A DNA stretch of 64,000 nt, taken from positions 5,189 to 69,188 of the forward strand of contig JBBTWD010000002.1 of the NCBI GenBank assembly GCA_038062915.1, read 5' to 3'. Source of the stretch: Patescibacteria group bacterium. GTDB lineage: Bacteria > Patescibacteriota > Microgenomatia > UBA8517. Under the pieces are notes generated by a model. That model was not told where the DNA came from and searched no databases. It worked only from the letters and a program-made list of their open reading frames with translations. The position numbers were made by a program, and so were the translations under genes. Positions 1-64,000 of the stretch are shown here, piece by piece. Each line of letters opens with the position of its first letter. Positions within the stretch are counted from its first letter, which is position 1.

Positions 1-1577
1 TGTGGCTCACGAAGAGTGACAAGCATTACAAATTTAGGTTTGTCATATGGTGCAAATCCAATAAAACTTGCGTTTGTTTTTTCATCGTCATAATGGCCTG
101 CAATTGGAATTTGTGCAGTACCTGTTTTACCTGCCACTTTAAAACCTCTTAAATTTGTCCATTTAGCTTCTCCATTTTTCGCGGCTTGTGCCATCATTGC
201 CGTAATTTCGTCAGCAGATTCAGCGCTTATCACTCTCACATTCTCCTCTTTTTGTGTAGTTGTGACGATTCTAGGTGTGGTCAAAATCCCGTCATTGGCA
301 ATAGCGCTAACCGCTCTAACGATTTGGATTGGGGTAGTTGCGACACCTTGTCCAAACGATGCGGTAGCTAGATCAACAATGTTCCATGTTCCCTTTTTTC
401 GCAGTCCGGGCGAAGCCTCACCTTGTAAATCAATTCCAGTGGGCTTGCCTATGCCAAATTTGTCTAAATAATCATATAAAACATCTGCCCCCAACTTTTG
501 ACCTACAAATGTCATACCGACATTGTCAGAATGAACGATGACGTCGGTCATCTCAGAATCAGGAAAATATTTTCTATCCCAAGTTTCTATTGAGTATTTA
601 TCTACTTTTACTGGCCCATCACAAATGTCACATTTAGAGTCAGGCTCTATAACACCAGCATCAAGTGCCGAGGACATTACAATAACTTTGAATATACTTC
701 CAGGTTCAAATGAATCTGAAATTGCGGGATTTTTAAAAAATAAGTCACCATATTCCCAATACTGACCCGGGTCATATGAAGGATAGGACTCCATTCCCAA
801 AATTGCTCCGCTGGCAGGATCCATAACAATAATACTACCCCCCTTAGCTCCATATTTTTCCATGCCTTCTTTTAATTTGTTATATAGCGTAATTTGTATT
901 CTCTTATCCAAACTTGTTACAAGTTCAGTACCTGAAACAACCTCGGTTTGCCTGGCGTTGCCAAGTAGAATCGGGGAACCAGCCGCTCCAGTTTCCCTTC
1001 CTAAAAATCCACTTTTTCCCGACAATGGTAAATCGTAATATCCCTCTAAACCAAAATAACCTACATTCTCACCTTCAATATTTTTTCCTACAAACCCCAA
1101 GAGTTGCCCGGCCACAGAAGCTTCTGGGTAAAATCTAGATTCCATGGACTCAAAACTAATTCCAACTAGACCCATAGCTTCAATGTTTCTTTTTTCATCT
1201 AAGGTTAACTTTTCTTTAAGCGAAACCCATACTAAATCTTTTTTTTCCAAAAGTTCAACAATCCTATCTTTTTCGACTGGGTCATCACTTAACACTCGAG
1301 CAATTTTAGATGGATCATCTTTGATCTTTGTGGGATTTGCTATTACTCGCCAAACTTCGGACCTTATAGCCCAAAAGCTTCCGTCTGGAGCCATAATTTG
1401 CCCCCTAGGGGCTTTTAAAATCTGAGTAGACCTATATTGAGATTTTGCCTGCATGCCCAATTCTTCGCCCTTAATAATTTGCCAATATGAAAGCCTCACA
1501 ATTAACCCAAAAAAAAGAATCAAAAAGACAACGGAGAGTACCTTAATTTTATCTAGCTGCCACTCCCTCATTTTCAT
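1..1577 (-). CDS. ftsI: Penicillin-binding protein (peptidoglycan D,D-transpeptidase, FtsI/PBP2-like); 3' end beyond window
   Basis: Not in the ORF track because no stop codon occurs before the window edge. Manual minus-strand translation from the ATG at 1577 gives MKMREWQLDKIKVLSVVFLILFFGLIVRLSYWQIIKGEELGMQAKSQ.... It has an N-terminal TM anchor and in-frame motifs SIFK (SxxK), SDN (SxN) and KTGT. It stays open to position 1. It sits after ftsL in the dcw cluster and overlaps ftsL by about 29 nt. Confidence 0.75.
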   Translation of the reverse strand, partial: MKMREWQLDKIKVLSVVFLILFFGLIVRLSYWQIIKGEELGMQAKSQYRSTQILKAPRGQIMAPDGSFWAIRSEVWRVIANPTKIKDDPSKIARVLSDDPVEKDRIVELLEKKDLVWVSLKEKLTLDEKRNIEAMGLVGISFESMESRFYPEASVAGQLLGFVGKNIEGENVGYFGLEGYYDLPLSGKSGFLGRETGAAGSPILLGNARQTEVVSGTELVTSLDKRIQITLYNKLKEGMEKYGAKGGSIIVMDPASGAILGMESYPSYDPGQYWEYGDLFFKNPAISDSFEPGSIFKVIVMSSALDAGVIEPDSKCDICDGPVKVDKYSIETWDRKYFPDSEMTDVIVHSDNVGMTFVGQKLGADVLYDYLDKFGIGKPTGIDLQGEASPGLRKKGTWNIVDLATASFGQGVATTPIQIVRAVSAIANDGILTTPRIVTTTQKEENVRVISAESADEITAMMAQAAKNGEAKWTNLRGFKVAGKTGTAQIPIAGHYDDEKTNASFIGFAPYDKPKFVMLVTLREP

Positions 1578-1821
1578 TTATATAAACAATCTCTGTAGCT
1601 GAAGTAAAACCCAGTTCTTTACTTTTTTCTTCAAGATTCGACATCGAAATTCCACGAACAATTGACTCTCTTAACTCTCCCTGTTTAGCCATTAACATCC
1701 CTTCTTCAAGGTTTAATTTTGATATCTGACTCCCCGTAGCCACAGCCTCGATCGTCAAAAATACCGAAGTTGCGGCAAATACGGCAAAAACTACTATTAA
1801 AATGTATTTAAATTTTTTCAT
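1549..1821 (-). CDS. ftsL: Cell division protein FtsL-like (small bitopic membrane protein)
   Basis: 90 aa with an N-terminal TM helix followed by a coiled-coil-like region; positioned between rsmH and the PBP gene. Confidence 0.5.
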   Translation of the reverse strand: MKKFKYILIVVFAVFAATSVFLTIEAVATGSQISKLNLEEGMLMAKQGELRESIVRGISMSNLEEKSKELGFTSATEIVYINENEGVAAR

Positions 1822-2635
1822 ATATTCTTAATTTTGCGCTCCTGGCCCTGGGATTGCGCCTAATTTCACCTGCTCCAGGCAATATAAGCCTATTTTTAGC
1901 AAATTCCTTGGCTATCCTATCCTCACCCGAATGGAAACTTATGACAATTAACTTTCCACCAGGTTTTAAAAGTTCAAAAGCCTTTGGTAAAACATCCCTT
2001 AAATTATCAAGCTCGCTATTAACTGCAATTCTAACTGCTAAAAAAGGTAATGTAGCAGGATTTAAACTTGACTTCGATTTTAATTCTCGACAAATTTTTA
2101 AAAGACCCCCTATGGTTGTTGGTTTCTCTAAAAATATTCTTCTGGCCAGCCATCTTGCATTGCCCATTTCCATTGTCGTTTCAAATAAGCTAATTAACTG
2201 ATCTTCTCTAAGGCCGTTAAGTAAATCGGCGGCTGTTACCCCCTGAACTTCGGGGTTGAGCCTCATATCCAAACCAGATTCGAGATTTGAGCTGCCGAAA
2301 GAGAAACCTCGATCGTCACCTGTCAAATGCAAATTTGTAACTCCCAAGTCAAAAAGTATCCCGGAAACTTTATTAAAATCATTTTCTTTGGCGATTTTAT
2401 CTATACCAATAAAGTTCCCTAAAATAAAATTGCCTCCAGGTACTCTTTTTTTTGCAATCGCCAACATCTTAGGATCTGCTTCAATCCCTAAAACTTCACC
2501 ACCAGCTTTAATAATTTCTAATGAATGGCCTCCAGTCCCTAGTGTTGCGTCTATATATTGCGAGCTTTTATTAATGTGCAAATTCTCTAAAACTTCTCGA
2601 ACCATTACTGATTCGTGGTATTTGTCATTTATCAT
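1808..2635 (-). CDS. rsmH: 16S rRNA (cytosine1402-N4)-methyltransferase RsmH/MraW
   Basis: Contains GTGGHS, an SFHSGEDRI-like motif and a SAM-MTase fold signature; located in the mraZ-rsmH-ftsL-ftsI order. Confidence 0.9.
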   Translation of the reverse strand: MINDKYHESVMVREVLENLHINKSSQYIDATLGTGGHSLEIIKAGGEVLGIEADPKMLAIAKKRVPGGNFILGNFIGIDKIAKENDFNKVSGILFDLGVTNLHLTGDDRGFSFGSSNLESGLDMRLNPEVQGVTAADLLNGLREDQLISLFETTMEMGNARWLARRIFLEKPTTIGGLLKICRELKSKSSLNPATLPFLAVRIAVNSELDNLRDVLPKAFELLKPGGKLIVISFHSGEDRIAKEFAKNRLILPGAGEIRRNPRARSAKLRIYEKI

Positions 2636-3059
2636 TCTTTGACAATTCTTCTATATATCCTGGCGCTTCTTTTATAATTAATTTCTCTCTTTCTTCCCAA
2701 ACCTGACTATTCCAAATTTCTACTCTGTCTCCTACACCTAAAAAATATATATCTTCACCTAAATGACCGTATAAAACTAAATTTTCAGGTATAACTATTC
2801 GTCCTTGATCATCAGGAATTACTTCGTAGGCTGAACTAAAAATAAAATGTTCAGACCCTCTGACAGGATTAGTTATCAAGTTCGTTCTTCCTGTAATTCT
2901 TGTTAAAAGTGCGTTTAGTAAACTTTTAGCTACTAATACTAAACATTCCTCGTACCATTTGGCGACAATAATTGCTTCCCCTAATTCGTGACGAAGTGGA
3001 GCAGGAATAGAAGTTCTGTGATTGACTGCAAGCTTTGCCGGATATGTTCCTAAAAGCAT
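2625..3059 (-). CDS. mraZ: Transcriptional regulator MraZ
   Basis: Two MraZ half-domains including DDQGRIVIPENL. The ORF is open up to 3095, but the start is probably the internal Met (MLLGTYPAKL...) at 3059. Confidence 0.75.
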   Translation of the reverse strand: MLLGTYPAKLAVNHRTSIPAPLRHELGEAIIVAKWYEECLVLVAKSLLNALLTRITGRTNLITNPVRGSEHFIFSSAYEVIPDDQGRIVIPENLVLYGHLGEDIYFLGVGDRVEIWNSQVWEEREKLIIKEAPGYIEELSKNDK

Positions 3060-3090
3060 ATAAATTACTAGTGGAGCCGGGCAGGCTCTC

Positions 3091-3117
3091 TCCATTTCTC
3101 ACCATTACTAACCATTA
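3091..3117 (-). promoter_or_regulatory. Three direct repeats (TAATGGT/AAATGGA on the coding strand) at 10-bp spacing upstream of mraZ; candidate MraZ operator
   Basis: Plus-strand sequence is tccattt(c) / accatta(c) / accatta(t), starting at 3091, 3101 and 3111. Confidence 0.3.
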
Positions 3118-3182
3118 TTCATCTTCTTTCACGAACTGTCAACCCCAATTTTCACCGAACAAAATATATCATCCGAGGCTAT

Positions 3183-3704
3183 TTATTTTGAAGAGAAAGT
3201 TTTGGTACCGTCGGCAAATGTGTCCATTGTAACCTCAAAGGCACCTTTTTTAGGAGAAGTCAAGGTAAACTGTGTCGAAAGTTTGCCGATTAATTTACCC
3301 TTACTATCCCTAAATCTAATTGTGATTGTTCCTCCAGTTACCCCTTCATCATATCTAAATTTACCTGATGATTCTGAACCCAATAGTAAATCTCGGGTAA
3401 CATCATTCCCATCTAATTTAACCGTCCCAGGAACACCTTGTGTTCTACCATCAGGCAGAGAATATAGAAGTTCATAATCGAGCGAAGTGGCTCCAGAAAC
3501 TTTGATTTTTTCGATCATAAGTTTTAACCAATGACCATCGGAGGTAGGGATCAACGATACTAGTGGTCTCTCACCTACGGGGATCTCTTTTACAGTTTCT
3601 TCTTCCTCTTCCCCATTATTACGGGAGTTTTTAACAAAAACAAAAGCACCAACAACTACAAAAAGCCCAACCCCAAGAAGTATTAATGGCAGATACTTTT
3701 TCAT
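3183..3704 (-). CDS. Hypothetical membrane-anchored protein
   Basis: N-terminal TM helix, a Glu-rich linker and a soluble domain; no family recognised. Confidence 0.45.
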   Translation of the reverse strand: MKKYLPLILLGVGLFVVVGAFVFVKNSRNNGEEEEETVKEIPVGERPLVSLIPTSDGHWLKLMIEKIKVSGATSLDYELLYSLPDGRTQGVPGTVKLDGNDVTRDLLLGSESSGKFRYDEGVTGGTITIRFRDSKGKLIGKLSTQFTLTSPKKGAFEVTMDTFADGTKTFSSK

Positions 3705-3717
3705 TTATCTAGTTTAT

Positions 3718-4980
3718 TTATATCCCAATTTTATTGTGAAAGTAATCAGAAAGTTTGTCAATGGCGATTCTTTCTTGTTTAGCGGTATCTCGGTCGCGGA
3801 CGGTTACAGAATCGTCATCAAGTGTTTGAAAATCAACGGTGACACACCATGGTGTTCCTATCTCGTCCTGCGCAAAATAACGTTTGCCAATATTTCCTCT
3901 ATCATCCCAAGCTACTGACAAAAATCGAGATTTGAGTAAGAGATAGAGATCACGTGCCTTCGAAACTAATTCTAATTTGTTAGATAGAAGTGGAAAAATG
4001 GCAACTTTATAGGGGGCTAATTTGGGATTAAGTTTAAGATAAACCCTTTTTTCGTCCTCATGGTAAGCATTGATTAGGAAAAACAAAGTGGCACGGTCAA
4101 CACCACCCGAAGTCTCTATTACCCAAGGAGTGTATTCTTCATTAGTTAGTTCATCTTTATATGTTAGATTATGATTTTTAAGATCAAATTCTCCCCTATG
4201 GTGTATTCCTTCAAATTCGCTCCAACCAAAAGGGGCATCGTATTCGATGTCTGTGGCATATTTGGCATAGTGTGCCCTTTTTTCTGGTTCGTGGTCTTTA
4301 AATCTTAATTTATTTTTATCCATTCCCAAACTTTCGTACCATTTAACTCTTTTATCCTTCCAATATTCAAAAGTTTCTTTTGAACCTTGATCATCAGGCT
4401 TCATAAAATACTCAAGTTCCATCTGTTCGAATTCGCGTGATCTAAAAGTTAGGTTCCCTGGTGTAATTTCATTTCTAAAAGCTTTACCAATCTGGGCAAT
4501 TCCAAATGGGATTTTAATTCTTGTAGAATCTGTAATATTTTTAAAATTAACAAATACACCTTGAGTTATTTCTCCTCGTAAGTAAGATTTTTCTTTCGGT
4601 TCCGTAGTTCCTAAAAAAACCTCTGTCATCAAATTAAAAGTTTTTTCTTTCGTCCATGAATCATGCTCATGAGAAGCTTTTTGATCGTCTCTAAACCGTT
4701 TGTGGCAAATCTTGCATTCAATCAGTGGGTCACTAAGGGCTTTAAGATGCCCAGACTTTTCCCAAACTTGAGGGTTCATAATAATTGCAGCATCAAGCCC
4801 CACAACGTCTTCGCGGGAGTAAACTATACTTTTCCACCACTCACGCTTTATGTTATTTTTGAGTTCAACCCCAAGTGGTCCATAATCCCAAAAACCTTGA
4901 TAACCACCATATATTTCGCTTCCTTGAAAAATAAATCCCCGTCTTTTAACCAAACTCGCAATCTTCTCCATAATGTCCAT
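3718..4980 (-). CDS. glyQS: Glycine--tRNA ligase (dimeric class II GlyRS)
   Basis: RRGFIFQGSEIYGGYQGFWDYGPLGVELKNNIKREWW matches the conserved GlyRS N-terminus; class II motifs are present. Confidence 0.9.
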   Translation of the reverse strand: MDIMEKIASLVKRRGFIFQGSEIYGGYQGFWDYGPLGVELKNNIKREWWKSIVYSREDVVGLDAAIIMNPQVWEKSGHLKALSDPLIECKICHKRFRDDQKASHEHDSWTKEKTFNLMTEVFLGTTEPKEKSYLRGEITQGVFVNFKNITDSTRIKIPFGIAQIGKAFRNEITPGNLTFRSREFEQMELEYFMKPDDQGSKETFEYWKDKRVKWYESLGMDKNKLRFKDHEPEKRAHYAKYATDIEYDAPFGWSEFEGIHHRGEFDLKNHNLTYKDELTNEEYTPWVIETSGGVDRATLFFLINAYHEDEKRVYLKLNPKLAPYKVAIFPLLSNKLELVSKARDLYLLLKSRFLSVAWDDRGNIGKRYFAQDEIGTPWCVTVDFQTLDDDSVTVRDRDTAKQERIAIDKLSDYFHNKIGI

Positions 4981-5016
4981 GCCTTGATTATAACCTTGTG
5001 TATAATGATTATCTAG

Positions 5017-6033
5017 ATGTTTAACAAATACAAATTTGTCATTATATCCATCCTAGTGTTTTTAATTGGATTTTTCGGGAGCTATTTTGTTCTTTCATTA
5101 ACTCAAAAACCAAAGACGATAGACAAAACAATAACCGCTAGTGGAACAGATGAAGATATCCAAGCTCCTTTTGAGCCCATTAACAACCTGGAGTCATACA
5201 ATCTGGCACTACTTGGTTCTGGTGGTGAGGGACACTCTGGAGGAACTTTGACTGACAGTATTATCGTCGTAAGTATTAACTCTAAAAATAATATAGTCAG
5301 CCTCATTTCCATCCCTCGGGATCTATGGGTTCCTGGTAACCGTAAAATTAATGCCGAGATATCAGCTAACGGTTTCGGAGGATTAAAAAGCACGCTCCAG
5401 GGAATAACAGGGCTTGAAGTGCAAAATTATATTTCAGTAGACTTCACAGGACTAACTAGAATCATTGATGACTTGAGAGGAATAGAAGTTAATATTCCCA
5501 AAACTTTTGATGATTATTTTTATCCTGTCAAAGGTCGTGAAAATGAAACTTGTGGAATGTCTAATGAAAAGATTGCCGAGTTTCATCAGAAATATTCTGG
5601 TTTTGAATTAGAAAAGCAATTTACTTGCAGATATGAGACTATCCATTTTGAAAAAGGATTAACCAAAATTACAGGGGAAGAAGCGCTAAAGCTTGCCAGG
5701 TCCAGACACGGAGATAGCGATTTTGGCAGAAGTGCCCGTCAATTTGCAATTCTAAAAGGGGTGTTGGGTAAATTAATTTCGACAGACGCTCTAAACAATA
5801 TCGACGATATTTATAAATCTATGGGAAAAATTGTAAAAACCGACATTGATCTAAAAACAACAAAAGACCTTGTTAAAACGTTTGGGGACCCAAATTCCTA
5901 CAAAATAACAGAAATTCAACTTTCCACAACTAATGTATTAAATGAAGGAAAAAGCTCTGCTGGTGCATATATACTTTTCCCCAAAGCTGGAAATTTTAAT
6001 TTTTCGGAAATTAAAAGTTACTTAGCAAAATAA
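5017..6033 (+). CDS. LytR-CpsA-Psr (LCP) family cell-wall polymer ligase
   Basis: N-terminal TM helix; LCP core reads LLGSGGEGHSGGTLTDSIIVVSIN...ISIPRDLWVP...ARSRHGDSDFGRSARQ. Confidence 0.85.
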   Translation: MFNKYKFVIISILVFLIGFFGSYFVLSLTQKPKTIDKTITASGTDEDIQAPFEPINNLESYNLALLGSGGEGHSGGTLTDSIIVVSINSKNNIVSLISIPRDLWVPGNRKINAEISANGFGGLKSTLQGITGLEVQNYISVDFTGLTRIIDDLRGIEVNIPKTFDDYFYPVKGRENETCGMSNEKIAEFHQKYSGFELEKQFTCRYETIHFEKGLTKITGEEALKLARSRHGDSDFGRSARQFAILKGVLGKLISTDALNNIDDIYKSMGKIVKTDIDLKTTKDLVKTFGDPNSYKITEIQLSTTNVLNEGKSSAGAYILFPKAGNFNFSEIKSYLAK

Positions 6034-6064
6034 AGGAAACATATTGTACTGTTCTGGTGTTAAA

Positions 6065-6646
6065 TTAGAAAAGGCTTGCTTGTTTTTCATCTTCTTTTTT
6101 GGGATAGTTAAAATCTACTTTTACTTCATGCGTCTCATTCCAAAAATCAATATATTTTAAATATCCGTTTTTCATTCCAAAGTCGTAGATATCTTTTGTA
6201 ATAGCTACATCCATTTCACAATATTTTTTAAGCTTAGCTAGACTTTCGCTGTCTCCCTTATTCCAATACTTAATAGCATTCTCACCACTATCATTTTTGG
6301 TTAAATTAAGAGTGGCCCTAGCAAGAGCATCAAGTGAAACTCTTTTACCCAAGTATTCCTTAATTTTAGCTAAAATATCAAAATGTGGAAGTTTGGACCA
6401 ATGACTAGGTAAATAGAGAGAAAGTGCTGGAACATCAAAGGTAATTGAGTTAAAACCGATAATCCTATCTGCTTTTTCAAAAATCTTGAACATTTCAGGA
6501 AAATCTTTTTCCCAAAAGCTCATCATTTTACCTTCAACATAAAGTGAGACTATTGATACACCCAAGTCAGCTGGGTCGCTCCCCGCAATCTCATCAAAAA
6601 ACTTCTTCGTCTCACAATCAAAAACAACTTCAATTTTTGTATTCAT
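6065..6646 (-). CDS. 3'-5' exonuclease, DnaQ-like DEDDy family
   Basis: Exo I VVFDCETK (DxE), Exo II GFNSITFD, Exo III YCEMDVAITKDIY (Yx3D). Confidence 0.6.
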   Translation of the reverse strand: MNTKIEVVFDCETKKFFDEIAGSDPADLGVSIVSLYVEGKMMSFWEKDFPEMFKIFEKADRIIGFNSITFDVPALSLYLPSHWSKLPHFDILAKIKEYLGKRVSLDALARATLNLTKNDSGENAIKYWNKGDSESLAKLKKYCEMDVAITKDIYDFGMKNGYLKYIDFWNETHEVKVDFNYPKKEDEKQASLF

Positions 6647-7131
6647 GAAATTAGTTTTCTCTTGAAATTTTCTCCAGTAATAATTTTCTTTCCTGTTCTT
6701 TTTTCAAGCGCCAATCGCGCATTTTTTGCAATCCTACCACCTTTTTTGGCCGGAATCTTATTCTCTTTTAATCCCTTCGCTTGTTCTGTTTCCGCAATTT
6801 GTCTAATTGATTGTATAATTCTAAAAAGAGTTTCTGTGTCTGCTGTATCTGTTAAATACCTTTTTCCGTCTTGAGAAACCATTTTCAGTTGTACGATTTT
6901 TTCGTACAACTTACTTCCATCTTGTTTTAACTTCAGCTTTAAATCGGTCCAATATCTTCTTGGTATTGTGCTCCCTGTCAACACTTCAATAATATCAATC
7001 ACTGAGAAATACCATTTCTCTTTTTTATCGTCCCATAATCTCCGGACAGTTTTACCCTGAAATGAAATGATTTTATCTTCCATAACCATTATGGATATAT
7101 TGTATCTGAAGTTGATAACGGTGTTAAGCAA
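6643..7131 (-). CDS. Bro-N domain protein (DinD/antirepressor-like)
   Basis: FQGKTVRRLWDDKKEKWYFSVIDIIEVLTGS...RRYWTDLK...DGKRYLTDTADTETLFRII resembles the Bro-N fold; the start is possibly an internal Met. Confidence 0.5.
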   Translation of the reverse strand: MLNTVINFRYNISIMVMEDKIISFQGKTVRRLWDDKKEKWYFSVIDIIEVLTGSTIPRRYWTDLKLKLKQDGSKLYEKIVQLKMVSQDGKRYLTDTADTETLFRIIQSIRQIAETEQAKGLKENKIPAKKGGRIAKNARLALEKRTGKKIITGENFKRKLIS

Positions 7132-7166
7132 CTCTATTTTACCAAAAAAACTTCAAACATATCAAT

Positions 7167-7910
7167 TTAACCTTCTGGAAGAATAAATGAAAGACTGTAC
7201 ATTACAAAAACTCCAGCAATTACAAGTAGGGCTTTTATGAATGTTCTTTTTTTAGTATCGTTTTCACCTATTTCTGGTAAAAAATCAGATGCCCCTAGAT
7301 ACAAAAATACTCCTGCAGCAACTGCCAATACAATTGCTAAAGTGTCGCTATTTATATCGGGAACCAAAAAGTAAACTAAAAAGGCGCCGGGTATTGTTGC
7401 CAGTGCCGAAAAAAAATTCGCAAAAAATGCCTTTTTAGTGGACCAACCCCTGGATATCAAAACTCCAAAGTCCCCGATTTCGTGTGGAGTTTCATGTAAA
7501 AAAGTGGAAAGGGCAACGACAAGGCCTAGATTAGGGTTTGCTACAAATGCCGCCCCAATTGCGATTCCATCAATCAAATTGTGAATTGTGTCTCCAAAAA
7601 GAACCAAAGGAATTGAAGATTTTTTCTCTCCTCCATCGTGACCTTCATGGTGATGCATTAAAGCAAAATATTTTTCAAAAAGAAATGATGCCAAAAAAGC
7701 TATTAAAATGTAAAAAAATCCTGTCTCTCCAAGTATTTCGGTTGTTTCAGGCATCAAATGAAGCATCGAGACAGAAAGAAGTACCCCAGCAGCAAATGGG
7801 ATTGCATAGATAGAAAGTGTTTTAGCCCAAGATTCTTTAAAAAGAAAAACTACTCCACCAATAAGTCCAGCTACGCTACCCAGAATAGTCAAACCCAAAA
7901 GCATTAACAT
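7167..7910 (-). CDS. zupT: ZIP family metal (zinc) transporter
   Basis: Multi-TM protein with HHHEGHDGGE loop, HNLIDGIAIG and HETPHEIGDFGVL motifs. Confidence 0.85.
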   Translation of the reverse strand: MLMLLGLTILGSVAGLIGGVVFLFKESWAKTLSIYAIPFAAGVLLSVSMLHLMPETTEILGETGFFYILIAFLASFLFEKYFALMHHHEGHDGGEKKSSIPLVLFGDTIHNLIDGIAIGAAFVANPNLGLVVALSTFLHETPHEIGDFGVLISRGWSTKKAFFANFFSALATIPGAFLVYFLVPDINSDTLAIVLAVAAGVFLYLGASDFLPEIGENDTKKRTFIKALLVIAGVFVMYSLSFILPEG

Positions 7911-7913
7911 AAA

Positions 7914-8462
7914 TTATTCTAACATTGATTTACCTACTCGGATACTCGAAAGTTGTCTTTCGATTACCTCTTCTAATTTTTCATCGTGATTAGATAAAAC
8001 ATTTCCTTTTGGCCAATAACCCAAGATAGTTAGAAGTCTTAAAACAAAATCTAATCGAAGCGCTTTTAACTCAACAGTGGATTTAAGTTTTCCAAGATTT
8101 TCAATAATTAAATTGTAAACTTCTAGATTGACTTCGTTGCCATGAGTAATTTTTCCGATTACTTCGCAAAAATAATAAGCGAGGGAAACTTTCTTTAAAT
8201 TATTCCGAATTTCTTTAAAGTCATCAATAACATCAGCTTCGGTCATTAAATCTAGACCATGGCCACTAACAGCTTGATAGTTAACTAAATTAAATATTTC
8301 AATATGCCCCCTTTTATGACTTTTGGGGCGTCTCACACCCTTTGCTATTAATGAGGTTTTACCATGATTTTTTGAATAAATAACTAAAATTCTATCTGCT
8401 TCTCCAAAATTCCGTCTAGCTAAAACAACACCGATATCAGAATAAGAATGTGGTTTCGTCAA
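7914..8462 (-). CDS. recO: DNA repair protein RecO (short form)
   Basis: N-terminal OB-fold pattern GVVLARRNFGEADRILVIYSKNHGKTSLIAKGVRRPKS. Confidence 0.75.
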   Translation of the reverse strand: MTKPHSYSDIGVVLARRNFGEADRILVIYSKNHGKTSLIAKGVRRPKSHKRGHIEIFNLVNYQAVSGHGLDLMTEADVIDDFKEIRNNLKKVSLAYYFCEVIGKITHGNEVNLEVYNLIIENLGKLKSTVELKALRLDFVLRLLTILGYWPKGNVLSNHDEKLEEVIERQLSSIRVGKSMLE

Positions 8463-10429
8463 ATTTTGATTTTGATTTCCTTGTCAGTTGTGAGGAAGAA
8501 CTCTTCTTCAAATTTACCTAAATTAATTGTATAAAGAGGGCCATCAGTTCCTGGTTGTTTTTGGATTAAAATATTATAGCTTTTACTAAATTTCATAGGA
8601 AGTCGATATTTAAAAGTAACTTTAACTACCCCCTCGGGTCGCAGTTTATATAAACCTGCAAAAACAGTTTTACCTAAATCTTCATAGGATTGGGCTTTAT
8701 CTTCTAACCCTGTAGCCTCAATAAGCTCACTGCCTTTAGGTACATAAACCCTGACCCAACTTGGAAGTACAGAATTAAGCCAACCGTCGTGCTTTTCCGG
8801 ATTATTATAGGTAAGTGTAATGGTTTTAACAATACCTCCACCCTTTTCTATCTCAATCTCCTGGCCCACCTCGTGCTTTACATATAAATTTGATTTTCTG
8901 CCACCCAAATTCGAGTCGTTTATATGAAGATAGTCACCCTGATATTCCTCGATTTTACCTGCAATTCCAAAATCACTTACAGCTTTTTGAACTTTTTCAT
9001 CAAATAGGTAAAACAGAACATGTTTCTCGGTAACAGATTTATATGCCGCCCCAAATAACGCTGGTAATTTTTCTTTAGGTTGACCCAGAGCATTGGCTAG
9101 TACCGAATTCATTAAGGGTCCGATAATTTTTTTACGGTTGTCATAATTTGGAGGTGTAAAGACAATTTTGCCAGACACAGGATCCCAAACAATGGGTCCT
9201 TCGGTATCTGCAAAGCTCTCAAGCTCGTAAATTACTTGAGGGCAATTACATTTGGGCTCAACTAGCGTGCTAAAATTCCCAAATCCAGGGACGCCAATAG
9301 GTCCGATTGCGTTTAATAAATTAACAAGAAGCTGGGTATCTACTCCGATTATTCCATCAAACTCTTCAATCCCCACACTTTTAGCTTCCTGACTAAAAAG
9401 CTTCATACTCTCCTCAAAATCGGGGGACCAATTCATATCTCTCAAGCGCCAATTTTTCGAAAGAACGTAAGGACCCTTAATATAAGCGATGATAGGGTCG
9501 GGTGCTGGGATATTTGGTTTGTATTTTGCATCCAAATTATAAATATCATTAGAAGAAACTGGCTCGAATTTTGCATTTTCTACTTTTGTAACTGAATATG
9601 CTGTAAGAAATCCTCCGGTGGGACGAAGTTCTTTATCATTCTGGAAAAGGACCAGATATTTACGTGGTCCATCAATCCCTAAAATGTACGGGGCTATTTC
9701 TAAAAGTGGTTTGCCTTCAGTCACAAAGTCCGTTCCCTGATCAATGAAGAATTGAGCTTTAATAATAATTTTCTTAATTTCTTTTCCTTTGAATTTGTCC
9801 GGATATCTTTCAGGGTCAATTTCGTCAATTTCTGTTTTTACTATCTTAAGTTTTGACGAGATCTCATCAAGCTTAGGTATGATGTCAGGGATTGCTTTAA
9901 CTATAAAATCGATTCTCTCTTGTGTTGTTTTTGCTCCATCTACTTCTGATGTATATCCTAAAACGTCAGCGTACGGTAGCGCAGTTGTGACAACAATGTC
10001 AAAAGCGTCAAGGCCAGCATCGCCCGCCTTTATAATATGGCCCAAGTCTTTAGTGTAACCACCTAAAAAGGGTATTATTCTAGTCCAAGAAAAAATAAAA
10101 TAGCTCGTTCTAACCCTGCTTAAGTCTTTTTTAACATTTGGAATTTCATTTTTAACTGCAGATAAATTCCCAGTATCAGCAAGAGTGGCAAGTTTTTGGG
10201 ATGAAACTAACAAATTTTGTCCACTTTGATAAACAAAAAAAGCAGGAATAATAATTCCTAAAAGGAGAATACCTAAAACTACAGCAATAACTTGTAGAGT
10301 TTTTTTTGAAACTCTGGGTTTAACCTCAAGTTCTGGTTGAGGTTGAGGGCTACTTCCTAAATCAATTTTCGGAATTAAGACAGATTCTTCCATACTTATA
10401 AATATAATATCACACTGCTCCCTTACCAC
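8459..10429 (-). CDS. DUF4012-like membrane-anchored extracytoplasmic protein
   Basis: N-terminal TM helix; QNDKELRPTGGF motif recalled as the DUF4012 signature. The family is often linked to LCP and capsule loci. Confidence 0.45.
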   Translation of the reverse strand: MVREQCDIIFISMEESVLIPKIDLGSSPQPQPELEVKPRVSKKTLQVIAVVLGILLLGIIIPAFFVYQSGQNLLVSSQKLATLADTGNLSAVKNEIPNVKKDLSRVRTSYFIFSWTRIIPFLGGYTKDLGHIIKAGDAGLDAFDIVVTTALPYADVLGYTSEVDGAKTTQERIDFIVKAIPDIIPKLDEISSKLKIVKTEIDEIDPERYPDKFKGKEIKKIIIKAQFFIDQGTDFVTEGKPLLEIAPYILGIDGPRKYLVLFQNDKELRPTGGFLTAYSVTKVENAKFEPVSSNDIYNLDAKYKPNIPAPDPIIAYIKGPYVLSKNWRLRDMNWSPDFEESMKLFSQEAKSVGIEEFDGIIGVDTQLLVNLLNAIGPIGVPGFGNFSTLVEPKCNCPQVIYELESFADTEGPIVWDPVSGKIVFTPPNYDNRKKIIGPLMNSVLANALGQPKEKLPALFGAAYKSVTEKHVLFYLFDEKVQKAVSDFGIAGKIEEYQGDYLHINDSNLGGRKSNLYVKHEVGQEIEIEKGGGIVKTITLTYNNPEKHDGWLNSVLPSWVRVYVPKGSELIEATGLEDKAQSYEDLGKTVFAGLYKLRPEGVVKVTFKYRLPMKFSKSYNILIQKQPGTDGPLYTINLGKFEEEFFLTTDKEIKIKI

Positions 10430-11060
10430 TTATCATTATAAATGGAGTTTTGACTATTATTAGGATATCTAAAAGTAGAGATTTTTTTCTAGCGTAGTAT
10501 GCATCCATTTCGATTCGCTTATCAAAATTGATCTCACTTCTTCCTGAAACTTGCCAAAAACCCGTAACTCCGGGTTTGACAGTCTGCGTTTCTTTAATAG
10601 ACCCCTCTGTACCAGGATATTGCATTTTCTGCTCTGTAAGCTCATCGGCATGATAAGGTCTTGGCCCCACAAGGCTCATCTCACCCCTTAAAACGTTAAA
10701 AAGTTGCGGCATCTCATCAATAGAATACTTTCTCATAAATTTACCAAATCTTGTAACTCTTGGGTCATTGTGCAATTTAAAACTAGATTTCTTATACTCT
10801 TTATAAAGTTTTTTAAATCGTGGGTCCTTTGTTATCAACCGATCCGAATTAACCGGCATTGATCGAAATTTATACAACCTAAATATTTTGCCATCCTTCC
10901 CAATCCTTCTCATATGGGCATTGTTCTTTTCTACAAGCACAGGACCAGGAGCGGTCAACTTTGTTATCATCGAAGCCACAAGCATTACAGGAGAAAATAA
11001 AACAATTAAAAAAATCGAGGATAAAATATCTATTATTCTTTTAACTATTTCGTAGTACAT
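10410..11060 (-). CDS. Polyprenyl-phosphate sugar-1-phosphate transferase (Bac_transf family, WbaP/CpsE-like initiating enzyme)
   Basis: KRIIDILSSIFLIVLFSPVMLV...GKDGKIFRLYKFRSM...DEMPQLFNVLRGEMSLVGPRP. Confidence 0.85.
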   Translation of the reverse strand: MYYEIVKRIIDILSSIFLIVLFSPVMLVASMITKLTAPGPVLVEKNNAHMRRIGKDGKIFRLYKFRSMPVNSDRLITKDPRFKKLYKEYKKSSFKLHNDPRVTRFGKFMRKYSIDEMPQLFNVLRGEMSLVGPRPYHADELTEQKMQYPGTEGSIKETQTVKPGVTGFWQVSGRSEINFDKRIEMDAYYARKKSLLLDILIIVKTPFIMISGKGAV

Positions 11061-11061
11061 T

Positions 11062-12204
11062 TTATAGAAGCTCTTTTCTGTTTTCCTCTTTTAGTTTTTC
11101 AACTATTTTCTTAACACTTTGTGCGCGACTTTTGGTTGTTACCAACAGTGCGTCTTCGGTATCGACTATAACGAGATTGTCCACGTCAACTACTGCAATG
11201 AGCCTTCTATCTGTATATATCAAAGCGTCAGTTGTGTCGATATTTATAACTTCAGCTTTATTTTCTTCTTTAGTTATTATCACATTGCCACCATGATCCT
11301 TTGGGATATTTTCCCAAACTTCTTTCCAATCACCTATATCAGTCCATCCATAATCAGCAATTGCCATAATAAAATTCTTGGCTTTTTCGCTTACCGCATA
11401 ATCAACTGATATGTCAGGTAAGTCCTCATATACAGATTTTGTCGTTTCTGATTCATTTTTTTGCCCTAAAGCATCGGCTATTTTCTGCATGCCATTTGCT
11501 ATTTTAGGAGCGTGTAGATTCAAGGCATTAAGGAAACTCTGTGCTCCCCAAACATATTGATTGGCATTCCAAAAATATTTTCCTGATTGCAAATATTCCT
11601 TTGCAACACTCAATTCTGGCTTTTCTGTAAACCCTTCTAATTTAAATATATGTTTACCGTCGGATTCACTTAATTTGTCTCCCAATTTAATATACCCGTA
11701 ACCAACATTTGGATATGTCGGTTTAATACCAATAGCCAACAATAAATCCTTTTCATATACTGCCCCAGCACAGGAAAGTAAATTTTTTAAATACTCTCTT
11801 TGGGGGTCAACTAGATGATCCGCTGCTTCGTTTAGAATAACTGCCTTAGAATCTTTTTTTAAAATATAGACAGCTCCTAGCGCGTGCGCAGCCGCAGTAT
11901 TTCTTTTCATCGGTTCAACAATAATATTTTCGGCTAGAAATTCGGGTACCTCATCTATAATTTCTTTTTTATATTGGCTAGAAGTCGTCACTGCAAAAAT
12001 TTTCTCCCAGGGAAGAATTTTGTTAAAACGATACGAAGTGATCTGGGTTAAAGTTTTATTATCAAAAAGCTTTAAAAATTGTTTTGGAGAGTTAACTCTT
12101 GAAACCGGCCATAGACGCGTTCCGCCACCCCCAACCACCAACAAAGCGAATAAGTGCTTTTTGTAGTCGTCTCTTGAAAACTTCTTTAGAAAATTTTTGA
12201 GCAT
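11062..12204 (-). CDS. manC: Mannose-1-phosphate guanylyltransferase (GDP-mannose pyrophosphorylase)
   Basis: LVVGGGGTRLWPVSR...PKQF N-terminus. The annotated ATG overlaps the upstream ORF by 113 nt; an internal TTG/GTG start at LLVV is possible. Confidence 0.8.
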   Translation of the reverse strand: MLKNFLKKFSRDDYKKHLFALLVVGGGGTRLWPVSRVNSPKQFLKLFDNKTLTQITSYRFNKILPWEKIFAVTTSSQYKKEIIDEVPEFLAENIIVEPMKRNTAAAHALGAVYILKKDSKAVILNEAADHLVDPQREYLKNLLSCAGAVYEKDLLLAIGIKPTYPNVGYGYIKLGDKLSESDGKHIFKLEGFTEKPELSVAKEYLQSGKYFWNANQYVWGAQSFLNALNLHAPKIANGMQKIADALGQKNESETTKSVYEDLPDISVDYAVSEKAKNFIMAIADYGWTDIGDWKEVWENIPKDHGGNVIITKEENKAEVINIDTTDALIYTDRRLIAVVDVDNLVIVDTEDALLVTTKSRAQSVKKIVEKLKEENRKELL

Positions 12205-12640
12205 TGGCTATTAGCGTTCTTCTATTAAAGCTCATTTTATCAAACTTTTCAATTGCACGAGTCAAACTCTCTTCATTTTGTTCATCAAATAAAATCCCAG
12301 TCTGATTATCTATAACAGTGTCAAGAGCTCCGCCTTTCTTGTGTGCAATTACTGGAACACCCAAGCTCTGTGCTTCAACTGCAACAATTCCAAAATCCTC
12401 CTCTTGTGGCATTATCAAAGCTTTGGCATTTTTATAATAATCTATTAATACTTCATCGCTAACTTGACCAACAAATTTAATATTGCTATATGCCATATGC
12501 TTTAAGCTATATGTACGACTTCCAGTGCCAATAATTACTAGTTTTTTATTTAGTTTATTAAAAGTTTTAACCAAAAGTTCAACTTTTTTATAATTTACCA
12601 GTCGACCCACATATAAATAATACTCTTTCAGGTTTTGCAT
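12092..12640 (-). CDS. GT4 glycosyltransferase, C-terminal (Glycos_transf_1) half only
   Basis: YYLYVGRLVNYKKVELLV...EDFGIVAVEAQSLGVPVIA. No N-domain; overlaps the N-half ORF by 13 nt in another frame. Confidence 0.6.
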   Translation of the reverse strand: MQNLKEYYLYVGRLVNYKKVELLVKTFNKLNKKLVIIGTGSRTYSLKHMAYSNIKFVGQVSDEVLIDYYKNAKALIMPQEEDFGIVAVEAQSLGVPVIAHKKGGALDTVIDNQTGILFDEQNEESLTRAIEKFDKMSFNRRTLIANAQKFSKEVFKRRLQKALIRFVGGWGWRNASMAGFKS

Positions 12641-13182
12641 GATGGAAATATTACTTCAGAATCTCGATCGTAATATTTTTTAATTCTTCTTTTTACTTCA
12701 GTTGATATTGCAATTATTTTATCAGGACGAGTAGACGCAATTTTGTCCCAAGCTCTCAGATAGTTGATAACTGGTTTTGAAATAAACCGCAAAATCGGAT
12801 TTTTAAAATACAAATCATAATGACTCCATAAATAACGAGTAGGTGTCAACATGTAGCAAATGTGTTTTGTACCCGGTTTTGTAATAATTCCTTTTGCCGC
12901 CTCACTAGTAACCGAAATTGCCAAATCATACTCATTAAAATTAAATTGCTCAAAAGCTAGGGGCATTAGCCATCCCAATCCCTCATGCCAACTTTTGGCA
13001 AAAGGAATTTTTTGTATAAATGAAGTGTGGATTTTGGGGAAAATCTTTGCCCAAGCCGCATTTTTTTGATCATAAACAGAAGTATAAAGTGGTGCGTCAG
13101 GGAACATTTCATGGAGAGTTAAAAGTACCCTCTCCGCCCCACCCCACTTATTTACCCTGTCATACACAATAGCCGTTTTCAT
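12628..13182 (-). CDS. GT4 glycosyltransferase, N-terminal (Glyco_trans_4-like) half only
   Basis: IVYDRVNKWGGAERVLLTLHEMF...; ends ...SEVIFPSCKT immediately before the YYLYVGRL of the next ORF. Confidence 0.6.
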   Translation of the reverse strand: MKTAIVYDRVNKWGGAERVLLTLHEMFPDAPLYTSVYDQKNAAWAKIFPKIHTSFIQKIPFAKSWHEGLGWLMPLAFEQFNFNEYDLAISVTSEAAKGIITKPGTKHICYMLTPTRYLWSHYDLYFKNPILRFISKPVINYLRAWDKIASTRPDKIIAISTEVKRRIKKYYDRDSEVIFPSCKT

Positions 13183-13185
13183 CGT

Positions 13186-13215
13186 TTGAATTTTACACCA
13201 AAAACCGTTTATACT
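13186..13215 (+). promoter_or_regulatory. Candidate sigma70-like promoter for the TrpR-like gene (TTGAAT, 18-bp spacer, TATACT)
   Basis: Hexamers read directly at 13186-13191 and 13210-13215. Confidence 0.3.
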
Positions 13216-13243
13216 AAACTTATATCCGTATACTAGTACATAG
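13205..13243. promoter_or_regulatory. Operator-like repeats CCGTTTATACTA / CCGTATACTAGTACA overlapping the putative +1 region
   Basis: Near-palindrome ccgtatactagtacatag (13226-13243); 14 of 15 positions match the perfect palindrome downstream of the same gene. Confidence 0.35.
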
Positions 13244-13249
13244 ATTTAA

Positions 13250-13660
13250 ATGAGAAGATATAAATTTCTACTTAAAGAGGAAGTGTTTGAGGCTTTAAAT
13301 AAGTTAAGGGCTGCGTTTTTGGCAGCAAAAGATGGCAATGAAGTTGAAGAAATCATAAGAGGAATACTAACCAGCGACGAAAGAATTAAAATCGGAAGAA
13401 GAATTTTGATTTCTCAACTTCTAGATGAAGGGCTTACTTTTGAAGCTATTAGTAAAGATTATAGAATCGGGAAGCAAACTGCACTCCAAGTGCAAAAATT
13501 AAAAGATAGATACCCAAAGTGCTTTGAATTAATTAGTCAAAGGGTGGAAAAGGTAGAAATAGAATTTGGTAAAAAAGCTTATATTAAAACAGGTAATCCC
13601 AAATATCTCAAAAAATTTATTGAGTATACAGGGTTTAAAAGAACAGATGTTAAAAGGTAG
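13250..13660 (+). CDS. Small helix-turn-helix protein, TrpR/YerC-YecD-like
   Basis: 136 aa; the pattern DERIKIGRRILISQLLDEGLTFEAISKDYRIGKQTALQVQK resembles the Trp-repressor-like fold family; the only plus-strand gene in a minus-strand block. Confidence 0.5.
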   Translation: MRRYKFLLKEEVFEALNKLRAAFLAAKDGNEVEEIIRGILTSDERIKIGRRILISQLLDEGLTFEAISKDYRIGKQTALQVQKLKDRYPKCFELISQRVEKVEIEFGKKAYIKTGNPKYLKKFIEYTGFKRTDVKR

Positions 13661-13666
13661 TTTGTA

Positions 13667-13686
13667 TCCGTGTACTAGTACACGGA
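13667..13686 (+). terminator. Perfect 20-bp palindrome tccgtgtactagtacacgga followed by TTTTT; intrinsic terminator and/or second operator copy
   Basis: Read directly from the sequence; it overlaps the stop codon of the convergent GT4 C-half ORF. Confidence 0.45.
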
Positions 13687-14187
13687 TTTTTCATAAACAT
13701 TTAACGTTTCTTTGACCATTTTGTGCCAGCTGTAGCGCTTGACGAATTTTTGAGCGTAGGTGATTTTAGATTTTCTCTCGAATTCAGACAAATTTAGTGC
13801 CATCTTTAAAACCTTTATAATTGAATTTGAATCAAGCGGATTAAAATATATAGCTGCATTTTTGTAAACTTCTCGGAATACTGGAATATCACTACATAAA
13901 ACCAGGGTCCCTGCTTTCATCGCTTCAATTCCAGGAAGTCCAAAACCTTCTGAAAGAGACGGAAACACAAAAGCAATTGAATTTTTATAAAGACTTTTAA
14001 GTTTGTTATCTGGTACAAATCCCAAAAGTTTTACGTATTTGTTTTTATTTACTTCGAGTCTTTTAGTGAATACATCTCTACTTGAAGCTATACATAAATT
14101 TACCTTTAGTAAATTAATTGCACTAATTAATCTATCAAGGTTTTTATGTGGATAGGCACTACCCACATATAAAAAATAACTATTCAT
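13675..14187 (-). CDS. GT4 glycosyltransferase, C-terminal half only
   Basis: YFLYVGSAYPHKNLDRLISAIN...FPSLSEGFGLPGIEAMKAGTLVLCS; overlaps the N-half ORF by 8 nt. Confidence 0.6.
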   Translation of the reverse strand: MNSYFLYVGSAYPHKNLDRLISAINLLKVNLCIASSRDVFTKRLEVNKNKYVKLLGFVPDNKLKSLYKNSIAFVFPSLSEGFGLPGIEAMKAGTLVLCSDIPVFREVYKNAAIYFNPLDSNSIIKVLKMALNLSEFERKSKITYAQKFVKRYSWHKMVKETLNVYEKSVY

Positions 14188-14698
14188 ATATTACCTCCAC
14201 TTTTTCATTTTTTATTTTGTAACAGTTAACTAGTTCGTTTTTAATGACACTACTTGGAACTATTATTCTGACCGAACCCATAACAGCTTTTGCAAATGAT
14301 ATGTAATAACCAAGTCGCCAAATTTGGTAAATAGGAAACGGTCTGGTTGTGGCCTCCCCGCCAATAAACTTATGCATAATAAGATCATGAATTGTTACAA
14401 TAAATCTTCCAAAGTAAAAAAGTGGTACGTTGAAATGGGGAAAGTGAACAATATCTGGTTTATATTTTGAGATAAGAAAAGGAAGATAAAGTTGCTCTGA
14501 AAAACTATAATGTCTAAAATCTGCTTTAACTTTTTGCCAACTTTTAGGTAAATTTATACCAAGTTTATCTTTTCTTAGCAATATTACATATTTATTCACT
14601 TTGTCAATTTTTGCCAGATTTTCTACTAAATTCATTGTATATCTACCGTTGCCTGCATGTTCTGGGCCGTAAATTCTGGCGTCGATCAATATTTTCAA
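14180..14698 (-). CDS. GT4 glycosyltransferase, N-terminal half only
   Basis: MKILIDARIYGPEHAGNGRYTMNLVENL... GT-B N-domain; ends ...KVEVIYE. Confidence 0.6.
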   Translation of the reverse strand: MKILIDARIYGPEHAGNGRYTMNLVENLAKIDKVNKYVILLRKDKLGINLPKSWQKVKADFRHYSFSEQLYLPFLISKYKPDIVHFPHFNVPLFYFGRFIVTIHDLIMHKFIGGEATTRPFPIYQIWRLGYYISFAKAVMGSVRIIVPSSVIKNELVNCYKIKNEKVEVIYE

Positions 14699-15567
14699 TG
14701 AAGTATGGTTCTAACAAAACGACCCAATTTCAATAACTTTATTCCAGTTAAAACAAGAAGATTTATAGGTAACGGGTAACGTTTCCATAGAAACTTCTTG
14801 TAAAAAATTTCCATTGAATTAACTGAAGCCATCCGAAACTTTAGACGTGAAGTTAGTGGGACTTTTTTCTTTGTTTCATTTTTTCCTTTAGAAGCTCCTT
14901 TAAGATGAAGTATGGAAACTTTTGGAAAGTAATAAATTTTATAACCCTTTTCTTTAATTTTCCAACAAAGATCAATATCCTCTCCATCAAGAAAATATTC
15001 TTCAGAAAACCAGTTAACTTCATCTAAAATTTTCTTACGCGTTAGAAAAAATGCCCCCTGGATAACTTCCACTTCGTGTGTCAAATTTTCATTTACATCC
15101 CTATACCAATATAATTTGCCGTTCCCCAAAATCAACCTATTAAAGGAAATCAAAGGTGTAGGAAATCTCCGTCTTGAATCGGGATCCAGCTTCCCATTAA
15201 CCAAAACTGTTTTACAAGTCACAGCCCCAATGTTTTTATTGCTGTTTAAATATTTGATCGTTTCTCTAATTGTGTTTTTATATACAACTGTATCGGAATT
15301 AAGAAAAAGGATGTTTTTGCCCATGGCGACTTTTCTTGCAGCGTTATTACCCTTAGCAAATCCCAGGTTATCATCGTTTTTAATAAGCTTGACGTTTGAG
15401 AAATCGCTTTCAACCATTTCAATACTTCCGTCAATTGAACCATTATCGGCAACAATAACCTCAAATAAAGCCTCACCCTTTACCTTTTTTAATGAATTAA
15501 GACAATCACGAAGAAGGTCTTTTGTATTAAAACTAAGAATTATTATTGAGAGTTCGAGTTTGTTCAT
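14695..15567 (-). CDS. GT2 family glycosyltransferase
   Basis: LSIIILSFNTKDLL...VIVADNGSIDGS...LFLNSDTVV (DXD). Confidence 0.85.
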   Translation of the reverse strand: MNKLELSIIILSFNTKDLLRDCLNSLKKVKGEALFEVIVADNGSIDGSIEMVESDFSNVKLIKNDDNLGFAKGNNAARKVAMGKNILFLNSDTVVYKNTIRETIKYLNSNKNIGAVTCKTVLVNGKLDPDSRRRFPTPLISFNRLILGNGKLYWYRDVNENLTHEVEVIQGAFFLTRKKILDEVNWFSEEYFLDGEDIDLCWKIKEKGYKIYYFPKVSILHLKGASKGKNETKKKVPLTSRLKFRMASVNSMEIFYKKFLWKRYPLPINLLVLTGIKLLKLGRFVRTILH

Positions 15568-15576
15568 AATCGCAGA

Positions 15577-16776
15577 TTATATCAAACTATGTTTGTTATA
15601 GATTTGATCTAGATATTGGCTCATTTTATACCAACTATACTTTTCTTCAACCAGCTTCCTGGCATTTGTTGAAATTTTTTTCGCAAACTTTTCATCCGAA
15701 AGAATATTAACAGTCGCCTCCGCCATTGATTCTGGATCATCCTTGATGATAATATTAACTCCGTCAGTCGCACCCAATCCTTCAGATCCCACAGAGGTTG
15801 TAATAAGGGGAAGCTTGGCTGCCATTGCCCCGAAATGCTTCAGTCTGGTTCCCCCCGGCCCCTTTAGAGGGGAAACAAAAGCCGAGGCTTTATAATAAGC
15901 ATTCCTTATACCTTCCTGGTCATCTTCTTTTAAATTATCTACGAATATTCTTTTAGATTTTCTCGATAAAATATTTTTCGGGATATATTGACCAACAATC
16001 CATATTTTAACTTTTGGATTTTTGGACCATATGAAAGGGGCAACATCATTTAATAAAAGTTCTGCGGCTTCGATATTTTGCAGCCACTTGAAGTTTGCTA
16101 CAAACAATACTTTTTGTTCATTTTCATTCCATGATGTTTTTAATTTAAAAAAATCTAAATTCACTCCATTGGGTACAAGACCCACTTCAAGTTTTGGGGC
16201 TAGGTCAAGCATTACTCTTTTATCCTCTTGCGACACAGCAACAACTCCATCAGCTTTCTTCCAAAACTTAGTTTCCCAAAATCTAAGCTTTGCCACATCT
16301 ATAGAAAGAAGCAATCTTAACAAGAGATTTTTAAGTCCCTCTACATAATGCTTATAAACAAGGTATTCGATAGTCTGTTCTACTAAAAGAATAGGAACTT
16401 TAGTACTAGGAATATGGGGCATAACATAAAAAGTCTCTGCATGAATCAAGTCATACTTATTTTTTTGGATTTCTTCTTTAACGGCAGATCTTTCTTTCGA
16501 TGAAAGATTTCTAATAACTAAAAATGGATAAGGACCAAAACCAGTTAATAGAATATTACGTAGAGTCCAGGGAGATTTTGACCTTTTAAAGACTTTAACC
16601 TTTTTACAATATTTTTCTAGTTCAGGAATAAACCTTTTTTCTGAATCATCCTTGATTAATGAAAATAATGTAATCTCATGTTTTTTACTTAAGTGCTTTA
16701 TTAGATTATACGATCTAATTTGCCCACCAGAAGATGGAGGAAAGGGTAAATACGGCGTGAGCATTAATATTTTCAT
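15577..16776 (-). CDS. GT4 family glycosyltransferase
   Basis: MKILMLTPYLPFPPSSGGQIRSYNL... N-terminus and a Glycos_transf_1 C-domain. Confidence 0.85.
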   Translation of the reverse strand: MKILMLTPYLPFPPSSGGQIRSYNLIKHLSKKHEITLFSLIKDDSEKRFIPELEKYCKKVKVFKRSKSPWTLRNILLTGFGPYPFLVIRNLSSKERSAVKEEIQKNKYDLIHAETFYVMPHIPSTKVPILLVEQTIEYLVYKHYVEGLKNLLLRLLLSIDVAKLRFWETKFWKKADGVVAVSQEDKRVMLDLAPKLEVGLVPNGVNLDFFKLKTSWNENEQKVLFVANFKWLQNIEAAELLLNDVAPFIWSKNPKVKIWIVGQYIPKNILSRKSKRIFVDNLKEDDQEGIRNAYYKASAFVSPLKGPGGTRLKHFGAMAAKLPLITTSVGSEGLGATDGVNIIIKDDPESMAEATVNILSDEKFAKKISTNARKLVEEKYSWYKMSQYLDQIYNKHSLI

Positions 16777-18140
16777 AATTTTGCGTGAAGGTCGAGGATA
16801 ATGTATTTGTCGGTTTTAACTAATGTTTTAAATTTTTTGGCAAAGTTAACTGAATCTATACCTCCTATATCAAGAGAGACATAATAATCTGCACCTTTTT
16901 TAATAATATTTTCTATAGAATCATCAACGGCTGGCCAACCACGTCTTTTAGTTTGATATAAAAATGCCGTATCTCCGTTATATGGGATTATAATTTCAGC
17001 ATCTTTTGGTAATTTTTCATCAACTATCTTGCCCACTTCCATTAACTCTGGATGATTAATTTGATAAAAAGGCTTGATTCTATCCCATCCAATCAAAAAC
17101 ATCACCAAAATTGATGTTAACAATATTATTTTTGATCGTTTCCAAAGTGAAATTGATCCCAGGGCAAGGGTCATGGCAATCATTGGTATTATTAATATTT
17201 GGTAATAATCGTGTCGAACGTTGGCAGTTGCAACCACCGTCAGGTAGGTAATCGCACCAATTACAAAATATAAATTAAATTTATTCTTCAGTTTTATAGT
17301 AAGCCCAAAAACAAATGGAGCAACTCCCCCAGCGCCTAAAATCAAAATTCCAATTCGCTCTCCAAATAACCATCTGAAAAAGGCGGGGTGAAATCTAATT
17401 CTATCCCCATTAAAAGCCCATTTATAAAATGGGATACCTTCAGGAAATTGACTAATCCACAATCTCCAAAAAATAAAGGGGCTAAATACCAAAAAACCAA
17501 ATGCTAAATTTTTTTTGAAATTTTCTTTTTTTAATAATTCAGGTATCAGTGGAAATAAATATACAGCAAAAAATGGCTTTTGAAGAAAAGCTAGTCCAAA
17601 AAGCATTCCTGATAAGAACGTATTAATTCCGAAAAAATAAAGGCCAGAAATAGCAAAAAGTACCCCCAAAGGATCTGGTAAAACTACTCTGGTAAAATAA
17701 ATGTTAAAAGGCAAAAACATATAAAAAAAGGAGACAACTAACCCGACCTTAACTGAATAATGTTTTTTTCCTAATAAAAATAAAAAGAGACCTGTGATGG
17801 TTGATATAAATGCAGTCAATATCCTACCCCATTTTTCTAGACTGAATCTGCCAAACAAGTTAAAAAGGGACGCATGAACTGCGTTATAAATAGGGAGTTC
17901 TACCATCCGATATCCATTTGGGTTAAAAATACCCGTTTGTATACTTGATATATCGTCATATTTGGGACGCAACATATCAATTCCATTTTGAGCAAAGTTT
18001 CGTGACACAGAAGCGGTATCAGCCTGACGCCACGAATGCCAATCTGCAATTGGACTATCTACTTTGTAAAGTCTCACTAAAAAGCCCAAAATTATTATTA
18101 CTGATAATATTATATACTCAAGTCTAAATATTTTGTTCAT
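16773..18140 (-). CDS. Polytopic membrane protein, GT-C-like glycosyltransferase (ArnT/PMT-like)
   Basis: About 11 TM helices; charged first loop HSWRQADTASVSRNF; about 100-aa C-terminal soluble domain. Confidence 0.45.
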   Translation of the reverse strand: MNKIFRLEYIILSVIIILGFLVRLYKVDSPIADWHSWRQADTASVSRNFAQNGIDMLRPKYDDISSIQTGIFNPNGYRMVELPIYNAVHASLFNLFGRFSLEKWGRILTAFISTITGLFLFLLGKKHYSVKVGLVVSFFYMFLPFNIYFTRVVLPDPLGVLFAISGLYFFGINTFLSGMLFGLAFLQKPFFAVYLFPLIPELLKKENFKKNLAFGFLVFSPFIFWRLWISQFPEGIPFYKWAFNGDRIRFHPAFFRWLFGERIGILILGAGGVAPFVFGLTIKLKNKFNLYFVIGAITYLTVVATANVRHDYYQILIIPMIAMTLALGSISLWKRSKIILLTSILVMFLIGWDRIKPFYQINHPELMEVGKIVDEKLPKDAEIIIPYNGDTAFLYQTKRRGWPAVDDSIENIIKKGADYYVSLDIGGIDSVNFAKKFKTLVKTDKYIILDLHAKL

Positions 18141-19455
18141 TTAGTTTCTTTTGTATCAAATACACGGACATTCCTATCATAAGCCAAAAGGTTGTAACAA
18201 ATTTTGATGCCTCAAAGACATCAATAAATAACGCATTTAAAAGTGTTCCTAAAATTCCTCCCGCAGTTCCTGTTATAACAGCTTGTTCTATCTTTGAAAA
18301 ACTGCTAATCAAGGGTCTTATTCTAATAAAAAGATGGCCGACTCGTACGATTATTAAAACAAAAGCTGAAAAACCCAATATTCCCACCTCTCCCAAAAGT
18401 CTTAAATAATCATTGTCTGTTGCTAGACTTATAGAAGAATACCCGGTTCCTAGAAGCGGATTTTTCAAAAATGCTCGAATTGCCCTTGGCCACTCTGCAT
18501 TAAGTCTTATTGAGGTTGATCTATCTTCAATGACTGGCGGTTTTTGTGTAGACACCAATAGCTCTTGAGCCTTAACCGTTGGGGTTAAGTAAGAAAAAAT
18601 ATTTCTTAAATTTGAATATCGTCCTAAAAGATTCATGCTCGACCCAAACAAAATAATACTTAAAATAAACACGAAAATGATTTCTTTGTATTTTTTGATA
18701 AAAAAAAGGGCAAATGCGGTTGATAAAAAATAGGATAGAATTGAAATTCTAGATAGTGTTCCAGCTAAAAGCCACAATCCCATTATAACCACAGAACCTA
18801 ATATAATTTTTTGAGTTTTTCCCCCAAGAGTAAAAAAAAGGACTACAAAAGTAGGCAGGATTAACACTAAATAGCTCGCCAAATCATAATGTCCTGCAAA
18901 TGTTGAGCTTAAATGGCTACCAGAAGTCCATTTTAATGCTACACCTTTTGAATATTCTTGATCTTGTGTAATTATAACTGGCCAACCAAAATATCTTTGC
19001 CCGAATCCATAGATAAATGCAACAATAATAACAATTATTAATGACTTAAACAAAAATGACAAAGTATTTTTATAATTTTTATCATCTCTAAAAATTAAGT
19101 AACCCAAGAAGAATGGGATAAAATACTCAATTCTTCGTATAAAATGTAAAAGACTAATGTGGAGCGTTACAGTTCCTGTAACTAAGTTGGCCGAAAGAAG
19201 AGAGATAAAACCAACTGCAAGAAATAAAAATATCGAGTTTACTATATTATTTTTAAAATGAATTTTTAAGTTTGAGACAAATTTAATAAATACATAAATA
19301 GCCACAAGAACAATCAAAAAGTCCTCGACCCTGACAGAAACATATGTCCCAGGGATATGAATAAAGGGAAACTTTGGATAAAGCGGGATAATAATAATTA
19401 AAGCCGCACCTAAATATTTAACAATTTTGTCAAGCAATCCTAAAAGCTTTTGCAT
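18124..19455 (-). CDS. O-antigen ligase/polymerase-like (Wzy_C/WaaL family) membrane protein
   Basis: Multi-TM protein; LNAEWPRAIRAFLKNPLLGTGYSS...DNDYLRLLGEVGILGF resembles the Wzy_C signature. Confidence 0.55.
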   Translation of the reverse strand: MQKLLGLLDKIVKYLGAALIIIIPLYPKFPFIHIPGTYVSVRVEDFLIVLVAIYVFIKFVSNLKIHFKNNIVNSIFLFLAVGFISLLSANLVTGTVTLHISLLHFIRRIEYFIPFFLGYLIFRDDKNYKNTLSFLFKSLIIVIIVAFIYGFGQRYFGWPVIITQDQEYSKGVALKWTSGSHLSSTFAGHYDLASYLVLILPTFVVLFFTLGGKTQKIILGSVVIMGLWLLAGTLSRISILSYFLSTAFALFFIKKYKEIIFVFILSIILFGSSMNLLGRYSNLRNIFSYLTPTVKAQELLVSTQKPPVIEDRSTSIRLNAEWPRAIRAFLKNPLLGTGYSSISLATDNDYLRLLGEVGILGFSAFVLIIVRVGHLFIRIRPLISSFSKIEQAVITGTAGGILGTLLNALFIDVFEASKFVTTFWLMIGMSVYLIQKKLNEQNI

Positions 19456-20371
19456 AAATTTTTACCGAATCCAACCCCTCGAGAATACCAAAAAGAATAA
19501 TTCTACCCAGTGCTCCCACCTTAAGAAACATTCTCAAAACCGGATATTGCCAACGTGGATAATGTTTGGAATAAAATTTTTTAACTCCTTCGTACTCCTT
19601 AAGTAGGGCAAATTCGCTGGTTTTAGAACTTGCACCTCCCAAATGTGTAATCTTCCATTTAGGTAAATACCAAACCTCATATCCAAGATTTTTTATTCTA
19701 AAACATAAATCGACCTCTTCAACATACATAAAAAAAGTCTCATCCCATCCATTAGTTTGCTTTAAAATTTCTTTTCGAGTTAAAAGATAGGCTCCAGTTA
19801 CCCAATCAAGTTGTTTTTTGGATCCGTAAAAATCAGTCCCTTTTGAAAAAAATGATTTTGAATGAAGTGGGTGGAATGGCTTAATCAGTTTATCCACAAA
19901 TGGAAAGTCTTGAATTATCATCCAAGAAAAAACTCGTAGTAAAGTCGGAAAATATCCACCTGTAGCTTGAAGACTACCATCTTTATTTTTTAACCCACTG
20001 CTTGATACCCCAACCTTTGGGTTTTTCTTCATATGGTCAACCATCTCACCCAAAACATTATCGTGTATCAAGGTATCTGAATTTAAAAACAAGATGTATT
20101 CCCCACTGGAATTTTTGGTACCAATATTATTACCTGTAGCAAAACCTAAATTTTTTGAATTTCTAATTACTTTCGCTCCCAAACTCATAGATATTTTTAC
20201 AGAATCATCGGCTGATGCATTATCAACAACTATAATTTCATAAGTTACACCCTTTGTGTATTTTTTAACTGATTTAATACAAGAAGCTAAAATGCTACTT
20301 GTATTAAAGCTTACAATTACAATTGAGAGATCCATTATATCCAAAGTTTCCTTTTTGATGTTTTTACCCAT
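19430..20371 (-). CDS. GT2 family glycosyltransferase
   Basis: LSIVIVSFNTSSIL...IIVVDNASADDS...LFLNSDT. Confidence 0.85.
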   Translation of the reverse strand: MGKNIKKETLDIMDLSIVIVSFNTSSILASCIKSVKKYTKGVTYEIIVVDNASADDSVKISMSLGAKVIRNSKNLGFATGNNIGTKNSSGEYILFLNSDTLIHDNVLGEMVDHMKKNPKVGVSSSGLKNKDGSLQATGGYFPTLLRVFSWMIIQDFPFVDKLIKPFHPLHSKSFFSKGTDFYGSKKQLDWVTGAYLLTRKEILKQTNGWDETFFMYVEEVDLCFRIKNLGYEVWYLPKWKITHLGGASSKTSEFALLKEYEGVKKFYSKHYPRWQYPVLRMFLKVGALGRIILFGILEGLDSVKIYAKAFRIA

Positions 20372-20847
20372 TCATTAATCAAAACCCACATAACAAACAT
20401 TGTGGCAATGCCAATAAAAATCCTGATAAAAATATTAGACCCAACATATTTAATTATGGTTTTTTGCTTGTAACCAACGCCGTTTGCTGTCAGGATTTCT
20501 TTGTCAGGTGTAGGTTCATAACCGTTAATATATAAAGATTCACGCATAGGGTGGACTATTTCTTCTAAAAACGAGCTACTTGTTTGGTCACGGACTAAAG
20601 TTTTTGCCATCTCTGGAGGATAATTAAGGCGTACCCCCCATTTAAACTCTTTAGAATAATGGCTTATAAGCTGGTCACGTGTCACATTTGTATAATAGCC
20701 ACGCCTTAATGGAGTTTCTCTGTCTGCCGGTTGATCCGACGGCATAAAATCCCATAATGCTGTAGGGAACTTGGGTTCTGGGAGTGATAAATAAATCAAA
20801 AAAAGTAGGCTAAATACTATATACAATATACTAAATACATTCTTCAT
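20335..20847 (-). CDS. Hypothetical membrane protein (TM helices at N- and C-termini)
   Basis: ORF with hydrophobic termini; no family recognised. Confidence 0.4.
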   Translation of the reverse strand: MKNVFSILYIVFSLLFLIYLSLPEPKFPTALWDFMPSDQPADRETPLRRGYYTNVTRDQLISHYSKEFKWGVRLNYPPEMAKTLVRDQTSSSFLEEIVHPMRESLYINGYEPTPDKEILTANGVGYKQKTIIKYVGSNIFIRIFIGIATMFVMWVLINEWVKTSKRKLWI

Positions 20848-21401
20848 TGGAATAATCTAGCCCTGCCTAGTTTATATTGAGGATTTTTGTTTGTGCGCTC
20901 ACCAATAATTTTTGCTGGAACCCCTCCGACTATTGCAAAATCGGCAACATCTTTGGTTACAACCGCCCCAGCCGCAATAATTGCCCCGCGGCCAATTTTA
21001 ACCCCAGGCAAAATTGTTACCCTGGGACCTATAAAAACGAAGTCCCCTATTTCGACACTTCCATAGCTAGCAGAAAAATTATCACTGTTAACGTCATGTT
21101 CAGAGTTATAAATCATCACACTTGAAGCTATGTCAACATGACTACCTATGGTGAGTTTTTCTCTACCGTCCAAAAATGCATGGTCACCAATAATAGTATC
21201 TTCGCCTATTTCAATGTTTTCCGGTTGAAAAAAATTAGCCCACATATGAATAGTTGAGCCTTTTCCTATTTTCATCCCAAAAAATCTGTATTTAAATTTG
21301 CGGATGGTATGTGACGGAATATGTCCTACCCATCTTAAATACATAAGCTCTGTGTCAAGCCAATAATTGTATAGACGGTTAATTATTTTTTGTATTAACA
21401 T
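20844..21401 (-). CDS. Hexapeptide-repeat (LbH) sugar O-acetyltransferase
   Basis: IGDHAFLDG...IGSHVDIASSVMIYNSEHD...IGDFVFIGPRVTILPGVKIGRGAIIAAGAVV. Confidence 0.8.
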   Translation of the reverse strand: MLIQKIINRLYNYWLDTELMYLRWVGHIPSHTIRKFKYRFFGMKIGKGSTIHMWANFFQPENIEIGEDTIIGDHAFLDGREKLTIGSHVDIASSVMIYNSEHDVNSDNFSASYGSVEIGDFVFIGPRVTILPGVKIGRGAIIAAGAVVTKDVADFAIVGGVPAKIIGERTNKNPQYKLGRARLFQ

Positions 21402-22518
21402 TTTTTAAAATATCTAATGTTTGCCTTGCCGTCTTCTCCCAAGAAAACTCTCTGGCCTGCAATACTCCAGCAGCAGATATACCATTATACTTTTTTTTAT
21501 CGGCCGAGAGAACTTCTATTAAACCTTTACCAATACTATCAATACTATTAGGGTCAACTAAAATTCCGGCATTGCCAACCACTTCGGGAAGCGAACCAAC
21601 ATTTGAGACAACTACAGGTACCCCACAAGCCATAGCATATAAGGCATCAAGACCAAACCCTTCCCAAAATGACGGAAGGACAAAAACTTTAGCACCAGCA
21701 ATAAGTGCCGGTTTATCTTTTTCTGGAATAAAGCCTGTTTGTACGGTCCAGGGCCATAAGCCCAATTTTTTGACCTTTGCATAAATTGAATCATAAAGCC
21801 AACCCTTTTTTCCAGCTATTACTAGCCTCAAAGTCGGATAGTTGACCCTAATCTTATCGAATGTATCTATAAGGCCTTCGACATTCTTGCTTGGCTTGAG
21901 TGTGCCCAAATATAAGATATAGTCATCAACTATGGAGTACTTATTTCTAATACGTCGCACATCTTCATCCGAAATATTACTATTAAATCTTTTTGAATCA
22001 TATCCTAGATATGTAACGTAAACTTTCTGTTTGGAGAATGGATAGTGTCGTACAATGTCACTTTTTGTGCTATTTGATATCGTAATAATTCTTTTTGACG
22101 CTAAAATTGAGACAGCACTCCACCATTTCAACTGCCAAAACACTTTTTTCTCAAATTGTTCCGTATATTTGAGGTATCCGAGATCCATAATTGCGCAAAC
22201 TCTAGGCATCGGTGTTATGATCGGCGTATAGTGGCTTGGTGAGAATAAAATGTCTATCTTATCTGGATTTTTAAATAGATATGGCATTAAGTTTTTGATA
22301 ATCCAAAAGTTACTTCCATGAATAATTTTATATTTGAATTTTTGCGTTTCTTTCGGAAGATCAGATAGAGGTTTATCTTTAAGATATACTATAAGACAAT
22401 CTTGGCACTCACCCTTTTCCTGTAGTTTCCTAAGATTACGGATAATTTGAAAGGCATATTCATTTACCCCCACACGCCCCTTAACATTAGCCTCATTTCC
22501 ATCAATTCCAATAACCAT
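21379..22518 (-). CDS. GT4 family glycosyltransferase
   Basis: Glycos_transf_1 C-domain with EGFGLDALYAMACGVPVVVSNVGSLPEV. Confidence 0.85.
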   Translation of the reverse strand: MVIGIDGNEANVKGRVGVNEYAFQIIRNLRKLQEKGECQDCLIVYLKDKPLSDLPKETQKFKYKIIHGSNFWIIKNLMPYLFKNPDKIDILFSPSHYTPIITPMPRVCAIMDLGYLKYTEQFEKKVFWQLKWWSAVSILASKRIITISNSTKSDIVRHYPFSKQKVYVTYLGYDSKRFNSNISDEDVRRIRNKYSIVDDYILYLGTLKPSKNVEGLIDTFDKIRVNYPTLRLVIAGKKGWLYDSIYAKVKKLGLWPWTVQTGFIPEKDKPALIAGAKVFVLPSFWEGFGLDALYAMACGVPVVVSNVGSLPEVVGNAGILVDPNSIDSIGKGLIEVLSADKKKYNGISAAGVLQAREFSWEKTARQTLDILKNVNTKNN

Positions 22519-22570
22519 GATCTGATTATATCTCGTTGACAGGTTATCTGAAACAAGAATATTATGTATT

Positions 22571-22804
22571 ATGAATAAGAAGGATAAACAAGATTTCTAT
22601 GATCTTTTCGGAGAAAGTTTTAGAGAGGTAGTTCTTCCTGAACTAGAAAAAATTGATAATAGATTAGATGTGATTGAAAGTGACTTAAAGGGTGTAAAAA
22701 TGACCACTGAATCACTCGATCGGAAATCTGAAGCCCAACAAACAAGGCTTGATAGACACGGAAAAAACATCGAAACCCTCAAACACAAATTCGTCACTGC
22801 TTAG
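22571..22804 (+). CDS. Small hypothetical coiled-coil protein
   Basis: 77-aa ORF filling the only gap between two minus-strand GT4 genes; charged and helical; weak support. Confidence 0.3.
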   Translation: MNKKDKQDFYDLFGESFREVVLPELEKIDNRLDVIESDLKGVKMTTESLDRKSEAQQTRLDRHGKNIETLKHKFVTA

Positions 22805-23852
22805 CTTCATTATATACATCCAGAGTCATTTTTGCAGTTTTAGTCCAGGAGAAGTCTTTGACACGAGCAAGACCTTTTTTGATAAGGCCCTTGGGGCCAC
22901 GAAGTGCTTTCTCGATCCCGTCTGCAATTGAATTTATATTATATGGATCAACTAAGATTGCCGCATCTCCTGATACTTCAGGCATGGAAGAAAGGTTGGA
23001 AGTAACCACAGGTACACAGCAATTAAAAGCATCAAGTATTGGAATCCCAAAGCCTTCATAAAGTGAAGGAAATACTAAAACTTGAGATCCTGTTAGTAGG
23101 GCAGATAAATCATTATTTTCAATATGACCCAAAAATCTAACTCCCCGCTCATCTTGAAAACTCGTTCCTTTTTTTTCACCAATAATTATTAATTTTAAAT
23201 TTTTTCCGAATTTTGAAAGATGGTAAGCCTCAATTATTCTTTGTGTATTTTTCCAGGGCTTGGTTCCAATCGAAATTATGTAGTCCTCACGAATTCCATA
23301 TTTTGTTTTTATTCTAACTACATCATCACTTGAAGCTTTTATTAGGTTGGGAGCTTCTGGAATAACTCTTATTATATGTTCAGAAAAACCTAAATCAATC
23401 AAATCGTTTTTAGTACTCTCGCTGGGAACGATTATCTTTTTGGATTCTTTAGCTACCCACTCAAGTCTTTTTTTATGAGTAGATATAATAATAGATGGTG
23501 TAAGCTTTGGGAATTTAATGGGGATAATGTCATGAACTGTTGTAACTTTGATAGCACTAGAGGGTGGCTCAGCCCAATCAGAAGTGTGAACTATATCAAC
23601 TCTTCCTATTAACCTTTCAATGGGTAGAATGTGTAATTTGTTCCAAACAATATCTGCTAGAATTGGGGGGATTGGAAAAATTTTTGTTTGAGGAAAAAAA
23701 TTCAAAACATCACGTTTTCTCCTTAATGATCCAGCATAAAGTACGTATTCGTTTTTACCGTCAATTTGAAGCAAACTCTTAACAAGGTTTTCTCGGTAAT
23801 GAGAAACACCTGTTCCATAAACAATCTGACTAATATCAATCGCAATAATCAT
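22794..23852 (-). CDS. GT4 family glycosyltransferase
   Basis: EGFGIPILDAFNCCVPVVTSNLSSMPEV. Confidence 0.85.
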   Translation of the reverse strand: MIIAIDISQIVYGTGVSHYRENLVKSLLQIDGKNEYVLYAGSLRRKRDVLNFFPQTKIFPIPPILADIVWNKLHILPIERLIGRVDIVHTSDWAEPPSSAIKVTTVHDIIPIKFPKLTPSIIISTHKKRLEWVAKESKKIIVPSESTKNDLIDLGFSEHIIRVIPEAPNLIKASSDDVVRIKTKYGIREDYIISIGTKPWKNTQRIIEAYHLSKFGKNLKLIIIGEKKGTSFQDERGVRFLGHIENNDLSALLTGSQVLVFPSLYEGFGIPILDAFNCCVPVVTSNLSSMPEVSGDAAILVDPYNINSIADGIEKALRGPKGLIKKGLARVKDFSWTKTAKMTLDVYNEAKQ

Positions 23853-25210
23853 TTAACTACCATAATTTCTATATTTTCAATTCTTTCTACTGTTTTATAT
23901 TTATCTTCAATATATTTATTAATTTTTGGCATAAAGGAAATAAGTTTGTGACCCTCCACTTCTGATGTTAAATCTCTAATAACTACTCTGGGAGAGTCAC
24001 TAATTACAGCCTCGAGTATTCTATCCTCCACCTCAATCATAAACCAAGGGAACTGAAAAACAAAGATATTACCTGGTGGGAGCCTGTCTGCCAATTGATA
24101 AATATGCGGAAGGGTTCCCAAAGCAAATATCTTTTCATCAGCAGATGATAATCTTTGAATTTCAGCTACAACTTTATTTTCTGAACTACCAAAAAATAAA
24201 ACTCTATCTCCCATATTTCCCCTATAGAATTGAGTTAAAAGAAATATTGAAGTTAAAGCATAAACAGCTATCAACATTTTCAAGTACTTCTTTTTGATAA
24301 GCCGATTAATTGAAATAGCACTCAAAAGTGCAACAAATGGCAAGCTTGGCTGAAGATGAATAAAATCAAATCTTGCATAAATAGAAGCCATGGACCCCAT
24401 TAAAAATATACCAATCAAAATTACATCATTCCTATACTTACCGCTAAAGAGAGAAAAAATGGCAAATCCATAGACTCCAATCACGCGAACCCACTGGCTA
24501 AAAATTCCAAACTTCCTACCCATCTCGGCAAATGTAGTTAGATTAAATGTAATTGTCCAAAATATAAAGTCTTTCCAAACCCCCAAGTTAGTTATATATA
24601 AAGACAAAAAAGTCACAGGTAAAATCACCCCAAACCCAAAAATAACTAACGACCTAAACTTTTTCTCTTTAAATAAAATGTAAATTCCAACTAAAACAAT
24701 TAGAGGCAATATTATTTGTTTAAATAAAAGTGCTAACCCTAAGAAAAATCCTGACCAAAAAACCCTCTTTACTTTAAAGAGGTAAAGCGAAGTAAGTGTA
24801 AAAATAGGTAAAAAGGAATCAATCCAGAGTACCCAGCCTTCAAAATATGGTTGCCAGGTCAGGAAAAAGAGATTGGGGATAAATAACCAGCTTTGCTGTA
24901 AAGATTTGAGATTGGATTTAAAAATTTGTTTTCCGACTAGAAATAAAAGGATGTGGATAATGGCTACAGTTCCATACTGCCAAAGTCTTGCAGATCCCGG
25001 CGTATTCATTCCTAGGCTACCCAAATTAATAGGGAAAAACATAAGCCCCTGGAAATGCTGATCTAATATATCCCTATAGGGAACAAGGCCATGGTTGGTT
25101 AAATAGGGATAAACAAAAAGCTCAGGATAAGGAAGAAAATTAAGTTTACTTAAAATTAAAACATTAGCCAAAATTATTAATATTAAAAAAATCATATTTG
25201 CCTCTCCCAC
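23849..25210 (-). CDS. Polytopic membrane protein, putative GT-C-like glycosyltransferase
   Basis: About 11 TM helices plus an approximately 120-aa C-terminal soluble domain. Confidence 0.4.
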   Translation of the reverse strand: MGEANMIFLILIILANVLILSKLNFLPYPELFVYPYLTNHGLVPYRDILDQHFQGLMFFPINLGSLGMNTPGSARLWQYGTVAIIHILLFLVGKQIFKSNLKSLQQSWLFIPNLFFLTWQPYFEGWVLWIDSFLPIFTLTSLYLFKVKRVFWSGFFLGLALLFKQIILPLIVLVGIYILFKEKKFRSLVIFGFGVILPVTFLSLYITNLGVWKDFIFWTITFNLTTFAEMGRKFGIFSQWVRVIGVYGFAIFSLFSGKYRNDVILIGIFLMGSMASIYARFDFIHLQPSLPFVALLSAISINRLIKKKYLKMLIAVYALTSIFLLTQFYRGNMGDRVLFFGSSENKVVAEIQRLSSADEKIFALGTLPHIYQLADRLPPGNIFVFQFPWFMIEVEDRILEAVISDSPRVVIRDLTSEVEGHKLISFMPKINKYIEDKYKTVERIENIEIMVVK

Positions 25211-25893
25211 TTTTTAACCCAGATTTCGAGATAATAAATAGCCATAAGATATGAAAGTACAAAACCTCTCCAACCATCAAGAAATCCAAGCCTATAGAAA
25301 TATCTAACCAAAAAATGGTAAATAGGGTTTTCGTTTTTTGTTTCCAAGCTTGAATATTTATTCATCATTGTTAAAAATTCTGAAACAGTATCGTATTGGT
25401 AATGAATTTTGGGATTTTTTAATTTTCCTATCTTTCCACGAACCTCAAGCTCTTCATGAACTTCCCCCACCCATTTCCCCATTCCTTTTTTCCAAAGCCA
25501 AACATGTCTATCTAATTCCGGTTGCCAACGAGTATATTTAATAAATTTCCCAAAAATAATATTTTTCCTAGGTATAGAATATGCGCTATATATAGTACTT
25601 TTAGTGACTTCCTCTATCTCGGGTGCAAGTTCCTGCGTTATTTCTTCATCACCGTCTATTGATAAAATCCAATCTCCACCGGTTTTTTCTAAGGCAAAAT
25701 TTTTCTGATTGGCATAATTATCGAACTTTCGAAAAAAAACTCGCGCGCCAAATTTTTTAGCGATTTTAACAGTTTCATCAGTGCTTCCCGAGTCAATCAC
25801 TATAATTTCATCTGCAATATTTTTTACAGATTCTAAACATTTAGTTAAGTTTTTTTCTTCGTTTAAGGTAATTATTGTAACTGAGAGTTTCAT
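25192..25893 (-). CDS. GT2 family glycosyltransferase (WaaE/KdtX-like)
   Basis: LSVTIITLNEEKNLTKCLESV...IIVIDSGSTDET...SIDGDEE. Confidence 0.8.
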   Translation of the reverse strand: MKLSVTIITLNEEKNLTKCLESVKNIADEIIVIDSGSTDETVKIAKKFGARVFFRKFDNYANQKNFALEKTGGDWILSIDGDEEITQELAPEIEEVTKSTIYSAYSIPRKNIIFGKFIKYTRWQPELDRHVWLWKKGMGKWVGEVHEELEVRGKIGKLKNPKIHYQYDTVSEFLTMMNKYSSLETKNENPIYHFLVRYFYRLGFLDGWRGFVLSYLMAIYYLEIWVKKWERQI

Positions 25894-26774
25894 ATTAAGC
25901 TTTTAAATAATTCCTCATATTTTATTCTAATTTTATCCCAAGAAAAATTTTCTGCCTGACCTCTTGGCTTGTCACTCCAATTAATTTTCAAAGCTTTTCT
26001 AATAGCTTCCGAAAGTTCTTTTGGATTTTTCGGACTATCGACAAAGATTCCGGCATCTGCCACTATCTCGCGCCGGATTGGATCGTCAGTTGTAACCACA
26101 GGAAGATTGGATGCCATTGCTTCCAGAAATACCAAACCAAACGCTTCCCAGGGATGTGGCACAAAACAAAACACATCTGCCTTTTTATAAATTTCAGGCA
26201 TTTTATTAAATGAGGTTTCAATTGGATTTCCTTTCCCAACAGCTAGAAATTCGGCATCTGGGATGAATTCAACAGCCTCTTTGACTAGTTCAATTCGTTT
26301 ACTTGGAGTGTTTGCTCCAACAAAAAGAATTATATTTTTACCACCCGAAAGGGGGGAACGCTTTGGTTTTGTCTTAGCTGGTGTAAACCTCTTAATGTCC
26401 ACCGCATGTGGAATCATAACTACTTTTGTCCAAGGTAATTTGAATTTTTCAGCCCACTGTTTTTGATATGTCGAAAATGCGACAAAAACATCAGGGGAAC
26501 ATAATAAATTCCATTTGTCATCAGCTCCAAGACCCGAATGACCAAAAACCACCATCGGCTTACCTTTAACCCATGTTACTAAACGACATAGAAAGACCTG
26601 CCAGTGGCCATTAGTTGGAATAACTACATCAAAATTAGTCCAGTATTTTAATGAGTCCCAAAATTTAGTAAATATCTCTACTTCACTATTCAAATTATTT
26701 TTTACTTCTTCCGCCCAGGTTTCAGCTCCCCTGTTATTAATTCCACTATAAAAACTTAGAATTGCTATTTTCAT
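25890..26774 (-). CDS. GT4 family glycosyltransferase (compact)
   Basis: FVPHPWEAFGLVFLEAMASNLPVVTTDD. Confidence 0.75.
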   Translation of the reverse strand: MKIAILSFYSGINNRGAETWAEEVKNNLNSEVEIFTKFWDSLKYWTNFDVVIPTNGHWQVFLCRLVTWVKGKPMVVFGHSGLGADDKWNLLCSPDVFVAFSTYQKQWAEKFKLPWTKVVMIPHAVDIKRFTPAKTKPKRSPLSGGKNIILFVGANTPSKRIELVKEAVEFIPDAEFLAVGKGNPIETSFNKMPEIYKKADVFCFVPHPWEAFGLVFLEAMASNLPVVTTDDPIRREIVADAGIFVDSPKNPKELSEAIRKALKINWSDKPRGQAENFSWDKIRIKYEELFKSLI

Positions 26775-26801
26775 GATATTCTAACAAGCTCTGCTTATAT
26801 A

Positions 26802-27494
26802 TCAGTTAATAAATCTATATTTAATTAAAGTCCAGATGGCTTTAAAACCATCTTTCCATGTTATCTTCTTCCCCTCATCATAACCCCTGGGGTTTACTTT
26901 TATGGGAACTTCATAAATTTTATATCCGGCTTTTAAAATTTTTGCTGTGATTTCTGGTTCAAATTCAAATCTATTTGATTCTAACTTAATATTTTTTAGA
27001 ACATCTTTCCTAAAGACCTTATAACCTGTTTCCATATCTGTTAGATTATTGCTGTATAAAATTCTTGTTGCGAAACTTAATAGTTTATTTCCAAAATAAT
27101 GTGTCAAGAATGGCGTATGTTTCTTTCCAAAAATTTTAACAGGGTAATTTTTAAGTCTCGTTCCATAAACTATACTAGCTTCGCCGTTTAAAATTGGTTG
27201 AAGGAGCTTGAGGTAGTCATTTGGATCATATTCCAGATCAGCATCCTGAATGAGAATTATTTCTCCAACGGATTTCTTAATACCAGTTCTAACCGCTGCC
27301 CCCTTACCCAAGTTAACGTTGTGGCGCAAAAGCTTAATTCCCGATAGCTTACTTAAAATTTCAAAGCTATTATCACTTGATGCATCATCAATAACAACAA
27401 TTTCCTTTTGAATCTTTATTTTTTTAACTCTTCGGATAATTTCCTTTATGGTTGCTTCTTCGTTAAAAACGGGGATAACAATTGTTAATATCAC
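26802..27494 (-). CDS. GT2 polyprenyl-phosphate hexose synthase (Dpm1/GtrB/ArnC-like)
   Basis: LTIVIPVFNEEATIKEIIRRV...IVVIDDASSDNS...LIQDADLEYDP. Confidence 0.8.
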   Translation of the reverse strand: MILTIVIPVFNEEATIKEIIRRVKKIKIQKEIVVIDDASSDNSFEILSKLSGIKLLRHNVNLGKGAAVRTGIKKSVGEIILIQDADLEYDPNDYLKLLQPILNGEASIVYGTRLKNYPVKIFGKKHTPFLTHYFGNKLLSFATRILYSNNLTDMETGYKVFRKDVLKNIKLESNRFEFEPEITAKILKAGYKIYEVPIKVNPRGYDEGKKITWKDGFKAIWTLIKYRFIN

Positions 27495-28144
27495 TTTTTT
27501 TCTCCTATAACCAAAACAGACAATCCAAATGGTGGTCTGACAAATTTTTCAACAAACAAAAACAATTTTGCAATTTTATCAAAAAAATTTAGCTGTCCTT
27601 GGGAAATAATTCTTTTCTTTAAAACTTTTCCGTTTATGAACCAACCAAGTAGGCCTAACCAGTTTAAATGGCGAATAACCATTAGCGAATAACCATTAGC
27701 TATTAGTAAATCAGACACTGATTTTTTGGAATATCGCCGGAAGTGGCCAAGCTCTTTATCTATTTGTCCATATGCCCAATTATGTGCAGGGACTAGTAAA
27801 ATTAATTTGCCTCCAATATTTAACAGTTCATACATATTCTTAAGCGCTTTTTTATCATTCTTTATATGTTCCAGGACATTCATGCAAACAATTGTGTCAA
27901 AAGTTCTTTTACCAAAAAAATACTTTCCTTTTTCTATGTCGCCATAATTTGCGTTTTTGTAGCTAGAGTCATAATCGATCGCAGTAACTTTTCCATACTT
28001 ACTTAATTTTGAAGTAAAGTTCCCAATTCCGGCTCCTACTTCCAAAATTTCTCCCCTCAAATATGTTGATATTTGTTTTAAAAGCCAATTATTGTACCAA
28101 ACAGCGGAACTCATAATTTCAAGTGTTTTTTCTCCCGTTTCCAT
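27491..28144 (-). CDS. Class I SAM-dependent methyltransferase
   Basis: ILEVGAGIGNFTS motif I; LNVLEHI. Confidence 0.75.
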   Translation of the reverse strand: METGEKTLEIMSSAVWYNNWLLKQISTYLRGEILEVGAGIGNFTSKLSKYGKVTAIDYDSSYKNANYGDIEKGKYFFGKRTFDTIVCMNVLEHIKNDKKALKNMYELLNIGGKLILLVPAHNWAYGQIDKELGHFRRYSKKSVSDLLIANGYSLMVIRHLNWLGLLGWFINGKVLKKRIISQGQLNFFDKIAKLFLFVEKFVRPPFGLSVLVIGEKK

Positions 28145-28174
28145 TTAAGTAACCTCTAGATTATACTAGATTCG

Positions 28175-29992
28175 ATGTGCGGCATCGCAGGTAAAATTCA
28201 ATTTGGAAATAAAGTTGTTGAAAAAAAGGATCTTTTATTGATGTCTCAAAAAATCATACATAGAGGTCCAGATGATGAGGGGTTATATGTATCAGACGAT
28301 AAAAAAGTGGGATTGGTTAATAGGAGACTTGCAATAATTGATCTATCTAAAAATGGACATATGCCGATGGTCTACAAAAATAAGTATGTAATTACATATA
28401 ATGGTGAGGTATATAACTTTCAAAGCGAAAGAAGGTTATTAGAAAAACAGGGATACAGGTTTAATTCTAATTCAGATACAGAAGTAATTCTTGCTCTTTA
28501 TGACAAATATGGAGTTTCATGTCTTGAGCATCTAAGGGGAATGTTTGCTTTTGCAATTTACGACAAAGTAAATAATAAAGTTTTTATAGCTCGGGACAGA
28601 CTGGGTAAAAAACCGGTAAAATATTACCTCTCCTCCGAAGTTTTTATTTTTGCTTCAGAGCTTAAAGCGATTCTTACACAAGATGAGGTTAAAAAAGAAC
28701 CTGATTACGAAGCCATTGGCAATTACCTAACTTTTGGATACGTTCCATCTCCCCTCACGGGATTTGTCGGAATAAAAAAACTTGAACCTGGTCATTATTT
28801 AATAATAGATCTTAAGAACCCAAAATTAAAAAAAGAAAAATATTGGAAACCTAACTTTTCAAAAAAGCTATCTCTATCAGAGAACGATTGGAAAGAAAAA
28901 ATTTTAACCACACTTGAGGAATCTACCAAGCTTCGTATGATTTCTGATGTTCCTATTGGTGTTTTTCTTTCAGGGGGAGTCGACTCAAGCGCCGTAACTG
29001 CCATGATGGCCAAAAATTCAAATACGCCTGTTAAAACTTTTACAATTGGGTTTAAAGAGAAATCACATGATGAAAGGGGGTATGCAAAAAAAATTTCAGA
29101 GATGTATCAAACAGACCACACGGAGTTCATGGTTGAACCAGAGTCTATTGAGATTTTGCCGAAATTAATCCGTCAGTTCGAAGAACCTTATGCCAATTCA
29201 AGCTTTATCATTTCTTACCTTGTAGCAAAAGCTGCGAGGCAAAAAGTGACTGTAATTTTAAATGGTGACGGAGGGGATGAAAATTTTGCTGGGTACGATT
29301 CAAGGATGGTTAGATTAAATAGAGATGTCAGTGCAGACAGATTTGGCCCCCTTCTTAATACAATCGGGCTACAACTTGCCAAACTTTTGGGTAAAAATCA
29401 AATAATTAAGTTTTTAGAAAAACGAAAAACCCCCTTAGCCGACAGATACTTGTCCTATAATTGCTACTTCGATGGAGATATTCAATCACACATTCTGGTT
29501 AGAAATAAATTTGATGAATCAGGTGCCTCTGATCTTCGGGATAGAGCTTTATATTATGACCTAACTCAATATTTCCCCGACGATCTTTTGGCAAAATCTG
29601 ATTTAAGCAATATGTTGGTTTCACTCGAAGGAAGATCCCCATTTGCTGACCATAAAATGGTTGAGCTTGCCTGTCAAATTCCTTTTGATTTAAAATATAA
29701 AAATGGGATTACAAAATATATTCTCAAAAAATCTCTTGAAGATATCGTTCCAAAAGAAAATATGTATAGGCAGAAGAAAGGGTTTTCAATTCCTCTCGGA
29801 AATTGGTTTTCAGGAAATCTTAAAAAATACGCCGAGGATAAATTATTAAAAAAGAACACTTTTGTATCAAAATTGATTGGAACTGAAAAAATTAAAGTTC
29901 TACTTGAATCTCATAGCAGTAAAAATGATATGGGGCTAAAACTTTGGAATTTACTGGCATTGCAGCTTTGGTTTGATGATTATTTTAATTAA
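28175..29992 (+). CDS. asnB: Asparagine synthase (glutamine-hydrolysing)-like amidotransferase (AsnB/WbpS-like)
   Basis: MCGIAGKIQF Ntn-Cys2; SGGVDSS PP-loop. Confidence 0.85.
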   Translation: MCGIAGKIQFGNKVVEKKDLLLMSQKIIHRGPDDEGLYVSDDKKVGLVNRRLAIIDLSKNGHMPMVYKNKYVITYNGEVYNFQSERRLLEKQGYRFNSNSDTEVILALYDKYGVSCLEHLRGMFAFAIYDKVNNKVFIARDRLGKKPVKYYLSSEVFIFASELKAILTQDEVKKEPDYEAIGNYLTFGYVPSPLTGFVGIKKLEPGHYLIIDLKNPKLKKEKYWKPNFSKKLSLSENDWKEKILTTLEESTKLRMISDVPIGVFLSGGVDSSAVTAMMAKNSNTPVKTFTIGFKEKSHDERGYAKKISEMYQTDHTEFMVEPESIEILPKLIRQFEEPYANSSFIISYLVAKAARQKVTVILNGDGGDENFAGYDSRMVRLNRDVSADRFGPLLNTIGLQLAKLLGKNQIIKFLEKRKTPLADRYLSYNCYFDGDIQSHILVRNKFDESGASDLRDRALYYDLTQYFPDDLLAKSDLSNMLVSLEGRSPFADHKMVELACQIPFDLKYKNGITKYILKKSLEDIVPKENMYRQKKGFSIPLGNWFSGNLKKYAEDKLLKKNTFVSKLIGTEKIKVLLESHSSKNDMGLKLWNLLALQLWFDDYFN

Positions 29993-30864
29993 TATCCAGA
30001 TTTGCTTACTCTAAGCAATTTACGTTTAATTAATTTAAGTGGCGTCTCAATACTCGCCCTAGCCATATAAATACAACCTCTCCTTAACCATGGATTGCTA
30101 ACAATGTCCGGTTTTTCCCTAAAAAAAACCTCTGGATAGTAAAAATCGAGTGGAAATGATTTTCCCAATTCATATTTATACTTCAAATTTCGCTTCGGAA
30201 CATCAAAATCAAAATTTTTAGTAGATCTAGAAAGATTAGTAAAATGTAGATAAGAAGGTTTATTAATAAATTCTCTTCTTGCCTGCTCCATGTTTTGAAT
30301 CAAAACATTGTCCTTGTTGAAAAAACCCTGTTGACCGTGAGGTTTTGCAACGTTCAAACCATCAATTTTTCGATTGACCGCACGAGTATTAAAAAATCCT
30401 ATCTTACTATCAATCATGTACATACCTGCGGTTTCATCTTGAAAGTGATAAATATCTCCAATAAGATTTGTGTATTTATTGACAATCGTGTCCAAACCAT
30501 CTCCTTTAGCCTTAATGACAGAGACTAAATGGCGAATGCTATCCTGCCACCAAACTTCATCGCCATCAACTAGAATAAACCAATCAGTTTGGGTTTCTTC
30601 AAGCATTTTTTGTCTAACCAAAGTAAACTCATTCATATCAACTTTTCCTACTTCTTTAAAGTAAACCTTACCTGGCCTTGATTTTTCAATCTCCTTAATA
30701 ATTCCAATGGTTTTGTCGGTACTTCCAGTATCCCAAATAAAAATCTTGTCTACAAAATCGATTACACTCATAACACTAAACCATAAATATTTTTCTTCGT
30801 TTTGAACTAGTGTGTGAATTGTTATTGATTTGCTCATTTTTTGGATAGTTTGAAGAAATACCAA
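29989..30864 (-). CDS. GT2-like glycosyltransferase
   Basis: IWDTGSTDKT and a VDGDE DXD-like motif; weaker match. Confidence 0.5.
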   Translation of the reverse strand: MVFLQTIQKMSKSITIHTLVQNEEKYLWFSVMSVIDFVDKIFIWDTGSTDKTIGIIKEIEKSRPGKVYFKEVGKVDMNEFTLVRQKMLEETQTDWFILVDGDEVWWQDSIRHLVSVIKAKGDGLDTIVNKYTNLIGDIYHFQDETAGMYMIDSKIGFFNTRAVNRKIDGLNVAKPHGQQGFFNKDNVLIQNMEQARREFINKPSYLHFTNLSRSTKNFDFDVPKRNLKYKYELGKSFPLDFYYPEVFFREKPDIVSNPWLRRGCIYMARASIETPLKLIKRKLLRVSKSGY

Positions 30865-32105
30865 ATTGAAGATAGCGCTATAAATATTTGTCCAATTAAG
30901 ACAACCAAGCTTGTTCCCACGATTGAATATCGAGGAATAAAAATTATGCTGGTAACTAATATTATCACCATGTGAGCTATTCCCATGTAAAAGAAAAATT
31001 GAGGCTTGCTAAAATAAAATATTACACTGTCTCTGAATGGGGCGGTAGAAAAAAATATTGCCATTGCAACAACAAGGATTAGAAATGGCATAGTTGCGCT
31101 GTCAAAGTCACTCCCCGCAAACTTGAAAACAAAATGACCAATTATTACTAATGCTATTGAGCTGACTGTCGCAAGTCCCGATGTAAACAAAACGGATTTT
31201 ATGGTGTAGGCTAAATTCTTTTTGTTTGTGCTAAGTGAGGCAAATTTTGGTGCAGTAACCGCACCGATCGCTATCATTAACTGGGGAATGATTTGAGAGA
31301 TTTGGAGTGCCAGTCCATAAACTCCAAGTGAAGATAAGCTTAAATATCTTGCAGTAAAATACAACTCAATTCGAGACCCAATTGTTGAAACAATTACAAA
31401 AGCGGTTACCCATTTATTAAAACTAAAAAGATCGGGTAAATAAGCAAGAACTCCTTTTGAAAACAAAAATCTTTTACCCAAAAATATAAATGAAAACAAA
31501 AATCCTAAAAAGGGCAATACTAAATATATTACTGCCGCGGAGTAAGCACCAAGCGACTGAAACTTAAAAAGGAGAAGAATCATTAAAAGTCTTATCAGAT
31601 TTGTTCCAATAAAAAGTCCGCTCCATAAAAAATATTTTTCAAGAGACTGCGAAAGGGAGGTTGAAAAAGAGAAAAGAATTTGAGCCAAAACTCCAACGCC
31701 AATTAAAACAATAATCGAGGTTAACTCTGGTTTTTGTAAAACTAGCGATGAAATACTACCAGAGAAAATAAAAATTAACAAAAAAATAGTTAACCCTGAA
31801 ATAAATTTAATACCCAATGAAAGCTTAATAAGTTTATTTTGAATGTCAGGATTGTCTTTATATTTTGGGATAAATCTTACAATCCCTTGATCGCTTCCTA
31901 AATCTACAATCCCGGTCAGAAGTGCTATCGAAGTTGTAAAAATTGTAAATACACCAAACTCCGATGAACCTAAGAATTTAGCTAAAAGAAAATAAAAAAT
32001 AGCACCCAAAGCTCCATTAATCATCGTGCTAATCAGGGTAATTGAAGAGTTGCGAAAAGTACTAGTTAGGAAAATTTCTTTGAACATACTAAAAATATTA
32101 TACAA
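30834..32105 (-). CDS. wzx: Wzx-type oligosaccharide flippase (MOP superfamily, polysaccharide biosynthesis protein)
   Basis: About 12 TM helices; N-terminus ...MINGALGAIFYFLLAKFLGSSEFGVF... typical of Polysacc_synt. Confidence 0.75.
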   Translation of the reverse strand: MYNIFSMFKEIFLTSTFRNSSITLISTMINGALGAIFYFLLAKFLGSSEFGVFTIFTTSIALLTGIVDLGSDQGIVRFIPKYKDNPDIQNKLIKLSLGIKFISGLTIFLLIFIFSGSISSLVLQKPELTSIIVLIGVGVLAQILFSFSTSLSQSLEKYFLWSGLFIGTNLIRLLMILLLFKFQSLGAYSAAVIYLVLPFLGFLFSFIFLGKRFLFSKGVLAYLPDLFSFNKWVTAFVIVSTIGSRIELYFTARYLSLSSLGVYGLALQISQIIPQLMIAIGAVTAPKFASLSTNKKNLAYTIKSVLFTSGLATVSSIALVIIGHFVFKFAGSDFDSATMPFLILVVAMAIFFSTAPFRDSVIFYFSKPQFFFYMGIAHMVIILVTSIIFIPRYSIVGTSLVVLIGQIFIALSSIWYFFKLSKK

Positions 32106-34777
32106 GAAGTTAGTGTGGTAAGGCTTACAATTAACCCCGGAACAATATACTTCTGTGGGGCAAAGTAAAGATCGTATTCACCATCACCATCAATCCAAAA
32201 CCCATTAATCAAACTATATAGGCTATACCCTTTGTTGGAATTTAGTTCCCAGCCACTATCAAATATATCTGAAAAGAATAATGTGGTAGGACTTTTTAAT
32301 CCTTCAATTTTAATTTTGTAATGTGTAGGCGCAAGCGTCTCATAAATTACTTTGGCCTTGTTTTCACCTTTAAATAAGTCCGCACTAAACTTTATGATTT
32401 TTCCTTCGCTTTCTAGGCTTTTCACTTTTTGAATTAGTTCTTTTTCTTCTTTCAAAGAAAGTGTTACCAGAGAATTGACTATATTTATATCGCCTTTAGT
32501 TTTAATATCTAAATTGAAATCTTTCAAAACTTCGCCTATTCTTATCCAGTGAAAATCTGCTTTATCATAAATTGCTTTTTTTAATTTAATCTCTATCTTT
32601 TCAGGTTCCTTAATTTTAGTGTTAGCTTCCCCTATTTTCGTTTTTTCTTGCCAAAACTCAACTGTTTCCCCCCTACTACTTTCCATTACCCTTGCATACA
32701 GTACGCCGCCTTTCCTTAATTCGGGATTCATAATTCTTAATTCTAGGTTTCCCTCCGCAATAGCCCAACCACTTCCGTAATCAAAATCTAAATTATCAAT
32801 CCCATACTTCCCTTGCAAAAAATTCCGCAACCAAACCAGGTCAACCGCTTCCCTCTTCCACCAGCCTTCGCCAAAGCTTCGGCTGGCAGGCCATTCCGTT
32901 TGATTGGGGCTAAAATCCAAATCAGCACTTGGGGAAATAAATTTATCTTTATCAACCAAGGAAATGGCTAAATCGGTTAAGTTTTTATCGTATAAAATTA
33001 TCTTTGCGTCAAACAGATCATAGGTTCCAGATTTTTCTTCGATAAATATTAAGGCATTATTAGAAAATTTGGCTCCAAAATTTTTGATTTCTTGATAAAT
33101 CCTATCTGATCCAAGTATAAAATATGTGTTTTGGGAAAGGAAAAATTTGTCTTTATTTTCTTTTGTTTTAAATACTGGAACCGGAAAATCTGAAACCTTT
33201 CCTAAAATCCAAGGAAGGGTACTAATTTGATCATGAAAAGTATTGTAATAATCTACTTTCTCTTTACCCATGTCGTCGCGTTTTGGATCAAAATATGGAT
33301 AAGCTATATATTTTATACCTGATATATCAAACAACTCACCCATATAATTCCCTTCTCTTATAAAATTCTGTGTCTCATAGTTGCCGACCGTGCTAACTGC
33401 AAAGGGTCGAAGTGATTGCAGCCGACTTGCTTCAAGTGATGGGTGAAGGGGTGAGGCGTATCCCAACGGAGGTCTAGATGGGATCCAAAAAATTCGTCCG
33501 AAACTCTTATCATTTTCGAATATGGTAGTAAGTGTAGAATACCCACTTTCATATCGGGGAGTCGAAAATGTACCAGTCATTTTTCCTAAATAAACTGGTC
33601 GGATTAAATATAAAAAATATAATACAACTAAAAGCGGAAAAACCACCTTAAGTTTTAAATATTTTTTTGTTATTACGTCAACAGTAAATGCGATCAAAAC
33701 AGAGTAGGAAAGAGCAATTAAAAAGAAAAACTTAGTCGAATCTCTAAACAGAGAAAATCCAGGAATATTAGTAAATAGCCAAGTATAGGTACCTGCCAGT
33801 GGTGAATTTGCCCCTTTTGCTAAAAAAACAGAAATAAGTGCAACTACAGCCCAAAACCAAACTTCTTTAATCTTCCATCTTAAAACTGGGGCTAAAAATG
33901 CAAGAATTGGAATTAAAAGAAACTCCTTCCTGAATGGTGGGATTTTCCCAAATATATTTTCGTGCCAGTGGGGCTGGAGTAAGGTTAAAGAATGTTTAAG
34001 CTGTGTAAAATTTAAGTCTGAAGTTTTTGTAAGATCTGAAAATCTGGCACTTGAAAGTGGGTATTTAATAAACGGAGCTATCCAGTAAATGTTAAGGGCG
34101 ATAAAAATGATCGCTACGATGAATCCACTCTTTATCCACTCAAAATTCCATCCAAAAAAAATAAACCTTAATATTAATAAAATTGCCAAAATATATACAA
34201 ACCTAATATCTAAAATTCCCAAAACCCACATAGCAAGGCCAGAATATATTTTATATTTAAACTCACTTTTAATTGAATTTAAAAAAAGTAAATATGCTGT
34301 AGGAAACCATGCATAAGCTAATCCTATACCCAGTTGACCTCCATCAATTAAAAGTAGTATGTAAGTATTTGATAAATAAAAAAATACCGCTACAAACCTC
34401 CCTACTTGAGATAATTTTAATTTCTTAAGCAAGTTCCAAATGCTATATATACCCACTAAAAGTGTGGGGATAATAAACATTAACCGCTCTAAAATTTCAA
34501 ATGTAAACCCAAAATTGGTAAATATCCCTGCAGTAAAATCCATTAGCCACGACCAAAGCGTGAAAACTGAATAGCCACCGAAGCCTATTGAGCCTCTTAA
34601 AAACCAAAGCTGTGGAATATTAAGTTGGATTTTTAAATCAGGTGAAGAAACATTAGGAAAATCGGTAGCTACCCTGGGGCCAGATGGCCACCATTTCCAA
34701 TAAACCACCGCAAGTAAAATAATTAGCAAAATTAAATATTTACGCTCTTTGAGCCATGTGTATAATTGATTAATCAT
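32066..34777 (-). CDS. Giant polytopic membrane protein, GT-C-like (903 aa; paralog of 36537..40070 and 47338..49239)
   Basis: About 430-aa multi-TM N-terminal half, about 440-aa extracytoplasmic domain and a C-terminal TM anchor. Confidence 0.45.
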   Translation of the reverse strand: MINQLYTWLKERKYLILLIILLAVVYWKWWPSGPRVATDFPNVSSPDLKIQLNIPQLWFLRGSIGFGGYSVFTLWSWLMDFTAGIFTNFGFTFEILERLMFIIPTLLVGIYSIWNLLKKLKLSQVGRFVAVFFYLSNTYILLLIDGGQLGIGLAYAWFPTAYLLFLNSIKSEFKYKIYSGLAMWVLGILDIRFVYILAILLILRFIFFGWNFEWIKSGFIVAIIFIALNIYWIAPFIKYPLSSARFSDLTKTSDLNFTQLKHSLTLLQPHWHENIFGKIPPFRKEFLLIPILAFLAPVLRWKIKEVWFWAVVALISVFLAKGANSPLAGTYTWLFTNIPGFSLFRDSTKFFFLIALSYSVLIAFTVDVITKKYLKLKVVFPLLVVLYFLYLIRPVYLGKMTGTFSTPRYESGYSTLTTIFENDKSFGRIFWIPSRPPLGYASPLHPSLEASRLQSLRPFAVSTVGNYETQNFIREGNYMGELFDISGIKYIAYPYFDPKRDDMGKEKVDYYNTFHDQISTLPWILGKVSDFPVPVFKTKENKDKFFLSQNTYFILGSDRIYQEIKNFGAKFSNNALIFIEEKSGTYDLFDAKIILYDKNLTDLAISLVDKDKFISPSADLDFSPNQTEWPASRSFGEGWWKREAVDLVWLRNFLQGKYGIDNLDFDYGSGWAIAEGNLELRIMNPELRKGGVLYARVMESSRGETVEFWQEKTKIGEANTKIKEPEKIEIKLKKAIYDKADFHWIRIGEVLKDFNLDIKTKGDINIVNSLVTLSLKEEKELIQKVKSLESEGKIIKFSADLFKGENKAKVIYETLAPTHYKIKIEGLKSPTTLFFSDIFDSGWELNSNKGYSLYSLINGFWIDGDGEYDLYFAPQKYIVPGLIVSLTTLTSCIIFLVCSKKFS

Positions 34778-34778
34778 C

Positions 34779-36224
34779 GTGTTTAAAAAATATTTTCCTT
34801 TTATCCTTATTTATTCGATTGTAATTTTTTTGTACTATCCGGTCCTTTTTACATACTTCTCTCATGATGATTTTTTCCACTTTAAAGTTAGTATAACAGA
34901 CAGAGGTCTCGGGGAAATTATTAAGCTATTTGAGTTTTACCCATTTGACTCACGGGGGATTGCCTTTTATAGGCCGATATTTAGAGAGTTTTTGTATAAT
35001 AATTTTTATTATTTATTTGGGCTTAATCCACTACCTTTCAGGGTCTTTCAGTTTCTTATCCATTTCGTAAATATTTATCTTGTCTTTAGATTGGTACAAA
35101 AAATATACAAGAACAAAATTGTTTCATTTTTCACCTCTTTTTTCTTCGGGATTTGTACAGCAAATGTCGCTTCATTTTATTACTTGGCAGGGGGGATTCA
35201 AGTCCAAGGAGCTACGATGTTTATATTATCAACACTTATCTTGTTTGAAAAATATCCGGTTCTTTCGTTTATAACTTTCCTAGGAGCAATTTCCTCACAT
35301 GAGCTAGCTGCAACAGTCCCCATTCTCCTAATCGGCTTAATACTAATTAAGCATAAATTTAAAGATGGTTTAAAACAGATATGGATTCTTTGGCCCTATT
35401 TCATAGTTGTAGGAATTTATCTCTACATCAACCTAAAAATTATTGGTTATTCTACGAGTGAAACCCAATATAGTCCTGTCTTAAATCCAAAGACGACTAT
35501 TAACACTTTAGCCTGGTATGGTGGATGGGCGCTGGGGCTCCCTGAAACGCTTATAGACTTCGTTGGTCCCGGATTTAAATTAAATCCCAGTTTAATGAGA
35601 TTTTGGGGAAACTATTATAAAATAATTTTTCCTTCTTTTTTTGCCTCCGCTACCTTGATTGTTTTCTATTTAATTCAATCAGCACTATCGAAAAGTAGAA
35701 TATTTAAAGACAAACGATTTTGGTTTTTTATAATTTGGTTCCTGATAATTTTACTCCCCGTATTATTCCTTCCACAACATAAGTCAACATATTATTTATA
35801 TCCAGCATTACCGGCATTCTGGGCAGTACTAGGGATAATATCGTATAAAATGTCAAGGATATTGTTTGTAATTCTGGTTATATCTTTAGTTAGCTTATCT
35901 ACATCATCTGCAATTTTAGGCAGATCAACTTATTGGGCTTCTAGTCGGGGGAAACTGGCAGAAAAAATCATTAACAGCGTGAAGTTAAAATATCCTACTC
36001 TACCGGTAGGCTCGGGGGTTTACTTCATAAATGACTCAACATATCCATTCGTAGCCCAAGATTGGAAAGGCACATCCAAGCAGGCGTCATATGCGCTTAA
36101 CGGCGAAGACGGATTACAGCTTGTTTATAAGGATAAATTATTGAGGGTGTTTTATGAGGACAGTGGCGGAATACCTGACGAGTTTCCAATAGATAAAATA
36201 AAACCCATCGTTGCCATATATTAG
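34779..36224 (+). CDS. Polytopic membrane protein, GT-C-like
   Basis: About 12 TM helices; FSHDDFFHF in the first loop. Confidence 0.4.
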   Translation: MFKKYFPFILIYSIVIFLYYPVLFTYFSHDDFFHFKVSITDRGLGEIIKLFEFYPFDSRGIAFYRPIFREFLYNNFYYLFGLNPLPFRVFQFLIHFVNIYLVFRLVQKIYKNKIVSFFTSFFFGICTANVASFYYLAGGIQVQGATMFILSTLILFEKYPVLSFITFLGAISSHELAATVPILLIGLILIKHKFKDGLKQIWILWPYFIVVGIYLYINLKIIGYSTSETQYSPVLNPKTTINTLAWYGGWALGLPETLIDFVGPGFKLNPSLMRFWGNYYKIIFPSFFASATLIVFYLIQSALSKSRIFKDKRFWFFIIWFLIILLPVLFLPQHKSTYYLYPALPAFWAVLGIISYKMSRILFVILVISLVSLSTSSAILGRSTYWASSRGKLAEKIINSVKLKYPTLPVGSGVYFINDSTYPFVAQDWKGTSKQASYALNGEDGLQLVYKDKLLRVFYEDSGGIPDEFPIDKIKPIVAIY

Positions 36225-36544
36225 TCTTTCTTTAAAATCTGAAACAGTATGATTACAACCAATGTTCCAAAACCAGTACTTGCCGCCATTACAGCCATGT
36301 CGCGTAATTGAAAAATTTCTAATATTGAGGATGATATATAAAAAATCCCTACAGTTAAAAACCAAAAAAACAATTTAATTTTTGGATATTTATATATAAT
36401 AAAAATTAAAACCGTGAATAAACCTGCCTGTATTACTGGCCACAACGGATTAGTCAAAAAACCACTATTTAAAAACCAAAAGAAAGCAAAAACAAATAAA
36501 AGTAAGGCTATAGATTTTATATATTTTAGTATTTTCTTAATCAT
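36221..36544 (-). CDS. Small membrane protein (3 TM helices)
   Basis: ORF between two GT-C-like genes; hydrophobic. Confidence 0.35.
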   Translation of the reverse strand: MIKKILKYIKSIALLLFVFAFFWFLNSGFLTNPLWPVIQAGLFTVLIFIIYKYPKIKLFFWFLTVGIFYISSSILEIFQLRDMAVMAASTGFGTLVVIILFQILKKD

Positions 36545-39500
36545 TACGTTTTTTCCTTAAAAAGAATATTCCTACAACCACACTTGAAATAGTTGCAACT
36601 GCCGAAAACGTAATTCCCTTGTAAAATCTTTTTTGTGGAATAAATTCGATTTTTATTAAATATTCACCAGGATCTTCGTTTAGATACCATAGGTTACCAT
36701 ATCCGTTGGCTAAAAAATGGCGTTTTTCGGGTAAAACATATGACACCCCATCTTTAGTTAATGAAACTTTCCACTCTGGGTGAAAAGTTGTAAGAAAAAC
36801 CAGTGAAGTTGGACCATTCAATAATAGTCTACCCTCGTAGTAAGAAGGAGAAATCTGATTGATATCAATTTTTTGCCTATTTCTAACACCATCTTTTGCA
36901 ATATCAATAGATCTTAAAAACACATCATTAACCAAAAGTCGTTTAACAGATATATTTCGTATAGCGAAATCACTTTCTCTGTTGTAATCCTCACCGATTT
37001 CTTTGATTTTACATGCAACTTTATCGCCCAATATGGCCAAACAATTGTTCCAAGGCTCGCCATTAATTTTAACAACAGCTTCGGTAGTATTTAATCTAGG
37101 TTCAAAAAAGATTGACCCTGAATTCCAATAAAAGCTGTAATTATCCTTGTCATATATTTTATCTATCGACATATACCTTCTACCATTTACATCCCAGTCA
37201 GAGTCTTGCATCACTTGCAAAATGGGTCCCCGACCTTTTTTTATCCAATAATCAAAATCAACCCGATAAATACTATTTTTATCAAAGTCTTTTATATTAA
37301 ATGAGAGGCTTGAAGAATCAGTTTTAGAAGTATGAAAATCAAAAACTGGTTGAGTTGCATCACCAATCTGTTTAACCGATCCAGTTAATTGCCATTCTTG
37401 ACTGCCAATTTCAGGCGAAAGATTGACAGAGTCAACCATATTATAACTAATTTCGTGCAAACCCTTATCCAACTTAATAGTGCCAAACGAGAGAAACCCC
37501 ATTTTTAAATTTGCACTAAGCACTTTGACCTCGTTGTCAATTTGAAAGACTAGAGTTTTCAAACCACCTTGGTATTGAGAGTCACTTGGGGAATTTTTTA
37601 ATAATATCTCGTACTCAACATCTTTTTGGACATCAAATCTAAACACTTTTCGACCGTATTTACTCATTCCTATGTCTTCCTTTAATTCGTAAAACGGTAC
37701 GAATCCTAAATCGGACAACTTAATCTTCATATTCTCAAGTGCACTCAAATTATTCAGATCTTTTAAAACTATCTCATGCCTGGCGAGCATGGTTTTTAAT
37801 ATCAATTTTTCAGTTTTATCTACTAGTCCTCCCACCTGTCTTTGATTTATGATCTCGACTGCTTTATCAAACCTCTTGCTGTAATTAGCAATCATACGAT
37901 TGGCTAATTTAATATTCCCCTTTTCTGTTAACCGATGGGCTTCAGATAATCTTTTGCCGGCATGATCTAGTTCTACAAAATGCTTATTCATAGCAGGTGA
38001 TGAGACAAGTTGTACTTGTTCTTTTATCAAGATTAAGGAGTAAAAAAGAGAGTCGGGTAAAAAACGTGGCCTTGGAAGCTCTGCTAGCGCATTTTCTTTA
38101 TAAGCAAGGGGGGAAGACGGAGTTAGAATGGTATGAGTCGAGGTTATGGAATAATTCAAATTGCTTTGAGCTGACAACTCGTCTTGATTGTCATTTACTG
38201 GTGTTGCAAAAAACACGGGCCAAGATTCATTTTCATAAATCTCAGGCCAAATGGAAAAACCAATACTACCACCGGTTAAAACATTATAAACTTCTGCTGT
38301 AAACACCTTTGGTGTAAAAAAACTATCGTCAATTTCATAGATCACCAAATCACCAAAAGTTACTTTTTTCTGAATAAAACTTATTTGGAATAAAACTTTT
38401 TCGATAGCGTCCGGATTAACCAATACTCTTGCCTTCCAATCAATATCTTTATGCAAAACGATATATCTAATATTTAAATTTGAGAATACATTTGCCAGGC
38501 TTTTTTGATCAAAACTATTCGAAGTAAAAATGATATTTATAGAAGCTAGACTATGATCCACTTGTTCGAGTCCGAAACCATTTGAAACTGATGGAGTTGA
38601 GAATAGGAGTGAGCTTGGCTCAATTCCATTATATCCCTTTTCCCATGAATAAGTAACAGCGTCGCCAGTAACAAATGGCAAATGAAGAATTCTTCCAGAT
38701 TTATTTTCATCCTTAATCCAGGCGTTTGCTCTTATATAATCTTCAGGAACCTCAACCAATGCTGATTGTGATTTACTTCCAAAGATTTCTCCAAGCCACA
38801 TTGGCCAAGGGTAAATAATAAACTCAAGGACTAAAAGTGTGGAAATAAATACATAAGCCAAAATTCTCTTACCTGAAAATTTGGATTTTAGGAAAAAACA
38901 AATCTTTTCTATTCCTATTGGAAATATAAAGGCCGATGCAAAAGGAATCAATATCCCAAATTTTTCAAATGGATTACGAAACGCGCCCAAAAGAAATGAC
39001 TTACTGAAAGCCAAAAGAAAAGGATGTCCGAATGGGGCAGCTGTTCCTTTTGAGACAAAAATTGCTAACAAGAATAAGAAAATCCATACATAAAAATGTC
39101 TTTTTTTGCTAACTATAATCGAATAAATACCAATCAAAGTAACTAAAGGTATTGACCAGGAAATTAACTGCATTAAAAAATGACCATACCCACCAACCCA
39201 TATGTTTTCACCGAAAGTATAAAAGGAGTTGATACCACGCAGTACAACCGATATCGGGTTTTGATTGCTCAAAGAAAGAAGTGTCGCAATACTCGCATAA
39301 ATTGAATGTATTTGGGCAAATAATGTCGGACCGGTCGTCCAAAATGGATAAAGCCACCAAATATTGATAGCTAACCAGGAAACAAATACTAAAATAAGAA
39401 TTTTTAGATTTCTAAAAAAATTGTTCCAAATTGAATAAGTTAAAATAGGTATCCATATAATGACCATAAACGATAAACTGCCATATATATATGAGAAGGC

Positions 39501-40070
39501 GAATGATATGAAAAGAAAAACTAGATACCAAAAGAGACGTTTGGATTTTATCAATTTAATATAAACATAAGTTATAAGGGGCATCATTGCAGCTAAGAAA
39601 AATGAGGTATGAACAAACCTATGCCATATTTGAACTTCCATGTAGGGATTTAGCATGTAAAAAAGTGCGGCGATGAAAGATAAAACTCTTGATTTTGAAG
39701 ATGTTGCTTCAAAAAAAAGCAAATACATCCCTAAACCTGTAAGAAAGAGTAGTGTCGAAAAAAGAATCGCTTGAATCGCTACAGGAGACATACCTACGGT
39801 TTGCAATATGGCTAAAGTAGAATATAGGGGGATTGAAGTTAAAGCGCTAGGATAAGGAAATCCTGGGGCATGTACATCCCACCAGATATCTTTTACAATG
39901 GATGAAAGACGTATGGGATTGTAAGTAGGAAGACCAACATCCCCACCGCCATATAGAATACCTGTCCGAAACCAACTTAAAATCATAATGACAGTAATGG
40001 CTAAAAAAATACTTAATGGCCAAATATGGTAGCGTGCCTTAGAAAGAAGACTATTTACTTTTTTTAACAT
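36537..40070 (-). CDS. Giant polytopic membrane protein, GT-C-like (1177 aa)
   Basis: N-terminus IMILSWFRTGILYGGGDVGL...AIQAILFSTLLFLTGLGMYLLF is paralogous to 47338..49239; about 700-aa extracytoplasmic domain; C-terminal TM anchor. Confidence 0.45.
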   Translation of the reverse strand: MLKKVNSLLSKARYHIWPLSIFLAITVIMILSWFRTGILYGGGDVGLPTYNPIRLSSIVKDIWWDVHAPGFPYPSALTSIPLYSTLAILQTVGMSPVAIQAILFSTLLFLTGLGMYLLFFEATSSKSRVLSFIAALFYMLNPYMEVQIWHRFVHTSFFLAAMMPLITYVYIKLIKSKRLFWYLVFLFISFAFSYIYGSLSFMVIIWIPILTYSIWNNFFRNLKILILVFVSWLAINIWWLYPFWTTGPTLFAQIHSIYASIATLLSLSNQNPISVVLRGINSFYTFGENIWVGGYGHFLMQLISWSIPLVTLIGIYSIIVSKKRHFYVWIFLFLLAIFVSKGTAAPFGHPFLLAFSKSFLLGAFRNPFEKFGILIPFASAFIFPIGIEKICFFLKSKFSGKRILAYVFISTLLVLEFIIYPWPMWLGEIFGSKSQSALVEVPEDYIRANAWIKDENKSGRILHLPFVTGDAVTYSWEKGYNGIEPSSLLFSTPSVSNGFGLEQVDHSLASINIIFTSNSFDQKSLANVFSNLNIRYIVLHKDIDWKARVLVNPDAIEKVLFQISFIQKKVTFGDLVIYEIDDSFFTPKVFTAEVYNVLTGGSIGFSIWPEIYENESWPVFFATPVNDNQDELSAQSNLNYSITSTHTILTPSSPLAYKENALAELPRPRFLPDSLFYSLILIKEQVQLVSSPAMNKHFVELDHAGKRLSEAHRLTEKGNIKLANRMIANYSKRFDKAVEIINQRQVGGLVDKTEKLILKTMLARHEIVLKDLNNLSALENMKIKLSDLGFVPFYELKEDIGMSKYGRKVFRFDVQKDVEYEILLKNSPSDSQYQGGLKTLVFQIDNEVKVLSANLKMGFLSFGTIKLDKGLHEISYNMVDSVNLSPEIGSQEWQLTGSVKQIGDATQPVFDFHTSKTDSSSLSFNIKDFDKNSIYRVDFDYWIKKGRGPILQVMQDSDWDVNGRRYMSIDKIYDKDNYSFYWNSGSIFFEPRLNTTEAVVKINGEPWNNCLAILGDKVACKIKEIGEDYNRESDFAIRNISVKRLLVNDVFLRSIDIAKDGVRNRQKIDINQISPSYYEGRLLLNGPTSLVFLTTFHPEWKVSLTKDGVSYVLPEKRHFLANGYGNLWYLNEDPGEYLIKIEFIPQKRFYKGITFSAVATISSVVVGIFFLRKKRND

Positions 40071-40737
40071 TTATCTTTTTGTATGCCACAAAAACATAAT
40101 CTGCAAACGTCTGATCCCAATAATATAATGGGGAAATTACAATATTAAATAAAAACAATAATTTCTTTATTAAATCTGATTTTACTCTATGAACCAAACC
40201 GACCTCCCCAAGCAACCAACGGTTACCATACTTTAAGGTTTTATAACCCAGTCTCTTAAAATCTTTTGGAAAAAAGTGTGATAGATGCAATTGTAATTTA
40301 TTACCATCAACCGCGGGGTGGTACATTTCACCAATTGGAGTAGCTATAATAACTTGCTTTTTAGCTATCCGTTCTAAATCCTTTATAAATTTAGTTGCAT
40401 CATGGGGTGGGAGGTGTTCAATAACGTGTGAGGCAATAACAATGTCAAAACTTCTGGCAGGAAACTTCATTTTTCTAATATCGCTTAGGACATACTTATC
40501 ATGGAGCTTGCTTCTTCTGGCTTGGCTAATATATTTTTCAAATAAATCTACTCCCACAACATAATCGGGCTTTAATACCATTCTTATTAATCTCATTGGA
40601 TAACCCTGTCCACAACCAACGTCTAAGATACTCGACCCTGATCTATCTATAACTTTGCAAACAGGGTCTACAAGCATGTCCAACCAAAGTTTGATAGGGA
40701 ATAATGATTTATCGATTTTTTTATATATTTTTAACAT
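40051..40737 (-). CDS. Class I SAM-dependent methyltransferase (small, about 200 aa)
   Basis: ILDVGCGQGYPM...FDIVIASHVIEHL...QVIIATPIG...HPAVDGN. Confidence 0.75.
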   Translation of the reverse strand: MLKIYKKIDKSLFPIKLWLDMLVDPVCKVIDRSGSSILDVGCGQGYPMRLIRMVLKPDYVVGVDLFEKYISQARRSKLHDKYVLSDIRKMKFPARSFDIVIASHVIEHLPPHDATKFIKDLERIAKKQVIIATPIGEMYHPAVDGNKLQLHLSHFFPKDFKRLGYKTLKYGNRWLLGEVGLVHRVKSDLIKKLLFLFNIVISPLYYWDQTFADYVFVAYKKINVKKSK

Positions 40738-42250
40738 TTTTGTAAGCTACCATGTAGTAATTAGCCAGCGGTTGAATAAAATAGGTTAGCCAATTAACGA
40801 GGAGTATAAGTGAATAAATTAACTTTTTCCATACACCATTTTGGTATCTGTCTATTAATCCCCCAATACCTTCAATCTCGCTTCTACCCATTTTTATTAC
40901 TTTGTATCCCCTAGCTATCAACTCATCTGGCATAAATCCTGATTTATGTAGTTGAAGGCGATTACCATCAACAGCTGGGTGAAATGTCCTTCCAATTGGC
41001 ATAGATATAATAACTTGCTTTTTAGCTATCTTTTCTAAATTGTCTAGAACCCTTAAAGATTCATCTTTTCTTATGTGTTCTAAAACCTGCAGGGCAATAA
41101 CAATATCAAAAGACTTATTCTCAAACGGCAAATTCCTGACATCAGCTAGTGAATATGAATCATGTATTCCCTTTCTTCTACATTCATTGATATAGGGTTT
41201 AAAAAGATCAACTCCATGGACAAACTTAAATTTTATTTTTTCTTTTAAAACCTGCATTGGAAGTCCACCCCCGCAAGCTACATCTAAAATGGTTTTACCC
41301 GATGTATCAATAACCCTACAAACCGGGTCAACCAATGAAATCAAGAAAAGTTTTAATGGGAAAAAAGAATAATCGATTCCGGAAATAATTCCCTTCCAAT
41401 AATTAGACAAAACATCAAATCTTGCAGTCATTAAAATAATTAAAGAATGTAAAACGATGTAAATTGGCTCGTAAAAAAACATAAAGACTAGAAAGTTGTT
41501 TTTTTGTGCATGTTTTTTCATAAATATGATCTTATTTTTACTTACTCTAAATGATCTCTCGGGAGTTGTTATCCCCAACCATTGAAGCCAGGGGTTAATA
41601 AATGTTTTTTTAGCTCCCGTATGCCAAGCGCGAGATTTCGGAACATAAAATATTTTATACCCAGCTTTTCTAGCTCTTATGGAGAAGTCAGAATCTTCAT
41701 AGGGAATAAAGATTTCCTCATCGTAGTCTCCAATTTTATCAAACACATCCCGCCTTACCAACCAAGTACATCCGGCCATTGGAATTTCGATTACTTTCTC
41801 AAACTGACCTACATCTTTTTGGTGAACTCCAATGCCAAAAACTCTGCCGGTTTTAAGGTTAATGCCATGTCCAACTCCTTGAATAATATCTGGCTTTCCC
41901 ATTTCATAAATTTTAGGTTGGACTATTCCAATTTTAGAGTCAGTTGTTATAACTTTAATAAGTTCTTTAACCATCTGTCTGTCTGCAACAGCATCGTCAT
42001 CCATGAATAAAACAAATTGACCTTTAGTATGGAGTAGCCCTAAATTTCTTCCTCCCGCACCCCCCAGATTTGTTTCACTTCTAATAACATTAATGCTTGA
42101 GGTTTTCTTGACTCGTTGGCTTGAGGCATTGTCGACAACAACAATTTCATCAATTTTCTGTGACTGAGCTAATATTGATTTAAGACATAGTGAAAGTTCC
42201 TTGTTGCGGTTTCTTGTTACAATTACTACTGATATGGAAGGCTTGTTCAT
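40721..42250 (-). CDS. Bifunctional GT2 glycosyltransferase - SAM methyltransferase fusion
   Basis: N-terminal SVVIVTRNRNKELSLCL...IVVVDNASS...FMDDDAV; C-terminal ILDVACGGGLPM...FDIVIALQVLEHI...QVIISMPIG...HPAVDGN. Confidence 0.75.
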   Translation of the reverse strand: MNKPSISVVIVTRNRNKELSLCLKSILAQSQKIDEIVVVDNASSQRVKKTSSINVIRSETNLGGAGGRNLGLLHTKGQFVLFMDDDAVADRQMVKELIKVITTDSKIGIVQPKIYEMGKPDIIQGVGHGINLKTGRVFGIGVHQKDVGQFEKVIEIPMAGCTWLVRRDVFDKIGDYDEEIFIPYEDSDFSIRARKAGYKIFYVPKSRAWHTGAKKTFINPWLQWLGITTPERSFRVSKNKIIFMKKHAQKNNFLVFMFFYEPIYIVLHSLIILMTARFDVLSNYWKGIISGIDYSFFPLKLFLISLVDPVCRVIDTSGKTILDVACGGGLPMQVLKEKIKFKFVHGVDLFKPYINECRRKGIHDSYSLADVRNLPFENKSFDIVIALQVLEHIRKDESLRVLDNLEKIAKKQVIISMPIGRTFHPAVDGNRLQLHKSGFMPDELIARGYKVIKMGRSEIEGIGGLIDRYQNGVWKKLIYSLILLVNWLTYFIQPLANYYMVAYKNVKNI

Positions 42251-42267
42251 CTCGAAGGTATTATAAA

Positions 42268-43308
42268 CTACCAGCGTTTACTTGCCAAAAAAGTTTTAAA
42301 ACCTTGAAGTGTTTGCCCCTTTATTAGAAATGGTATAAACGCTTGACTGTCCGAAAGCTTTCTTTTCCCCTGAACAGATGACCTTTTGTTCATAAGTATG
42401 GAAAAATTCAGGATAGCCCAGACAATCGCCTTAAACCTGGCCAAACCAAATCTCCAAAGGCCTTTGTAAAATATTTCAAATAATCCGGAAGCGATATAAA
42501 TTAAAAAAATCACGGGTATTGACTTAATTGCATTCACGAAATTGTAATTTTTAATTACAGTAGAAATTCTATTTTTATTAAACCAGAATTTTATTTCAGC
42601 CTTTAATTTAGCGCTCACTCTCGATGTTGAAGACCCTCGCTTATGATAAACAATAGCTTCTGGGAAACAGTAAATCTTATAGCCAAGAAGTCGCAACCTC
42701 AAGGATAAATCCATATCTTCATAACCAATTCGATAATCGGGGTCAAGAATCCCAACTTCAGGAATAAGACTGGCTCTAAAAAGAGACGTAGATCCAGTAA
42801 CTGATAAAACCTCCCTCAACTTGTTATATTGCCCCATGTCTTCTTCCCCCCCACCCAAGGTTACGGGGTTACCAAATATATCCATCGACTCTCCAACACT
42901 ATCAATTTTTTTGTGGTCAAAATATGAAAGAACCTTTCCTTGAATTTGACCAGCTTCGGGGTGGCTGTCCATAAAATTTACCAATTTCTCAATTGCACCT
43001 TTTGCAAAATATATATCGTTATTCAAAAAGAAAATATATTTCCCACTGGATTTTTTAATTGCCATGTTAATACCTTTGGTCATATTATTTACCGGGTTTT
43101 GTATTATTTGAAGCCTTTTATCATGGCCAAAATGCTTTCTAACCTCTCTAACACTATCATCAGAGGAAACCATATCAACAAAAAAAATTTCAAAATCCTT
43201 AAAACTTCCATTTAAGAAATCCTTGAAGAAGTCACCCAAAAGTCCCAATTCCCAACCATTATAATTAGTTACAATCGCACTGACTAAGGGTGATTTTTTG
43301 TTTACCAT
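42268..43308 (-). CDS. GT2 family glycosyltransferase with C-terminal TM segment
   Basis: VSAIVTNYNG...FVDMVSSDDS...FFLNNDIY; paralog of the GT2 domain in 40721..42250. Confidence 0.8.
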   Translation of the reverse strand: MVNKKSPLVSAIVTNYNGWELGLLGDFFKDFLNGSFKDFEIFFVDMVSSDDSVREVRKHFGHDKRLQIIQNPVNNMTKGINMAIKKSSGKYIFFLNNDIYFAKGAIEKLVNFMDSHPEAGQIQGKVLSYFDHKKIDSVGESMDIFGNPVTLGGGEEDMGQYNKLREVLSVTGSTSLFRASLIPEVGILDPDYRIGYEDMDLSLRLRLLGYKIYCFPEAIVYHKRGSSTSRVSAKLKAEIKFWFNKNRISTVIKNYNFVNAIKSIPVIFLIYIASGLFEIFYKGLWRFGLARFKAIVWAILNFSILMNKRSSVQGKRKLSDSQAFIPFLIKGQTLQGFKTFLASKRW

Positions 43309-43365
43309 AACTTTAAAATATTGTATCTTACTATTGACAAAAAATCCTCTCTGCTGTAGTTTTAC

Positions 43366-44640
43366 GTGGTTATGAAAAATTTAAAGGTGCCAGGTAAGGT
43401 AAGACCAATTACTTCTTGTCAGGCTTGTCAGAGTAAAAACTTATACAAATTTATTAATTTTGGTCCTATGCCAAAACCAAATATTTATATGACAAGGGAG
43501 GAAGCTCTGGAACAAGGTTTACAAACTTTCCAACTTGACGCAAGTCTTTGTACCGACTGTGGATTGGTCCAATTGGGCGAGATCGTGCCTTCAGAGGAAC
43601 TATTCGCCGAAAATTATGCCTACCGAACCCCAGAGGCTATGAGGCCCGATTTTAAAGAAAGTGCAGAAGAAACTGCTTCACTTGCTGGAATAAAAAAAGG
43701 GGCAAAAGTACTTGAGATTGGCAGTAATATTGGTATCTGCCTTGATGAATACAGGAAAATGGGCATGAAGGTTCTTGGAGTAGACCCCGCCACAATATAT
43801 GCAAAACAAGCCAACAAATCAGGAATTGAAACAATTATTGAACCATTTACTCCATCCCTTGCCGACAACATCGTCAGAGAAAAAGGAAAAATGGATGTTG
43901 TAACCGCGGCTAATGTTCTTCAACATATCCCCGATCTTGTTGGAACAATTGAAGGAATCAGAAAGGTATTGGCCCCCAATGGGGTATTTTCTTTGGAATT
44001 CCCATACTTGGGAGATATATTAAATAATACCGACTTCGATACCTTCTATGCAGAACACTATTACTACCTTTCCCTAGCTCCACTCCAGAAAATATTCGAG
44101 TCGATGGGAATGACGATGGTTCATGCAAAAAAACTACCTCAAATCCATAATGGTTCCATGAGAATTTTTGTAAAACATGGCCGTGGATCAACAAATATGA
44201 GTAGAGACCTCTGGTTAATGATAAAGGATGAAGAAGACTCCGGATTTCTTAACCCAAAAAAGTTTTCAGATTTTAAGTCCCGAGTAGATAACATAGTTCA
44301 TCAAATAAACATGCATTTGTATGTTGCCAAAGCTAGAGGTGAACATGTGGTGGCCCATGGATGTTCTGCAAAGTTTGTAACACTTACCAACTATATGCAT
44401 ATTGGGGAAGATGTTATTTCTTACGTAGCCGATAACACAGATGTAAAACAAGGTAAGGTGACTCCGGGTATGGGCATCCCTGTAGTTTCGGAGGAAAAAT
44501 TAATGAATGACGCACCAGATATTATTTTTAATGGAATCAGAAACTTCTATAATTACAATAAAGAAAAGTACGACAAAATAAAAAAGAAAAATCCAAAAAC
44601 CAAAATCCTCATGCCGATTCCAGAGGTTTACTATCTTTAA
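43366..44640 (+). CDS. NDP-hexose C-methyltransferase-like (zinc-ribbon + MTase + C-MT C-terminal domain; TylCIII family)
   Basis: CQAC...x33...CTDCGLVQL zinc ribbon; VLEIGSNIGI motif I; C-terminal domain present. Confidence 0.7.
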   Translation: MVMKNLKVPGKVRPITSCQACQSKNLYKFINFGPMPKPNIYMTREEALEQGLQTFQLDASLCTDCGLVQLGEIVPSEELFAENYAYRTPEAMRPDFKESAEETASLAGIKKGAKVLEIGSNIGICLDEYRKMGMKVLGVDPATIYAKQANKSGIETIIEPFTPSLADNIVREKGKMDVVTAANVLQHIPDLVGTIEGIRKVLAPNGVFSLEFPYLGDILNNTDFDTFYAEHYYYLSLAPLQKIFESMGMTMVHAKKLPQIHNGSMRIFVKHGRGSTNMSRDLWLMIKDEEDSGFLNPKKFSDFKSRVDNIVHQINMHLYVAKARGEHVVAHGCSAKFVTLTNYMHIGEDVISYVADNTDVKQGKVTPGMGIPVVSEEKLMNDAPDIIFNGIRNFYNYNKEKYDKIKKKNPKTKILMPIPEVYYL

Positions 44641-45553
44641 AATTATTACTGATGTAATCGGTGACCGCCTCTTTCCATGTAGGAAACTCCATATCTAATA
44701 GCTCTTCTGTCTTTTTGACCTTTAGGCCTCCATTGGGGTTATATGGAGATTTTTTACCTATTAACTTTTCATAATCTAGTATTGAACCGGGTTTTACTTC
44801 ATTGTCAATTTTTATTTGCTTAGCTAAAAATGTACCGATTTCGAAAGGCGTGGTAATTTCACGACAAGCTACATGGAACTTACCGACTAACTTATTTGAG
44901 ATAATATTTTTTAAAGCATCACCTAAAACCGATATGTAGGTGGGGCTAAACTTTTGATCATTAAAAAGTGGTCTGTCTTTTTTAATGCCTTCAATAAGTT
45001 TTAAAACATAATCTTTATTCATATCCCTACTGCCAAAAGGATAAGCGATTCTAACAATTGAAAATTTGTCGCAATATTTTTCTACTACTTCCTCTGCTTT
45101 TCTTTTAGTAAATCCGTACCAATCCACCGTCCCATCATTAACGAGTTTGTCGTACTCATCAAATGGGCCATTCCCGCCGTAAAAAACATTGTCTGTCGAT
45201 ATATAACTTAAATAGAGACCACCTTGTCTACAAACTTTTGCAACATTAGATGTTCCTTCAACATTCAATTTCCAAGCGAGACCATCTTTATTACCAATTT
45301 CAGCCAATGAACCCTTAACATCCGTGTAGGCGGCTAAATTTAAGACAACGTCTATCCCGCTTTGCCTAATAAAATTTTGGAGCGATTCGAAGTCTAAAAT
45401 GTCAACGTCGTTAGAAGAAACAAATAATAAATTCTGTGCAAGGTCCACGTATAATTCCTTGAGCCTGCTTCCTATAAAACCAGATCCACCCAAGACCAAT
45501 GTTTTAGGATATGGTAGGGTCGTCATATTTATAAATTGTAATCCTTGACACAA
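44609..45553 (-). CDS. RmlD-like NAD(P)H-dependent 4-ketosugar reductase (dTDP-4-dehydrorhamnose reductase family)
   Basis: LVLGGSGFIGS...YISTDNVFYG...YGFTKRKAEE; RmlD substrate-binding pattern. Confidence 0.7.
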   Translation of the reverse strand: MCQGLQFINMTTLPYPKTLVLGGSGFIGSRLKELYVDLAQNLLFVSSNDVDILDFESLQNFIRQSGIDVVLNLAAYTDVKGSLAEIGNKDGLAWKLNVEGTSNVAKVCRQGGLYLSYISTDNVFYGGNGPFDEYDKLVNDGTVDWYGFTKRKAEEVVEKYCDKFSIVRIAYPFGSRDMNKDYVLKLIEGIKKDRPLFNDQKFSPTYISVLGDALKNIISNKLVGKFHVACREITTPFEIGTFLAKQIKIDNEVKPGSILDYEKLIGKKSPYNPNGGLKVKKTEELLDMEFPTWKEAVTDYISNNFKDSKPLESA

Positions 45554-46161
45554 AAAAGACCACCACTAATTTTTGGGATAAAATAACTAACAGGTGTAAA
45601 TAAATAATATAATGCCTGCTTTATTCGAAGAAATTTATCTTCAAGAAGCAATGGGATTTTTAAACCAAGCCCATAAACACTATAACCAAACTTTTTAAAA
45701 TCAGAGACCTTCCATATTGATTTATGTTCATCTTCTTTTTCTCCATGGAGTGTGTCAAAAAAAAGATTTGGTGTAGAAACAATTGCCCTGCCCTTGCATA
45801 CCCTATCTATTTCTCTTAATAATATTAGTCCGTCTTTCTTTTTAAGGTGTTCTATAACCTCTGTACAAATCAGAAAATCAATACTTTTATCCTTAAATGG
45901 AAGTTTTGGTAAACCTGCATGAACAAGCTTGTCGTAAATATTGAAATGACGGCAAAAATCAAGACATGCAGTGTTAATATCCATCCCGATAAGTTTTGCC
46001 CCACTCCAATCCCTTGTGGCACGAATAAGCGATCCATTTAGTCCCCTTCCGCAACCGACATCAAGTATTGTCTTTCCAATGAGAATAGGCGTAAAGTAAG
46101 AAATAAATGGGTGTAAAAAAAGGGGGTGGGTTCCTCCGGGGGCATAATTAATCTTTAACAT
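45529..46161 (-). CDS. Class I SAM-dependent methyltransferase (third paralog of the small MTase family)
   Basis: ILDVGCGRGLNG...IDFLICTEVIEHL...AIVSTPN. Confidence 0.75.
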   Translation of the reverse strand: MLKINYAPGGTHPLFLHPFISYFTPILIGKTILDVGCGRGLNGSLIRATRDWSGAKLIGMDINTACLDFCRHFNIYDKLVHAGLPKLPFKDKSIDFLICTEVIEHLKKKDGLILLREIDRVCKGRAIVSTPNLFFDTLHGEKEDEHKSIWKVSDFKKFGYSVYGLGLKIPLLLEDKFLRIKQALYYLFTPVSYFIPKISGGLFCVKDYNL

Positions 46162-47353
46162 GTTCCAATACCTCCCTTGCTCGCAGGTCCCATGACCAAT
46201 TTTTGCTAATCATCTCTAACGCCTCTTTGCCAATCTTTTCTCTGATTTTATTATTAGATAGCAAATTTAAAATTTCCTTTGCAAATTCATCCAAATCTCC
46301 GATCTTTACTTTGACCATTCCTTTTGGATAATAGGAGGAATATGATTTAAGATCAAAGCCAATACAGGGTATGCCAAATGCCATAGCTTCAGCAGAAGCC
46401 ATACCACCACTATCATAAAGTGCGGGGTGAACTACAATTTTTGACTCTGAAAAAGTTTGATATTTTTTGTCCCCGTCAAAAACATAACCCAAGAGGTCAA
46501 TGTTATCCTCTAATTTTGCGTCTTTAATTTTTGATTTAACATTCTTCATTAATGGACCATCTCCGATCATTACCAGTTTGGCATTTTTATTTTTAACTAC
46601 AACCTTTTTCCAAATTTCTATAATCTCGACAACACCTTTTTGGGGATGGAACCTACCTTGAAAAACCGCATCATACACCTTGGGTAGATTTTTATTTATG
46701 AATTTCCAATTTTCAATCTTTTTTACGTCCACCGCACCAAGAACAACAATAGTTTTACCCTTTTTATCAAGCCCAGGGAACTCTTTTCTTTCTCCCTCGT
46801 TGTTAACTAAAACAAAATCTGAAAATTTGGAAATTATGGGTTTAATAGGAAACTGGCTTAACCAATAGAGAAGTGCTTTAAATCTATATTTCTCTTCTCT
46901 CGCTCCTTCGGCATATCCCCTAAAGGGGTTTGGGGCCGTCTGATACCAAGTTGCAACCCACTTAATATTTGGGTAACGAATTTTCAAAATAAAGCATGGT
47001 AAAGTGTCCATCCAAAAATCAGACGCGCTGTACAATATAGTCTCTTTTTTGTTTTGAAGTTTAATCGATAACCCAAGTCTAATTCCTTCTATAATTCTGG
47101 CAAAATAATTTACTACAAAACCTAGGTCACTCCATGGTTTCATTGAAGAAATTTTAAAAGCTATATTTTTACTTTTTAAATCTTGTCTTTTACACATTTG
47201 GTAACCTTCAGTCCAAAGATAAATATTAATTTTAGACTTTTTACTCCACCGTCTCGCAAATTCTATAAATATCCTGTCACTACCAGAAAGACCTACTCCA
47301 AGGGCCCCCAATGCGAAAATTTTTATATTTTGAGTTTTTATTGCCATGGCCAT
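46148..47353 (-). CDS. GT4 family glycosyltransferase
   Basis: Glycos_transf_1 C-domain with GGMASAEAMAFGIPCIGFD. Confidence 0.8.
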   Translation of the reverse strand: MAMAIKTQNIKIFALGALGVGLSGSDRIFIEFARRWSKKSKINIYLWTEGYQMCKRQDLKSKNIAFKISSMKPWSDLGFVVNYFARIIEGIRLGLSIKLQNKKETILYSASDFWMDTLPCFILKIRYPNIKWVATWYQTAPNPFRGYAEGAREEKYRFKALLYWLSQFPIKPIISKFSDFVLVNNEGERKEFPGLDKKGKTIVVLGAVDVKKIENWKFINKNLPKVYDAVFQGRFHPQKGVVEIIEIWKKVVVKNKNAKLVMIGDGPLMKNVKSKIKDAKLEDNIDLLGYVFDGDKKYQTFSESKIVVHPALYDSGGMASAEAMAFGIPCIGFDLKSYSSYYPKGMVKVKIGDLDEFAKEILNLLSNNKIREKIGKEALEMISKNWSWDLRAREVLEHVKD

Positions 47354-49239
47354 ATTTTAAAAATCAAGTCTACTCTATAACTCCCGGCCTTATCAATATC
47401 CCAAGCATTAGCATAGCCGTAAGCTACGAAATGGTCAAATATGACCTCCTTATTAATTCTTGCTATCCATAAAGGGCTGAATGAGTTCCTAAGTATTATT
47501 TTAAATGGTTTATTTGCATTGGTTACATTAACGACATAATGACCCGGACTAATTTTCTGATAATTGTTGGGGGTGTAATTTAAGTTTTTATAAATATCTA
47601 AAAATCCTATAGATTTTAAAAATTTAATTTGGCTATATTTCTTTAAATTTTCTTTTATTTCCGCGGACGAGCTAGCATTACTATATTTGGGATCAATCTC
47701 ATTATGCAAAATGAAATATTCTATATCCATTTCTGAAAGCAGGTTGTCAATATTTTTATTTTGGGTAAATGTATTATATAGAGACATATATTTATCATCA
47801 GCAAGATTATAGCGAACAGTTTTTGAAACTACTGGATCTGAAAACAATATATCACTAGGCTCAAGGCCGTAATATGAAGTTTCTCCCCAATCATACTTGA
47901 CACCCTCCCCTGGAATCATTGGCAAGGATAATATCCGCCCAGTAATACCCAGGGCTTTGACATAATCATCAGCGACTTTGTAATCATTTGGAACCCTAAC
48001 CGATGCGGCTGGAGAGAAAGGCCCTTGTCCCCACATTGGCCAAACCAAAACTATAAGAGTAAGGGGGATAAAAAATCCAACCAATATAAATTTCCAAATG
48101 TGCGTCGCTTTCTGATATATAAATCCAAAACCGTAAGCAAAAAATAAACTATAAACCATAAGCCATACCGTTCCAAACTTTTCATATGAACTTCTAAAAG
48201 CTCTAGCAAACGAAACGTTCTCAAATAAAAATCCAAATAAAGCGTTTCCAAGTGGCGGATTTGTTCCCTTACAAATAAAAAGTCCAATAATTGCCAAGGT
48301 CATTAAGTATTTATATTCTTTTAAAATCCTAGCTTTGACAAAACCGAAAATAGTGATTGCTAAAATTGCAAAACTAACAAAATAAGATAAACTTCCTTTA
48401 TAAAAGTTGCCCCAATAATTTAAGCGCTCAAAAAAGAATTTGTGCCTAAGAAGTAATACATCACTTATTTTTGAATCCACACTCACCCCACCCAAACTCG
48501 CCAAATCATATTTCCAATCATGAATGTTTGAAATTACAGTAGATTGCAATTTAAAGTATGGATAAATCCACCAAATGTTAAATAAAGTCCAAATAAAAAT
48601 TCCTAAAACAATCCTTGGTATATAAGTTTTTTTGAAACGAAATATTGAAAATAACAATGAGACTGACCAAAAAGATATTATAAAGGCAGGATGTGAATAT
48701 GCCGAAGAAAACAGAACTGAAAAAATGCCAAACAAAAATAGATGTTTACATTTTCCCTCACTAAACCATTTAATCCATAAAAACAAAAGTAGAGGCAGTG
48801 AGGCCCAAGCGAAAAAACCAGCAAATACAAACCTGGCCCAAACCTGTGACTGCGTGTATAAGTTTAGTATGTAAAATAAACCAGCAAGTAAAGATATAGT
48901 TTTTCGATTTTCACCGAAAAAATATTTAGCCAAAAAATACATTCCAATTCCAGCGCTTGATGTTAGTACCCAAAATAAGATAGCTTGAATAGTTGAAGGA
49001 TTAAAAAAATAACTTAGTAAATAAGTAAAAAAGTAAACGGGAATTCTAGGTAACCAAAAAGGGCTTGGGTAACCCAGGCCCATATCAATCCAACTAGATC
49101 CATATGTAGAAGCCATCTTAATCGAATTCCAGGTAGATAAACTTTCTTCTCCACCTGCGAAAAAGTTTCCATTTCTAAACCAAGAGAAAATAACTATCGA
49201 AGAAATAAAAAGTAAAACAAAAATATATTTTTTATTCAT
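47338..49239 (-). CDS. Large polytopic membrane protein, GT-C-like (633 aa)
   Basis: IVIFSWFRNGNFFAGGEESL...TIQAILFWVLTSSAGIGMYFLAKYFF and the loop VPNDYKVADDYVKALGITGRILSLPMIPGEG parallel the 1177-aa protein. Confidence 0.45.
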   Translation of the reverse strand: MNKKYIFVLLFISSIVIFSWFRNGNFFAGGEESLSTWNSIKMASTYGSSWIDMGLGYPSPFWLPRIPVYFFTYLLSYFFNPSTIQAILFWVLTSSAGIGMYFLAKYFFGENRKTISLLAGLFYILNLYTQSQVWARFVFAGFFAWASLPLLLFLWIKWFSEGKCKHLFLFGIFSVLFSSAYSHPAFIISFWSVSLLFSIFRFKKTYIPRIVLGIFIWTLFNIWWIYPYFKLQSTVISNIHDWKYDLASLGGVSVDSKISDVLLLRHKFFFERLNYWGNFYKGSLSYFVSFAILAITIFGFVKARILKEYKYLMTLAIIGLFICKGTNPPLGNALFGFLFENVSFARAFRSSYEKFGTVWLMVYSLFFAYGFGFIYQKATHIWKFILVGFFIPLTLIVLVWPMWGQGPFSPAASVRVPNDYKVADDYVKALGITGRILSLPMIPGEGVKYDWGETSYYGLEPSDILFSDPVVSKTVRYNLADDKYMSLYNTFTQNKNIDNLLSEMDIEYFILHNEIDPKYSNASSSAEIKENLKKYSQIKFLKSIGFLDIYKNLNYTPNNYQKISPGHYVVNVTNANKPFKIILRNSFSPLWIARINKEVIFDHFVAYGYANAWDIDKAGSYRVDLIFKIWPWQ

Positions 49240-49242
49240 TCT

Positions 49243-50268
49243 CTAAAAAAGATTTTTAAGCGAATCCGACATCATTCTCCTTCCGGTTTTATTGTTAATA
49301 AAACTCCAAAGAAGTGTGTCTGTTACGGCTATTGTAATAATTGGTTCAGTGAGAAGCACCCAATCCCTATGCTTTAAAAAACGAATAAACCCACGAATTA
49401 ACGCTGGAAAAAATAAATTTGCATAAACTACAAATAACATCAATCGAAAAACTTCCCATTTATTCTTAGTGTTTAAAATTGTGTAATGATATTTTCCATA
49501 GGCTGGGAAAAAATGCATTCCCAAATTTCGCGTTCTTTTTTGAAGTAAATGTTTAAAGTTCTTAACGTGATAATGATAATAGCCAGCATCCGGGACATAG
49601 CCAAAATAAGGGTACCCGGATCTAACACAATTAATTAAAAAATCATGATCAAAATAATTTTTAGTAGTCCAATTTGGCGTTTTCTTTAAATATTTTATAC
49701 GATAAAACATACGAGCTGCCGGCGGAATTTTTTTATCTTCGAACTTACAGACTATATAATCGTTTTTCTTTTCTATAAAAGACTTTTCCACTTTCAAAAA
49801 AAGAAATTCCAAAAGTGGATCACACTGCGAATAATGATAAGAAAGATATCTACAGACCCAATGCATATCACTTTTTGGATACTCTTTTGTAAAAGTTGCC
49901 ACCAATCTAGAATCGTCTAAAAGTGGTTTAATCATTTCTTTAATGAAGTTTTTATTTCTTAAAACAATATCCTGTTCTAGATAAAACACAAATTCACCTT
50001 TTACTTTATGCAGGCCCTTAACCCAATTTGAATATAAATTACCTTCTGGATGAAGTAGAACACCAACATCATATTTTTTTGCAATTTTGACACTTTCATC
50101 TTGAGAGCCATTATCGACAACGACTACATCAATAAGGTTTTTAGGGTAATCTAATTTTTTAACAGACTCCAGGCATTTGCCTACACCACTCCCCCCATTA
50201 AATGTCAGAAGAATAAAGGATACTTTCGGCCATTTAGTTTGTTTTTGCATATTTAATAAAATTATCAA
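49243..50268 (-). CDS. GT2 family glycosyltransferase
   Basis: VSFILLTFNGGSGVGKCLESV...VVVVDNGSQDES. Confidence 0.8.
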   Translation of the reverse strand: MIILLNMQKQTKWPKVSFILLTFNGGSGVGKCLESVKKLDYPKNLIDVVVVDNGSQDESVKIAKKYDVGVLLHPEGNLYSNWVKGLHKVKGEFVFYLEQDIVLRNKNFIKEMIKPLLDDSRLVATFTKEYPKSDMHWVCRYLSYHYSQCDPLLEFLFLKVEKSFIEKKNDYIVCKFEDKKIPPAARMFYRIKYLKKTPNWTTKNYFDHDFLINCVRSGYPYFGYVPDAGYYHYHVKNFKHLLQKRTRNLGMHFFPAYGKYHYTILNTKNKWEVFRLMLFVVYANLFFPALIRGFIRFLKHRDWVLLTEPIITIAVTDTLLWSFINNKTGRRMMSDSLKNLF

Positions 50269-51166
50269 CTACATCACGCCAACTTCCAAACTTTATTCCC
50301 AACCTTTTTTGGGTTTCCCCAATTTTTAGGCCACCATATTTTGGATAACGATTTGAATTTTGCATAAGATACCCATCAATACTGGTTCTTTCTACCACCC
50401 CGCTTTTAGAACGAGATTTTAAAATTAAATACTCTGCCATTTTAAAGGGAGTTGTTAAGTCGCGACTTGCGGCATGGAAAATCCCACTAATTTTCTTTTC
50501 CAACAATTTTTCAATTACCAAAGTAATTTCCGGGATGTAAGATAATGTAATAAACTGATCTTCAAAAAGCGGATAAAGCTTATTTCTATCATATAGCCAC
50601 AACACCTTCCCCACGTAATCTAGTTTGGGATCATATACCGGCCTAACTACGTTACCAATTCTAACAACACAGCTGTTTGGGTTGTCCTTTAGAACAATTT
50701 TCTCTGCTAGGTTCTTGGTCCAACCGTACCAGGACAGACTTTTCATATTTGATTCAGTTAAATCATTTTCTGAATATGGACCTTTTTTGGGTCCTTCGCC
50801 ACTAAAAACATAATCTGTAGATATATGTATTAGACGAATCTTTGAAGATTTACAAATTTTAACAATATTCTTTATTCCAATTACGTTTGTAACCCATGCA
50901 CTCCCTTTTTTATCCCCCCGTTGTTCTTCAGCTGTATTTGCGTTTCTGTGGGCTGCAAAATTTATAATTACCTCTGGCTTATTTACTTCGACATACCTTT
51001 TTAGGGCCATAAAATCTGCAACATCAAGATCATTGTGAGGTGGGCACAATAAATCAATCATTTTTTTATCTCTTATAAGTTTATCTACAAACGCAGATCC
51101 AACAAGCCCCGTGGCCCCCGTAATTAATACTGTTTGCCTTTTCATATGCTTTTGTCTAATATTCAC
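50234..51166 (-). CDS. RmlD-like 4-ketosugar reductase (second paralog)
   Basis: VLITGATGLVGS...HISTDYVFSGEG...YGWTKNLAE. Confidence 0.7.
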   Translation of the reverse strand: MNIRQKHMKRQTVLITGATGLVGSAFVDKLIRDKKMIDLLCPPHNDLDVADFMALKRYVEVNKPEVIINFAAHRNANTAEEQRGDKKGSAWVTNVIGIKNIVKICKSSKIRLIHISTDYVFSGEGPKKGPYSENDLTESNMKSLSWYGWTKNLAEKIVLKDNPNSCVVRIGNVVRPVYDPKLDYVGKVLWLYDRNKLYPLFEDQFITLSYIPEITLVIEKLLEKKISGIFHAASRDLTTPFKMAEYLILKSRSKSGVVERTSIDGYLMQNSNRYPKYGGLKIGETQKRLGIKFGSWRDVVDNFIKYAKTN

Positions 51167-51182
51167 ATATTATAGAGGAAAT

Positions 51183-52355
51183 ATGAAAATTAAAAACAAA
51201 GAAAAAACAATTATTTATGTAAACTTTGCGCCATACGAAAATGCCGGTGGAATATTAGATTTCCTAAAAAAGAAATTTAAATATGTAGCACTTTTTTCAT
51301 TTAGTTTTCATCGTCTAAACAAGAGGCTGGAAAATAACAAATTGAAAGTTTATTTTTCAGGAAAAAAAGTAGATTCAAAAAATTTGTTTGATTTCCAAGT
51401 CCCTGAAAAACTAATATTCCTTTTTTTACCTATCCGTTCTATTCTTATTTTCCTTCAGATAATTTTTTACACTATCTATCTAACCTATACATATGGAGGA
51501 TTCGAAAACTATTTTACAGTCAACGCTTTTACTGCATGGACAGGAAATATTCTTAAGAAAACAGGTTTTGTTAAAAAAACTATTTTCTGGGTTTATGACT
51601 ACTATCCCCCGTTTCATGAAAATAAAACCATTGTTTTTATGCGGTGGCTTTATTGGCAGTTCGATAAATGGGCAACCAAATCAGACATGTTGGTCTTTTT
51701 AAATAGTCGGATTGTAAAACTTAGAAAAGAGATTGGAGTACTTAGTGATAGGGATAGGTATAAAATAATTCCGATAGGAACAACCAATAAATCAAAAAGG
51801 GGGTCAAGAAATTTGAAACCAAACTCAAAAATTAAATTAGTTTTTTTAGGCGTAATGAAAAAGAGTCAAGGTCTTAATCTCATTTTCGAATGTTCAAATC
51901 AAATCGCCACAACTTTTCCTAATTTAGAAATTAATATTATCGGAGACGGCCCGGATTTAGAATATTTTAAAAGTAATGGCGAAAAAACGAATCTCAAAAT
52001 AAAATATCATGGATATCCATCAGATAATGATATCGATGAAATACTGGGCAAAAGCCATATTGGAATTGCTACATATATCCCGAACCAAGAGAACGTTTCC
52101 TATTACGGCGATCCATCGAAAATTAAAGGGTATTTAAGCTTTGGTCTACCCGTGATAACAACAAACGTCTTTGAATTTTCTAAAGAAATAAAAAGTTTCA
52201 ATGCTGGAGTACTAATTGGTTATAAAAAAGAAAATATGATTAAAGCAATTACTAAAATTGTTAATAATTATAGCTTTTATAGGTCGGGTGCTAAAAAACT
52301 GGCTAAAAAATACTATTATAAAAATCTCTACCCCAATATGTTTAAACCCTACTAG
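51183..52355 (+). CDS. GT4/GT-B family glycosyltransferase
   Basis: C-domain NIIGDGPDLEYF...SFGLPVITTNV. Start set at MKIKNKEK (51183); the longer ORF from 51111 would overlap the divergent rmlD-like gene. Confidence 0.6.
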   Translation: MKIKNKEKTIIYVNFAPYENAGGILDFLKKKFKYVALFSFSFHRLNKRLENNKLKVYFSGKKVDSKNLFDFQVPEKLIFLFLPIRSILIFLQIIFYTIYLTYTYGGFENYFTVNAFTAWTGNILKKTGFVKKTIFWVYDYYPPFHENKTIVFMRWLYWQFDKWATKSDMLVFLNSRIVKLRKEIGVLSDRDRYKIIPIGTTNKSKRGSRNLKPNSKIKLVFLGVMKKSQGLNLIFECSNQIATTFPNLEINIIGDGPDLEYFKSNGEKTNLKIKYHGYPSDNDIDEILGKSHIGIATYIPNQENVSYYGDPSKIKGYLSFGLPVITTNVFEFSKEIKSFNAGVLIGYKKENMIKAITKIVNNYSFYRSGAKKLAKKYYYKNLYPNMFKPY

Positions 52356-53448
52356 TGTAGCTCGAAATTATTGCCTCAATATTTTTGTCACCATATCTTT
52401 TAATAACAAACTTTCGAGTATTTTTAGATAATTCTTTAAGTTTATCAGGTTTATTGTAAAAGTATTCGATAGCCCTTTTAATATTTATTGGAGTTACATC
52501 AATTAATTTACCAACAGTTTCATCTATCACACCTGGGATTGCTCCCCTATTTGAAGCAATAATAGGTGTACCACAAGCCAACGCTTCAAGAATAACCCTG
52601 CCAAATCCTTCGTCATGAGTAGAGGGAACTATAACTATATCTGCGCCGGAATAATAAATGGATAAATCGTCTTGAGAAATTTTACCAATATAATATTTTT
52701 GCACTTTTGATTCTAACGGGCCAGAACCTGCAATTTTAAGTTTAATACCTTTACTTAATAATTTAGCTGCGGAAAGAAGTTCTGATATTCCCTTTTCGGG
52801 AACTAAACGGCCGACAAAAAGAACTATAAATTGTTTTCCCCACCCAAGTTTTTTCTTAGATTCACCTTTATCAAGAGGTTTAAATTTTTTAAGATTTACC
52901 CAACTTACAAAAATACTGATTTTATTTTTATCTTTAACTATTTTTTTTATCTCACCCATTGATTGATGTGATAAGCAAAGAATATGATCAGTTTTGTTTA
53001 AGACCCAATTAATAAATTTAGAATAAAACCCCGACTTTGGAAAATTATATATATTATGTGTGGAGATTACAGTTCTTATACCAAATATTTTTCCCCAAAT
53101 TACAGCTGTGGTTCCTGCTACTAAACCATGTGCGTGAATTACATCTGGCCGATCAAATAAAATTATGAGTGAACTTACAACAAATATGCCTGGAAAAAGA
53201 TATAAGAATTCTAATATTGGCTTATCTACAAATGTATAAAATAATCCAGGCAACCAGGGAATTCGTAAAATTTTCAGACGTTTATGCCTCTCTAATACAC
53301 TTGATGCAATCTTGGTTTGTAGTGCCTTGTAGGCAAGAACAAAAACTTTATGCTTTTTATCTACCAAACCCAAAACAAGATCATTGATATGAGTTTCCAC
53401 TCCACCAATATTCGGACTAAAATGTGGGCTAATTTGTAGTATCTTCAT
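52342..53448 (-). CDS. GT4 family glycosyltransferase
   Basis: HDEGFGRVILEALACGTPIIASNRGAIPGV. Confidence 0.85.
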   Translation of the reverse strand: MKILQISPHFSPNIGGVETHINDLVLGLVDKKHKVFVLAYKALQTKIASSVLERHKRLKILRIPWLPGLFYTFVDKPILEFLYLFPGIFVVSSLIILFDRPDVIHAHGLVAGTTAVIWGKIFGIRTVISTHNIYNFPKSGFYSKFINWVLNKTDHILCLSHQSMGEIKKIVKDKNKISIFVSWVNLKKFKPLDKGESKKKLGWGKQFIVLFVGRLVPEKGISELLSAAKLLSKGIKLKIAGSGPLESKVQKYYIGKISQDDLSIYYSGADIVIVPSTHDEGFGRVILEALACGTPIIASNRGAIPGVIDETVGKLIDVTPINIKRAIEYFYNKPDKLKELSKNTRKFVIKRYGDKNIEAIISSYTSRV

Positions 53449-53468
53449 GATATTCTAACAAGCTTTGC

Positions 53469-54305
53469 TTATTTTTTGAAATATTTACCAACAATATACC
53501 CAATTCCCCCACCCAAAAGTTCAAAAGAAAACATTATAAACATTCCCATGCCCAAAACCGGATGAAAAATAACTTTTTTCCAATTCTTATAAAATACAGG
53601 TCTAAAAAAATATATCGTTTTGGGAGAAAATGGAGAAATGTTTTGTTTTTTTAAATATTTGTGAGCATTAACGGCATAATAATATTTTTTTCTTATTAAA
53701 CTTGCTAAACCCAGTATTTGTTCATTGTGAATTATTTCTGATTTAATTCTTCCAATTTTATATCCCCGTTTTTTTATTGATTCAGCCAAATCCCAATCTT
53801 CGGGGCCTATAATTGCTTCATCAAAACCACCAACTTTTTCAAAAACTGCTCGATTAAAAAATCTTGCCGCATCTGTAATTTGATCTCCAGCGGAATTATA
53901 AAACGATCTCTCGTAAGCTTTAATCTTTTCCCAAAAAGTTTTACCGACTGATTTTTCAGGTATTACAATTCCCCCTATCTTTTTATCTATTTTTATCTCT
54001 TTAACGCAATCTGCAATTACATTGGTTGTTAATTCCATATCGGAGTCAAGAAAAAGAAGAAATTCTCCTTTTGCTTTATTTGCGCCAAAATTTCGCTGGG
54101 TACTTCTTTCCAAATGTTTTCTTGTGTAAACACCTGGGGAATATTTTTTAGCGACTTTTAGCGTATCATCGGTTGAAGCGTCGTCTATAACAATAGTTTC
54201 TATTTTTTTATATTTTTGTTTTGAAATTGAAATTAATAGTTTTTTTATTAAATCGGGGCGATTGTATACCGGGATTATTACAGAAACTAAGGATTTATTT
54301 TTCAT
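53469..54305 (-). CDS. GT2 family glycosyltransferase
   Basis: VSVIIPVYNRPDLIKKLL...IVIDDASTDDT...LFLDSDM. Confidence 0.85.
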   Translation of the reverse strand: MKNKSLVSVIIPVYNRPDLIKKLLISISKQKYKKIETIVIDDASTDDTLKVAKKYSPGVYTRKHLERSTQRNFGANKAKGEFLLFLDSDMELTTNVIADCVKEIKIDKKIGGIVIPEKSVGKTFWEKIKAYERSFYNSAGDQITDAARFFNRAVFEKVGGFDEAIIGPEDWDLAESIKKRGYKIGRIKSEIIHNEQILGLASLIRKKYYYAVNAHKYLKKQNISPFSPKTIYFFRPVFYKNWKKVIFHPVLGMGMFIMFSFELLGGGIGYIVGKYFKK

Positions 54306-54309
54306 ATTT

Positions 54310-55245
54310 TCATTTATTAGCTAAGTACCAATCAATTGTTTTATTAAGTCCCGTTTCAAATGACATCTTTGATTCAAAACCAAACTCACGCCTTGCACGA
54401 GTTGTGTCTAACTTTCGTCTGGGCTGGCCATCAGGTTTTGTTTTATCCCAAACAATCTTACCTTTAAATCCAATTAGCCTTTTTATGGTTTTTGCCAAGT
54501 CTTTGACCGAAATTTCAAAACCAGCCCCTAAATTTACAGGCTCTGATTTATTATATTTTTCTGTTGCAAGTAAAATTCCATTAACAACATCGTCTATAAA
54601 TAAAAATTCTCGAGTTGCTTCTCCAGTCCCCCAAACTACAACTTCCTTCTTATTATTTTCTTTGGCTTCTAAAAATTTACGTATTAATGCGGGTATGACG
54701 TGAGAAGAGGCTAAATCAAAATTTTCCCCAGGACCATATAAATTTACAGGTAAAAGAAAAATGGCATTAAATCCATATTGTTGCCTATAGGTCTGGGCTT
54801 GAACCAACTGCATTAATTTAGCAAGACCATAGGGTGCATTGGTTTCTTCTGGATAGCCCTGCCACAAACTTTCCTCTTTAAAGGGAATCTGTGTAAATTT
54901 GGGATACGAACAAATCGTACCTATCGCTACAAACTTTTTAACACCAGCTAAACGCGCGGCTTTCATCATATTTACACCCATTAAAATATTGTCTTCAAAC
55001 AAATCCGCGGGAAATTCCCTATTAAATCCGATTCCTCCAACTTTGGCGGCTAAATGTATAACAATATCTTGATTTTTACAGACCTTTAGGCATGTTTTAA
55101 AATTCCTAAGATCATTTTTTGAATTTTTGGTAACTGAAATATCAACACCCTCAATATCCTTCAATTTTAATACCAAATGTTTCCCAACAAATCCGGATGC
55201 GCCAGTCACAAGTACCTTTTTGTTTCTCCAGAAACCTTTATTCAT
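54310..55245 (-). CDS. fcl: GDP-L-fucose synthase (GDP-4-keto-6-deoxymannose 3,5-epimerase/4-reductase)
   Basis: Matches E. coli Fcl blocks: LAAKVGGI..N..FPADF, VNLYGPGENFDLASSHVIPALIRKF, VVWGTGEATREFLFIDD, KPDGQPRRKLDTTRA. Confidence 0.8.
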   Translation of the reverse strand: MNKGFWRNKKVLVTGASGFVGKHLVLKLKDIEGVDISVTKNSKNDLRNFKTCLKVCKNQDIVIHLAAKVGGIGFNREFPADLFEDNILMGVNMMKAARLAGVKKFVAIGTICSYPKFTQIPFKEESLWQGYPEETNAPYGLAKLMQLVQAQTYRQQYGFNAIFLLPVNLYGPGENFDLASSHVIPALIRKFLEAKENNKKEVVVWGTGEATREFLFIDDVVNGILLATEKYNKSEPVNLGAGFEISVKDLAKTIKRLIGFKGKIVWDKTKPDGQPRRKLDTTRARREFGFESKMSFETGLNKTIDWYLANK

Positions 55246-57011
55246 TTTTGTTTAATAATACTTTTTCGTATTTCTTGAGTTATATCTAATAAATCTCCGT
55301 TTTTAGTAAACTTGAAAGCAAAAACTTGATTTAAGCTAATTTTTTCTTGAGGATAACCAAGACGTAAAAAGGCTTTACCGTCTGTGACTGTTGAAACTAC
55401 TTCAGTGTAAATATTTGTAAATGTCGGTATTAGACTTGCATCTTTAATTTTATACTCCAAAGCCATTCGAGGGGGGAAGCCAAAAAGAATGGTGTTGTTT
55501 GCAAGGCCTGGATTTTCCTTGTCATCAAAATAAAAGACAAGCAATTTATTTGGATATTCCCTTGGTAAATATCTAAATAGTTTACTCCACATTAAGTCAG
55601 TTACCGCTACGTTCCTCGTAGCGTAGAGGTTGTTCATATATTTTCTATCGTTTTTAATGTTAAAAGTGAGCATCGTTAATAAAATAACTGTTGTTAAAAA
55701 AGCAACTCTTATATTGATTTTTGAGGCGATTACAAGAAGTGAGGAAAGTGTTATTGCTACCCCTGCCAAACTTAATGTTAAATATCGGCCATCAGAACCC
55801 ATAATCGCTCCGGGATTAAAAACTAATGGTACGATAAATGATGTGAGTATAAGAATTGGCCCAGAAGCCATGCCGACCCATTCAATGTTTTTTTTCTCTA
55901 ACTTTGATATAAAAAGGATATATATAGCCCAAATAAGAAAAGTGATAAAAAATATTCCGATAAAAGTATTTATTAAGATTAAATACATTCCTTGATCGTG
56001 TGGGAATTGCTTGAACACAAAAAAAGTAAGCGTAAAATTGGTAATCAAAATTAATAGTATAAAAAGATAGTTTTTTAGTTTTTGGATAGTTATGCTTGAA
56101 AATATAAAAAATATTATTGATTCAACGATGAGGCCAATTGCGATAAACCACTTATACCAATTAGCCCCAATAAGTAGCGTGATAGATCCAAGATTAGGAG
56201 TAAATAGATCCGGCAAAAAAGCTTTACCTAGATTGGTTATAAAGGCGCTAATAAAAGTGTAGTCCCCCGTCTGAAACATACGAGTAATTACCGTTAAGTT
56301 GATAATATTTGTTGCATGCACTTCGCCAAAAAAACCCATTCTATAAACTGCAAGTGCAGACAATGACAGACAAATCTGTCTAATCAATGTTGTTTTAAGG
56401 GTAGCCTGGGCTATCGCCACTGCAAAAATAAAATCAAAAAATAATACAAACGGTAAAAGACCGTGACTTCTAATTGGATTGACTGCCAAGCTTACTGCAA
56501 ATAAAACACAACCAATGGCAAACTTCCAATAAGTACCTTTGAAGGAACCTATCAGAAAAGTCAGAGAGATAAATAAAAACAAGGTTACCAAATAAACATT
56601 CATATGAAGTACATAGTTGGAGGATTCAATACCGCTATATCCAATTGCGATAAATAAACTTCCAATTAACGCAGCCGCCTTAGATTTGATAAATTTGGAT
56701 AAAAATATATATCCTGCAAATGCAGTCAATACCCTTAAGCCCATGGAAACAAGAAAGTATCCATAACTAGCATACTCAAAAAAATGTCGAATAATAATCA
56801 AGCAAAGATTCATCACTCCCCACGGTTGGGTATAACCGCTCAAGGAAAAGAAGGGAAACTGATTTCCAGGACCATAATGCTTATCAATTACATAAAACAT
56901 GAACCAATCGTCACCAAAAAGTGAAAATTGGAGCGATTTACCAAAAGCAATGTAAATTAATAACGAAAATAATAATGTAACTGATAAATAGATAAACAAT
57001 TTAATCTTCAT
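55242..57011 (-). CDS. Polytopic membrane protein, GT-C-like glycosyltransferase
   Basis: About 13 TM helices; DDW in the first loop; about 130-aa C-terminal soluble domain. Confidence 0.4.
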   Translation of the reverse strand: MKIKLFIYLSVTLLFSLLIYIAFGKSLQFSLFGDDWFMFYVIDKHYGPGNQFPFFSLSGYTQPWGVMNLCLIIIRHFFEYASYGYFLVSMGLRVLTAFAGYIFLSKFIKSKAAALIGSLFIAIGYSGIESSNYVLHMNVYLVTLFLFISLTFLIGSFKGTYWKFAIGCVLFAVSLAVNPIRSHGLLPFVLFFDFIFAVAIAQATLKTTLIRQICLSLSALAVYRMGFFGEVHATNIINLTVITRMFQTGDYTFISAFITNLGKAFLPDLFTPNLGSITLLIGANWYKWFIAIGLIVESIIFFIFSSITIQKLKNYLFILLILITNFTLTFFVFKQFPHDQGMYLILINTFIGIFFITFLIWAIYILFISKLEKKNIEWVGMASGPILILTSFIVPLVFNPGAIMGSDGRYLTLSLAGVAITLSSLLVIASKINIRVAFLTTVILLTMLTFNIKNDRKYMNNLYATRNVAVTDLMWSKLFRYLPREYPNKLLVFYFDDKENPGLANNTILFGFPPRMALEYKIKDASLIPTFTNIYTEVVSTVTDGKAFLRLGYPQEKISLNQVFAFKFTKNGDLLDITQEIRKSIIKQK

Positions 57012-58054
57012 TTTATAATTCTATATAAAACATCAAAAAACCAGCTTTGAATAGGATGTGGAGATCGGGAATTTATAACCTTCCAGCTTTTTGGGATCGG
57101 GTAATTTTCTTTCCTAATGAATTGATTGTCTGAAACTCTTGATCTTATCCACTGTTTTGTGTAAAAAAAACTTTTTGTTATTCTTTCTATCTCTTGAAGA
57201 TAATTTTTTATTTGAGGCCTTCTCATCTCATGTAGAGAGCTAATATTGACTATCAAATCAACATAATTTTTGGGCAACAAATGTATTTGATTGGCCATTA
57301 AAAATCGTATTCTACTAGCCTTAAATTCTTTCTCAATTTTATTAAATGATTCAAATTTTCTGTAATAAAAAATCTTTTCGTTAGGAAAAACTTTAGATAA
57401 GTACCACTGTGACACAAAAAGAGCTGGGGGGATGTCTATCACGGTATAATTTATTTTTCTCATAAACTTAAGAAATATATATGCCGTTCTACCATATCCT
57501 GCACCCAATTCAGCAACTTCCTTCACTGTATTTTTGTCAATTTGATCCATAATGGTGTAAAACTCATACACAGAATTGCAAAGATCTTGTGAAATAGTTT
57601 TACCTTTATAAAATATGGTAAAGGGATTGCCGACAGTCGGTTCTTTAATTTTTTCAAAAATATTTAAGTGATCAAATTTAGAAACAAAATCAAATAAACA
57701 CGCGACATAAATTTTATAAAAATAGGCAAAAATTGGATGAAACTTTTTTATTCCGTCTTGCTTTTGAGCAAAATCATTAAATTCAACTGAAGTAAACGGC
57801 TTTAGGTTAACTTTTAAAATCTGTGAGACTATAACAGGAAATTCATGAATATAGATTCCAAAAATATTCCAGCCAAAACCAAAATATTTTCCATTTATAG
57901 ACCGCTTAAAATTCTTAAGGCCCGATTTATTAATTTGATTATTATGCACCATATTAAGACCTTCCCAAAAACTAGATGGGTGAAAGATTTTAGGGCTAGA
58001 TTTTAAATCACTTAACATTTCGTTTAAACCTATGCCTTTTAGCTTGTCATTCAT
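57008..58054 (-). CDS. Putative sugar O-methyltransferase (class I SAM-MTase)
   Basis: N-terminal FHPSSFWE; motif I VAELGAGYGRTAY; size and pattern recalled from the 'putative sugar O-methyltransferase' family. Confidence 0.45.
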   Translation of the reverse strand: MNDKLKGIGLNEMLSDLKSSPKIFHPSSFWEGLNMVHNNQINKSGLKNFKRSINGKYFGFGWNIFGIYIHEFPVIVSQILKVNLKPFTSVEFNDFAQKQDGIKKFHPIFAYFYKIYVACLFDFVSKFDHLNIFEKIKEPTVGNPFTIFYKGKTISQDLCNSVYEFYTIMDQIDKNTVKEVAELGAGYGRTAYIFLKFMRKINYTVIDIPPALFVSQWYLSKVFPNEKIFYYRKFESFNKIEKEFKASRIRFLMANQIHLLPKNYVDLIVNISSLHEMRRPQIKNYLQEIERITKSFFYTKQWIRSRVSDNQFIRKENYPIPKSWKVINSRSPHPIQSWFFDVLYRIIK

Positions 58055-58083
58055 TAGTAGTATAATAACACAGCCTTCTTAAG

Positions 58084-58842
58084 ATGCCCAAAATGATGAA
58101 TAGAAACAAAAAAATATTTGCAATACTAATTTCGTATAACGCCGAAAAGACCTTGGAAAAATTTTATAAAAACTTTCCTAAACATTTATTTAGTAAGATC
58201 ATTCTAGTTGATGATGCATCGCATGATAGAACTTACTATCTAGCCAAAAAACTTGGCATCAAATCATATCGAAATCCGAAAAATTTAGGCTATGGTGGAA
58301 ATATGAAAAGGGCAATGTCTATTGGCCTTAAATTGGGCGGAGATGTTTTGGTTGATATCCACCCAGATGGAGAATATAAGCCATCTGCAATAGTACCCGC
58401 ATTAAAAAAGATTGAGAAGGGTGCTTTACTTGTATTGGGTAACAGATTCCATTCATCTAATGATCCCCTCAAAAGCGGTATGTATGTTTGGAAATATTTT
58501 CCCATTAAAATCTTGAATTTTATTAGCCGGCTAATTCTAGGATTAAAAATCAATGATTATCATCAAGGATTTAGGGTCTATACCAGAGAATTGCTGAATA
58601 AAATTAATTATGGGGATGATTCGACTGGATTCCTTTTTAGTTTTGAATTAATAGCTCAAGCTGCATTTTGGAAAATTTCAGTAGCACAGGTTCCTGTTGA
58701 TACAAAATATACGGGTAAAAAAAGAGGTGCTACTCTTAAAAAGAGTATCGCTTACTCTTTAGAAATCTTTTGGGTATTACTACTTTATATACTTGCTAAA
58801 ATCGGACTAAAAAATAAAATATTCCTCAAACCAAACTCTTAA
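58084..58842 (+). CDS. GT2 polyprenyl-phosphate hexose synthase-like (Dpm1/GtrB-like)
   Basis: FAILISYNAEKTLEKF...ILVDDASHDRT...C-terminal TM helix. Confidence 0.7.
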   Translation: MPKMMNRNKKIFAILISYNAEKTLEKFYKNFPKHLFSKIILVDDASHDRTYYLAKKLGIKSYRNPKNLGYGGNMKRAMSIGLKLGGDVLVDIHPDGEYKPSAIVPALKKIEKGALLVLGNRFHSSNDPLKSGMYVWKYFPIKILNFISRLILGLKINDYHQGFRVYTRELLNKINYGDDSTGFLFSFELIAQAAFWKISVAQVPVDTKYTGKKRGATLKKSIAYSLEIFWVLLLYILAKIGLKNKIFLKPNS

Positions 58843-59950
58843 TTAAAATTAAACTCTGTCTTATTGATTTTCCCCAGGTAAACTTCTTACTCCAGGAAAT
58901 TGCATTTTTTGACATCCTTTCCCAAGATTTGGAATCTTTGCATAATTTTATTGCATTTTCCGCCAAGCTTTTAAAGTCCCCCAATGGAGACAGTAAACCA
59001 GTTTTTTCATTAACCACAGAGTCCTTGATACCAGAAACAAGGTAACCAATCGCTGGGGTACCAACAGAATTTGCCTCAATGTTAACTAGTCCCCATCCTT
59101 CTCTTATCGAGGGATTTATAAAAACATGGGCGCCAGATAAAAGTTCAAACTTTTTTTTGTCATTAACATATCCCCAAAATTTTATATCTTCACTTATATT
59201 TAATTTATTACTAATGGTTTTAAGTTCAGTTAAATAATTTTTAGTCCCCCAGCCCACTACCCAAAACTGCCATCCAGCTTCTTTAATGTTTATTAAACTA
59301 AAGGCCTTGAGGGCATCTTCTATCCCCTTATCTTTTGCTAGGGCACCTAAAAAAATGGCCGTTTTTCTTGTCTGCCTATTTCGATCAACTTTGATTGGAT
59401 TGACACCGTTATAAACTATCTTTATATTCTCTTTTGGCACACCCCAATTTACTAAATCTGTTTTTGTTGACTCGGAAACTGTCATAAATGGAATGTTTTT
59501 ATATAAAAAATTAAACATTATTGGTTCAAAAACAGTGCCAATAATTCCTGGTATATAATTTAATGGCCTTGGCCAAGGGTTAAACCACCAAACTTCTTTA
59601 GCCACTTCGTGAATAAGGGCAAGTTTTTTTGTCCTTACATAGATTGGAGTAAAAAATGGAATCCCATGAAATTCATCGACAACTAAATCATATTTGGGAT
59701 GTTTGTTAAATAAATACCAATAAAACGCTTTAATTTTAACCCCAAAGACATCTCCCCCTTTTCGTATTATTTCGACGCCATCAATAAACTCAGTTTCTTT
59801 CGCATTCTTAAAATACGATGTGAAGAGTGTAACTTTATTACCAGCCTTAACCCACCCTTTTGCATGCTCAAAGGTGGCAATTTCAGCGCCACCAGACAAG
59901 GGATGTTTTAGTCCCCTCCATGAAAATATTAAAATCTTTAGTTTTCTCAT
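58826..59950 (-). CDS. GT4 family glycosyltransferase
   Basis: REGWGLVNIEANSVGTPAIGYLVSGIKD. Confidence 0.85.
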   Translation of the reverse strand: MRKLKILIFSWRGLKHPLSGGAEIATFEHAKGWVKAGNKVTLFTSYFKNAKETEFIDGVEIIRKGGDVFGVKIKAFYWYLFNKHPKYDLVVDEFHGIPFFTPIYVRTKKLALIHEVAKEVWWFNPWPRPLNYIPGIIGTVFEPIMFNFLYKNIPFMTVSESTKTDLVNWGVPKENIKIVYNGVNPIKVDRNRQTRKTAIFLGALAKDKGIEDALKAFSLINIKEAGWQFWVVGWGTKNYLTELKTISNKLNISEDIKFWGYVNDKKKFELLSGAHVFINPSIREGWGLVNIEANSVGTPAIGYLVSGIKDSVVNEKTGLLSPLGDFKSLAENAIKLCKDSKSWERMSKNAISWSKKFTWGKSIRQSLILIKSLV

Positions 59951-59969
59951 GTCCCTTAATAATTCCTAA

Positions 59970-59977
59970 TGTATAAT
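59970..59977 (+). promoter_or_regulatory. Candidate -10 element TGTATAAT 18 nt upstream of the 59995 ATG
   Basis: Hexamer TATAAT with an upstream TG, read directly from the sequence; no clear -35. Confidence 0.3.
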
Positions 59978-59994
59978 AGCCTAGATAACAGTAA

Positions 59995-61752
59995 ATGAAA
60001 AATTTTCTTTCTGCAAACAGGGCATGGATTCTTGTTTTAGCGCTTGCCTTTCTTTTGCGGACTATTGGGATACATCTAAATCCAGTTGGCCTAAGCCACG
60101 ATGACGAGCTTAATGAATTAATCAACGCTAAATCACTTGCCATAGCCGGAGTTCACGCTCCTGGCCATGTAGCAGGAGTATTTACTCCTAACGATGAATG
60201 CCCGGGTAACTGTATTCACGGAGAACTGGGTCCATTTATTCTTATTCCTTGGATGAGAATTTTTCCCCTAGATATATTTTGGTCAAAAATACCATTCATT
60301 GCAGTAGCGTCGCTTATCGTTTTCTCAACTGGTAAACTCTTCGAAAATCTATCTAAAAATCGCGCTATTGGTCTATTTGTAGGTACTCTTGTCGCAATCA
60401 ATCCATGGGCAATACACTTTGGAAGAACTGCCTATTTTACAACATTTTCATATGCTTTTTATCTTTTAGCTGCATATTTTTTTACACGGAAAAAGTCCTA
60501 TAGGGCCAATCTTTTTTACGGCGCATTGCTCTCCATAATTGCCTCTCTTTTCTACTTTGGTACCAAACCAATCCTTCCATTAATTATTATCTGGGGGATT
60601 TGCTACAATCTTTTCCAATTTAAAAAACATTATCTAAAGTTTACGGCTTTAATTATTTCCCTGACTTTAATTGCAATTGTTACATACTCCATAATACTTT
60701 CAAATTCATTTGCTGGAAGACGTATTGGTGAAATAAATATCGAAAATACAGCAACAATTGTAAACCAACAAAGGCGAGTCTCACTTGAAATTCCGTTAGT
60801 AAGGGATTTATTTATCAATAAATATATTGTGCATGTCGGGATTAGAATTGAGAAATTTATTGGTTTTTTCTCGCCAACATTTTTATATGTAAAAAGCGAA
60901 GGTAGTACTGATCTTTATTATGATTCTAACCACGCTTATAATTATTTAGCCGATTTTGCATTTTTGATATTTGGGGTAATGGCACTTGCCACCAGCTTTC
61001 CAACCGCCATTTTTGTATTGTCCCTGCTTTTAATATCGGTCGTCCCCGCCGCCATAAAGATTACGGGAGATACTATTTACACACTTCGAGCTGGGCTTGC
61101 ATATCCAATACTGACAGGAGTTTCTGGCTGGGGAATCTATTATCTATTTATAAAGTTTTCTGGCTGGTCAAGAAAAATAGTTATCTTTGTGATTATCCTA
61201 ATTTACACCGTCTCACTTAGTTACTTCTTAACTATGTATTGGTATAGAACCCCATTTGATAAAAGTATGGGCTGGTATTTTCATAAGCGGGCAGTGGCAA
61301 ATTACATTACAAGAATTAGAGAAAAAAGTGATAAAAAAATAATAGTTGTTACAGCCCAACCCGCCGACACCTTTAATGAGTATGTATTTTTTGGCGATCT
61401 TTATAACACCAAGGCTGATATTTTAGATGTTAATAAGGTCTATGATTCACAAAAATACGAATATAAAAATACCAAATTTGTAAATAACTGTGATGAACTT
61501 ACCCAAAAAGAAATAATAAGTGGATCGATCATTTTCATCGAACAAGGCGTTGACTGTCTTATTAATCAAAAGGGTACTGCAAAAATTGCAAATCCAAGGG
61601 ATGGAGGGGGAATATATGATATTGTTAATGAAAATCTGTGTGCCGGCTATCCTAAAGCAAGATTTCCTTATCCTCGAAAAATTTCTGACTTCAGTATCGA
61701 AAGATTATCCGACAGCGAGTTTTGCAAACTGTGGATCACTAACCCCGATTAA
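59995..61752 (+). CDS. GT-C glycosyltransferase, PMT/ArnT (GT39/GT83)-like
   Basis: About 12 TM helices; LSHDDELNEL acidic motif in the first extracytoplasmic loop; about 150-aa C-terminal soluble domain. Confidence 0.5.
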   Translation: MKNFLSANRAWILVLALAFLLRTIGIHLNPVGLSHDDELNELINAKSLAIAGVHAPGHVAGVFTPNDECPGNCIHGELGPFILIPWMRIFPLDIFWSKIPFIAVASLIVFSTGKLFENLSKNRAIGLFVGTLVAINPWAIHFGRTAYFTTFSYAFYLLAAYFFTRKKSYRANLFYGALLSIIASLFYFGTKPILPLIIIWGICYNLFQFKKHYLKFTALIISLTLIAIVTYSIILSNSFAGRRIGEINIENTATIVNQQRRVSLEIPLVRDLFINKYIVHVGIRIEKFIGFFSPTFLYVKSEGSTDLYYDSNHAYNYLADFAFLIFGVMALATSFPTAIFVLSLLLISVVPAAIKITGDTIYTLRAGLAYPILTGVSGWGIYYLFIKFSGWSRKIVIFVIILIYTVSLSYFLTMYWYRTPFDKSMGWYFHKRAVANYITRIREKSDKKIIVVTAQPADTFNEYVFFGDLYNTKADILDVNKVYDSQKYEYKNTKFVNNCDELTQKEIISGSIIFIEQGVDCLINQKGTAKIANPRDGGGIYDIVNENLCAGYPKARFPYPRKISDFSIERLSDSEFCKLWITNPD

Positions 61753-62539
61753 TCCAGTTTTTTTTGTTCGAATAACTGTAAAAGCGCAATATTTTGAGTC
61801 TATAAAAAACTGCTAGAGTGTCGATAAATGTAAACCAGATTGTTCTTACAAACCCTTTATTGATAATGGTAGATGTACCAAAATCCATTTTTAGTTCTAT
61901 TGGGGCCTCAAATATTCTACCAAAACCCAGGGACCTGGCAACAGAAAGCATTTCTATATCAAAAGCAAATTCTTTGACGAGAAGTCTCGGTAAAATTTTT
62001 TCTACGACCTCTCTTCTAAAAAATTTCATACCCACTTGAGTGTCTCTCACATTCAACCCAAAAAGAACCTTGACCATTATTTGATAGCCAAAGGACAAAA
62101 TTTTTCTTTGCCACGGGTAAACGACTTTAGAGGCGGGATGTCTCTTTGAACCGATGATAATATCTGCGCCGTACCACTCAAAATGTTCTAGAAGCATTGA
62201 GATACTGTTTGGGTCAATATCAAGACCTTCATCTACAAAACCCACAATCTGCCCCTTGGCTTTCGACATACCAAACCTAACAGCCTCTCCCTTGCCACGA
62301 TTTTGTAGGTAGCCAACAATTCTAATTTGTTTAGGAAATCTCCTAGCTATCTTATTGGCTTTTTTAAATGTTCCGTCAACCTCGATACCGTCTATAACAC
62401 AAATAATTTCATAATTGTACCTTATCTCATCTAAAACTTTCTTGATCTTAAGAAGACTCTTGGCAATAGATTTTTCTGCCCTATAGGCTGGAATTACGAT
62501 TGAGACTACTTTTACTAAAGTTGTAGGTTTCATATCCAA
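61739..62539 (-). CDS. GT2 polyprenyl-phosphate hexose synthase-like (Dpm1/GtrB-like)
   Basis: VVSIVIPAYRAEKSI...IICVIDGIEVDGT...GFVDEGLDIDP. Confidence 0.75.
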   Translation of the reverse strand: MDMKPTTLVKVVSIVIPAYRAEKSIAKSLLKIKKVLDEIRYNYEIICVIDGIEVDGTFKKANKIARRFPKQIRIVGYLQNRGKGEAVRFGMSKAKGQIVGFVDEGLDIDPNSISMLLEHFEWYGADIIIGSKRHPASKVVYPWQRKILSFGYQIMVKVLFGLNVRDTQVGMKFFRREVVEKILPRLLVKEFAFDIEMLSVARSLGFGRIFEAPIELKMDFGTSTIINKGFVRTIWFTFIDTLAVFYRLKILRFYSYSNKKNWINRG

Positions 62540-63761
62540 AGTATATTAACAAACTAACTAGCAAAAGAATAGCTGAAAGCAAGGAAACTTTAATTATAGT
62601 AAGTATAGAATCATGAAAGATAAAAATTCCAATTATCTGAAAAATTGAGAAAATAAGCGGTAAAATTACAACCTTTACTTTATTTATAGACAGGTAAAAT
62701 GAACAAATTAAACTAGTTAGACTATAAATTGCAGCGAAAAGACCAAACCAAATTAGATATTTATCTCCCCCCAAAAATCCATTGCCATAAAGTGTTTTTA
62801 TAGCAACGTCTGGTAAAAACTTATAAAAAACCAGTACAACTATTGAAGCTACAAAAGTCAAAAGTAAACTAACAAAAAAAATGCCCAAATACTTTTGACC
62901 CCTTGAGAATTTTTTTGATATCATGGGAAACATAACGGCACCGATTGGAGCAGTTCCAAAAAGTATTATTCTGCCCAATGTCGAAAGTGAAGCATATATA
63001 CCAGCATCATGTGGACCAATAAAATGTTTTGCCAATAGAATATCTGTGGTTAAAAACGATGTTGAGGTTAATGAAAAAATAAAAGCCGGTAATGTGTATG
63101 AAAATATTTCTCTGTTAATGTTAATTTTTTTATCTTTGGAAAAAAATGTATAACCCTTCAAAAAATATAGAGTAATAAAAAAACCAATTATTCCAGAAAT
63201 AACTATTCCCAAAACTGCGCCAAAAACAGAAAATCCTAAATAAACCAAAAGTACTCCCAAAATTAATCTTAATAGCAATTCAACATTTAAAGAAACCACC
63301 ATTTGATTAAATTTTAAGATACCTTGAAGAAACGCTCTTAAAACTAAAGATAGCAATGAGAAAAATAAAAAAAACGGAACTACGAATATGCTTTTCAGTT
63401 CGACGTTCAAAAATCTAGAAAATACAGGTGAGAGAATTAAAGTTAAAACAAGAAGGGTGGAAGCTATTGCAAAACTTTTTCGGTTAAACCAAGAGAAAAT
63501 GTAATTTTCTTCGTTTTTACTTTTAGCACTAGACGCAAACTTTATAACTACCATGCTTAAAAATGTAAATATTGCAGAGAACATGGTGGCCAGTGAAATT
63601 ACCGCAGCAAGTTCCCCATAATGAATGGGTCCCAAGAGCCTTCCTATGATAAGGTGGTAAACAAATGCCAAAAAGTTAGCAAAATTACTGCCTATTACCA
63701 TGACTGCGCTACTTGTAAAAAATGGATGGGAGGTTATGTATTTAATTTTTTTCATCATCAT
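62481..63761 (-). CDS. wzx: Wzx-type flippase (MOP superfamily), second copy
   Basis: About 12 TM helices; Polysacc_synt-like N-terminus; overlaps the downstream GT2 by 59 nt. Confidence 0.7.
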   Translation of the reverse strand: MMMKKIKYITSHPFFTSSAVMVIGSNFANFLAFVYHLIIGRLLGPIHYGELAAVISLATMFSAIFTFLSMVVIKFASSAKSKNEENYIFSWFNRKSFAIASTLLVLTLILSPVFSRFLNVELKSIFVVPFFLFFSLLSLVLRAFLQGILKFNQMVVSLNVELLLRLILGVLLVYLGFSVFGAVLGIVISGIIGFFITLYFLKGYTFFSKDKKININREIFSYTLPAFIFSLTSTSFLTTDILLAKHFIGPHDAGIYASLSTLGRIILFGTAPIGAVMFPMISKKFSRGQKYLGIFFVSLLLTFVASIVVLVFYKFLPDVAIKTLYGNGFLGGDKYLIWFGLFAAIYSLTSLICSFYLSINKVKVVILPLIFSIFQIIGIFIFHDSILTIIKVSLLSAILLLVSLLIYFGYETYNFSKSSLNRNSSL

Positions 63762-63776
63762 ATGTAAAAACGCATA

Positions 63777-64000
63777 TCAAGCAACCCAATAGCCCCTAAT
63801 AAAAAGCATTTCTAATAAAATACCCAACATTGCTGAAAAAAGAATAGCAGGCCGCAGGTATTTCTTATATTGTCTAATTAAATGGGGAAAAAGTAGAAAA
63901 ATTGAGATTAAAACATATCTAGGCATTGAGGAAAATGTCCCTGTGAATGTTGGTAGTAAAAGTGCACCAATTGAAAAAACCCAGTAACTTAATCTCATTT
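63777..64000 (-). CDS. Membrane protein, C-terminal fragment (5' part probably upstream of the window)
   Basis: Hydrophobic 73-aa ORF ending at 63777; the reading frame is open to the window edge. Confidence 0.3.
   Translation of the reverse strand, partial: MRLSYWVFSIGALLLPTFTGTFSSMPRYVLISIFLLFPHLIRQYKKYLRPAILFSAMLGILLEMLFIRGYWVA

Follow-up and report, generated by a model that had tools for sequence, protein, structure and literature searches.

The Locus and Its Genes

The window, i.e., the whole stretch of 64,000 nucleotides that was analysed, contains a wall-glycan locus of ~55 kb, in which three large membrane proteins are encoded together with other steps of wall-glycan assembly. The locus comprises genes for GT2 and GT4 glycosyltransferases, methyltransferases, sugar-nucleotide enzymes, two Wzx proteins, a Wzy_C protein, a phosphoglycosyl transferase, and an LCP enzyme. 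The three large proteins are referred to as A (903 aa), B (1177 aa), and C (633 aa). Their open reading frames, described in the original prediction as a paralogous trio, are all found on the minus strand, and the gene calls are identical in an independent public assembly. These genes and the neighbours discussed with them are the following:

26802..27494 (-): GT2 of 230 aa, polyprenyl-phosphate sugar synthase-like, candidate supplier of a lipid-linked donor
29989..30864 (-): GT2 glycosyltransferase of 291 aa (PF00535)
30834..32105 (-): Wzx-type flippase immediately downstream of A (PF01943, E 1.1e-22)
32066..34777 (-): protein A, 903 aa, from an unnamed large family remotely homologous to the AftD-like GT-C domain
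34779..36224 (+): multi-TM protein of 481 aa with an HDDFF motif past TM1, encoded between B and A on the other strand
36221..36544 (-): open reading frame of 107 aa with four hydrophobic helices, overlapping the B stop codon; conserved small membrane partner
36537..40070 (-): protein B, 1177 aa, predicted AftD-like GT-C glycosyltransferase
40051..43308 (-): GT2 (346 aa), GT2-methyltransferase fusion (509 aa), and methyltransferase (228 aa), directly upstream of B
47338..49239 (-): protein C, 633 aa, short-form paralog of B
49243..50268 (-): GT2 of 341 aa, directly upstream of C
58084..58842: second synthase-like GT2 candidate, below NCBIfam cutoffs

Part of this arrangement constitutes a cassette with the order 1177-type (B-type) gene, small 4-TM protein, 903-type (A-type) gene, Wzx, GT2, and polyprenyl-phosphate-sugar-synthase-like GT2, which recurs in ~70 Microgenomates genomes. 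Among the 73 loci examined, the A-type gene is always accompanied by a B-type gene and is followed by a Wzx homolog in 57, while the PF00535 glycosyltransferase is present in 56. In 44 related loci, an ortholog of the synthase-like GT2 (26802..27494) is located 0.7–8 kb downstream of the A-type gene, with both genes on one strand in 41 of them; the best NCBIfam matches of the GT2 at 26802..27494, none of which reaches its curated cutoff, are AglJ (127 bits), PpgS, Dol-P-hexose transferase, and ArnC. A GT2 or a methyltransferase upstream of the B-type gene is also recurrent in related loci. Wzy was seen near the cassette in only 3 of the 73 loci, a count taken from 10-kb flanks that are too short to show absence. 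Moreover, conservation and synteny of both the A family and the B family extend over Woese-, Davies-, and Amesbacteria, and the families, therefore, do not represent a recent expansion in this genome. The lineage-specific expansion that had been proposed thus holds at the level of Microgenomates only.

Relationships among the Three Proteins

B and C are close paralogs, with 33% identity over 564 aa (BLASTP, E 2e-71), a similarity far above chance, and an additional C-terminal domain of ~100 aa in common. All the motifs quoted for this pair in the original prediction, namely SWFR(T/N)G, GG(D/E), (A/T)IQAILF, and G(L/I)GMY(L/F)L, were located, and the loop said to be shared (VPEDY.../VPNDY...) corresponds to residues 441–480 of B, which BLASTP aligns with residues 416–456 of C. 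C-type proteins form a conserved subfamily of 650–690 aa, and many of its members match PF11847.

The pairwise similarity of A to B and to C is weak (E 4e-4 to 1e-5). However, comparison of the A-family profile (52 sequences) with the B-family profile (41 sequences) using hhalign aligns 498 columns with a probability of 99.9% and E 2.4e-36, whereas a negative-control family of unrelated multi-TM proteins encoded in this locus gives a probability <2% against both. The trio is, thus, composed of two close paralogs, B and C, and of a member of a separate, anciently diverged family, whose kinship is seen in profile–profile comparison only. Judging from these profiles, A is a much older relative of B and C and a remote homolog of the same domain. 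Its family comprises 1750 representative clusters at E <= 1e-30 and has no Pfam or NCBIfam name at present.

Topology and Domain Organization

The layout originally described, with a multi-TM core, a large extracytoplasmic domain, and a C-terminal TM helix in A and B, was confirmed by hydropathy and AlphaFold secondary structure, which place the N-terminal multi-helix cores at ~aa 1–396 (A), 1–425 (B), and 1–405 (C). The core is followed by a large soluble region and, in A (873–902) and B (1144–1176), by a single C-terminal TM helix, while none is detected by hydropathy in C. Since the N-termini and the C-terminal tails are rich in Lys and Arg, the soluble region is predicted from the sequence to lie outside the cell according to the positive-inside rule. 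The domains of B and A that could be delimited are listed below:

38286..39812 (-): B, aa 87–595, match to Pfam GT-C_AftD
37749..38060 (-): B, aa 671–774, DUF5667 helical bundle within the outside region (PF18915, E 3.9e-11; helices 677–788 in the model)
36642..37652 (-): B, aa 807–1143, beta-sandwich modules, all-beta in the model
36543..36641 (-): B, aa 1144–1176, C-terminal TM anchor (hydropathy and model)
32459..32863 (-): A, aa 639–773, CBM6/35/36-like beta-sandwich
32072..32161 (-): A, aa 873–902, C-terminal TM anchor

Protein B is, therefore, built from the TM core (~1–425), an outside alpha/beta domain (~440–650), the DUF5667 helical insert, the beta-sandwich modules, and the TM anchor. 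The beta modules match beta-domains of CBM22, GH101, and Vip3 in Foldseek, and the model suggests that they are likely carbohydrate-binding. Of these parts, C lacks both DUF5667 and the C-terminal TM helix and keeps the core, the alpha/beta domain, and the final beta-sandwich.

Family Membership and Fold

B is the only one of the three proteins that passes the threshold of the Pfam family GT-C_AftD (PF11847), scoring 61.3 bits over aa 87–595 for a cutoff of 26; C remains under it with 15.2 bits, and A has no Pfam match. In addition, an NCBI entry with the same sequence as B carries the name 'alpha-(1->3)-arabinofuranosyltransferase family protein'. The AlphaFold (AF2) models, with pLDDT values of 90.8 for A and 83.4 for B, exhibit a GT-C fold, and mycobacterial AftD is the top structural match of both (for B, 6w98_A with E 2.5e-19), followed by other GT-C enzymes, of which PglB, AglB, and STT3 are the next best. 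PDB sequence and profile searches with B, A, the N-terminus of B, and the three family profiles did not return AftD at significant values (best E ~3). Neither the lack of a GT-C fold nor homology to transporters, outcomes named beforehand as contrary to the original prediction, was seen.

That prediction had placed the proteins near Emb/AftD-type or YfhO-type GT-C enzymes, and the part concerning AftD is sustained by PF11847 and by the best fold match, while the parts concerning YfhO and Emb find no sequence match. That the three proteins are YfhO or Emb members instead of AftD-family members is very improbable: the similar plan with an N-terminal TM core, a large outside domain, and a C-terminal TM helix speaks for it, but YfhO (PF09586) gives no match for A, B, or C up to E 1, no Emb Pfam model matches, and no Emb structure is found among the Foldseek matches listed. 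The sequence and model evidence is best accommodated if A, B, and C are AftD-type GT-C-fold membrane glycosyltransferases of this Microgenomates-related Patescibacteria bacterium, a reading to which we assign a probability of roughly 0.7.

Candidate Active-Site Residues

A conserved acidic residue, of the kind that the original prediction proposed to look for, is present in the first outside loop of each of the three proteins. This residue lies ~10 residues past TM1 on the outside face and is strictly conserved in each family; later loops contribute an invariant Lys-Gly...Pro and an Arg. The positions of interest are the following:

39939..39941 (-): B, Asp44 (GGGD), candidate catalytic acid in the first outside loop; D in 39/39 members covering the position
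34661..34663 (-): A, Asp39 (RVA[N/T]DFP), candidate catalytic acid in the first outside loop; D in 52/52
34334..34345 (-): A, aa 145–148, invariant DGGQ motif, aligned with WHR(F), which is invariant in the B family

All 52 A-family sequences compared retain K321 and the DGGQ, KG..P, and RD motifs, while in the B family K341 and an Asp or Glu at position 470 occur in 41 of 41 sequences. C retains E31, K324, R349, E353, K354, and E445. AftD function requires K39, D41, E251, K361, and D474 (bioRxiv 10.1101/2019.12.22.885152). Counterparts assigned by position alone are D44/K341/D470 in B, E31/K324/E445 in C, and D39/K321 in A, so that D39, D44, and E31 may be equated with AftD D41; no clear counterpart of E251 is found in A, B, or C. 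The presence of DGGQ in A and WHR in B at the same site suggests that both proteins probably form different linkages or use different donors and, thus, do not back each other up.

These invariant residues also bear on whether A is an enzyme at all. A could be a non-catalytic GT-C-like scaffold or lipid-delivery factor, similar to MmpA of Corynebacterineae, that brings B and the small membrane protein together in a complex. MmpA shows partial homology to the AftD N-terminus, and no catalytic activity is known for it (PMC8698533). It is the sole curated family touched by A (NCBIfam NF053599, E 1e-10), both proteins are distantly related to the N-terminal membrane domain of AftD, and the constant company of B would suit such a role. 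However, the match is confined to aa 291–441 of A and reaches 41 bits, far under the cutoff of 210. Moreover, the first-loop Asp, DGGQ, KG..P, and RD are invariant in 52/52 sequences, and the CBM6-like module of A would be needless in a lipid-delivery factor; MmpA itself (NCgl2761/Rv0226c) has only ~475–545 aa, lacks a CBM, and acts in trehalose-mycolate transport. A scaffold role is, therefore, improbable, and A is better regarded as a putative AftD-type glycosyltransferase.

Other Membrane Proteins of the Locus

Between the B-type and A-type genes, an open reading frame of 70–150 aa with at least three TM helices is present in 34 of 45 related loci. The 27 positional orthologs of the 107-aa protein exhibit very low sequence conservation, and its identification as GtrA found no support, as no convincing GtrA, Pfam, or flippase match was obtained among them. 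In one public assembly, the 107-aa open reading frame is not called as a gene.

The 481-aa protein has no Pfam or NCBIfam match, is 53% identical to its ortholog in another locus, and is found in 18 of the 73 loci, adjoining the A-type gene in 14. Considered as a fourth AftD-like paralog, it gave hhalign probabilities <2% against the A and B families and, hence, does not belong with them, at least by sequence. The multi-TM open reading frames 55242..57011, 59995..61752, and 23849..25210 present neither mutual similarity nor family matches; that they encode GT-C proteins, as their DD motifs past TM1 might hint, is a guess.

Proposed Function and Comparison with Known Systems

The most likely function of A, B, and C, according to sequence and models, would be extracytoplasmic glycosyltransfer from lipid-linked sugar donors to a wall polysaccharide. 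In the proposed pathway, a polyprenyl-carried glycan would be initiated by the phosphoglycosyl transferase of the locus, built up by cytoplasmic GT2 and GT4 enzymes, and flipped to the outer face by Wzx. Single sugars would be loaded on a lipid carrier by the polyprenyl-phosphate-sugar-synthase-like GT2 and flipped as well. On the outer side of the membrane, A, B, and C would transfer these single sugars onto the growing or finished polymer, with the first-loop Asp/Glu acting as catalytic acid/base and the beta-sandwich modules holding the acceptor chain. The polymer would finally be attached to peptidoglycan by the LCP enzyme. In AftD and Emb enzymes, CBMs bind the acceptor (PMC11127046).

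AftD of Mycobacteriales (PF11847; 6W98, 6WBX, 6WBY) resembles these proteins in the GT-C fold, the TM core, and the outside alpha/beta domain, in the beta-sandwich modules of carbohydrate-binding type that follow the catalytic domain, in the position of an acidic residue past TM1 and of a Lys near residue 340–360, and in the setting of a wall-polysaccharide pathway, predicted here, whose last step belongs to an LCP ligase. However, sequence identity is ~10%, and lengths of 633–1177 aa are to be compared with ~1400 aa. A and B have one C-terminal TM helix and C none, in contrast to the five-helix bundle of AftD that binds acyl carrier protein, and B harbours the DUF5667 helical insert. The beta-sandwiches number one to few versus the three defined CBMs of AftD. 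No arabinose-donor pathway is encoded nearby: among the ~55 open reading frames scanned in the window, there is no UbiA-type phosphoribosyltransferase, no DprE1/E2-type match, and no decaprenyl-phospho-arabinose pathway gene. The host also differs, being a member of Patescibacteria, while the AftD family has been described across Actinobacteria (bioRxiv 10.1101/2019.12.22.885152).

Similarities extend to the three-component extracytoplasmic glycosylation systems (GtrA/GtrB/Gtr*; Citrobacter GT136), as the locus contains synthase-like GT2s and a conserved small 4-TM protein beside the GT-C genes. Such systems combine a GT-C enzyme that bears a CBM with a flippase and with a synthase of polyprenyl-phosphate sugars, all of which act after Wzx-dependent export (PMC11127046). 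Unlike in those systems, the small protein is not recognisably GtrA, the GT2s are below curated cutoffs, and the GT-C enzymes are much larger and belong to two different families that are always paired.

The close association with Wzx could equally reflect a diphosphate-linked oligosaccharide donor. In that case, A and/or B would transfer whole undecaprenyl-diphosphate-linked oligosaccharides flipped by the adjacent Wzx, either polymerising them or moving them en bloc to a protein or wall acceptor, like PglB/STT3/AglB or Wzy/WaaL. PglB, AglB, and STT3 likewise have the GT-C_A fold and act after a flippase, but they use diphosphate-linked donors and carry WWDxG in the outside domain. In A, B, and C, neither an STT3 Pfam match nor an outside-domain WWDxG is seen, and in the B family, the conserved WW is placed at aa 63–64, in the first loop. 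Furthermore, a Wzy_C protein is already present in the window, a monophosphate-sugar-synthase-like GT2 belongs to the conserved cassette, and the best match in both sequence and structure is AftD, which uses a monophosphate donor. Oligosaccharide transfer is consequently unlikely, though it deserves more weight than the other alternatives, and the transfer of single sugars by AftD-type enzymes is preferred.

EmbA/EmbB/EmbC offer a further parallel, with several GT-C paralogs bearing CBM-type outside domains, encoded by neighbouring genes and devoted to one wall polysaccharide, although the Emb matches are missing here, as mentioned above. The embCAB operon consists of tandem genes, an arrangement similar to that of B and A. 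By analogy, the paired B-type and A-type proteins and the small 4-TM protein might constitute a single machine like the EmbA–EmbB heterodimer, which in Microgenomates would polymerise or attach the Wzx-exported wall glycan, beyond mere decoration of the polymer, and replace Wzy or a ligase. This idea is speculative and rather doubtful; if true, wall-glycan assembly in a major lineage of the candidate phyla radiation would have AftD-like GT-C enzymes as its core apparatus.

Implications for the Patescibacterial Cell Surface

GT-C enzymes with carbohydrate-binding modules that act after Wzx export are well known, and the locus is a useful annotation that represents no new kind of system and overturns nothing. 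In the literature searched, no AftD-like enzymes were found for Microgenomates or Patescibacteria. Bacteria of the candidate phyla radiation are tiny, mostly uncultured, and thought to depend on other cells, so the surface is where their biology happens; to our knowledge, almost nothing is known about how this surface is constructed. The 903-aa family can now be annotated as putative AftD-like GT-C enzymes, and the cassette (B-type, small TM protein, A-type, Wzx, GT2, and synthase-like GT2) provides a defined gene set that is testable heterologously. In this locus, a Microgenomates-type genome devotes ~55 kb to a methylated, probably wall-anchored polysaccharide, in which the steps outside the membrane would be carried out by relatives of the mycobacterial arabinogalactan builders.

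Architecture of the three membrane proteins

Three large membrane proteins, referred to as A, B and C, are encoded exactly where the original prediction had placed their ORFs:

32066..34777, minus strand: A, 903 aa
36537..40070, minus strand: B, 1177 aa
47338..49239, minus strand: C, 633 aa

The order of the 633-, 1177-, 481- and 903-aa gene calls is identical in an independent public assembly. According to hydropathy and AlphaFold secondary structure, an N-terminal core of about a dozen helices is followed by a large non-membrane region and, in A and B, by the single C-terminal TM helix that had been proposed for them; C contains no terminal TM helix. Since the N-termini (KERK, KK..K.R, KK) and the tails past the last helix (KKFS, RKKRND) are basic, the soluble region would face outward under the positive-inside rule. 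The exact sequence of A was absent from the homolog search results (best match 67%), although a 903-aa gene is called at its corresponding position in the public assembly; this probably reflects a limitation of the word-index candidate step rather than true absence.

Family identity and kinship

B passes the Pfam model of the AftD family of GT-C membrane glycosyltransferases (GT-C_AftD, PF11847; 61.3 bits, cutoff 26, aa 87-595) and contains DUF5667 at aa 671-774. Its exact sequence already exists at NCBI in a Patescibacteria MAG, where PGAP has assigned the name 'alpha-(1->3)-arabinofuranosyltransferase family protein'. C, which has an identical NCBI entry ('hypothetical protein') on the same 156-kb contig, scores weakly against this model (15 bits) and falls within a conserved subfamily of short forms (650-690 aa), many of them with PF11847. 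A has no match in Pfam, and its sole curated match, local and far below threshold, is to MmpA, whose describers reported it to be partly homologous to AftD's N-terminal membrane region (PMC8698533).

Confident AlphaFold models were built on family alignments for A (pLDDT 90.8, pTM 0.87) and B (pLDDT 83.4, pTM 0.77). In Foldseek searches against the PDB, the top match of both was Mycobacterium abscessus AftD (A, E 4.5e-13; B, E 2.5e-19), with AglB, STT3, PglB and AftA ranking next, and the C-terminal beta domains of B resembled the beta-sandwiches of CBM22, GH101 and Vip3. The suggested AftD-type GT-C placement is thus upheld by the Pfam membership of B and the structural matches of both models. 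The other suggested types, YfhO and Emb, find no sequence support, as neither has a Pfam model matched by A, B or C; the STT3 Pfam model is likewise unmatched, and the three proteins show no sign of transporter affinity. B is a Pfam-level member of the AftD family; A and C are related to that family but divergent.

The N-terminal blocks and the VPEDY/VPNDY loop previously noticed in B and C are present and mutually alignable. Judged by sequence, B is a clear paralog of C: the two share 33% identity over 564 aa (E 2e-71) and a last domain of about 100 aa. Pairwise comparison of A with B or C yields two weak local matches (E 4e-4 to 1e-5). Alignments of collected homologs (52 sequences for A, 41 for B), compared as profiles, match over 498 columns (A 56-560/B 61-604; probability 99.9%, E 2.4e-36), spanning the membrane core and continuing into the outside domain. 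In this alignment, A Y134/N137, W232, K321-G322..P326, F-R345-D and G-R428..P433 are in register with B Y138/N141, W239, K341-G342..P346, F-R365-N and G-R460..P465, respectively. A control comparison used the family of an unrelated multi-TM protein, the 481-aa one whose gene lies between A and B; it gave a probability below 2% against either profile, and therefore hydrophobic composition alone does not explain the A–B match. Of the paralogous trio originally proposed, the homology of all three holds, but A constitutes a separate old family and not a recent copy.

Candidate catalytic site

In GT-C enzymes, a catalytic acidic residue sits in the first outside loop. A has Asp at D39 (RVA[N/T]DFP) in 52 of 52 sequences and an equally invariant K321. 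The B family has Asp at D44 (GGGD) wherever that position is covered (39 sequences), an invariant K341, and Asp or Glu at position 470 throughout. E31, K324 and E445 of C occupy the corresponding columns. K39, D41, E251, K361 and D474 are required for AftD function (bioRxiv 10.1101/2019.12.22.885152); the conserved positions of A, B and C are close to this numbering and may correspond to residues of that set. The invariant first-loop Asp, together with the CBM present in A, makes it unlikely that A is a non-catalytic protein similar to MmpA. Moreover, an invariant DGGQ in A (145-148) stands where B has an invariant WHR (149-151), suggesting from sequence that the two proteins may differ in donors or linkages.

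Glycan genes of the locus

Starting at about 5 kb, nearly all genes in the remainder of the window are glycan-related:

5017..6033: LCP ligase
10410..11060: phosphoglycosyl transferase
18124..19455: Wzy_C protein
26802..27494, minus strand: 230-aa synthase-like GT2
30834..32105 and 62481..63761: two Wzx flippases
Within the region: a mannose-1-phosphate guanylyltransferase-like enzyme; about 20 GT2 and GT4 enzymes; many methyltransferases, one a sugar O-methyltransferase; RmlD-like and epimerase/dehydratase enzymes

The 230-aa GT2 is most similar to polyprenyl-phosphate sugar synthases (AglJ at 127 bits, then PpgS, Dol-P-hexose transferase and ArnC), with every synthase-model score under its curated cutoff; the same tendency is seen for the GT2 at 58084..58842.

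At the start of the region, near the LCP gene, a 656-aa DUF4012 protein (8459..10429, minus strand) adjoins the phosphoglycosyl transferase. Another gene (40721..42250, minus strand) encodes a GT2 (aa 1-270), with weak GlfT1 and rhamnosyltransferase-like matches, fused to a class I methyltransferase (aa 316-420) with two hydrophobic helices in between. The presence of at least eight methyltransferase domains in the window suggests a heavily methylated glycan. Two GT4 genes on the minus strand appear split into overlapping half-length ORFs, one (13675..14698) into an N-domain (14180..14698) and a C-domain (13675..14187) overlapping by 8 nt, the other (12092..13182) into halves at 12628..13182 and 12092..12640, of which the upstream one matches nothing in Pfam at E <= 1e-4. 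A frameshift, an assembly error or a truly split gene could each account for this. Four more proteins of 453-589 aa (55242..57011, 23849..25210 and 16773..18140, minus strand; 59995..61752, plus strand) match no Pfam family, and three of them no NCBIfam model either. At least two are multi-TM (55242..57011, with an FGDDW motif past TM1, and 59995..61752), and the protein at 16773..18140 weakly matches a 'cell surface glycopolymer formation protein' model. Additional unrecognised membrane glycosyltransferases or polymerases may lie in the locus.

Conservation of the cassette

A scan with the A profile, using one genome per species, returned 71 loci, whose named hosts include Woesebacteria, Daviesbacteria, Amesbacteria and 'Patescibacteria group'; together with two further loci, 73 were annotated with HMMs and phmmer. 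B-type genes occur in 58 of these, Wzx in 57 and a GT2 of the type found downstream of Wzx (291 aa) in 56, most commonly in the order B-type (often two copies), A-type, Wzx, GT2. In 44 loci the 230-aa GT2 has an ortholog 0.7-8 kb downstream of A, encoded on the same strand in 41 cases. Among 1.84 billion representatives, the A profile matches 8576 clusters at E <= 1e-3, or 1750 at the stricter E <= 1e-30, and the A family is therefore large, though it has no name.

Some records stand apart. Loci L003, L008, L009 and about 40 others are third-party MAG records with a typical Microgenomates cassette titled 'uncultured Gammaproteobacteria bacterium', a title that their gene content and 40-65% identity to Woesebacteria and Daviesbacteria proteins suggest to be a placeholder or error. 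In a Woesearchaeota MAG (JBAZVO010000006.1) the cassette of B-type, A-type, Wzx and GT2 genes is present, with 25% identity to A, and a Nanoarchaeota MAG has a B homolog (36% identity); these DPANN-labelled cases represent either transfer among co-occurring ultra-small cells or mis-binned bacterial contigs. In a Saccharibacteria MAG (L070), A-type genes stand three in a row (978, 946 and 896 aa; ~10001..11272 and flanks) with no B-type gene or Wzx nearby, so the A family extends past Microgenomates in another arrangement.

Two further ORFs lie between B and A:

34779..36224, plus strand: 481-aa protein, about nine TM helices
36221..36544, minus strand: 107-aa ORF, four hydrophobic helices, 8-nt overlap with the B stop codon

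The 481-aa protein has no Pfam or NCBIfam match and is 53% identical to an ortholog in a genome whose B is just 34% identical. Its family, found in 18 of the 73 loci and mostly located between B and A but on the other strand, has invariant D30 (HDDFF past TM1) and Y64-R65-P66 (16 sequences), in what resembles a GT-C-type first loop. In 34 of the 45 loci with B before A, a small ORF with at least three TM helices separates the two genes; it shows very low sequence identity across loci, and none of 27 members convincingly matches GtrA or another flippase family. The 107-aa ORF is uncalled by the gene caller in one public assembly.

Proposed function and significance

The best-supported function of A, B and C is extracytoplasmic transfer of sugars from lipid-phosphate-linked donors to a wall polysaccharide. 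What the data show is the homology, the predicted fold, the conservation of acidic and basic residues, the CBM-like modules, the gene content of the locus and its synteny; the class of donor, the acceptor used and what the small membrane protein does are what we infer. The polysaccharide would be built on a polyprenyl carrier and flipped by Wzx, A, B and C would then add sugars from lipid-phosphate-linked donors outside the cytoplasm, and the LCP enzyme would finally join the product to peptidoglycan. The main rival explanation takes the Wzx-flipped diphosphate-linked unit as the substrate, with polymerase or en-bloc transferase activity; the tight linkage of A and Wzx and a near-equal structural similarity to oligosaccharyltransferases speak for it, whereas the Wzy_C gene in the window, the conservation of the synthase-like GT2 and the absence of oligosaccharyltransferase motifs speak against it.

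Counterparts of the lipid-phosphate-donor pathway would be the arabinan steps that mycobacteria carry out in the periplasm during arabinogalactan synthesis, as well as the three-component systems reviewed in PMC11127046. A, B and C probably operate like AftD. They differ from mycobacterial AftD in host lineage, size (633-1177 aa versus ~1400) and C-terminal helices (one or none versus an acyl-carrier-protein-binding bundle), and B is further marked off by its DUF5667 insert. The structural paper on AftD describes homologs across Actinobacteria, and our literature search found no paper on AftD-like enzymes in Microgenomates. B already carries a label in databases; what the analysis adds is a place for the A family, so far unnamed, and a defined conserved cassette.

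What the first reader, a model, noticed from the sequence alone, without database searches (positions are those of the whole stretch)
40051..43308. Recent tandem duplication of a GT2 + methyltransferase unit, with the middle copy fused (GT2, then GT2-MTase, then MTase)
The C-terminal 200 aa of 40721..42250 and the stand-alone MTase 40051..40737 are close paralogs (ILDVACGGGLPM.../ILDVGCGQGYPM..., QVIISMPIG/QVIIATPIG, HPAVDGN in both). Their DNA is also alike, with an identical 25-mer tataataacttgctttttagctatc near 40350 and 41010. The N-terminal GT2 domain of the fusion is paralogous to the upstream GT2 (42268..43308). A third MTase of the same family sits at 45529..46161. A covalent GT2-MTase fusion implies coupled sugar transfer and methylation, for example adding a methylated hexose or rhamnose. 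The duplication looks evolutionarily recent.
Basis: seen in the sequence. Interest (0 to 1): 0.55.

Follow-up and report, generated by a model that had tools for sequence, protein, structure and literature searches.

The report
Ancient glycosyltransferase–methyltransferase fusion with old paralog
A sugar-adding enzyme fused to a methyl-adding enzyme, followed by a second stand-alone copy of the methyl-adding enzyme, is a genuine but old and widely conserved gene arrangement in a cell-surface sugar-polymer cluster of an uncultured Patescibacteria bacterium. It is not a recent duplication, so the finding is largely ordinary.

Summary
**Observation.** The ORFs, the 48% identical methyltransferase (MT) pair and the identical 25-mer are all real.

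**Interpretation.** "Recent tandem duplication of a GT2+MT unit" is not supported.
- The two MT copies are 57% identical in DNA, with dN 0.51 and dS about 1.6 (saturated).
- Each copy has its own orthologs in at least 4 other genomes. The fused-copy clade has bootstrap 100, the stand-alone clade 99, and the two have mirror-image topologies. The duplication therefore predates those lineages.
- The adjacent GT2 is only 27% identical to the fusion's GT2 domain. That makes it third-best of six GT2 paralogs in the window.
- The gene order GT2, GT2-MT, MT does not fit duplication of one unit.

**The fusion.** It is not an artefact. At least 120 protein clusters, 44–75% identical and full length, carry both domains, and all named ones are Patescibacteria/Microgenomates. 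Relatives show every variant: GT2-MT alone, GT2-MT-MT triple fusion, and split GT2|MT.

**The 25-mer.** It is best explained by a short gene-conversion patch.

**Likely function.** A GlfT2/WbbL-like GT-A glycosyltransferase coupled to SAM-dependent methylation, working with the AftD-like GT-C gene that almost always sits next to it, to build a methylated envelope glycan. Comparable GT–MT fusions are already known (WsaE, Klebsiella O7 ORF6). Interest is low.

The parts
42268..43308 (-). Stand-alone GT2 glycosyltransferase (346 aa), first gene of the co-oriented run
   Evidence: Pfam PF00535 70.5 bits. It is 27% identical to the fusion's GT2 domain. Orthologs 60-72% identical sit at the same position in L001, L008, L009, L010 and L021.
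40721..42250 (-). Bifunctional GT2-methyltransferase fusion protein (509 aa)
   Evidence: Pfam GT2 83.6 bits plus Methyltransf_11 53.6 bits. At least 120 full-length homolog clusters carry both domains. AF2 model has pLDDT 92.8 and pTM 0.88.
41567..42250 (-). GT-A catalytic domain of the fusion (aa 1-228). The DxD motif D84-D86 lies at 41993-42001.
   Evidence: D84, D85, D86, E185 and D186 are invariant in 62 homologs. Best Foldseek matches are GlfT2 and ppGalNAc-T.
41312..41566 (-). Helical linker region (aa 229-313) with one strongly hydrophobic helix (aa 254-281)
   Evidence: DSSP helices at 230-247, 250-274, 278-295 and 297-307. Kyte-Doolittle score is 1.9. Y284, G287, G291, Y294 and P309 are conserved across the junction.
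40721..41311 (-). Class I SAM-dependent MT domain of the fusion (aa 314-509), the 'A' copy. The SAM-binding motif LDVACGGG lies at 41264-41287.
   Evidence: Pfam. Invariant residues include D323, G327, G329, D348, D370, D382, E391 and H392. The A clade has bootstrap 100.
40051..40737 (-). Stand-alone MT (228 aa), the 'S' copy. Its ATG overlaps the fusion's 3' end by 17 nt. The SAM-binding motif LDVGCGQG lies at 40603-40626.
   Evidence: 48% identical to fusion aa 288-506. It has its own orthologs at 40-88% identity. The S clade has bootstrap 99. It keeps 18/18 invariant and 27/28 near-invariant MT residues.
40345..40369 (.). Exact 25-mer within the S copy (encodes IAKKQVII); probable micro gene-conversion patch
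41006..41030 (.). Exact 25-mer within the A copy (same motif)
36537..40070 (-). AftD-like GT-C membrane glycosyltransferase with a DUF5667 insert (1177 aa). It overlaps the S copy by 20 nt and is the conserved partner of the fusion.
   Evidence: Pfam PF11847 61 bits and PF18915 44 bits. A homolog is adjacent to the GT2-MT gene in 21 related loci.
36221..36544 (-). 107-aa protein with four predicted transmembrane helices, following the GT-C
   Evidence: Hydropathy. Conserved in L008, L009 and L010. ORFs of similar size follow GT-C genes in L001, L002, L005 and L007.
45529..46161 (-). Third, more distant MT paralog (210 aa) downstream of a GT4 gene
   Evidence: 31% identical to both A and S. It forms its own clade with bootstrap 100.

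Best explanation
Genes 43308->36221 on the minus strand form a conserved envelope-glycan assembly module of Microgenomates-type Patescibacteria: GT2 | GT2-MT fusion | MT | AftD-like GT-C | small 4-TM protein.

**Proposed mechanism**
- The fusion protein joins an inverting, DxD-dependent GT-A glycosyltransferase of the GlfT/WbbL-like GT2 branch to a class I SAM-dependent methyltransferase through a helical, partly hydrophobic linker.
- At the cytoplasmic face of the membrane it most likely adds a sugar to a lipid-linked glycan and methylates that sugar or a neighbouring one. The sugar may be a 6-deoxyhexose, given the RmlD-like and C-methyltransferase genes nearby.
- The stand-alone MT probably adds a second methyl mark with a different position or acceptor. 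It is an ancient paralog of the fused MT domain and still looks catalytically competent.
- The adjacent GT-C then probably uses or extends the product outside the membrane.

**History**
- The fusion is old.
- The MT duplication predates the common ancestor of at least five sampled genomes.
- Fusion and fission of these domains recur in the group.
- The identical 25-mer is a short gene-conversion patch, not a sign of recency.

**Shown versus inferred**
- Shown: domain identities, conservation, age, synteny.
- Inferred: donor sugar, methyl acceptor, order of reactions, role of the GT-C.
For: **The fusion is real and old**
- At least 120 clusters at 44-75% identity, 97-100% coverage, with both Pfam domains.
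- The identical protein was seen on 3 contigs and is held by 3 sources.
- The junction between the domains is conserved.
- The AF2 model is confident as a single body: pLDDT 92.8, pTM 0.88.

**The duplication is old**
- 57% nt identity and 45% at third positions.
- dN 0.51 and dS 1.6, against ortholog dN of 0.15-0.30.
- A clade bootstrap 100 and S clade bootstrap 99, with the same topology (L001,(L009,(L008,(WIN,L010)))).
- Quartet sites 115 orthology: 16: 12.
- The GT2|GT2-MT|MT|GT-C order is kept in L001, L008, L009, L010 and the JGI contig.

**Fusion and fission recur**
- L002 has a 745-aa GT2-MT-MT protein whose second MT groups with the stand-alone MT of L018 (bootstrap 99).
- L021 and L028 have split GT2|MT.

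**Both MT copies are functional-looking**
- 18/18 invariant residues are kept in the stand-alone copy.

**GT type**
- Best structural matches are GlfT2 chains (E about 1e-14, 334-344 aligned columns).
- Best sub-threshold NCBIfam matches are MftF, rhamnosyltransferase TIGR01556 and GlfT1.

**Context**
- A GT-C homolog is adjacent in 21 related loci.
- RmlD-like, NDP-hexose C-MT-like, GT4 and Wzx-like genes are nearby.

**Micro-conversion**
- P is about 7e-4 for a 25-nt run under independent codon choice.
- Both WIN copies share derived ATA/AAG codons that L010's copies lack, and WIN's A copy has S-type 'QVII'.
- Concerted sites cluster at codons 131-148.
Against: - No biochemical data exist for any member.
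- All NCBIfam equivalog scores are far below their cut-offs, so donor and acceptor are unknown.
- The MT's nearest solved structures are generic class I MTs. Phosphoethanolamine N-MTs rank above the sugar O-MTs RebM/AtmM, and TM-scores are only about 0.55. Sugar O-methylation is therefore contextual inference.
- Deep nodes of the MT tree are unresolved (bootstrap 22-60). One ancient duplication versus several cannot be decided.
- The excess of concerted sites over the homoplasy control is small (16 vs 12; 19 vs 16; 15 vs 14; 21 vs 9). L001 also has a 26-nt exact run at another conserved motif. The conversion claim is suggestive only.
- My trees are NJ on Kimura distances, not ML.
Confidence: 0.7

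Rival explanations
1. One reading: a recent tandem duplication of a GT2+MT two-gene unit, with the middle GT2 and MT then fused.
For: The MT pair is 48% identical with no gaps. There is an exact 25-mer and a 130-nt core at 72% identity. All copies are adjacent and co-oriented.
Against: - dS is saturated and dN is 0.51.
- The A and S clades are each shared by five genomes with mirrored topology, and quartet sites are 115:16:12.
- The two GT2 sequences are only 27% identical, no closer than distant GT2 genes in the window.
- The gene order GT2, GT2, MT, MT is incompatible with a single unit duplication.
- The fusion exists without any second MT in many genomes (L003, L005, L012, L020, L022, L030).
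Confidence: 0.02
2. The 509-aa ORF is an assembly or sequencing artefact: a lost stop codon or frameshift joining separate GT2 and MT genes.
For: Split GT2|MT arrangements do exist in relatives (L021, L028). One gene caller reported only the MT part in L010.
Against: - At least 120 independent clusters from different assemblies have the same fused architecture at full coverage.
- The identical protein is seen on 3 contigs and held by 3 sources.
- Linker residues are conserved.
- AF2 packs both domains confidently.
- In L010 the full 508-aa ORF is actually open.
Confidence: 0.01
3. The MT domains act as chain terminators. Like WsaE or WbdD, they cap the non-reducing end of a polymer with a methyl group to stop elongation and mark it for export, rather than decorating internal residues.
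For: Precedents are WsaE, an MT-GT-GT enzyme whose methyl cap terminates an S-layer rhamnan (PMC2943079), and Klebsiella O7 ORF6 (PMC11231755). The GT domain is structurally nearest to the processive polymerase GlfT2.
Against: - No Wzm/Wzt ABC transporter was seen among the 30 neighbouring proteins scanned. A Wzx-like flippase is present instead.
- There is no coiled-coil ruler domain in the model.
- Two to three MT paralogs per locus suit multiple decorations better than a single cap.
- WbdD was not among the PDB sequence hits at E<=0.01.
Confidence: 0.15
4. The GT2 domain is a polyprenyl-phosphate sugar synthase (GtrB/DPM1-like). It would make a lipid-linked, possibly methylated, monosaccharide donor that the small 4-TM protein flips and the neighbouring GT-C uses. 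This would be a three-component extracytoplasmic glycosylation system.
For: The GT2-MT gene is very tightly linked to a GT-C, and a roughly 105-aa multi-TM protein follows the GT-C. Three-component systems of this logic are described in PMC11127046 (one search list). A hydrophobic helix follows the GT-A domain.
Against: - Best family and structure matches are glycan-elongating GT2 enzymes (GlfT2, GlfT1, WbbL-type rhamnosyltransferase, MftF), not GtrB/DPM1/ArnC.
- The small protein has no GtrA Pfam hit.
- There is only one clearly hydrophobic helix rather than the two C-terminal TM helices of GtrB (my knowledge of GtrB; not tested here).
Confidence: 0.12

Closest known systems
WsaE of Geobacillus stearothermophilus NRS 2004/3a (S-layer glycan methyl-rhamnosyltransferase)
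   Same: One polypeptide combines SAM-dependent O-methyltransferase and GT domains for a lipid-linked 6-deoxyhexose glycan, and it lies in a cluster with rml genes (PMC2943079).
   Different: The domain order is MT-GT-GT rather than GT-MT. WsaE has two GT domains, is a soluble enzyme in an ABC-transporter pathway, and its methyl group is a terminating cap.
Klebsiella pneumoniae O7 ORF6 (MT-kinase-CBM-coiled coil-GT2-GT2) and E. coli O9a WbdD
   Same: GT2 modules are covalently or physically coupled to a methyltransferase in polysaccharide assembly (PMC11231755).
   Different: These are much larger and have a coiled-coil molecular ruler and a kinase; the methyl goes onto a phosphate; they use ABC-transporter export. 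None of these features is in the 509-aa protein. WbdD was not recovered by the PDB sequence search.
Pseudomonas syringae CPA 'TET' operon GT and O-methyltransferase
   Same: The GT and O-MT genes are adjacent and are fused in some isolates but separate in others (PMC7820976). This is the same fusion/fission plasticity seen here.
   Different: The GT is a GT4/WbdA-like bifunctional enzyme, not GT2, and the context is proteobacterial LPS with Wzm/Wzt.
Mycofactocin MftF (GT2) / MftM (oligosaccharide methyltransferase)
   Same: These are the best NCBIfam matches for the GT domain (MftF, 92.5 bits) and for the stand-alone MT (MftM, 47.1 bits). They are a GT2 that builds an oligosaccharide and an MT that O-methylates it.
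   Different: Scores are far below the cut-offs (280 and 200). MftF and MftM are separate proteins, and no mycofactocin genes are present. This is not a member.
Galactofuranosyltransferases GlfT2/GlfT1 and WbbL-type rhamnosyltransferases (GT2)
   Same: GlfT2 chains give the lowest Foldseek E-values, covering the GT-A domain plus following helices (334-344 columns). The DxD motif is present, and sub-threshold NCBIfam matches are found.
   Different: Identity is only 15-17%. There is no N-terminal beta-sandwich, and a C-terminal MT domain stands in place of GlfT2's C-terminal domain. The donor sugar is unknown.
Sugar O-methyltransferases RebM / AtmM
   Same: Class I MTs that methylate a glycosyl hydroxyl. 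Both appear among the structural and sequence matches.
   Different: Identity is 18-20% and TM-score about 0.56. They rank below phosphoethanolamine N-MTs and uncharacterised MTs, so there is no specific affiliation.

Membership tests
CAZy/Pfam GT2 (GT-A fold, inverting, DxD) | Match to PF00535 above the gathering score | tested here: met
   83.6 bits against a cut-off of 23.3 for the fusion; 70.5 bits for the upstream GT2
CAZy/Pfam GT2 (GT-A fold, inverting, DxD) | Conserved DxD metal/nucleotide-binding motif and GT-A fold | tested here: met
   D84-D85-D86 are invariant in 62 homologs. The AF2 model matches the GT-A enzymes GlfT2 and ppGalNAc-T at E about 1e-14.
Class I SAM-dependent methyltransferase (Methyltransf_11/25) | Pfam match above the gathering score and the D/E-x-G-x-G-x-G SAM motif | tested here: met
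   Fusion 53.6 bits, MT1 62 bits, MT3 53.7 bits, against a cut-off of 21.2. LDVACGGG and LDVGCGQG are conserved. The fold matches class I MTs.
Sugar O-methyltransferase (functional class) | Demonstrated or family-specific assignment of a carbohydrate hydroxyl as the methyl acceptor | not testable with these tools
   Only context (fusion to a GT, glycan cluster) and weak resemblance to RebM/AtmM/MftM
Mycofactocin MftF / MftM | NCBIfam equivalog score at or above the cut-off | tested here: not met
   MftF 92.5 against a cut-off of 280. MftM 34.5 (fusion) and 47.1 (MT1) against a cut-off of 200.
WbbL-type rhamnosyltransferase (TIGR01556) / GlfT1 (NF050113) | NCBIfam score at or above the cut-off | tested here: not met
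   71.9 against a cut-off of 200.55; 63.2 against a cut-off of 330
WbdD/WsaE-type chain-terminating GT-MT enzymes | Coiled-coil ruler or ABC-transporter (Wzm/Wzt) pathway context; methyl cap at the non-reducing end | tested here: not met
   The model has no coiled coil. No ABC transporter was found among the 30 neighbouring proteins scanned, and a Wzx-like protein is present instead. The cap chemistry itself is not testable.
Recent tandem segmental duplication | High nucleotide identity including synonymous sites, and paralogs grouping within the genome | tested here: not met
   57% nt identity, dS about 1.6. Paralogs group by orthology (bootstrap 100 and 99; quartet sites 115:16:12).

The most novel reading that the evidence does not exclude
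The five-gene module [GT2][GT2-MT][MT][AftD-like GT-C with DUF5667][4-TM protein] is a lineage-specific, uncharacterised assembly line for a multiply methylated cell-envelope polymer of Microgenomates-type Patescibacteria. In this reading the cytoplasmic GT2-MT enzyme is mechanistically coupled to an extracytoplasmic GT-C. The two MT paralogs have been kept distinct for a very long time while still exchanging short gene-conversion patches at their catalytic motifs.
Probability: 0.3. Interest if true: 0.4.

Novelty: new member of a known kind. Interest (0 to 1): 0.2.

Why it matters
- **As posed:** a recent duplication caught in the act of fusing. It does not hold, so its evolutionary interest disappears.
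- **What remains:** a well-conserved, experimentally untouched bifunctional glycosyltransferase–methyltransferase family tightly linked to AftD-like GT-C enzymes in Patescibacteria, whose cell envelopes are almost unknown.
- **Possible use:** methylated surface glycans could matter for how these episymbionts attach to hosts. The family also offers a natural series of fused, split and triple-fused variants for studying domain fusion and fission. This is modestly useful but not surprising to a specialist.

Tried and rejected
- **Recent duplication:** rejected by codon-level identity, dN/dS, phylogeny and quartet analysis.
- **Unit (GT2+MT) duplication:** rejected. BLASTP of the fusion's GT2 domain against all window ORFs puts the neighbouring GT2 third of six, and the repeat search finds no GT2-GT2 DNA similarity.
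- **Missing-stop artefact:** rejected by homologs and by the conserved junction.
- **P0215 (235 aa, 77% identical to the fused MT) as a natural split:** the 508-aa ORF is open in that locus (L010). The short protein was the gene caller's choice of start, not evidence of fission.
- **Chance as the source of the 25-mer:** the simulation gives P about 7e-4, so pure chance is unlikely. However, the quartet excess is small.
- **Assignment to a named equivalog family (MftF, MftM, GlfT1, rhamnosyltransferase):** all scores are below the cut-offs.
- **AFDB50 fold search:** the library was unavailable.
- **Literature searches:** nothing specific was found for a described Patescibacteria GT2-MT or GT-C system.
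- **First codon-resampling script:** it timed out and was rerun.
- **Promoter/terminator scan:** site counts were not above shuffles.
Full report

- GT2, 42268..43308 (346 aa)
- a 509-aa ORF, 40721..42250
- an MT, 40051..40737 (228 aa)
- a further MT, 45529..46161 (210 aa)

Pfam finds Glycos_transf_2 (83.6 bits) and Methyltransf_11 (53.6 bits) in the 509-aa protein. It finds Methyltransf_11 in both small proteins and Glycos_transf_2 in the 346-aa protein.

The stand-alone MT aligns with residues 288-506 of the fusion without a gap: 48% identity, E 1e-70. The third MT is 31% identical to both.

The 25-mer TATAATAACTTGCTTTTTAGCTATC occurs exactly twice, at 40345 and 41006, and no shuffle produced a copy. 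The repeat finder adds a 130-nt core at 72% identity and a 37-nt stretch at 81%, both at the same 661-nt spacing. It finds nothing between the two GT2 sequences.

The descriptive part of the finding therefore holds, except for the words 'close' and 'DNA also alike'.

**2. Is the duplication recent, and is it a GT2+MT unit?**

No to both.

Sequence divergence between the two MT copies:
- Codon-aligned DNA identity is 57%, and 45% at third positions.
- Resampling codons from the window's own codon usage gives 54% overall and 37% +/- 3% at third positions for two independent genes encoding these proteins.
- Nei-Gojobori estimates are dN 0.51 and dS about 1.6, which is saturated. Orthologs of either copy in other genomes have dN of 0.15-0.30.

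Each copy has its own orthologs:
- The stand-alone MT has its own orthologs: 228-229-aa proteins at 72-88% identity and slightly shorter ones down to 40%.
- Many share contig lengths with the orthologs of the fusion, so they appear to lie on the same contigs.

Phylogeny:
- In an NJ tree of MT domains taken from loci with known gene order, the fused copies of the window, L010, L008, L009 and L001 form one clade (bootstrap 100).
- The stand-alone copies of the same five genomes form another (bootstrap 99, together with L025 and L027).
- Both clades have the same internal order: (L001,(L009,(L008,(WIN,L010)))).
- Quartet site counts for window/L010 are 115 for orthology, 16 for within-genome grouping and 12 for the third topology.
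- The duplication therefore predates the common ancestor of these genomes, whose fusion proteins have diverged to 63% identity.

The 'unit' idea also fails:
- The neighbouring GT2 is 27% identical to the fusion's GT2 domain.
- It ranks third among six GT2 paralogs spread over the window, all at 26-31%.
- The order GT2, GT2, MT, MT is not what one tandem duplication of a GT2-MT unit would produce.

**3. Is the fusion an artefact?**

No.
- The protein search returned 390 hits. The best 120 are all 492-745 aa, cover 97-100% of the query at 44-75% identity and carry both GT2 and MT Pfam domains.
- The named hits are 'Patescibacteria group bacterium' or 'Candidatus Daviesbacteria'.
- The identical 509-aa protein is on three contigs and is held by three sources.
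- In a 62-sequence alignment, residues across the junction (Y284, G287, G291, Y294, P309) are invariant or nearly so.
- AlphaFold2 gives one confident body: pLDDT 92.8, pTM 0.88.
- A scan of species-representative genomes found about 20 full-length relatives. Those with informative titles are Daviesbacteria, Woesebacteria, Microgenomates or Patescibacteria.

**4. Anatomy and variation of the family**

ORF and domain calling in 30 related loci shows these arrangements:
- GT2 | GT2-MT | MT: window, L001, L008, L009, L010, L018
- GT2 | GT2-MT-MT as one 745-aa protein: L002 (= P0014)
- GT2 | MT3-like | GT2-MT: L014, L015, L016, L019
- GT2-MT with no second MT: L003, L005, L012, L020, L022, L030
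- split GT2 | MT: L021, L028
- the GT2 domain at the N-terminus of an 889-904-aa protein followed by a stand-alone MT: L025, L027

The second MT of the L002 triple fusion groups with the stand-alone MT of L018 (bootstrap 99). This is direct evidence that this domain has been fused or split off between related genomes.

In the window, the stand-alone MT's ATG lies 17 nt inside the fusion's 3' end in another frame. A single indel there could join or separate the two genes.

The stand-alone copy resembles the consensus of all fused MT domains more than the window's own fused copy does: median identity 52% versus 44%. The fused A clade sits on a long branch. In this lineage the fused copy is therefore the more diverged one.

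The stand-alone copy keeps all 18 invariant and 27 of 28 near-invariant MT residues. The fused domain retains the family's invariant residues in the 62-sequence alignment. Both look catalytically competent.

**5. The 25-mer**

It encodes IAKKQVII in a conserved motif.
- Given the two protein sequences and the genome's codon usage, an exact run of 25 nt or more arose in 0.07% of simulations.
- Orthologous paralog pairs in L001, L008, L009 and L010 use different codons there.
- The two window copies share ATA and AAG codons that neither L010 copy has.
- The window's fused copy reads QVII like the S lineage, whereas its closest ortholog reads QVVV.
- Conversely, the window's stand-alone copy reads HPAVDGNK like the A lineage, whereas other S copies read HPPVDGNH/T.
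- Within-genome ('concerted') sites in window-containing quartets cluster at codons 131-148, where the control topology has none.

I read this as one or two short gene-conversion patches between old tandem paralogs. The overall excess of concerted sites is small (16 vs 12, 19 vs 16, 15 vs 14, 21 vs 9), so this remains suggestive rather than proven.

**6. What it most likely does**

GT domain:
- It has the invariant DxD motif (D84-D86) and the E185-D186 pair.
- Its best structural matches are GlfT2 chains over 334-344 columns (E about 1e-14), with polypeptide GalNAc-transferases at similar E-values.
- The best NCBIfam matches, all below their cut-offs, are MftF, the WbbL-type rhamnosyltransferase subfamily and GlfT1.
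- These are cytoplasmic enzymes that extend glycans, mostly lipid-linked ones (my knowledge of these families).

Linker:
- A helical linker with one hydrophobic helix (aa 254-281, Kyte-Doolittle 1.9) follows.

MT domain:
- It is a class I SAM enzyme without a specific affiliation.
- Phosphoethanolamine N-MTs, uncharacterised MTs and the sugar O-MTs RebM/AtmM all match at TM-score about 0.55.

Genomic context:
- The window is a glycan super-cluster of more than 40 kb.
- It contains GT2 and GT4 genes, two RmlD-like reductases, an NDP-hexose C-methyltransferase-type gene (43366..44640), a Wzx-like flippase (30834..32105) and several large membrane proteins.
- The most consistent partner is the AftD-like GT-C (36537..40070). 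A homolog is directly downstream of the GT2-MT(-MT) genes in 16 distinct related loci and directly upstream in 5. It is usually followed by a roughly 105-aa multi-TM protein.

Proposal (inferred, not shown):
- The fusion adds a sugar to a lipid-linked intermediate and methylates it.
- The paralogous MT adds a second, different methyl mark.
- The GT-C acts on the product outside the membrane.
- A 6-deoxyhexose donor is plausible from the RmlD-like genes and the weak rhamnosyltransferase resemblance.

**7. Comparison with what is known**

Covalent GT-MT enzymes are established:
- WsaE: MT-GT-GT, a 2-O-methyl cap on an S-layer rhamnan (PMC2943079).
- Klebsiella O7 ORF6: MT-kinase-CBM-coiled coil-GT2-GT2 (PMC11231755).
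- Pseudomonas syringae: GT and O-MT genes fused in some isolates (PMC7820976).

The present family differs in several ways:
- domain order (GT-MT)
- small size
- absence of a coiled coil
- a Wzx rather than an ABC-transporter context
- linkage to a GT-C

It meets the definitions of GT2 and of class I MT. It fails the cut-offs of every named equivalog family tested. Source databases already label members 'GT2 family glycosyltransferase/SAM-dependent methyltransferase'. I found no paper on this system in Patescibacteria.

**8. Verdict**

- It is right that the fusion is real and probably couples glycosyl transfer with methylation.
- This is a new, uncharacterised member of a known kind of bifunctional enzyme, in an old conserved module.
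- Interest is 0.2.

Limits of this analysis:
- Trees are NJ with Kimura distances.
- Deep nodes are unresolved.
- No substrate is established.

Noticed in passing
window 36537-40070 (and related loci L001-L030): An AftD-like GT-C with a DUF5667 insert is almost always adjacent to the GT2-MT gene: directly downstream in 16 distinct related loci and directly upstream in 5. This suggests a functional pair that nobody has described.
   Followed up: partly
window 47338-49239: A 633-aa membrane protein with no Pfam hit is a second AftD-like GT-C paralog. It is 33% identical over 564 aa to 36537..40070 and lacks the DUF5667 middle part.
   Followed up: partly
window 36221-36544: A 107-aa protein with four predicted TM helices overlaps the end of the GT-C gene. 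ORFs of similar size (102-118 aa) follow GT-C genes in L001, L002, L005, L007, L008, L009 and L010. It has no Pfam family and is a possible flippase or accessory subunit.
   Followed up: partly
window 43366-44640 (+), 44609-45553 (-), 50234-51166 (-): An NDP-hexose C-methyltransferase-type protein (zinc-binding Methyltransf_13 plus Methyltransf_14) is divergently transcribed from the GT2 run, and two RmlD-like reductases lie nearby. This hints at a C-methylated or branched 6-deoxyhexose in the glycan.
   Followed up: no
window 40259-40450 vs 40920-41111; L001 codon column 156 of the MT alignment: Short patches look like gene conversion between the ancient tandem MT paralogs at catalytic motifs (IAKKQVII, HPAVDGNK). 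A separate 26-nt exact run lies at VDGNKLQLH in L001.
   Followed up: partly
window 42260-42288 (-): The best sigma-70-like match in 36-44 kb (TTGGCA-17-TATAAT, 11/12) lies in the short gap just upstream of the fusion's ATG. The overall site count is not above shuffles.
   Followed up: no
L025:3945-6659 and L027:3576-6245: In a Woesebacteria MAG and another Patescibacteria MAG, the ortholog of the fusion's GT2 domain is the N-terminal part of an 889-904-aa protein and is followed by a stand-alone MT of the S clade. The extra roughly 600 aa were not examined.
   Followed up: no
L011, L015, L016, L018, L021, L022, L024, L028, L029 (record titles): Several GTDB representative MAGs titled 'uncultured Gammaproteobacteria' carry this Patescibacteria-type locus at 35-68% identity with the same synteny. 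The titles are probably placeholder or wrong taxonomy.
   Followed up: no
window 28175-29992 (+), 30834-32105 (-): An asparagine-synthase homolog and a Wzx-like (Polysacc_synt) flippase sit inside the glycan cluster. An asparagine-synthase homolog (wsfA) is also listed among the S-layer glycosylation (slg) cluster genes of Paenibacillus alvei.
   Followed up: no
window 32066-34777, 34779-36224, 55242-57011, 59995-61752: Four further large ORFs (903, 481, 589 and 585 aa) in the cluster have no Pfam hit at E<=1e-5. They were not examined further and could be additional membrane glycosyltransferases or polymerases.
   Followed up: no

Follow-up and report, generated by a model that had tools for sequence, protein, structure and literature searches.

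A putative C-methyl-6-deoxyhexose tailoring module within a large Patescibacteria cell-surface glycan locus

A C-methyltransferase gene and the convergent gene for an RmlD-family reductase probably constitute a sugar-tailoring module, which would convert an NDP-4-keto-6-deoxyhexose made elsewhere into an NDP-C-methyl-6-deoxyhexose, while an Fcl-type enzyme and a second RmlD-like reductase would serve separate branches. The genes lie in the window (the whole 64,000-nucleotide stretch that was analysed), which is part of a 156-kb contig of a Patescibacteria MAG from the 0.1 µm fraction of Hainich groundwater and was read together with 5.7 kb downstream (L003) and ~8 kb upstream (L004), ~78 kb of the contig in all. 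The five genes named in an earlier sequence-only reading (a TylCIII-like C-methyltransferase, two RmlD-like reductases, Fcl and ManC) are all present and intact, with their catalytic residues kept, and Pfam, NCBIfam and PDB matches bear out their identities. The glycan locus around them exceeds 55 kb and encodes ~25 glycosyltransferases along with numerous GT-C-like membrane proteins. The flagged stretch is best read as the portion devoted to sugar tailoring in a cell-surface glycan locus that is very large and varies between strains. Two minus-strand operons are delimited by gene overlaps of 4-35 bp, with an SDR gene at the start or end of each. This layout, with finishing enzymes intact and the pathway-starting enzyme absent nearby, is fairly ordinary.

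The C-methyltransferase and its partner reductase

The NDP-hexose C-methyltransferase, of the TylC3/TcaB9/MtmC type (43372..44640, plus strand, 422 aa), consists of a zinc ribbon, a class I SAM domain and a C-terminal Methyltransf_14 domain (Pfam: Methyltransf_13, 52.6 bits; Methyltransf_23; Methyltransf_14, 105 bits). The gene and its CxxC...CxxCGLVQL motif are as first described, but the start is the ATG at 43372 instead of 43366, because the sole product on record is the 422-aa form from that codon. The top PDB matches, over ~380 residues, are MtmC (4rv9, 5.6e-55), TcaB9 (3ndi, 3.7e-54) and KijD1 (5t64, 1.4e-52), which are structurally characterised dTDP-sugar 3-C-methyltransferases. Across the C-methyltransferase alignment C16, C19, C60, C63, Y82, H185, Y226 and H229 are invariant and E228 is near-invariant; Y82, H185, Y226, H229 and E228 are the counterparts of TcaB9 Y76, H181, Y222, H225 and E224, a set of five catalytic residues of which three are marked by mutant chains (4e31, 4e2x, 4e2y). 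Its three domains, the four zinc cysteines, all five catalytic residues of TcaB9 and the top PDB matches thus identify the predicted protein as a true sugar C-methyltransferase rather than a generic methyltransferase, in keeping with the family originally proposed for it, and it does not cluster with non-sugar methyltransferases.

The enzyme shares its architecture, four-cysteine zinc site, SAM motif and catalytic Tyr/His/Tyr/Glu/His with TcaB9 (Micromonospora chalcea, D-tetronitrose), MtmC (Streptomyces argillaceus, D-mycarose) and KijD1 (kijanose), aligning at full length with E ~1e-54. However, it is distant from them (~190 bits over ~380 residues), falls in a separate Patescibacteria/phage clade, and its gene lies among surface-glycan genes, not in an antibiotic cluster. 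Members of its close clade (58-100% identity) come only from Patescibacteria metagenomes and two phage contigs, and identity falls to 38% or less for all other C-methyltransferases. The presence of phage contigs in this clade was unexpected.

Overlapping the C-methyltransferase gene by 32 bp at its 3′ end is the gene for RmlD-like 1 (44609..45526, minus strand, 305 aa; RmlD_sub_bind 5.8e-41), an RmlD-family NAD(P)H 4-ketoreductase in which the GxxGxxG motif and Thr/Tyr/Lys triad are conserved; it scores 129 bits against TIGR01214, under the 224-bit cut-off. In most cellular relatives the C-methyltransferase is likewise paired tail-to-tail with an RmlD-like gene (L009/L010, L011, L012, L099, L102/L103), and in two (L008, L101) no reductase adjoins it. 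These partners are just 34-40% identical to RmlD-like 1 despite C-methyltransferases that are 64-86% identical, and orthology among the reductases is therefore loose. An RmlC-family epimerase gene lies directly beside the reductase in L099, whose C-methyltransferase is 86% identical, and an RmlC-like gene immediately precedes the C-methyltransferase gene on phage contig L094; both fit what a 4-keto-6-deoxyhexose substrate would predict. In none of nine close-clade relatives does a dehydratase or RmlA gene lie less than 10 kb from the C-methyltransferase. Fcl adjoins it in one relative, divergently (L009), with none within 10 kb in L008, L011, L012 and L102/L103; the shorter contigs L099 and L101 show none either. 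The conserved unit is the C-methyltransferase plus RmlD-like 1 alone, which gives no support to the initial grouping of all five genes in one pathway.

Divergent from the C-methyltransferase gene is a block (36537..43308, minus strand) assigned by Pfam to a GT2 (42268-43308), a GT2-methyltransferase fusion (40721-42250), a methyltransferase (40051-40737) and an AftD-like GT-C with DUF5667 (36537-40070), all on the minus strand. L008 and L101 carry this block too, again upstream of the C-methyltransferase.

Other reductases, ManC and neighbouring genes

The operon that closes with the RmlD-like 1 gene opens with that for RmlD-like 2 (50234..51145, minus strand, 303 aa; RmlD_sub_bind 1e-42). This RmlD-family 4-ketoreductase retains the cofactor motif and catalytic triad, is 31% identical to RmlD-like 1 and scores 138 bits against the same 224-bit TIGR01214 cut-off. 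Its inclusion in the pathway is not supported, the slot being filled in the close relative L099 by a GFO/IDH/MocA oxidoreductase, a histidine phosphatase and a second C-methyltransferase. Between the two reductase genes, on the minus strand, are those for a GT2 (49243..50250, 335 aa gene call; Glycos_transf_2 3e-17), a 633-aa polytopic membrane protein (47338..49239) that is GT-C-like or polymerase-like, with seven TM-like segments and no family matched in a Pfam search, and a GT4 (46148..47353; Glycos_transf_1 2e-27). The latter two are syntenic in L099 and L101, the membrane protein at 67-73% identity. A small class I SAM methyltransferase in the RmlD-like 1 operon (45529..46161, minus strand, 210 aa; Methyltransf_11/25) is a probable sugar O-methyltransferase, with orthologues at the matching position in the same two relatives (76-81% identity).

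The Fcl-type GDP-4-keto-6-deoxy-D-mannose 3,5-epimerase/4-reductase (54310..55245, minus strand, 311 aa) matches NCBIfam GDP-L-fucose synthase NF047922 over its full length (2.4e-89; 300 bits vs a 500-bit cut-off) and PDB GDP-L-fucose synthases including 7ll6 and 1bws (E 2e-68 to 1e-63). It is 36% identical to the E. coli colanic-acid Fcl and retains C109, Y136, K140, H179 and the cofactor motif, with T in place of S107. Identity is 81% to the L009 protein and 56-61% to the Fcl proteins of L091 and L062, whose genes neighbour those for Gmd or ManC. The two RmlD-like proteins are 24-26% identical to E. coli RfbD, with the triad conserved. Unlike E. coli gmd-fcl and rfbBDAC, however, the window has no adjoining gmd or rfbB/A/C, and RmlD-like 1, RmlD-like 2 and the Fcl-like protein all score below the NCBIfam equivalog cut-offs, which counts against the favoured reading.

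Around the Fcl-type gene are a GT4 (51183..52355, plus strand, 390 aa gene call; Glycos_transf_1 7e-13) and, on the minus strand, a second GT4 (52342..53448; Glycos_transf_1 1e-32 and Glyco_transf_4), a GT2 (53469..54305; Glycos_transf_2 2.5e-26), a 589-aa GT-C-like polytopic membrane protein (55242..57011; 10 TM-like segments, no family matched in a Pfam search) and a NanM-type putative sugar O-methyltransferase (57008..58054; TIGR04371 3e-43, 148 bits vs a 44-bit cut-off).

ManC, a mannose-1-phosphate guanylyltransferase without a PMI domain (11062..12138, or 11062-12204 in a longer reading, minus strand; NTP_transferase and ManC_GMP_beta-helix), matches TIGR01479 at 7e-86 and is 34% identical to E. 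coli CpsB. The gene adjoins a priming Bac_transf gene (10410-11060), 42 kb from the C-methyltransferase group, and is equally explained as the source of GDP-mannose for the many GT4 enzymes encoded here and for the GT-C enzymes that depend on polyprenyl-phosphate-mannose. For the suggested GDP-mannose to GDP-fucose route, the identities of ManC and Fcl and the absence of Gmd nearby stand, but ManC does not necessarily imply fucose.

Six-frame tblastn searches, with the E. coli proteins Gmd, RmlA, RmlB, RmlC and ManB and again with Gmd, RmlA, RmlB and RmlC from Patescibacteria, archaeal and phage loci, found none of these in the window, as first reported for all but ManB, or in its ~14 kb of flanks; the only matches across the ~78 kb were the three SDR genes and ManC. 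With no dehydratase there or near the C-methyltransferases of the nine relatives, precursor supply is assumed in the pathway proposed below.

Proposed pathway and alternatives

By analogy with the characterised enzymes, the C-methyltransferase would deprotonate the carbon beside the 4-keto group of an NDP-4-keto-6-deoxyhexose and methylate it there, most likely at C3, after which RmlD-like 1 may reduce the 4-keto group. The resulting NDP-C-methyl-6-deoxyhexose could be installed by neighbouring GT2, GT4 or GT-C enzymes and perhaps decorated further by several O-methyltransferases of the locus. The Fcl-type enzyme and RmlD-like 2, each at the head of its own operon, would be separate 4-keto-sugar reductases, most simply for other 6-deoxyhexoses, such as L-fucose from GDP-4-keto-6-deoxymannose. 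The 4-keto-6-deoxy precursors presumably derive from a distal 4,6-dehydratase (Gmd and/or RmlA plus RmlB) elsewhere in the genome, and the carrier could be either GDP or dTDP.

It is conceivable, though unlikely, that all the flagged genes serve a single GDP pathway. ManC would supply GDP-mannose, a distal Gmd GDP-4-keto-6-deoxymannose and the C-methyltransferase a C3 methyl group, with Fcl (5-epimerisation and 4-reduction) and/or an RmlD-like enzyme finishing the sugar. ManC and Fcl, both GDP-associated, are indeed the sole nucleotide-specific markers of the locus, the 81% identical Fcl orthologue adjoins the C-methyltransferase in L009, and distant C-methyltransferases occur near Gmd, Fcl or ManC (L035, L037, L062, L088, L091). 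To our knowledge, however, all characterised members of the family use dTDP-sugars. The conserved partners belong to the RmlD and RmlC families, typical of dTDP pathways, most close relatives have no Fcl in the neighbourhood surveyed, GDP and dTDP context markers are scattered across the C-methyltransferase tree, and the remote ManC is also required for mannosyl transfer. The precedent for a GDP pathway, which also speaks for the favoured reading, is the GDP-virenose route of Coxiella burnetii, proposed in silico from ManC, Gmd, the TylCIII-like CBU_0691 and GMER/Fcl, in a study noting that the family's activity has been demonstrated with TDP-sugars only (PMC3539893). The window resembles that system in uniting ManC, a TylCIII-like C-methyltransferase and an Fcl-type enzyme in one glycan locus, but lacks Gmd and has two extra RmlD-family reductases.

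Still less probable is that only ordinary pathways operate, with Fcl making GDP-L-fucose, the RmlD-like proteins acting as divergent dTDP-rhamnose or 6-deoxytalose reductases (rmlABC being elsewhere), and the C-methyltransferase inactive or acting on a substrate other than an NDP-sugar. TIGR01214 is the best match of both RmlD-like proteins and the Fcl equivalog that of the Fcl-like protein, dehydratase and epimerase genes are often located away from glycan loci, and the C-methyltransferase stands without a reductase in L008 and L101. Nevertheless, its zinc ligands and catalytic residues are kept across the 58-100% identity clade, which indicates purifying selection for canonical chemistry, a ketoreductase, and in some cases an epimerase, recurs as its close partner, and the RmlD-like proteins fall well under the RmlD cut-off. 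Least probable is a genome truly without a 4,6-dehydratase, drawing its 4-keto substrate from a different oxidoreductase, a non-6-deoxy 4-keto sugar (e.g. UDP-4-keto-pentose) or a host-derived nucleotide sugar: the reduced biosynthesis of Patescibacteria, the lack of a dehydratase near the C-methyltransferase in the window and nine clade contexts, the UDP-glucose dehydrogenase-family and RGP-family genes near it on the phage contigs and the GFO/IDH/MocA oxidoreductase in L099 would accord with this, but the absence concerns part of one contig, Gmd or RmlA does occur at other loci of Patescibacteria (L035, L031), and Fcl-, RmlD- and RmlC-type partners all belong to 4-keto-6-deoxyhexose chemistry.

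Relation to known C-methyl sugar cassettes

The proposed tailoring module has counterparts elsewhere. The mycarose cassette comprises a C-methyltransferase (TylC3/EryBIII), a 5-epimerase (TylK/EryBVII) and a 4-ketoreductase (TylC2/EryBIV). The window shares the first and last of these activities, with an RmlC-like epimerase added in L099 and phage L094, but its cluster has no epimerase, 2-deoxygenation genes, dehydratase or thymidylyltransferase.

Among distant relatives the usual cassette is an SDR, the C-methyltransferase and an RmlC-like protein (adjoining RmlC-like gene in 34 loci, SDR in 44), with hosts in the Acidobacteriota, Planctomycetota, Proteobacteria, Chloroflexota, DPANN archaea and other Patescibacteria. 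As in the window, the C-methyltransferase there has glycosyltransferases around it and a reductase-type SDR next to it. However, those C-methyltransferases are 30-37% identical to that of the window, and their SDR is Epimerase/RmlB-like, usually with the RmlC-like gene next, whereas the window's SDR partner is RmlD-like (RmlD_sub_bind) and convergent. Because the C-methyltransferase conservedly neighbours a 4-ketoreductase-type SDR and, in relatives, an RmlC-like epimerase, the C-branched 6-deoxyhexose originally suggested is a reasonable prediction. The sugar is less unusual than was proposed: GTDB species genomes from many phyla contain at least 595 stretches with a cassette of this family, and the wide distribution of such cassettes in polysaccharide loci places the window locus within an already known kind.

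Sugar-tailoring enzymes of the window

The gene at the centre of the flagged region encodes a 422-aa C-methyltransferase of the TylC3/TcaB9 type (43372-44640, plus strand). The sequence-only reading had recognized the enzyme and its CxxC...CxxCGLVQL motif, which is indeed seen in the translation, but had placed its start at GTG 43366; ATG 43372 is the true start because the only product on record is the one of 422 aa. The protein comprises an N-terminal Methyltransf_13 zinc ribbon, a class I SAM domain and a C-terminal Methyltransf_14 domain, all above the Pfam gathering cut-offs, and matches the structures of MtmC (PDB 4rv9, 5.6e-55), TcaB9 (3ndi, 3.7e-54) and KijD1 (5t64, 1.4e-52) over approximately 380 residues. 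In an alignment of 28 sequences, the zinc cysteines C16, C19, C60 and C63 are invariant and align with the cysteines of TcaB9 and MtmC. Also invariant are Y82, H185, Y226 and H229, and E228 is conserved at 90% or more; by alignment, these residues correspond to Y76, H181, Y222, H225 and E224 of TcaB9, respectively. Mutant chains in the PDB mark TcaB9 Tyr76 (4e31, Y to F), Tyr222 (4e2x, Y to F) and Glu224 (4e2y, E to Q), positions at which the window enzyme carries Y, Y and E, whereas TcaB9 His181 and His225, placed via the alignment, are residues that we take to belong to the active site. On the strength of the PDB matches, the zinc cysteines and the catalytic residues, the protein is by every sequence criterion a bona fide sugar C-methyltransferase, one that may act at C3 or C5 and on a GDP- or dTDP-linked sugar.

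Similar comparisons can be drawn for the reductases. RmlD-like 1 (44609-45526, minus strand) and RmlD-like 2 (50234-51145, minus strand) match Pfam RmlD_sub_bind at 6e-41 and 1e-42, respectively, and both keep the GxxGxxG motif and the catalytic residues Thr104, Tyr128 and Lys132. Against the RmlD equivalog TIGR01214 they score 129 and 138 bits, below its 224-bit cut-off; they are 31% identical to one another, and each is 24-26% identical to E. coli RfbD. Both are RmlD-family 4-ketoreductases for which the name RmlD is not warranted, and neither gene should be annotated as dTDP-4-dehydrorhamnose reductase. The practical gain of the analysis lies in such refined annotation only.

The best NCBIfam match of the Fcl-like protein (54310-55245, minus strand) is the GDP-L-fucose synthase model NF047922 (E 2.4e-89, residues 8-310), although its 300 bits fall below the 500-bit equivalog cut-off, and GDP-fucose synthases in the PDB match at about 1e-68. 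The SDR triad is kept (Thr in place of Ser107, with Tyr136 and Lys140), as is the Cys109/His179 epimerization pair. The protein shares 56-61% identity with Fcl proteins whose genes adjoin Gmd or ManC in one locus of Methanoregula (L091) and one of Coriobacteriia (L062), and looks like an orthodox GDP-4-keto-6-deoxymannose epimerase/reductase. ManC (11062-12138, minus strand) contains the NTP_transferase and ManC_GMP_beta-helix domains and matches TIGR01479 at 7e-86. All five genes named at the outset (C-methyltransferase, two RmlD-like, Fcl-like and ManC) are present and intact.

The missing dehydratase and a proposed pathway

Six-frame searches were made of the window, of the 5.7 kb that the 14.7-kb sibling contig L003 adds downstream, and of the upstream dcw/mur region (L004). 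One query set consisted of Gmd, Fcl, RmlA-D, ManB and ManC from the E. coli K-12 reference region, and the other of Gmd, RmlA, RmlB and RmlC from Patescibacteria, archaeal and phage loci. The only matches were ManC and the three SDR genes, which bears out the earlier remark that Gmd and RmlA/B/C are absent from the window. Neither a Gmd partner for the Fcl-like protein nor rmlA, rmlB or rmlC partners for the RmlD-like genes were found in the window or in these two flanks. Of the Coxiella-type set of ManC, Gmd, TylCIII-like and Fcl genes, three of four are in the window, with Gmd found in neither the window nor L003 nor L004. Likewise, no 4,6-dehydratase was found in the flanks of any of the nine contexts of close C-methyltransferase relatives. 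The arrangement is of a common type, in which the glycan locus holds the tailoring genes but no dehydratase.

Gene overlaps define two minus-strand operons. The first, from 58054 to 52342, contains genes for an O-methyltransferase, a membrane protein, Fcl, a GT2 and a GT4; the second, from 51145 to 44609, contains RmlD-like 2, a GT2, a membrane protein, a GT4, a methyltransferase and RmlD-like 1. The C-methyltransferase gene stands by itself on the plus strand, between the second operon and a divergent block that extends from a GT2 gene (42268-43308) to an AftD-like gene (36537-40070). The best-supported reading of this arrangement is that the C-methyltransferase and RmlD-like 1 form a sugar-tailoring module. 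In the proposed pathway, a dehydratase presumably encoded elsewhere would supply an NDP-4-keto-6-deoxyhexose, whose carbon beside the keto group (C3, by analogy) would be methylated by the C-methyltransferase. RmlD-like 1 would next reduce C4, and the resulting NDP-C-methyl-6-deoxyhexose would be used by the adjacent glycosyltransferases. Fcl and RmlD-like 2 would most simply feed other 6-deoxyhexose branches. The initial proposal that these genes together serve the synthesis of an unusual C-branched or methylated 6-deoxyhexose is upheld in part, with regard to the C-methyltransferase and its conserved reductase partner but not to Fcl and RmlD-like 2.

A different possibility is that the flagged genes constitute a GDP-only route to a virenose-like sugar. 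A GDP-virenose route has been proposed in silico for Coxiella (PMC3539893), and Fcl adjoins the C-methyltransferase in one related locus (L009), but partners of the RmlD and RmlC types are just as much in favour of dTDP, and we consider the GDP-only route unlikely. In the literature searched for deoxysugar pathways of Patescibacteria and for GDP-dependent C-methyltransferases with assayed activity, the in silico proposal for Coxiella was all that came up. Phylogeny combined with neighbour content does not separate GDP from dTDP, since markers of either kind occur at scattered positions of the C-methyltransferase tree. ManC, for its part, is found 42 kb away, next to the priming transferase gene, and is equally explained as a source of GDP-mannose for mannosyltransferases and for GT-C enzymes dependent on polyprenyl-phosphate-mannose. 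ManC and Fcl alone do not establish a fucose pathway of the kind first read from them, from GDP-mannose to GDP-fucose. Finally, the idea that the RmlD-like or Fcl proteins themselves act as dehydratases was rejected, as they belong to reductase or epimerase-reductase families and have the matching residues.

Relatives in other genomes and on phage contigs

In a homologue search, the C-methyltransferase falls into a close clade of entirely metagenomic sequences (P0001-P0029; 58-100% identity), beyond which identity drops to 38% or less. A relative is encoded in at least 595 of at least 600 pattern matches among GTDB genome contigs, which makes this a common family of polysaccharide loci; among the matches listed, these relatives are of 30-37% identity only. 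Eighty such distant GTDB relatives (30-37% identity) span many phyla, including DPANN archaea. Their usual cassette consists of an SDR, the C-methyltransferase and an RmlC-like gene, and a minority reside near Gmd/Fcl/ManC or near RmlA/RmlB. A scan of metagenomes gave eight loci. The window enzyme belongs to a known kind, of which it is a new member specific to its lineage.

Nine contexts of the close clade were examined. A convergent RmlD-like gene accompanies the C-methyltransferase in L099 (OBEQ010883090.1; 86% identity to the window enzyme), where an RmlC-family epimerase gene directly adjoins the RmlD-like one, in L009/L010 (71%), where an Fcl orthologue (81%) is divergently adjacent, and in L011 (69%), L102/L103 (69%) and L012 (64%). 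The RmlD-like gene is missing from L101 (73%), which keeps the upstream block of GT2, GT2-methyltransferase and methyltransferase genes, and from L008 (68%), which keeps this block together with the AftD-like gene. In the phage contexts, an RmlC-like gene is directly upstream in L094 (58%), and small methyltransferase, RGP-family and UDP-glucose dehydrogenase-family genes are found in L095/L096 (61%).

The C-methyltransferases of L099, L009, L011 and L102 are 69-86% identical to that of the window, and their RmlD-like partners are 58-75% identical among themselves, whereas window RmlD-like 1 shares only about 39% identity with these partners. By these identities, the reductase partner evolves or is swapped much faster than the C-methyltransferase. 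At the slot of RmlD-like 2, L099 has three other genes, for a GFO/IDH/MocA oxidoreductase, a histidine phosphatase and a further C-methyltransferase that is only distantly related (31% identity). The window and L099 are otherwise syntenic, with the sugar-tailoring region hypervariable between them. The L099 segment at 3052-12396 holds a different reductase allele from the window and an added RmlC-like epimerase.

The most divergent C-methyltransferases of the close clade (58-61% identity to the window enzyme) are those on two phage contigs, in cassettes at 8579-11712 of L094 (ENA BUCK21-1 scaffold_446) and 7935-13333 of L095/L096 (NCBI GCA_043956535.1 JBINNZ010005705.1). Both contigs carry genes for the small and large terminase subunits, a portal or adaptor protein and the major head protein, and their GC content (35-37.5%) is similar to that of the cellular loci. 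The cassettes contain GT2, RmlC-like, several methyltransferase, RGP-family and UDP-glucose dehydrogenase-family genes, and their C-methyltransferases branch as sister to the Patescibacteria clade. No matching family was found for them in PHROGs, and a scan of IMG/VR for this subclade returned matches of 24-30% identity only, with no close relative. One viral contig of 72 kb (L097; IMGVR_UViG_3300024336_000009) has at 10001-12065 a distant C-methyltransferase-like gene (24% identity) followed immediately by Gmd, the latter 58% identical to a Harrisonbacteria Gmd.

The phage-borne sister subclade and the swapping of partners between near-identical loci are the most notable by-products of the analysis. 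The swapping of reductase/epimerase partners between near-identical loci and the occurrence of sister C-methyltransferases on phage contigs both suggest that the predicted C-methyl sugar is a trait of the surface that differs between strains and is selected by phages or hosts. If the prediction is true, the surface glycans of ultra-small groundwater Patescibacteria hold 6-deoxysugars with C-methyl branches and heavy O-methylation, a kind of sugar described chiefly from antibiotics and from a small number of lipopolysaccharides, that of Coxiella among them. Conceivably, though we regard it as a long shot, this lineage and phages possibly infecting it share a private C-methyltransferase clade with which they decorate the cell surface or the virion with C-methyl-branched deoxysugars, and strains exchange the reductase/epimerase partner and thereby vary the stereochemistry. 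In its strongest form, this conjecture would have these small genomes lack any 4,6-dehydratase and obtain the 4-keto sugar from a host or by a route not yet described.

The surrounding glycan locus

The window has a low GC content (34%), and the sample behind its contig is the 0.1 µm fraction of Hainich groundwater. By exact protein matches it spans positions 17165-81164, in the same orientation, of contig Hain_H43_01um_R2_22_length_155998 in ENA ERZ1292632. Housekeeping genes (MraW, MraZ, class II tRNA synthetase, LytR, RecO and ZIP transporter) occupy positions 1-8,400. From 8459 to the window end at 64000 there is a single glycan locus of more than 55 kb, which continues for at least 5.7 kb (L003 1-5680) and is very large for a small genome. 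It contains genes for a DUF4012 protein, a priming Bac_transf enzyme and ManC, about 25 GT2/GT4 genes, six SAM methyltransferases, a Wzy_C protein and two Wzx-type flippases (30834-32105 and 62481-63761). An AsnB-type glutamine amidotransferase (28175-29992) and a WcaF-like hexapeptide acetyltransferase (20844-21401) suggest amidated and O-acetylated residues beside the many predicted methylations.

The locus is also rich in GT-C-type membrane enzymes, including the AftD-like protein with DUF5667 (36537-40070), PMT_2/GT39 and Mannosyl_trans2. The PMT_2 and Mannosyl_trans2 genes are just downstream of the window; among named organisms, Candidatus Woesebacteria supply the nearest homologues of the GT39 protein there (about 53% identity), a hint that the organism may be placed in or near Microgenomatia. 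At least six polytopic proteins lack a Pfam family (for example, 32066-34777, 34779-36224, 47338-49239, 55242-57011 and 59995-61752); several of these, of 450-900 aa, are probably GT-C-like because each has 6-10 TM-like segments.

In each of two neighbouring GT4 genes (12092-13182 and 13675-14698), the N-domain and the C-domain are encoded by separate ORFs that lie in different frames and overlap briefly (12628-13182/12092-12640 and 14180-14698/13675-14187); the C-domains of the two genes share 29% identity. Pseudogenes formed by frameshift, indels of the assembly or glycosyltransferases that are split by nature could explain this; an alternative genetic code was rejected as the cause, most ORFs of the window being long and intact. 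Upstream of the window, the dcw/mur cluster encodes a 632-aa protein (L004 13997-15895) in which Mur ligase domains are joined to an NTP_transferase/IspD-like nucleotidyltransferase domain, the one further nucleotidyltransferase that was seen in the vicinity of the glycan locus.
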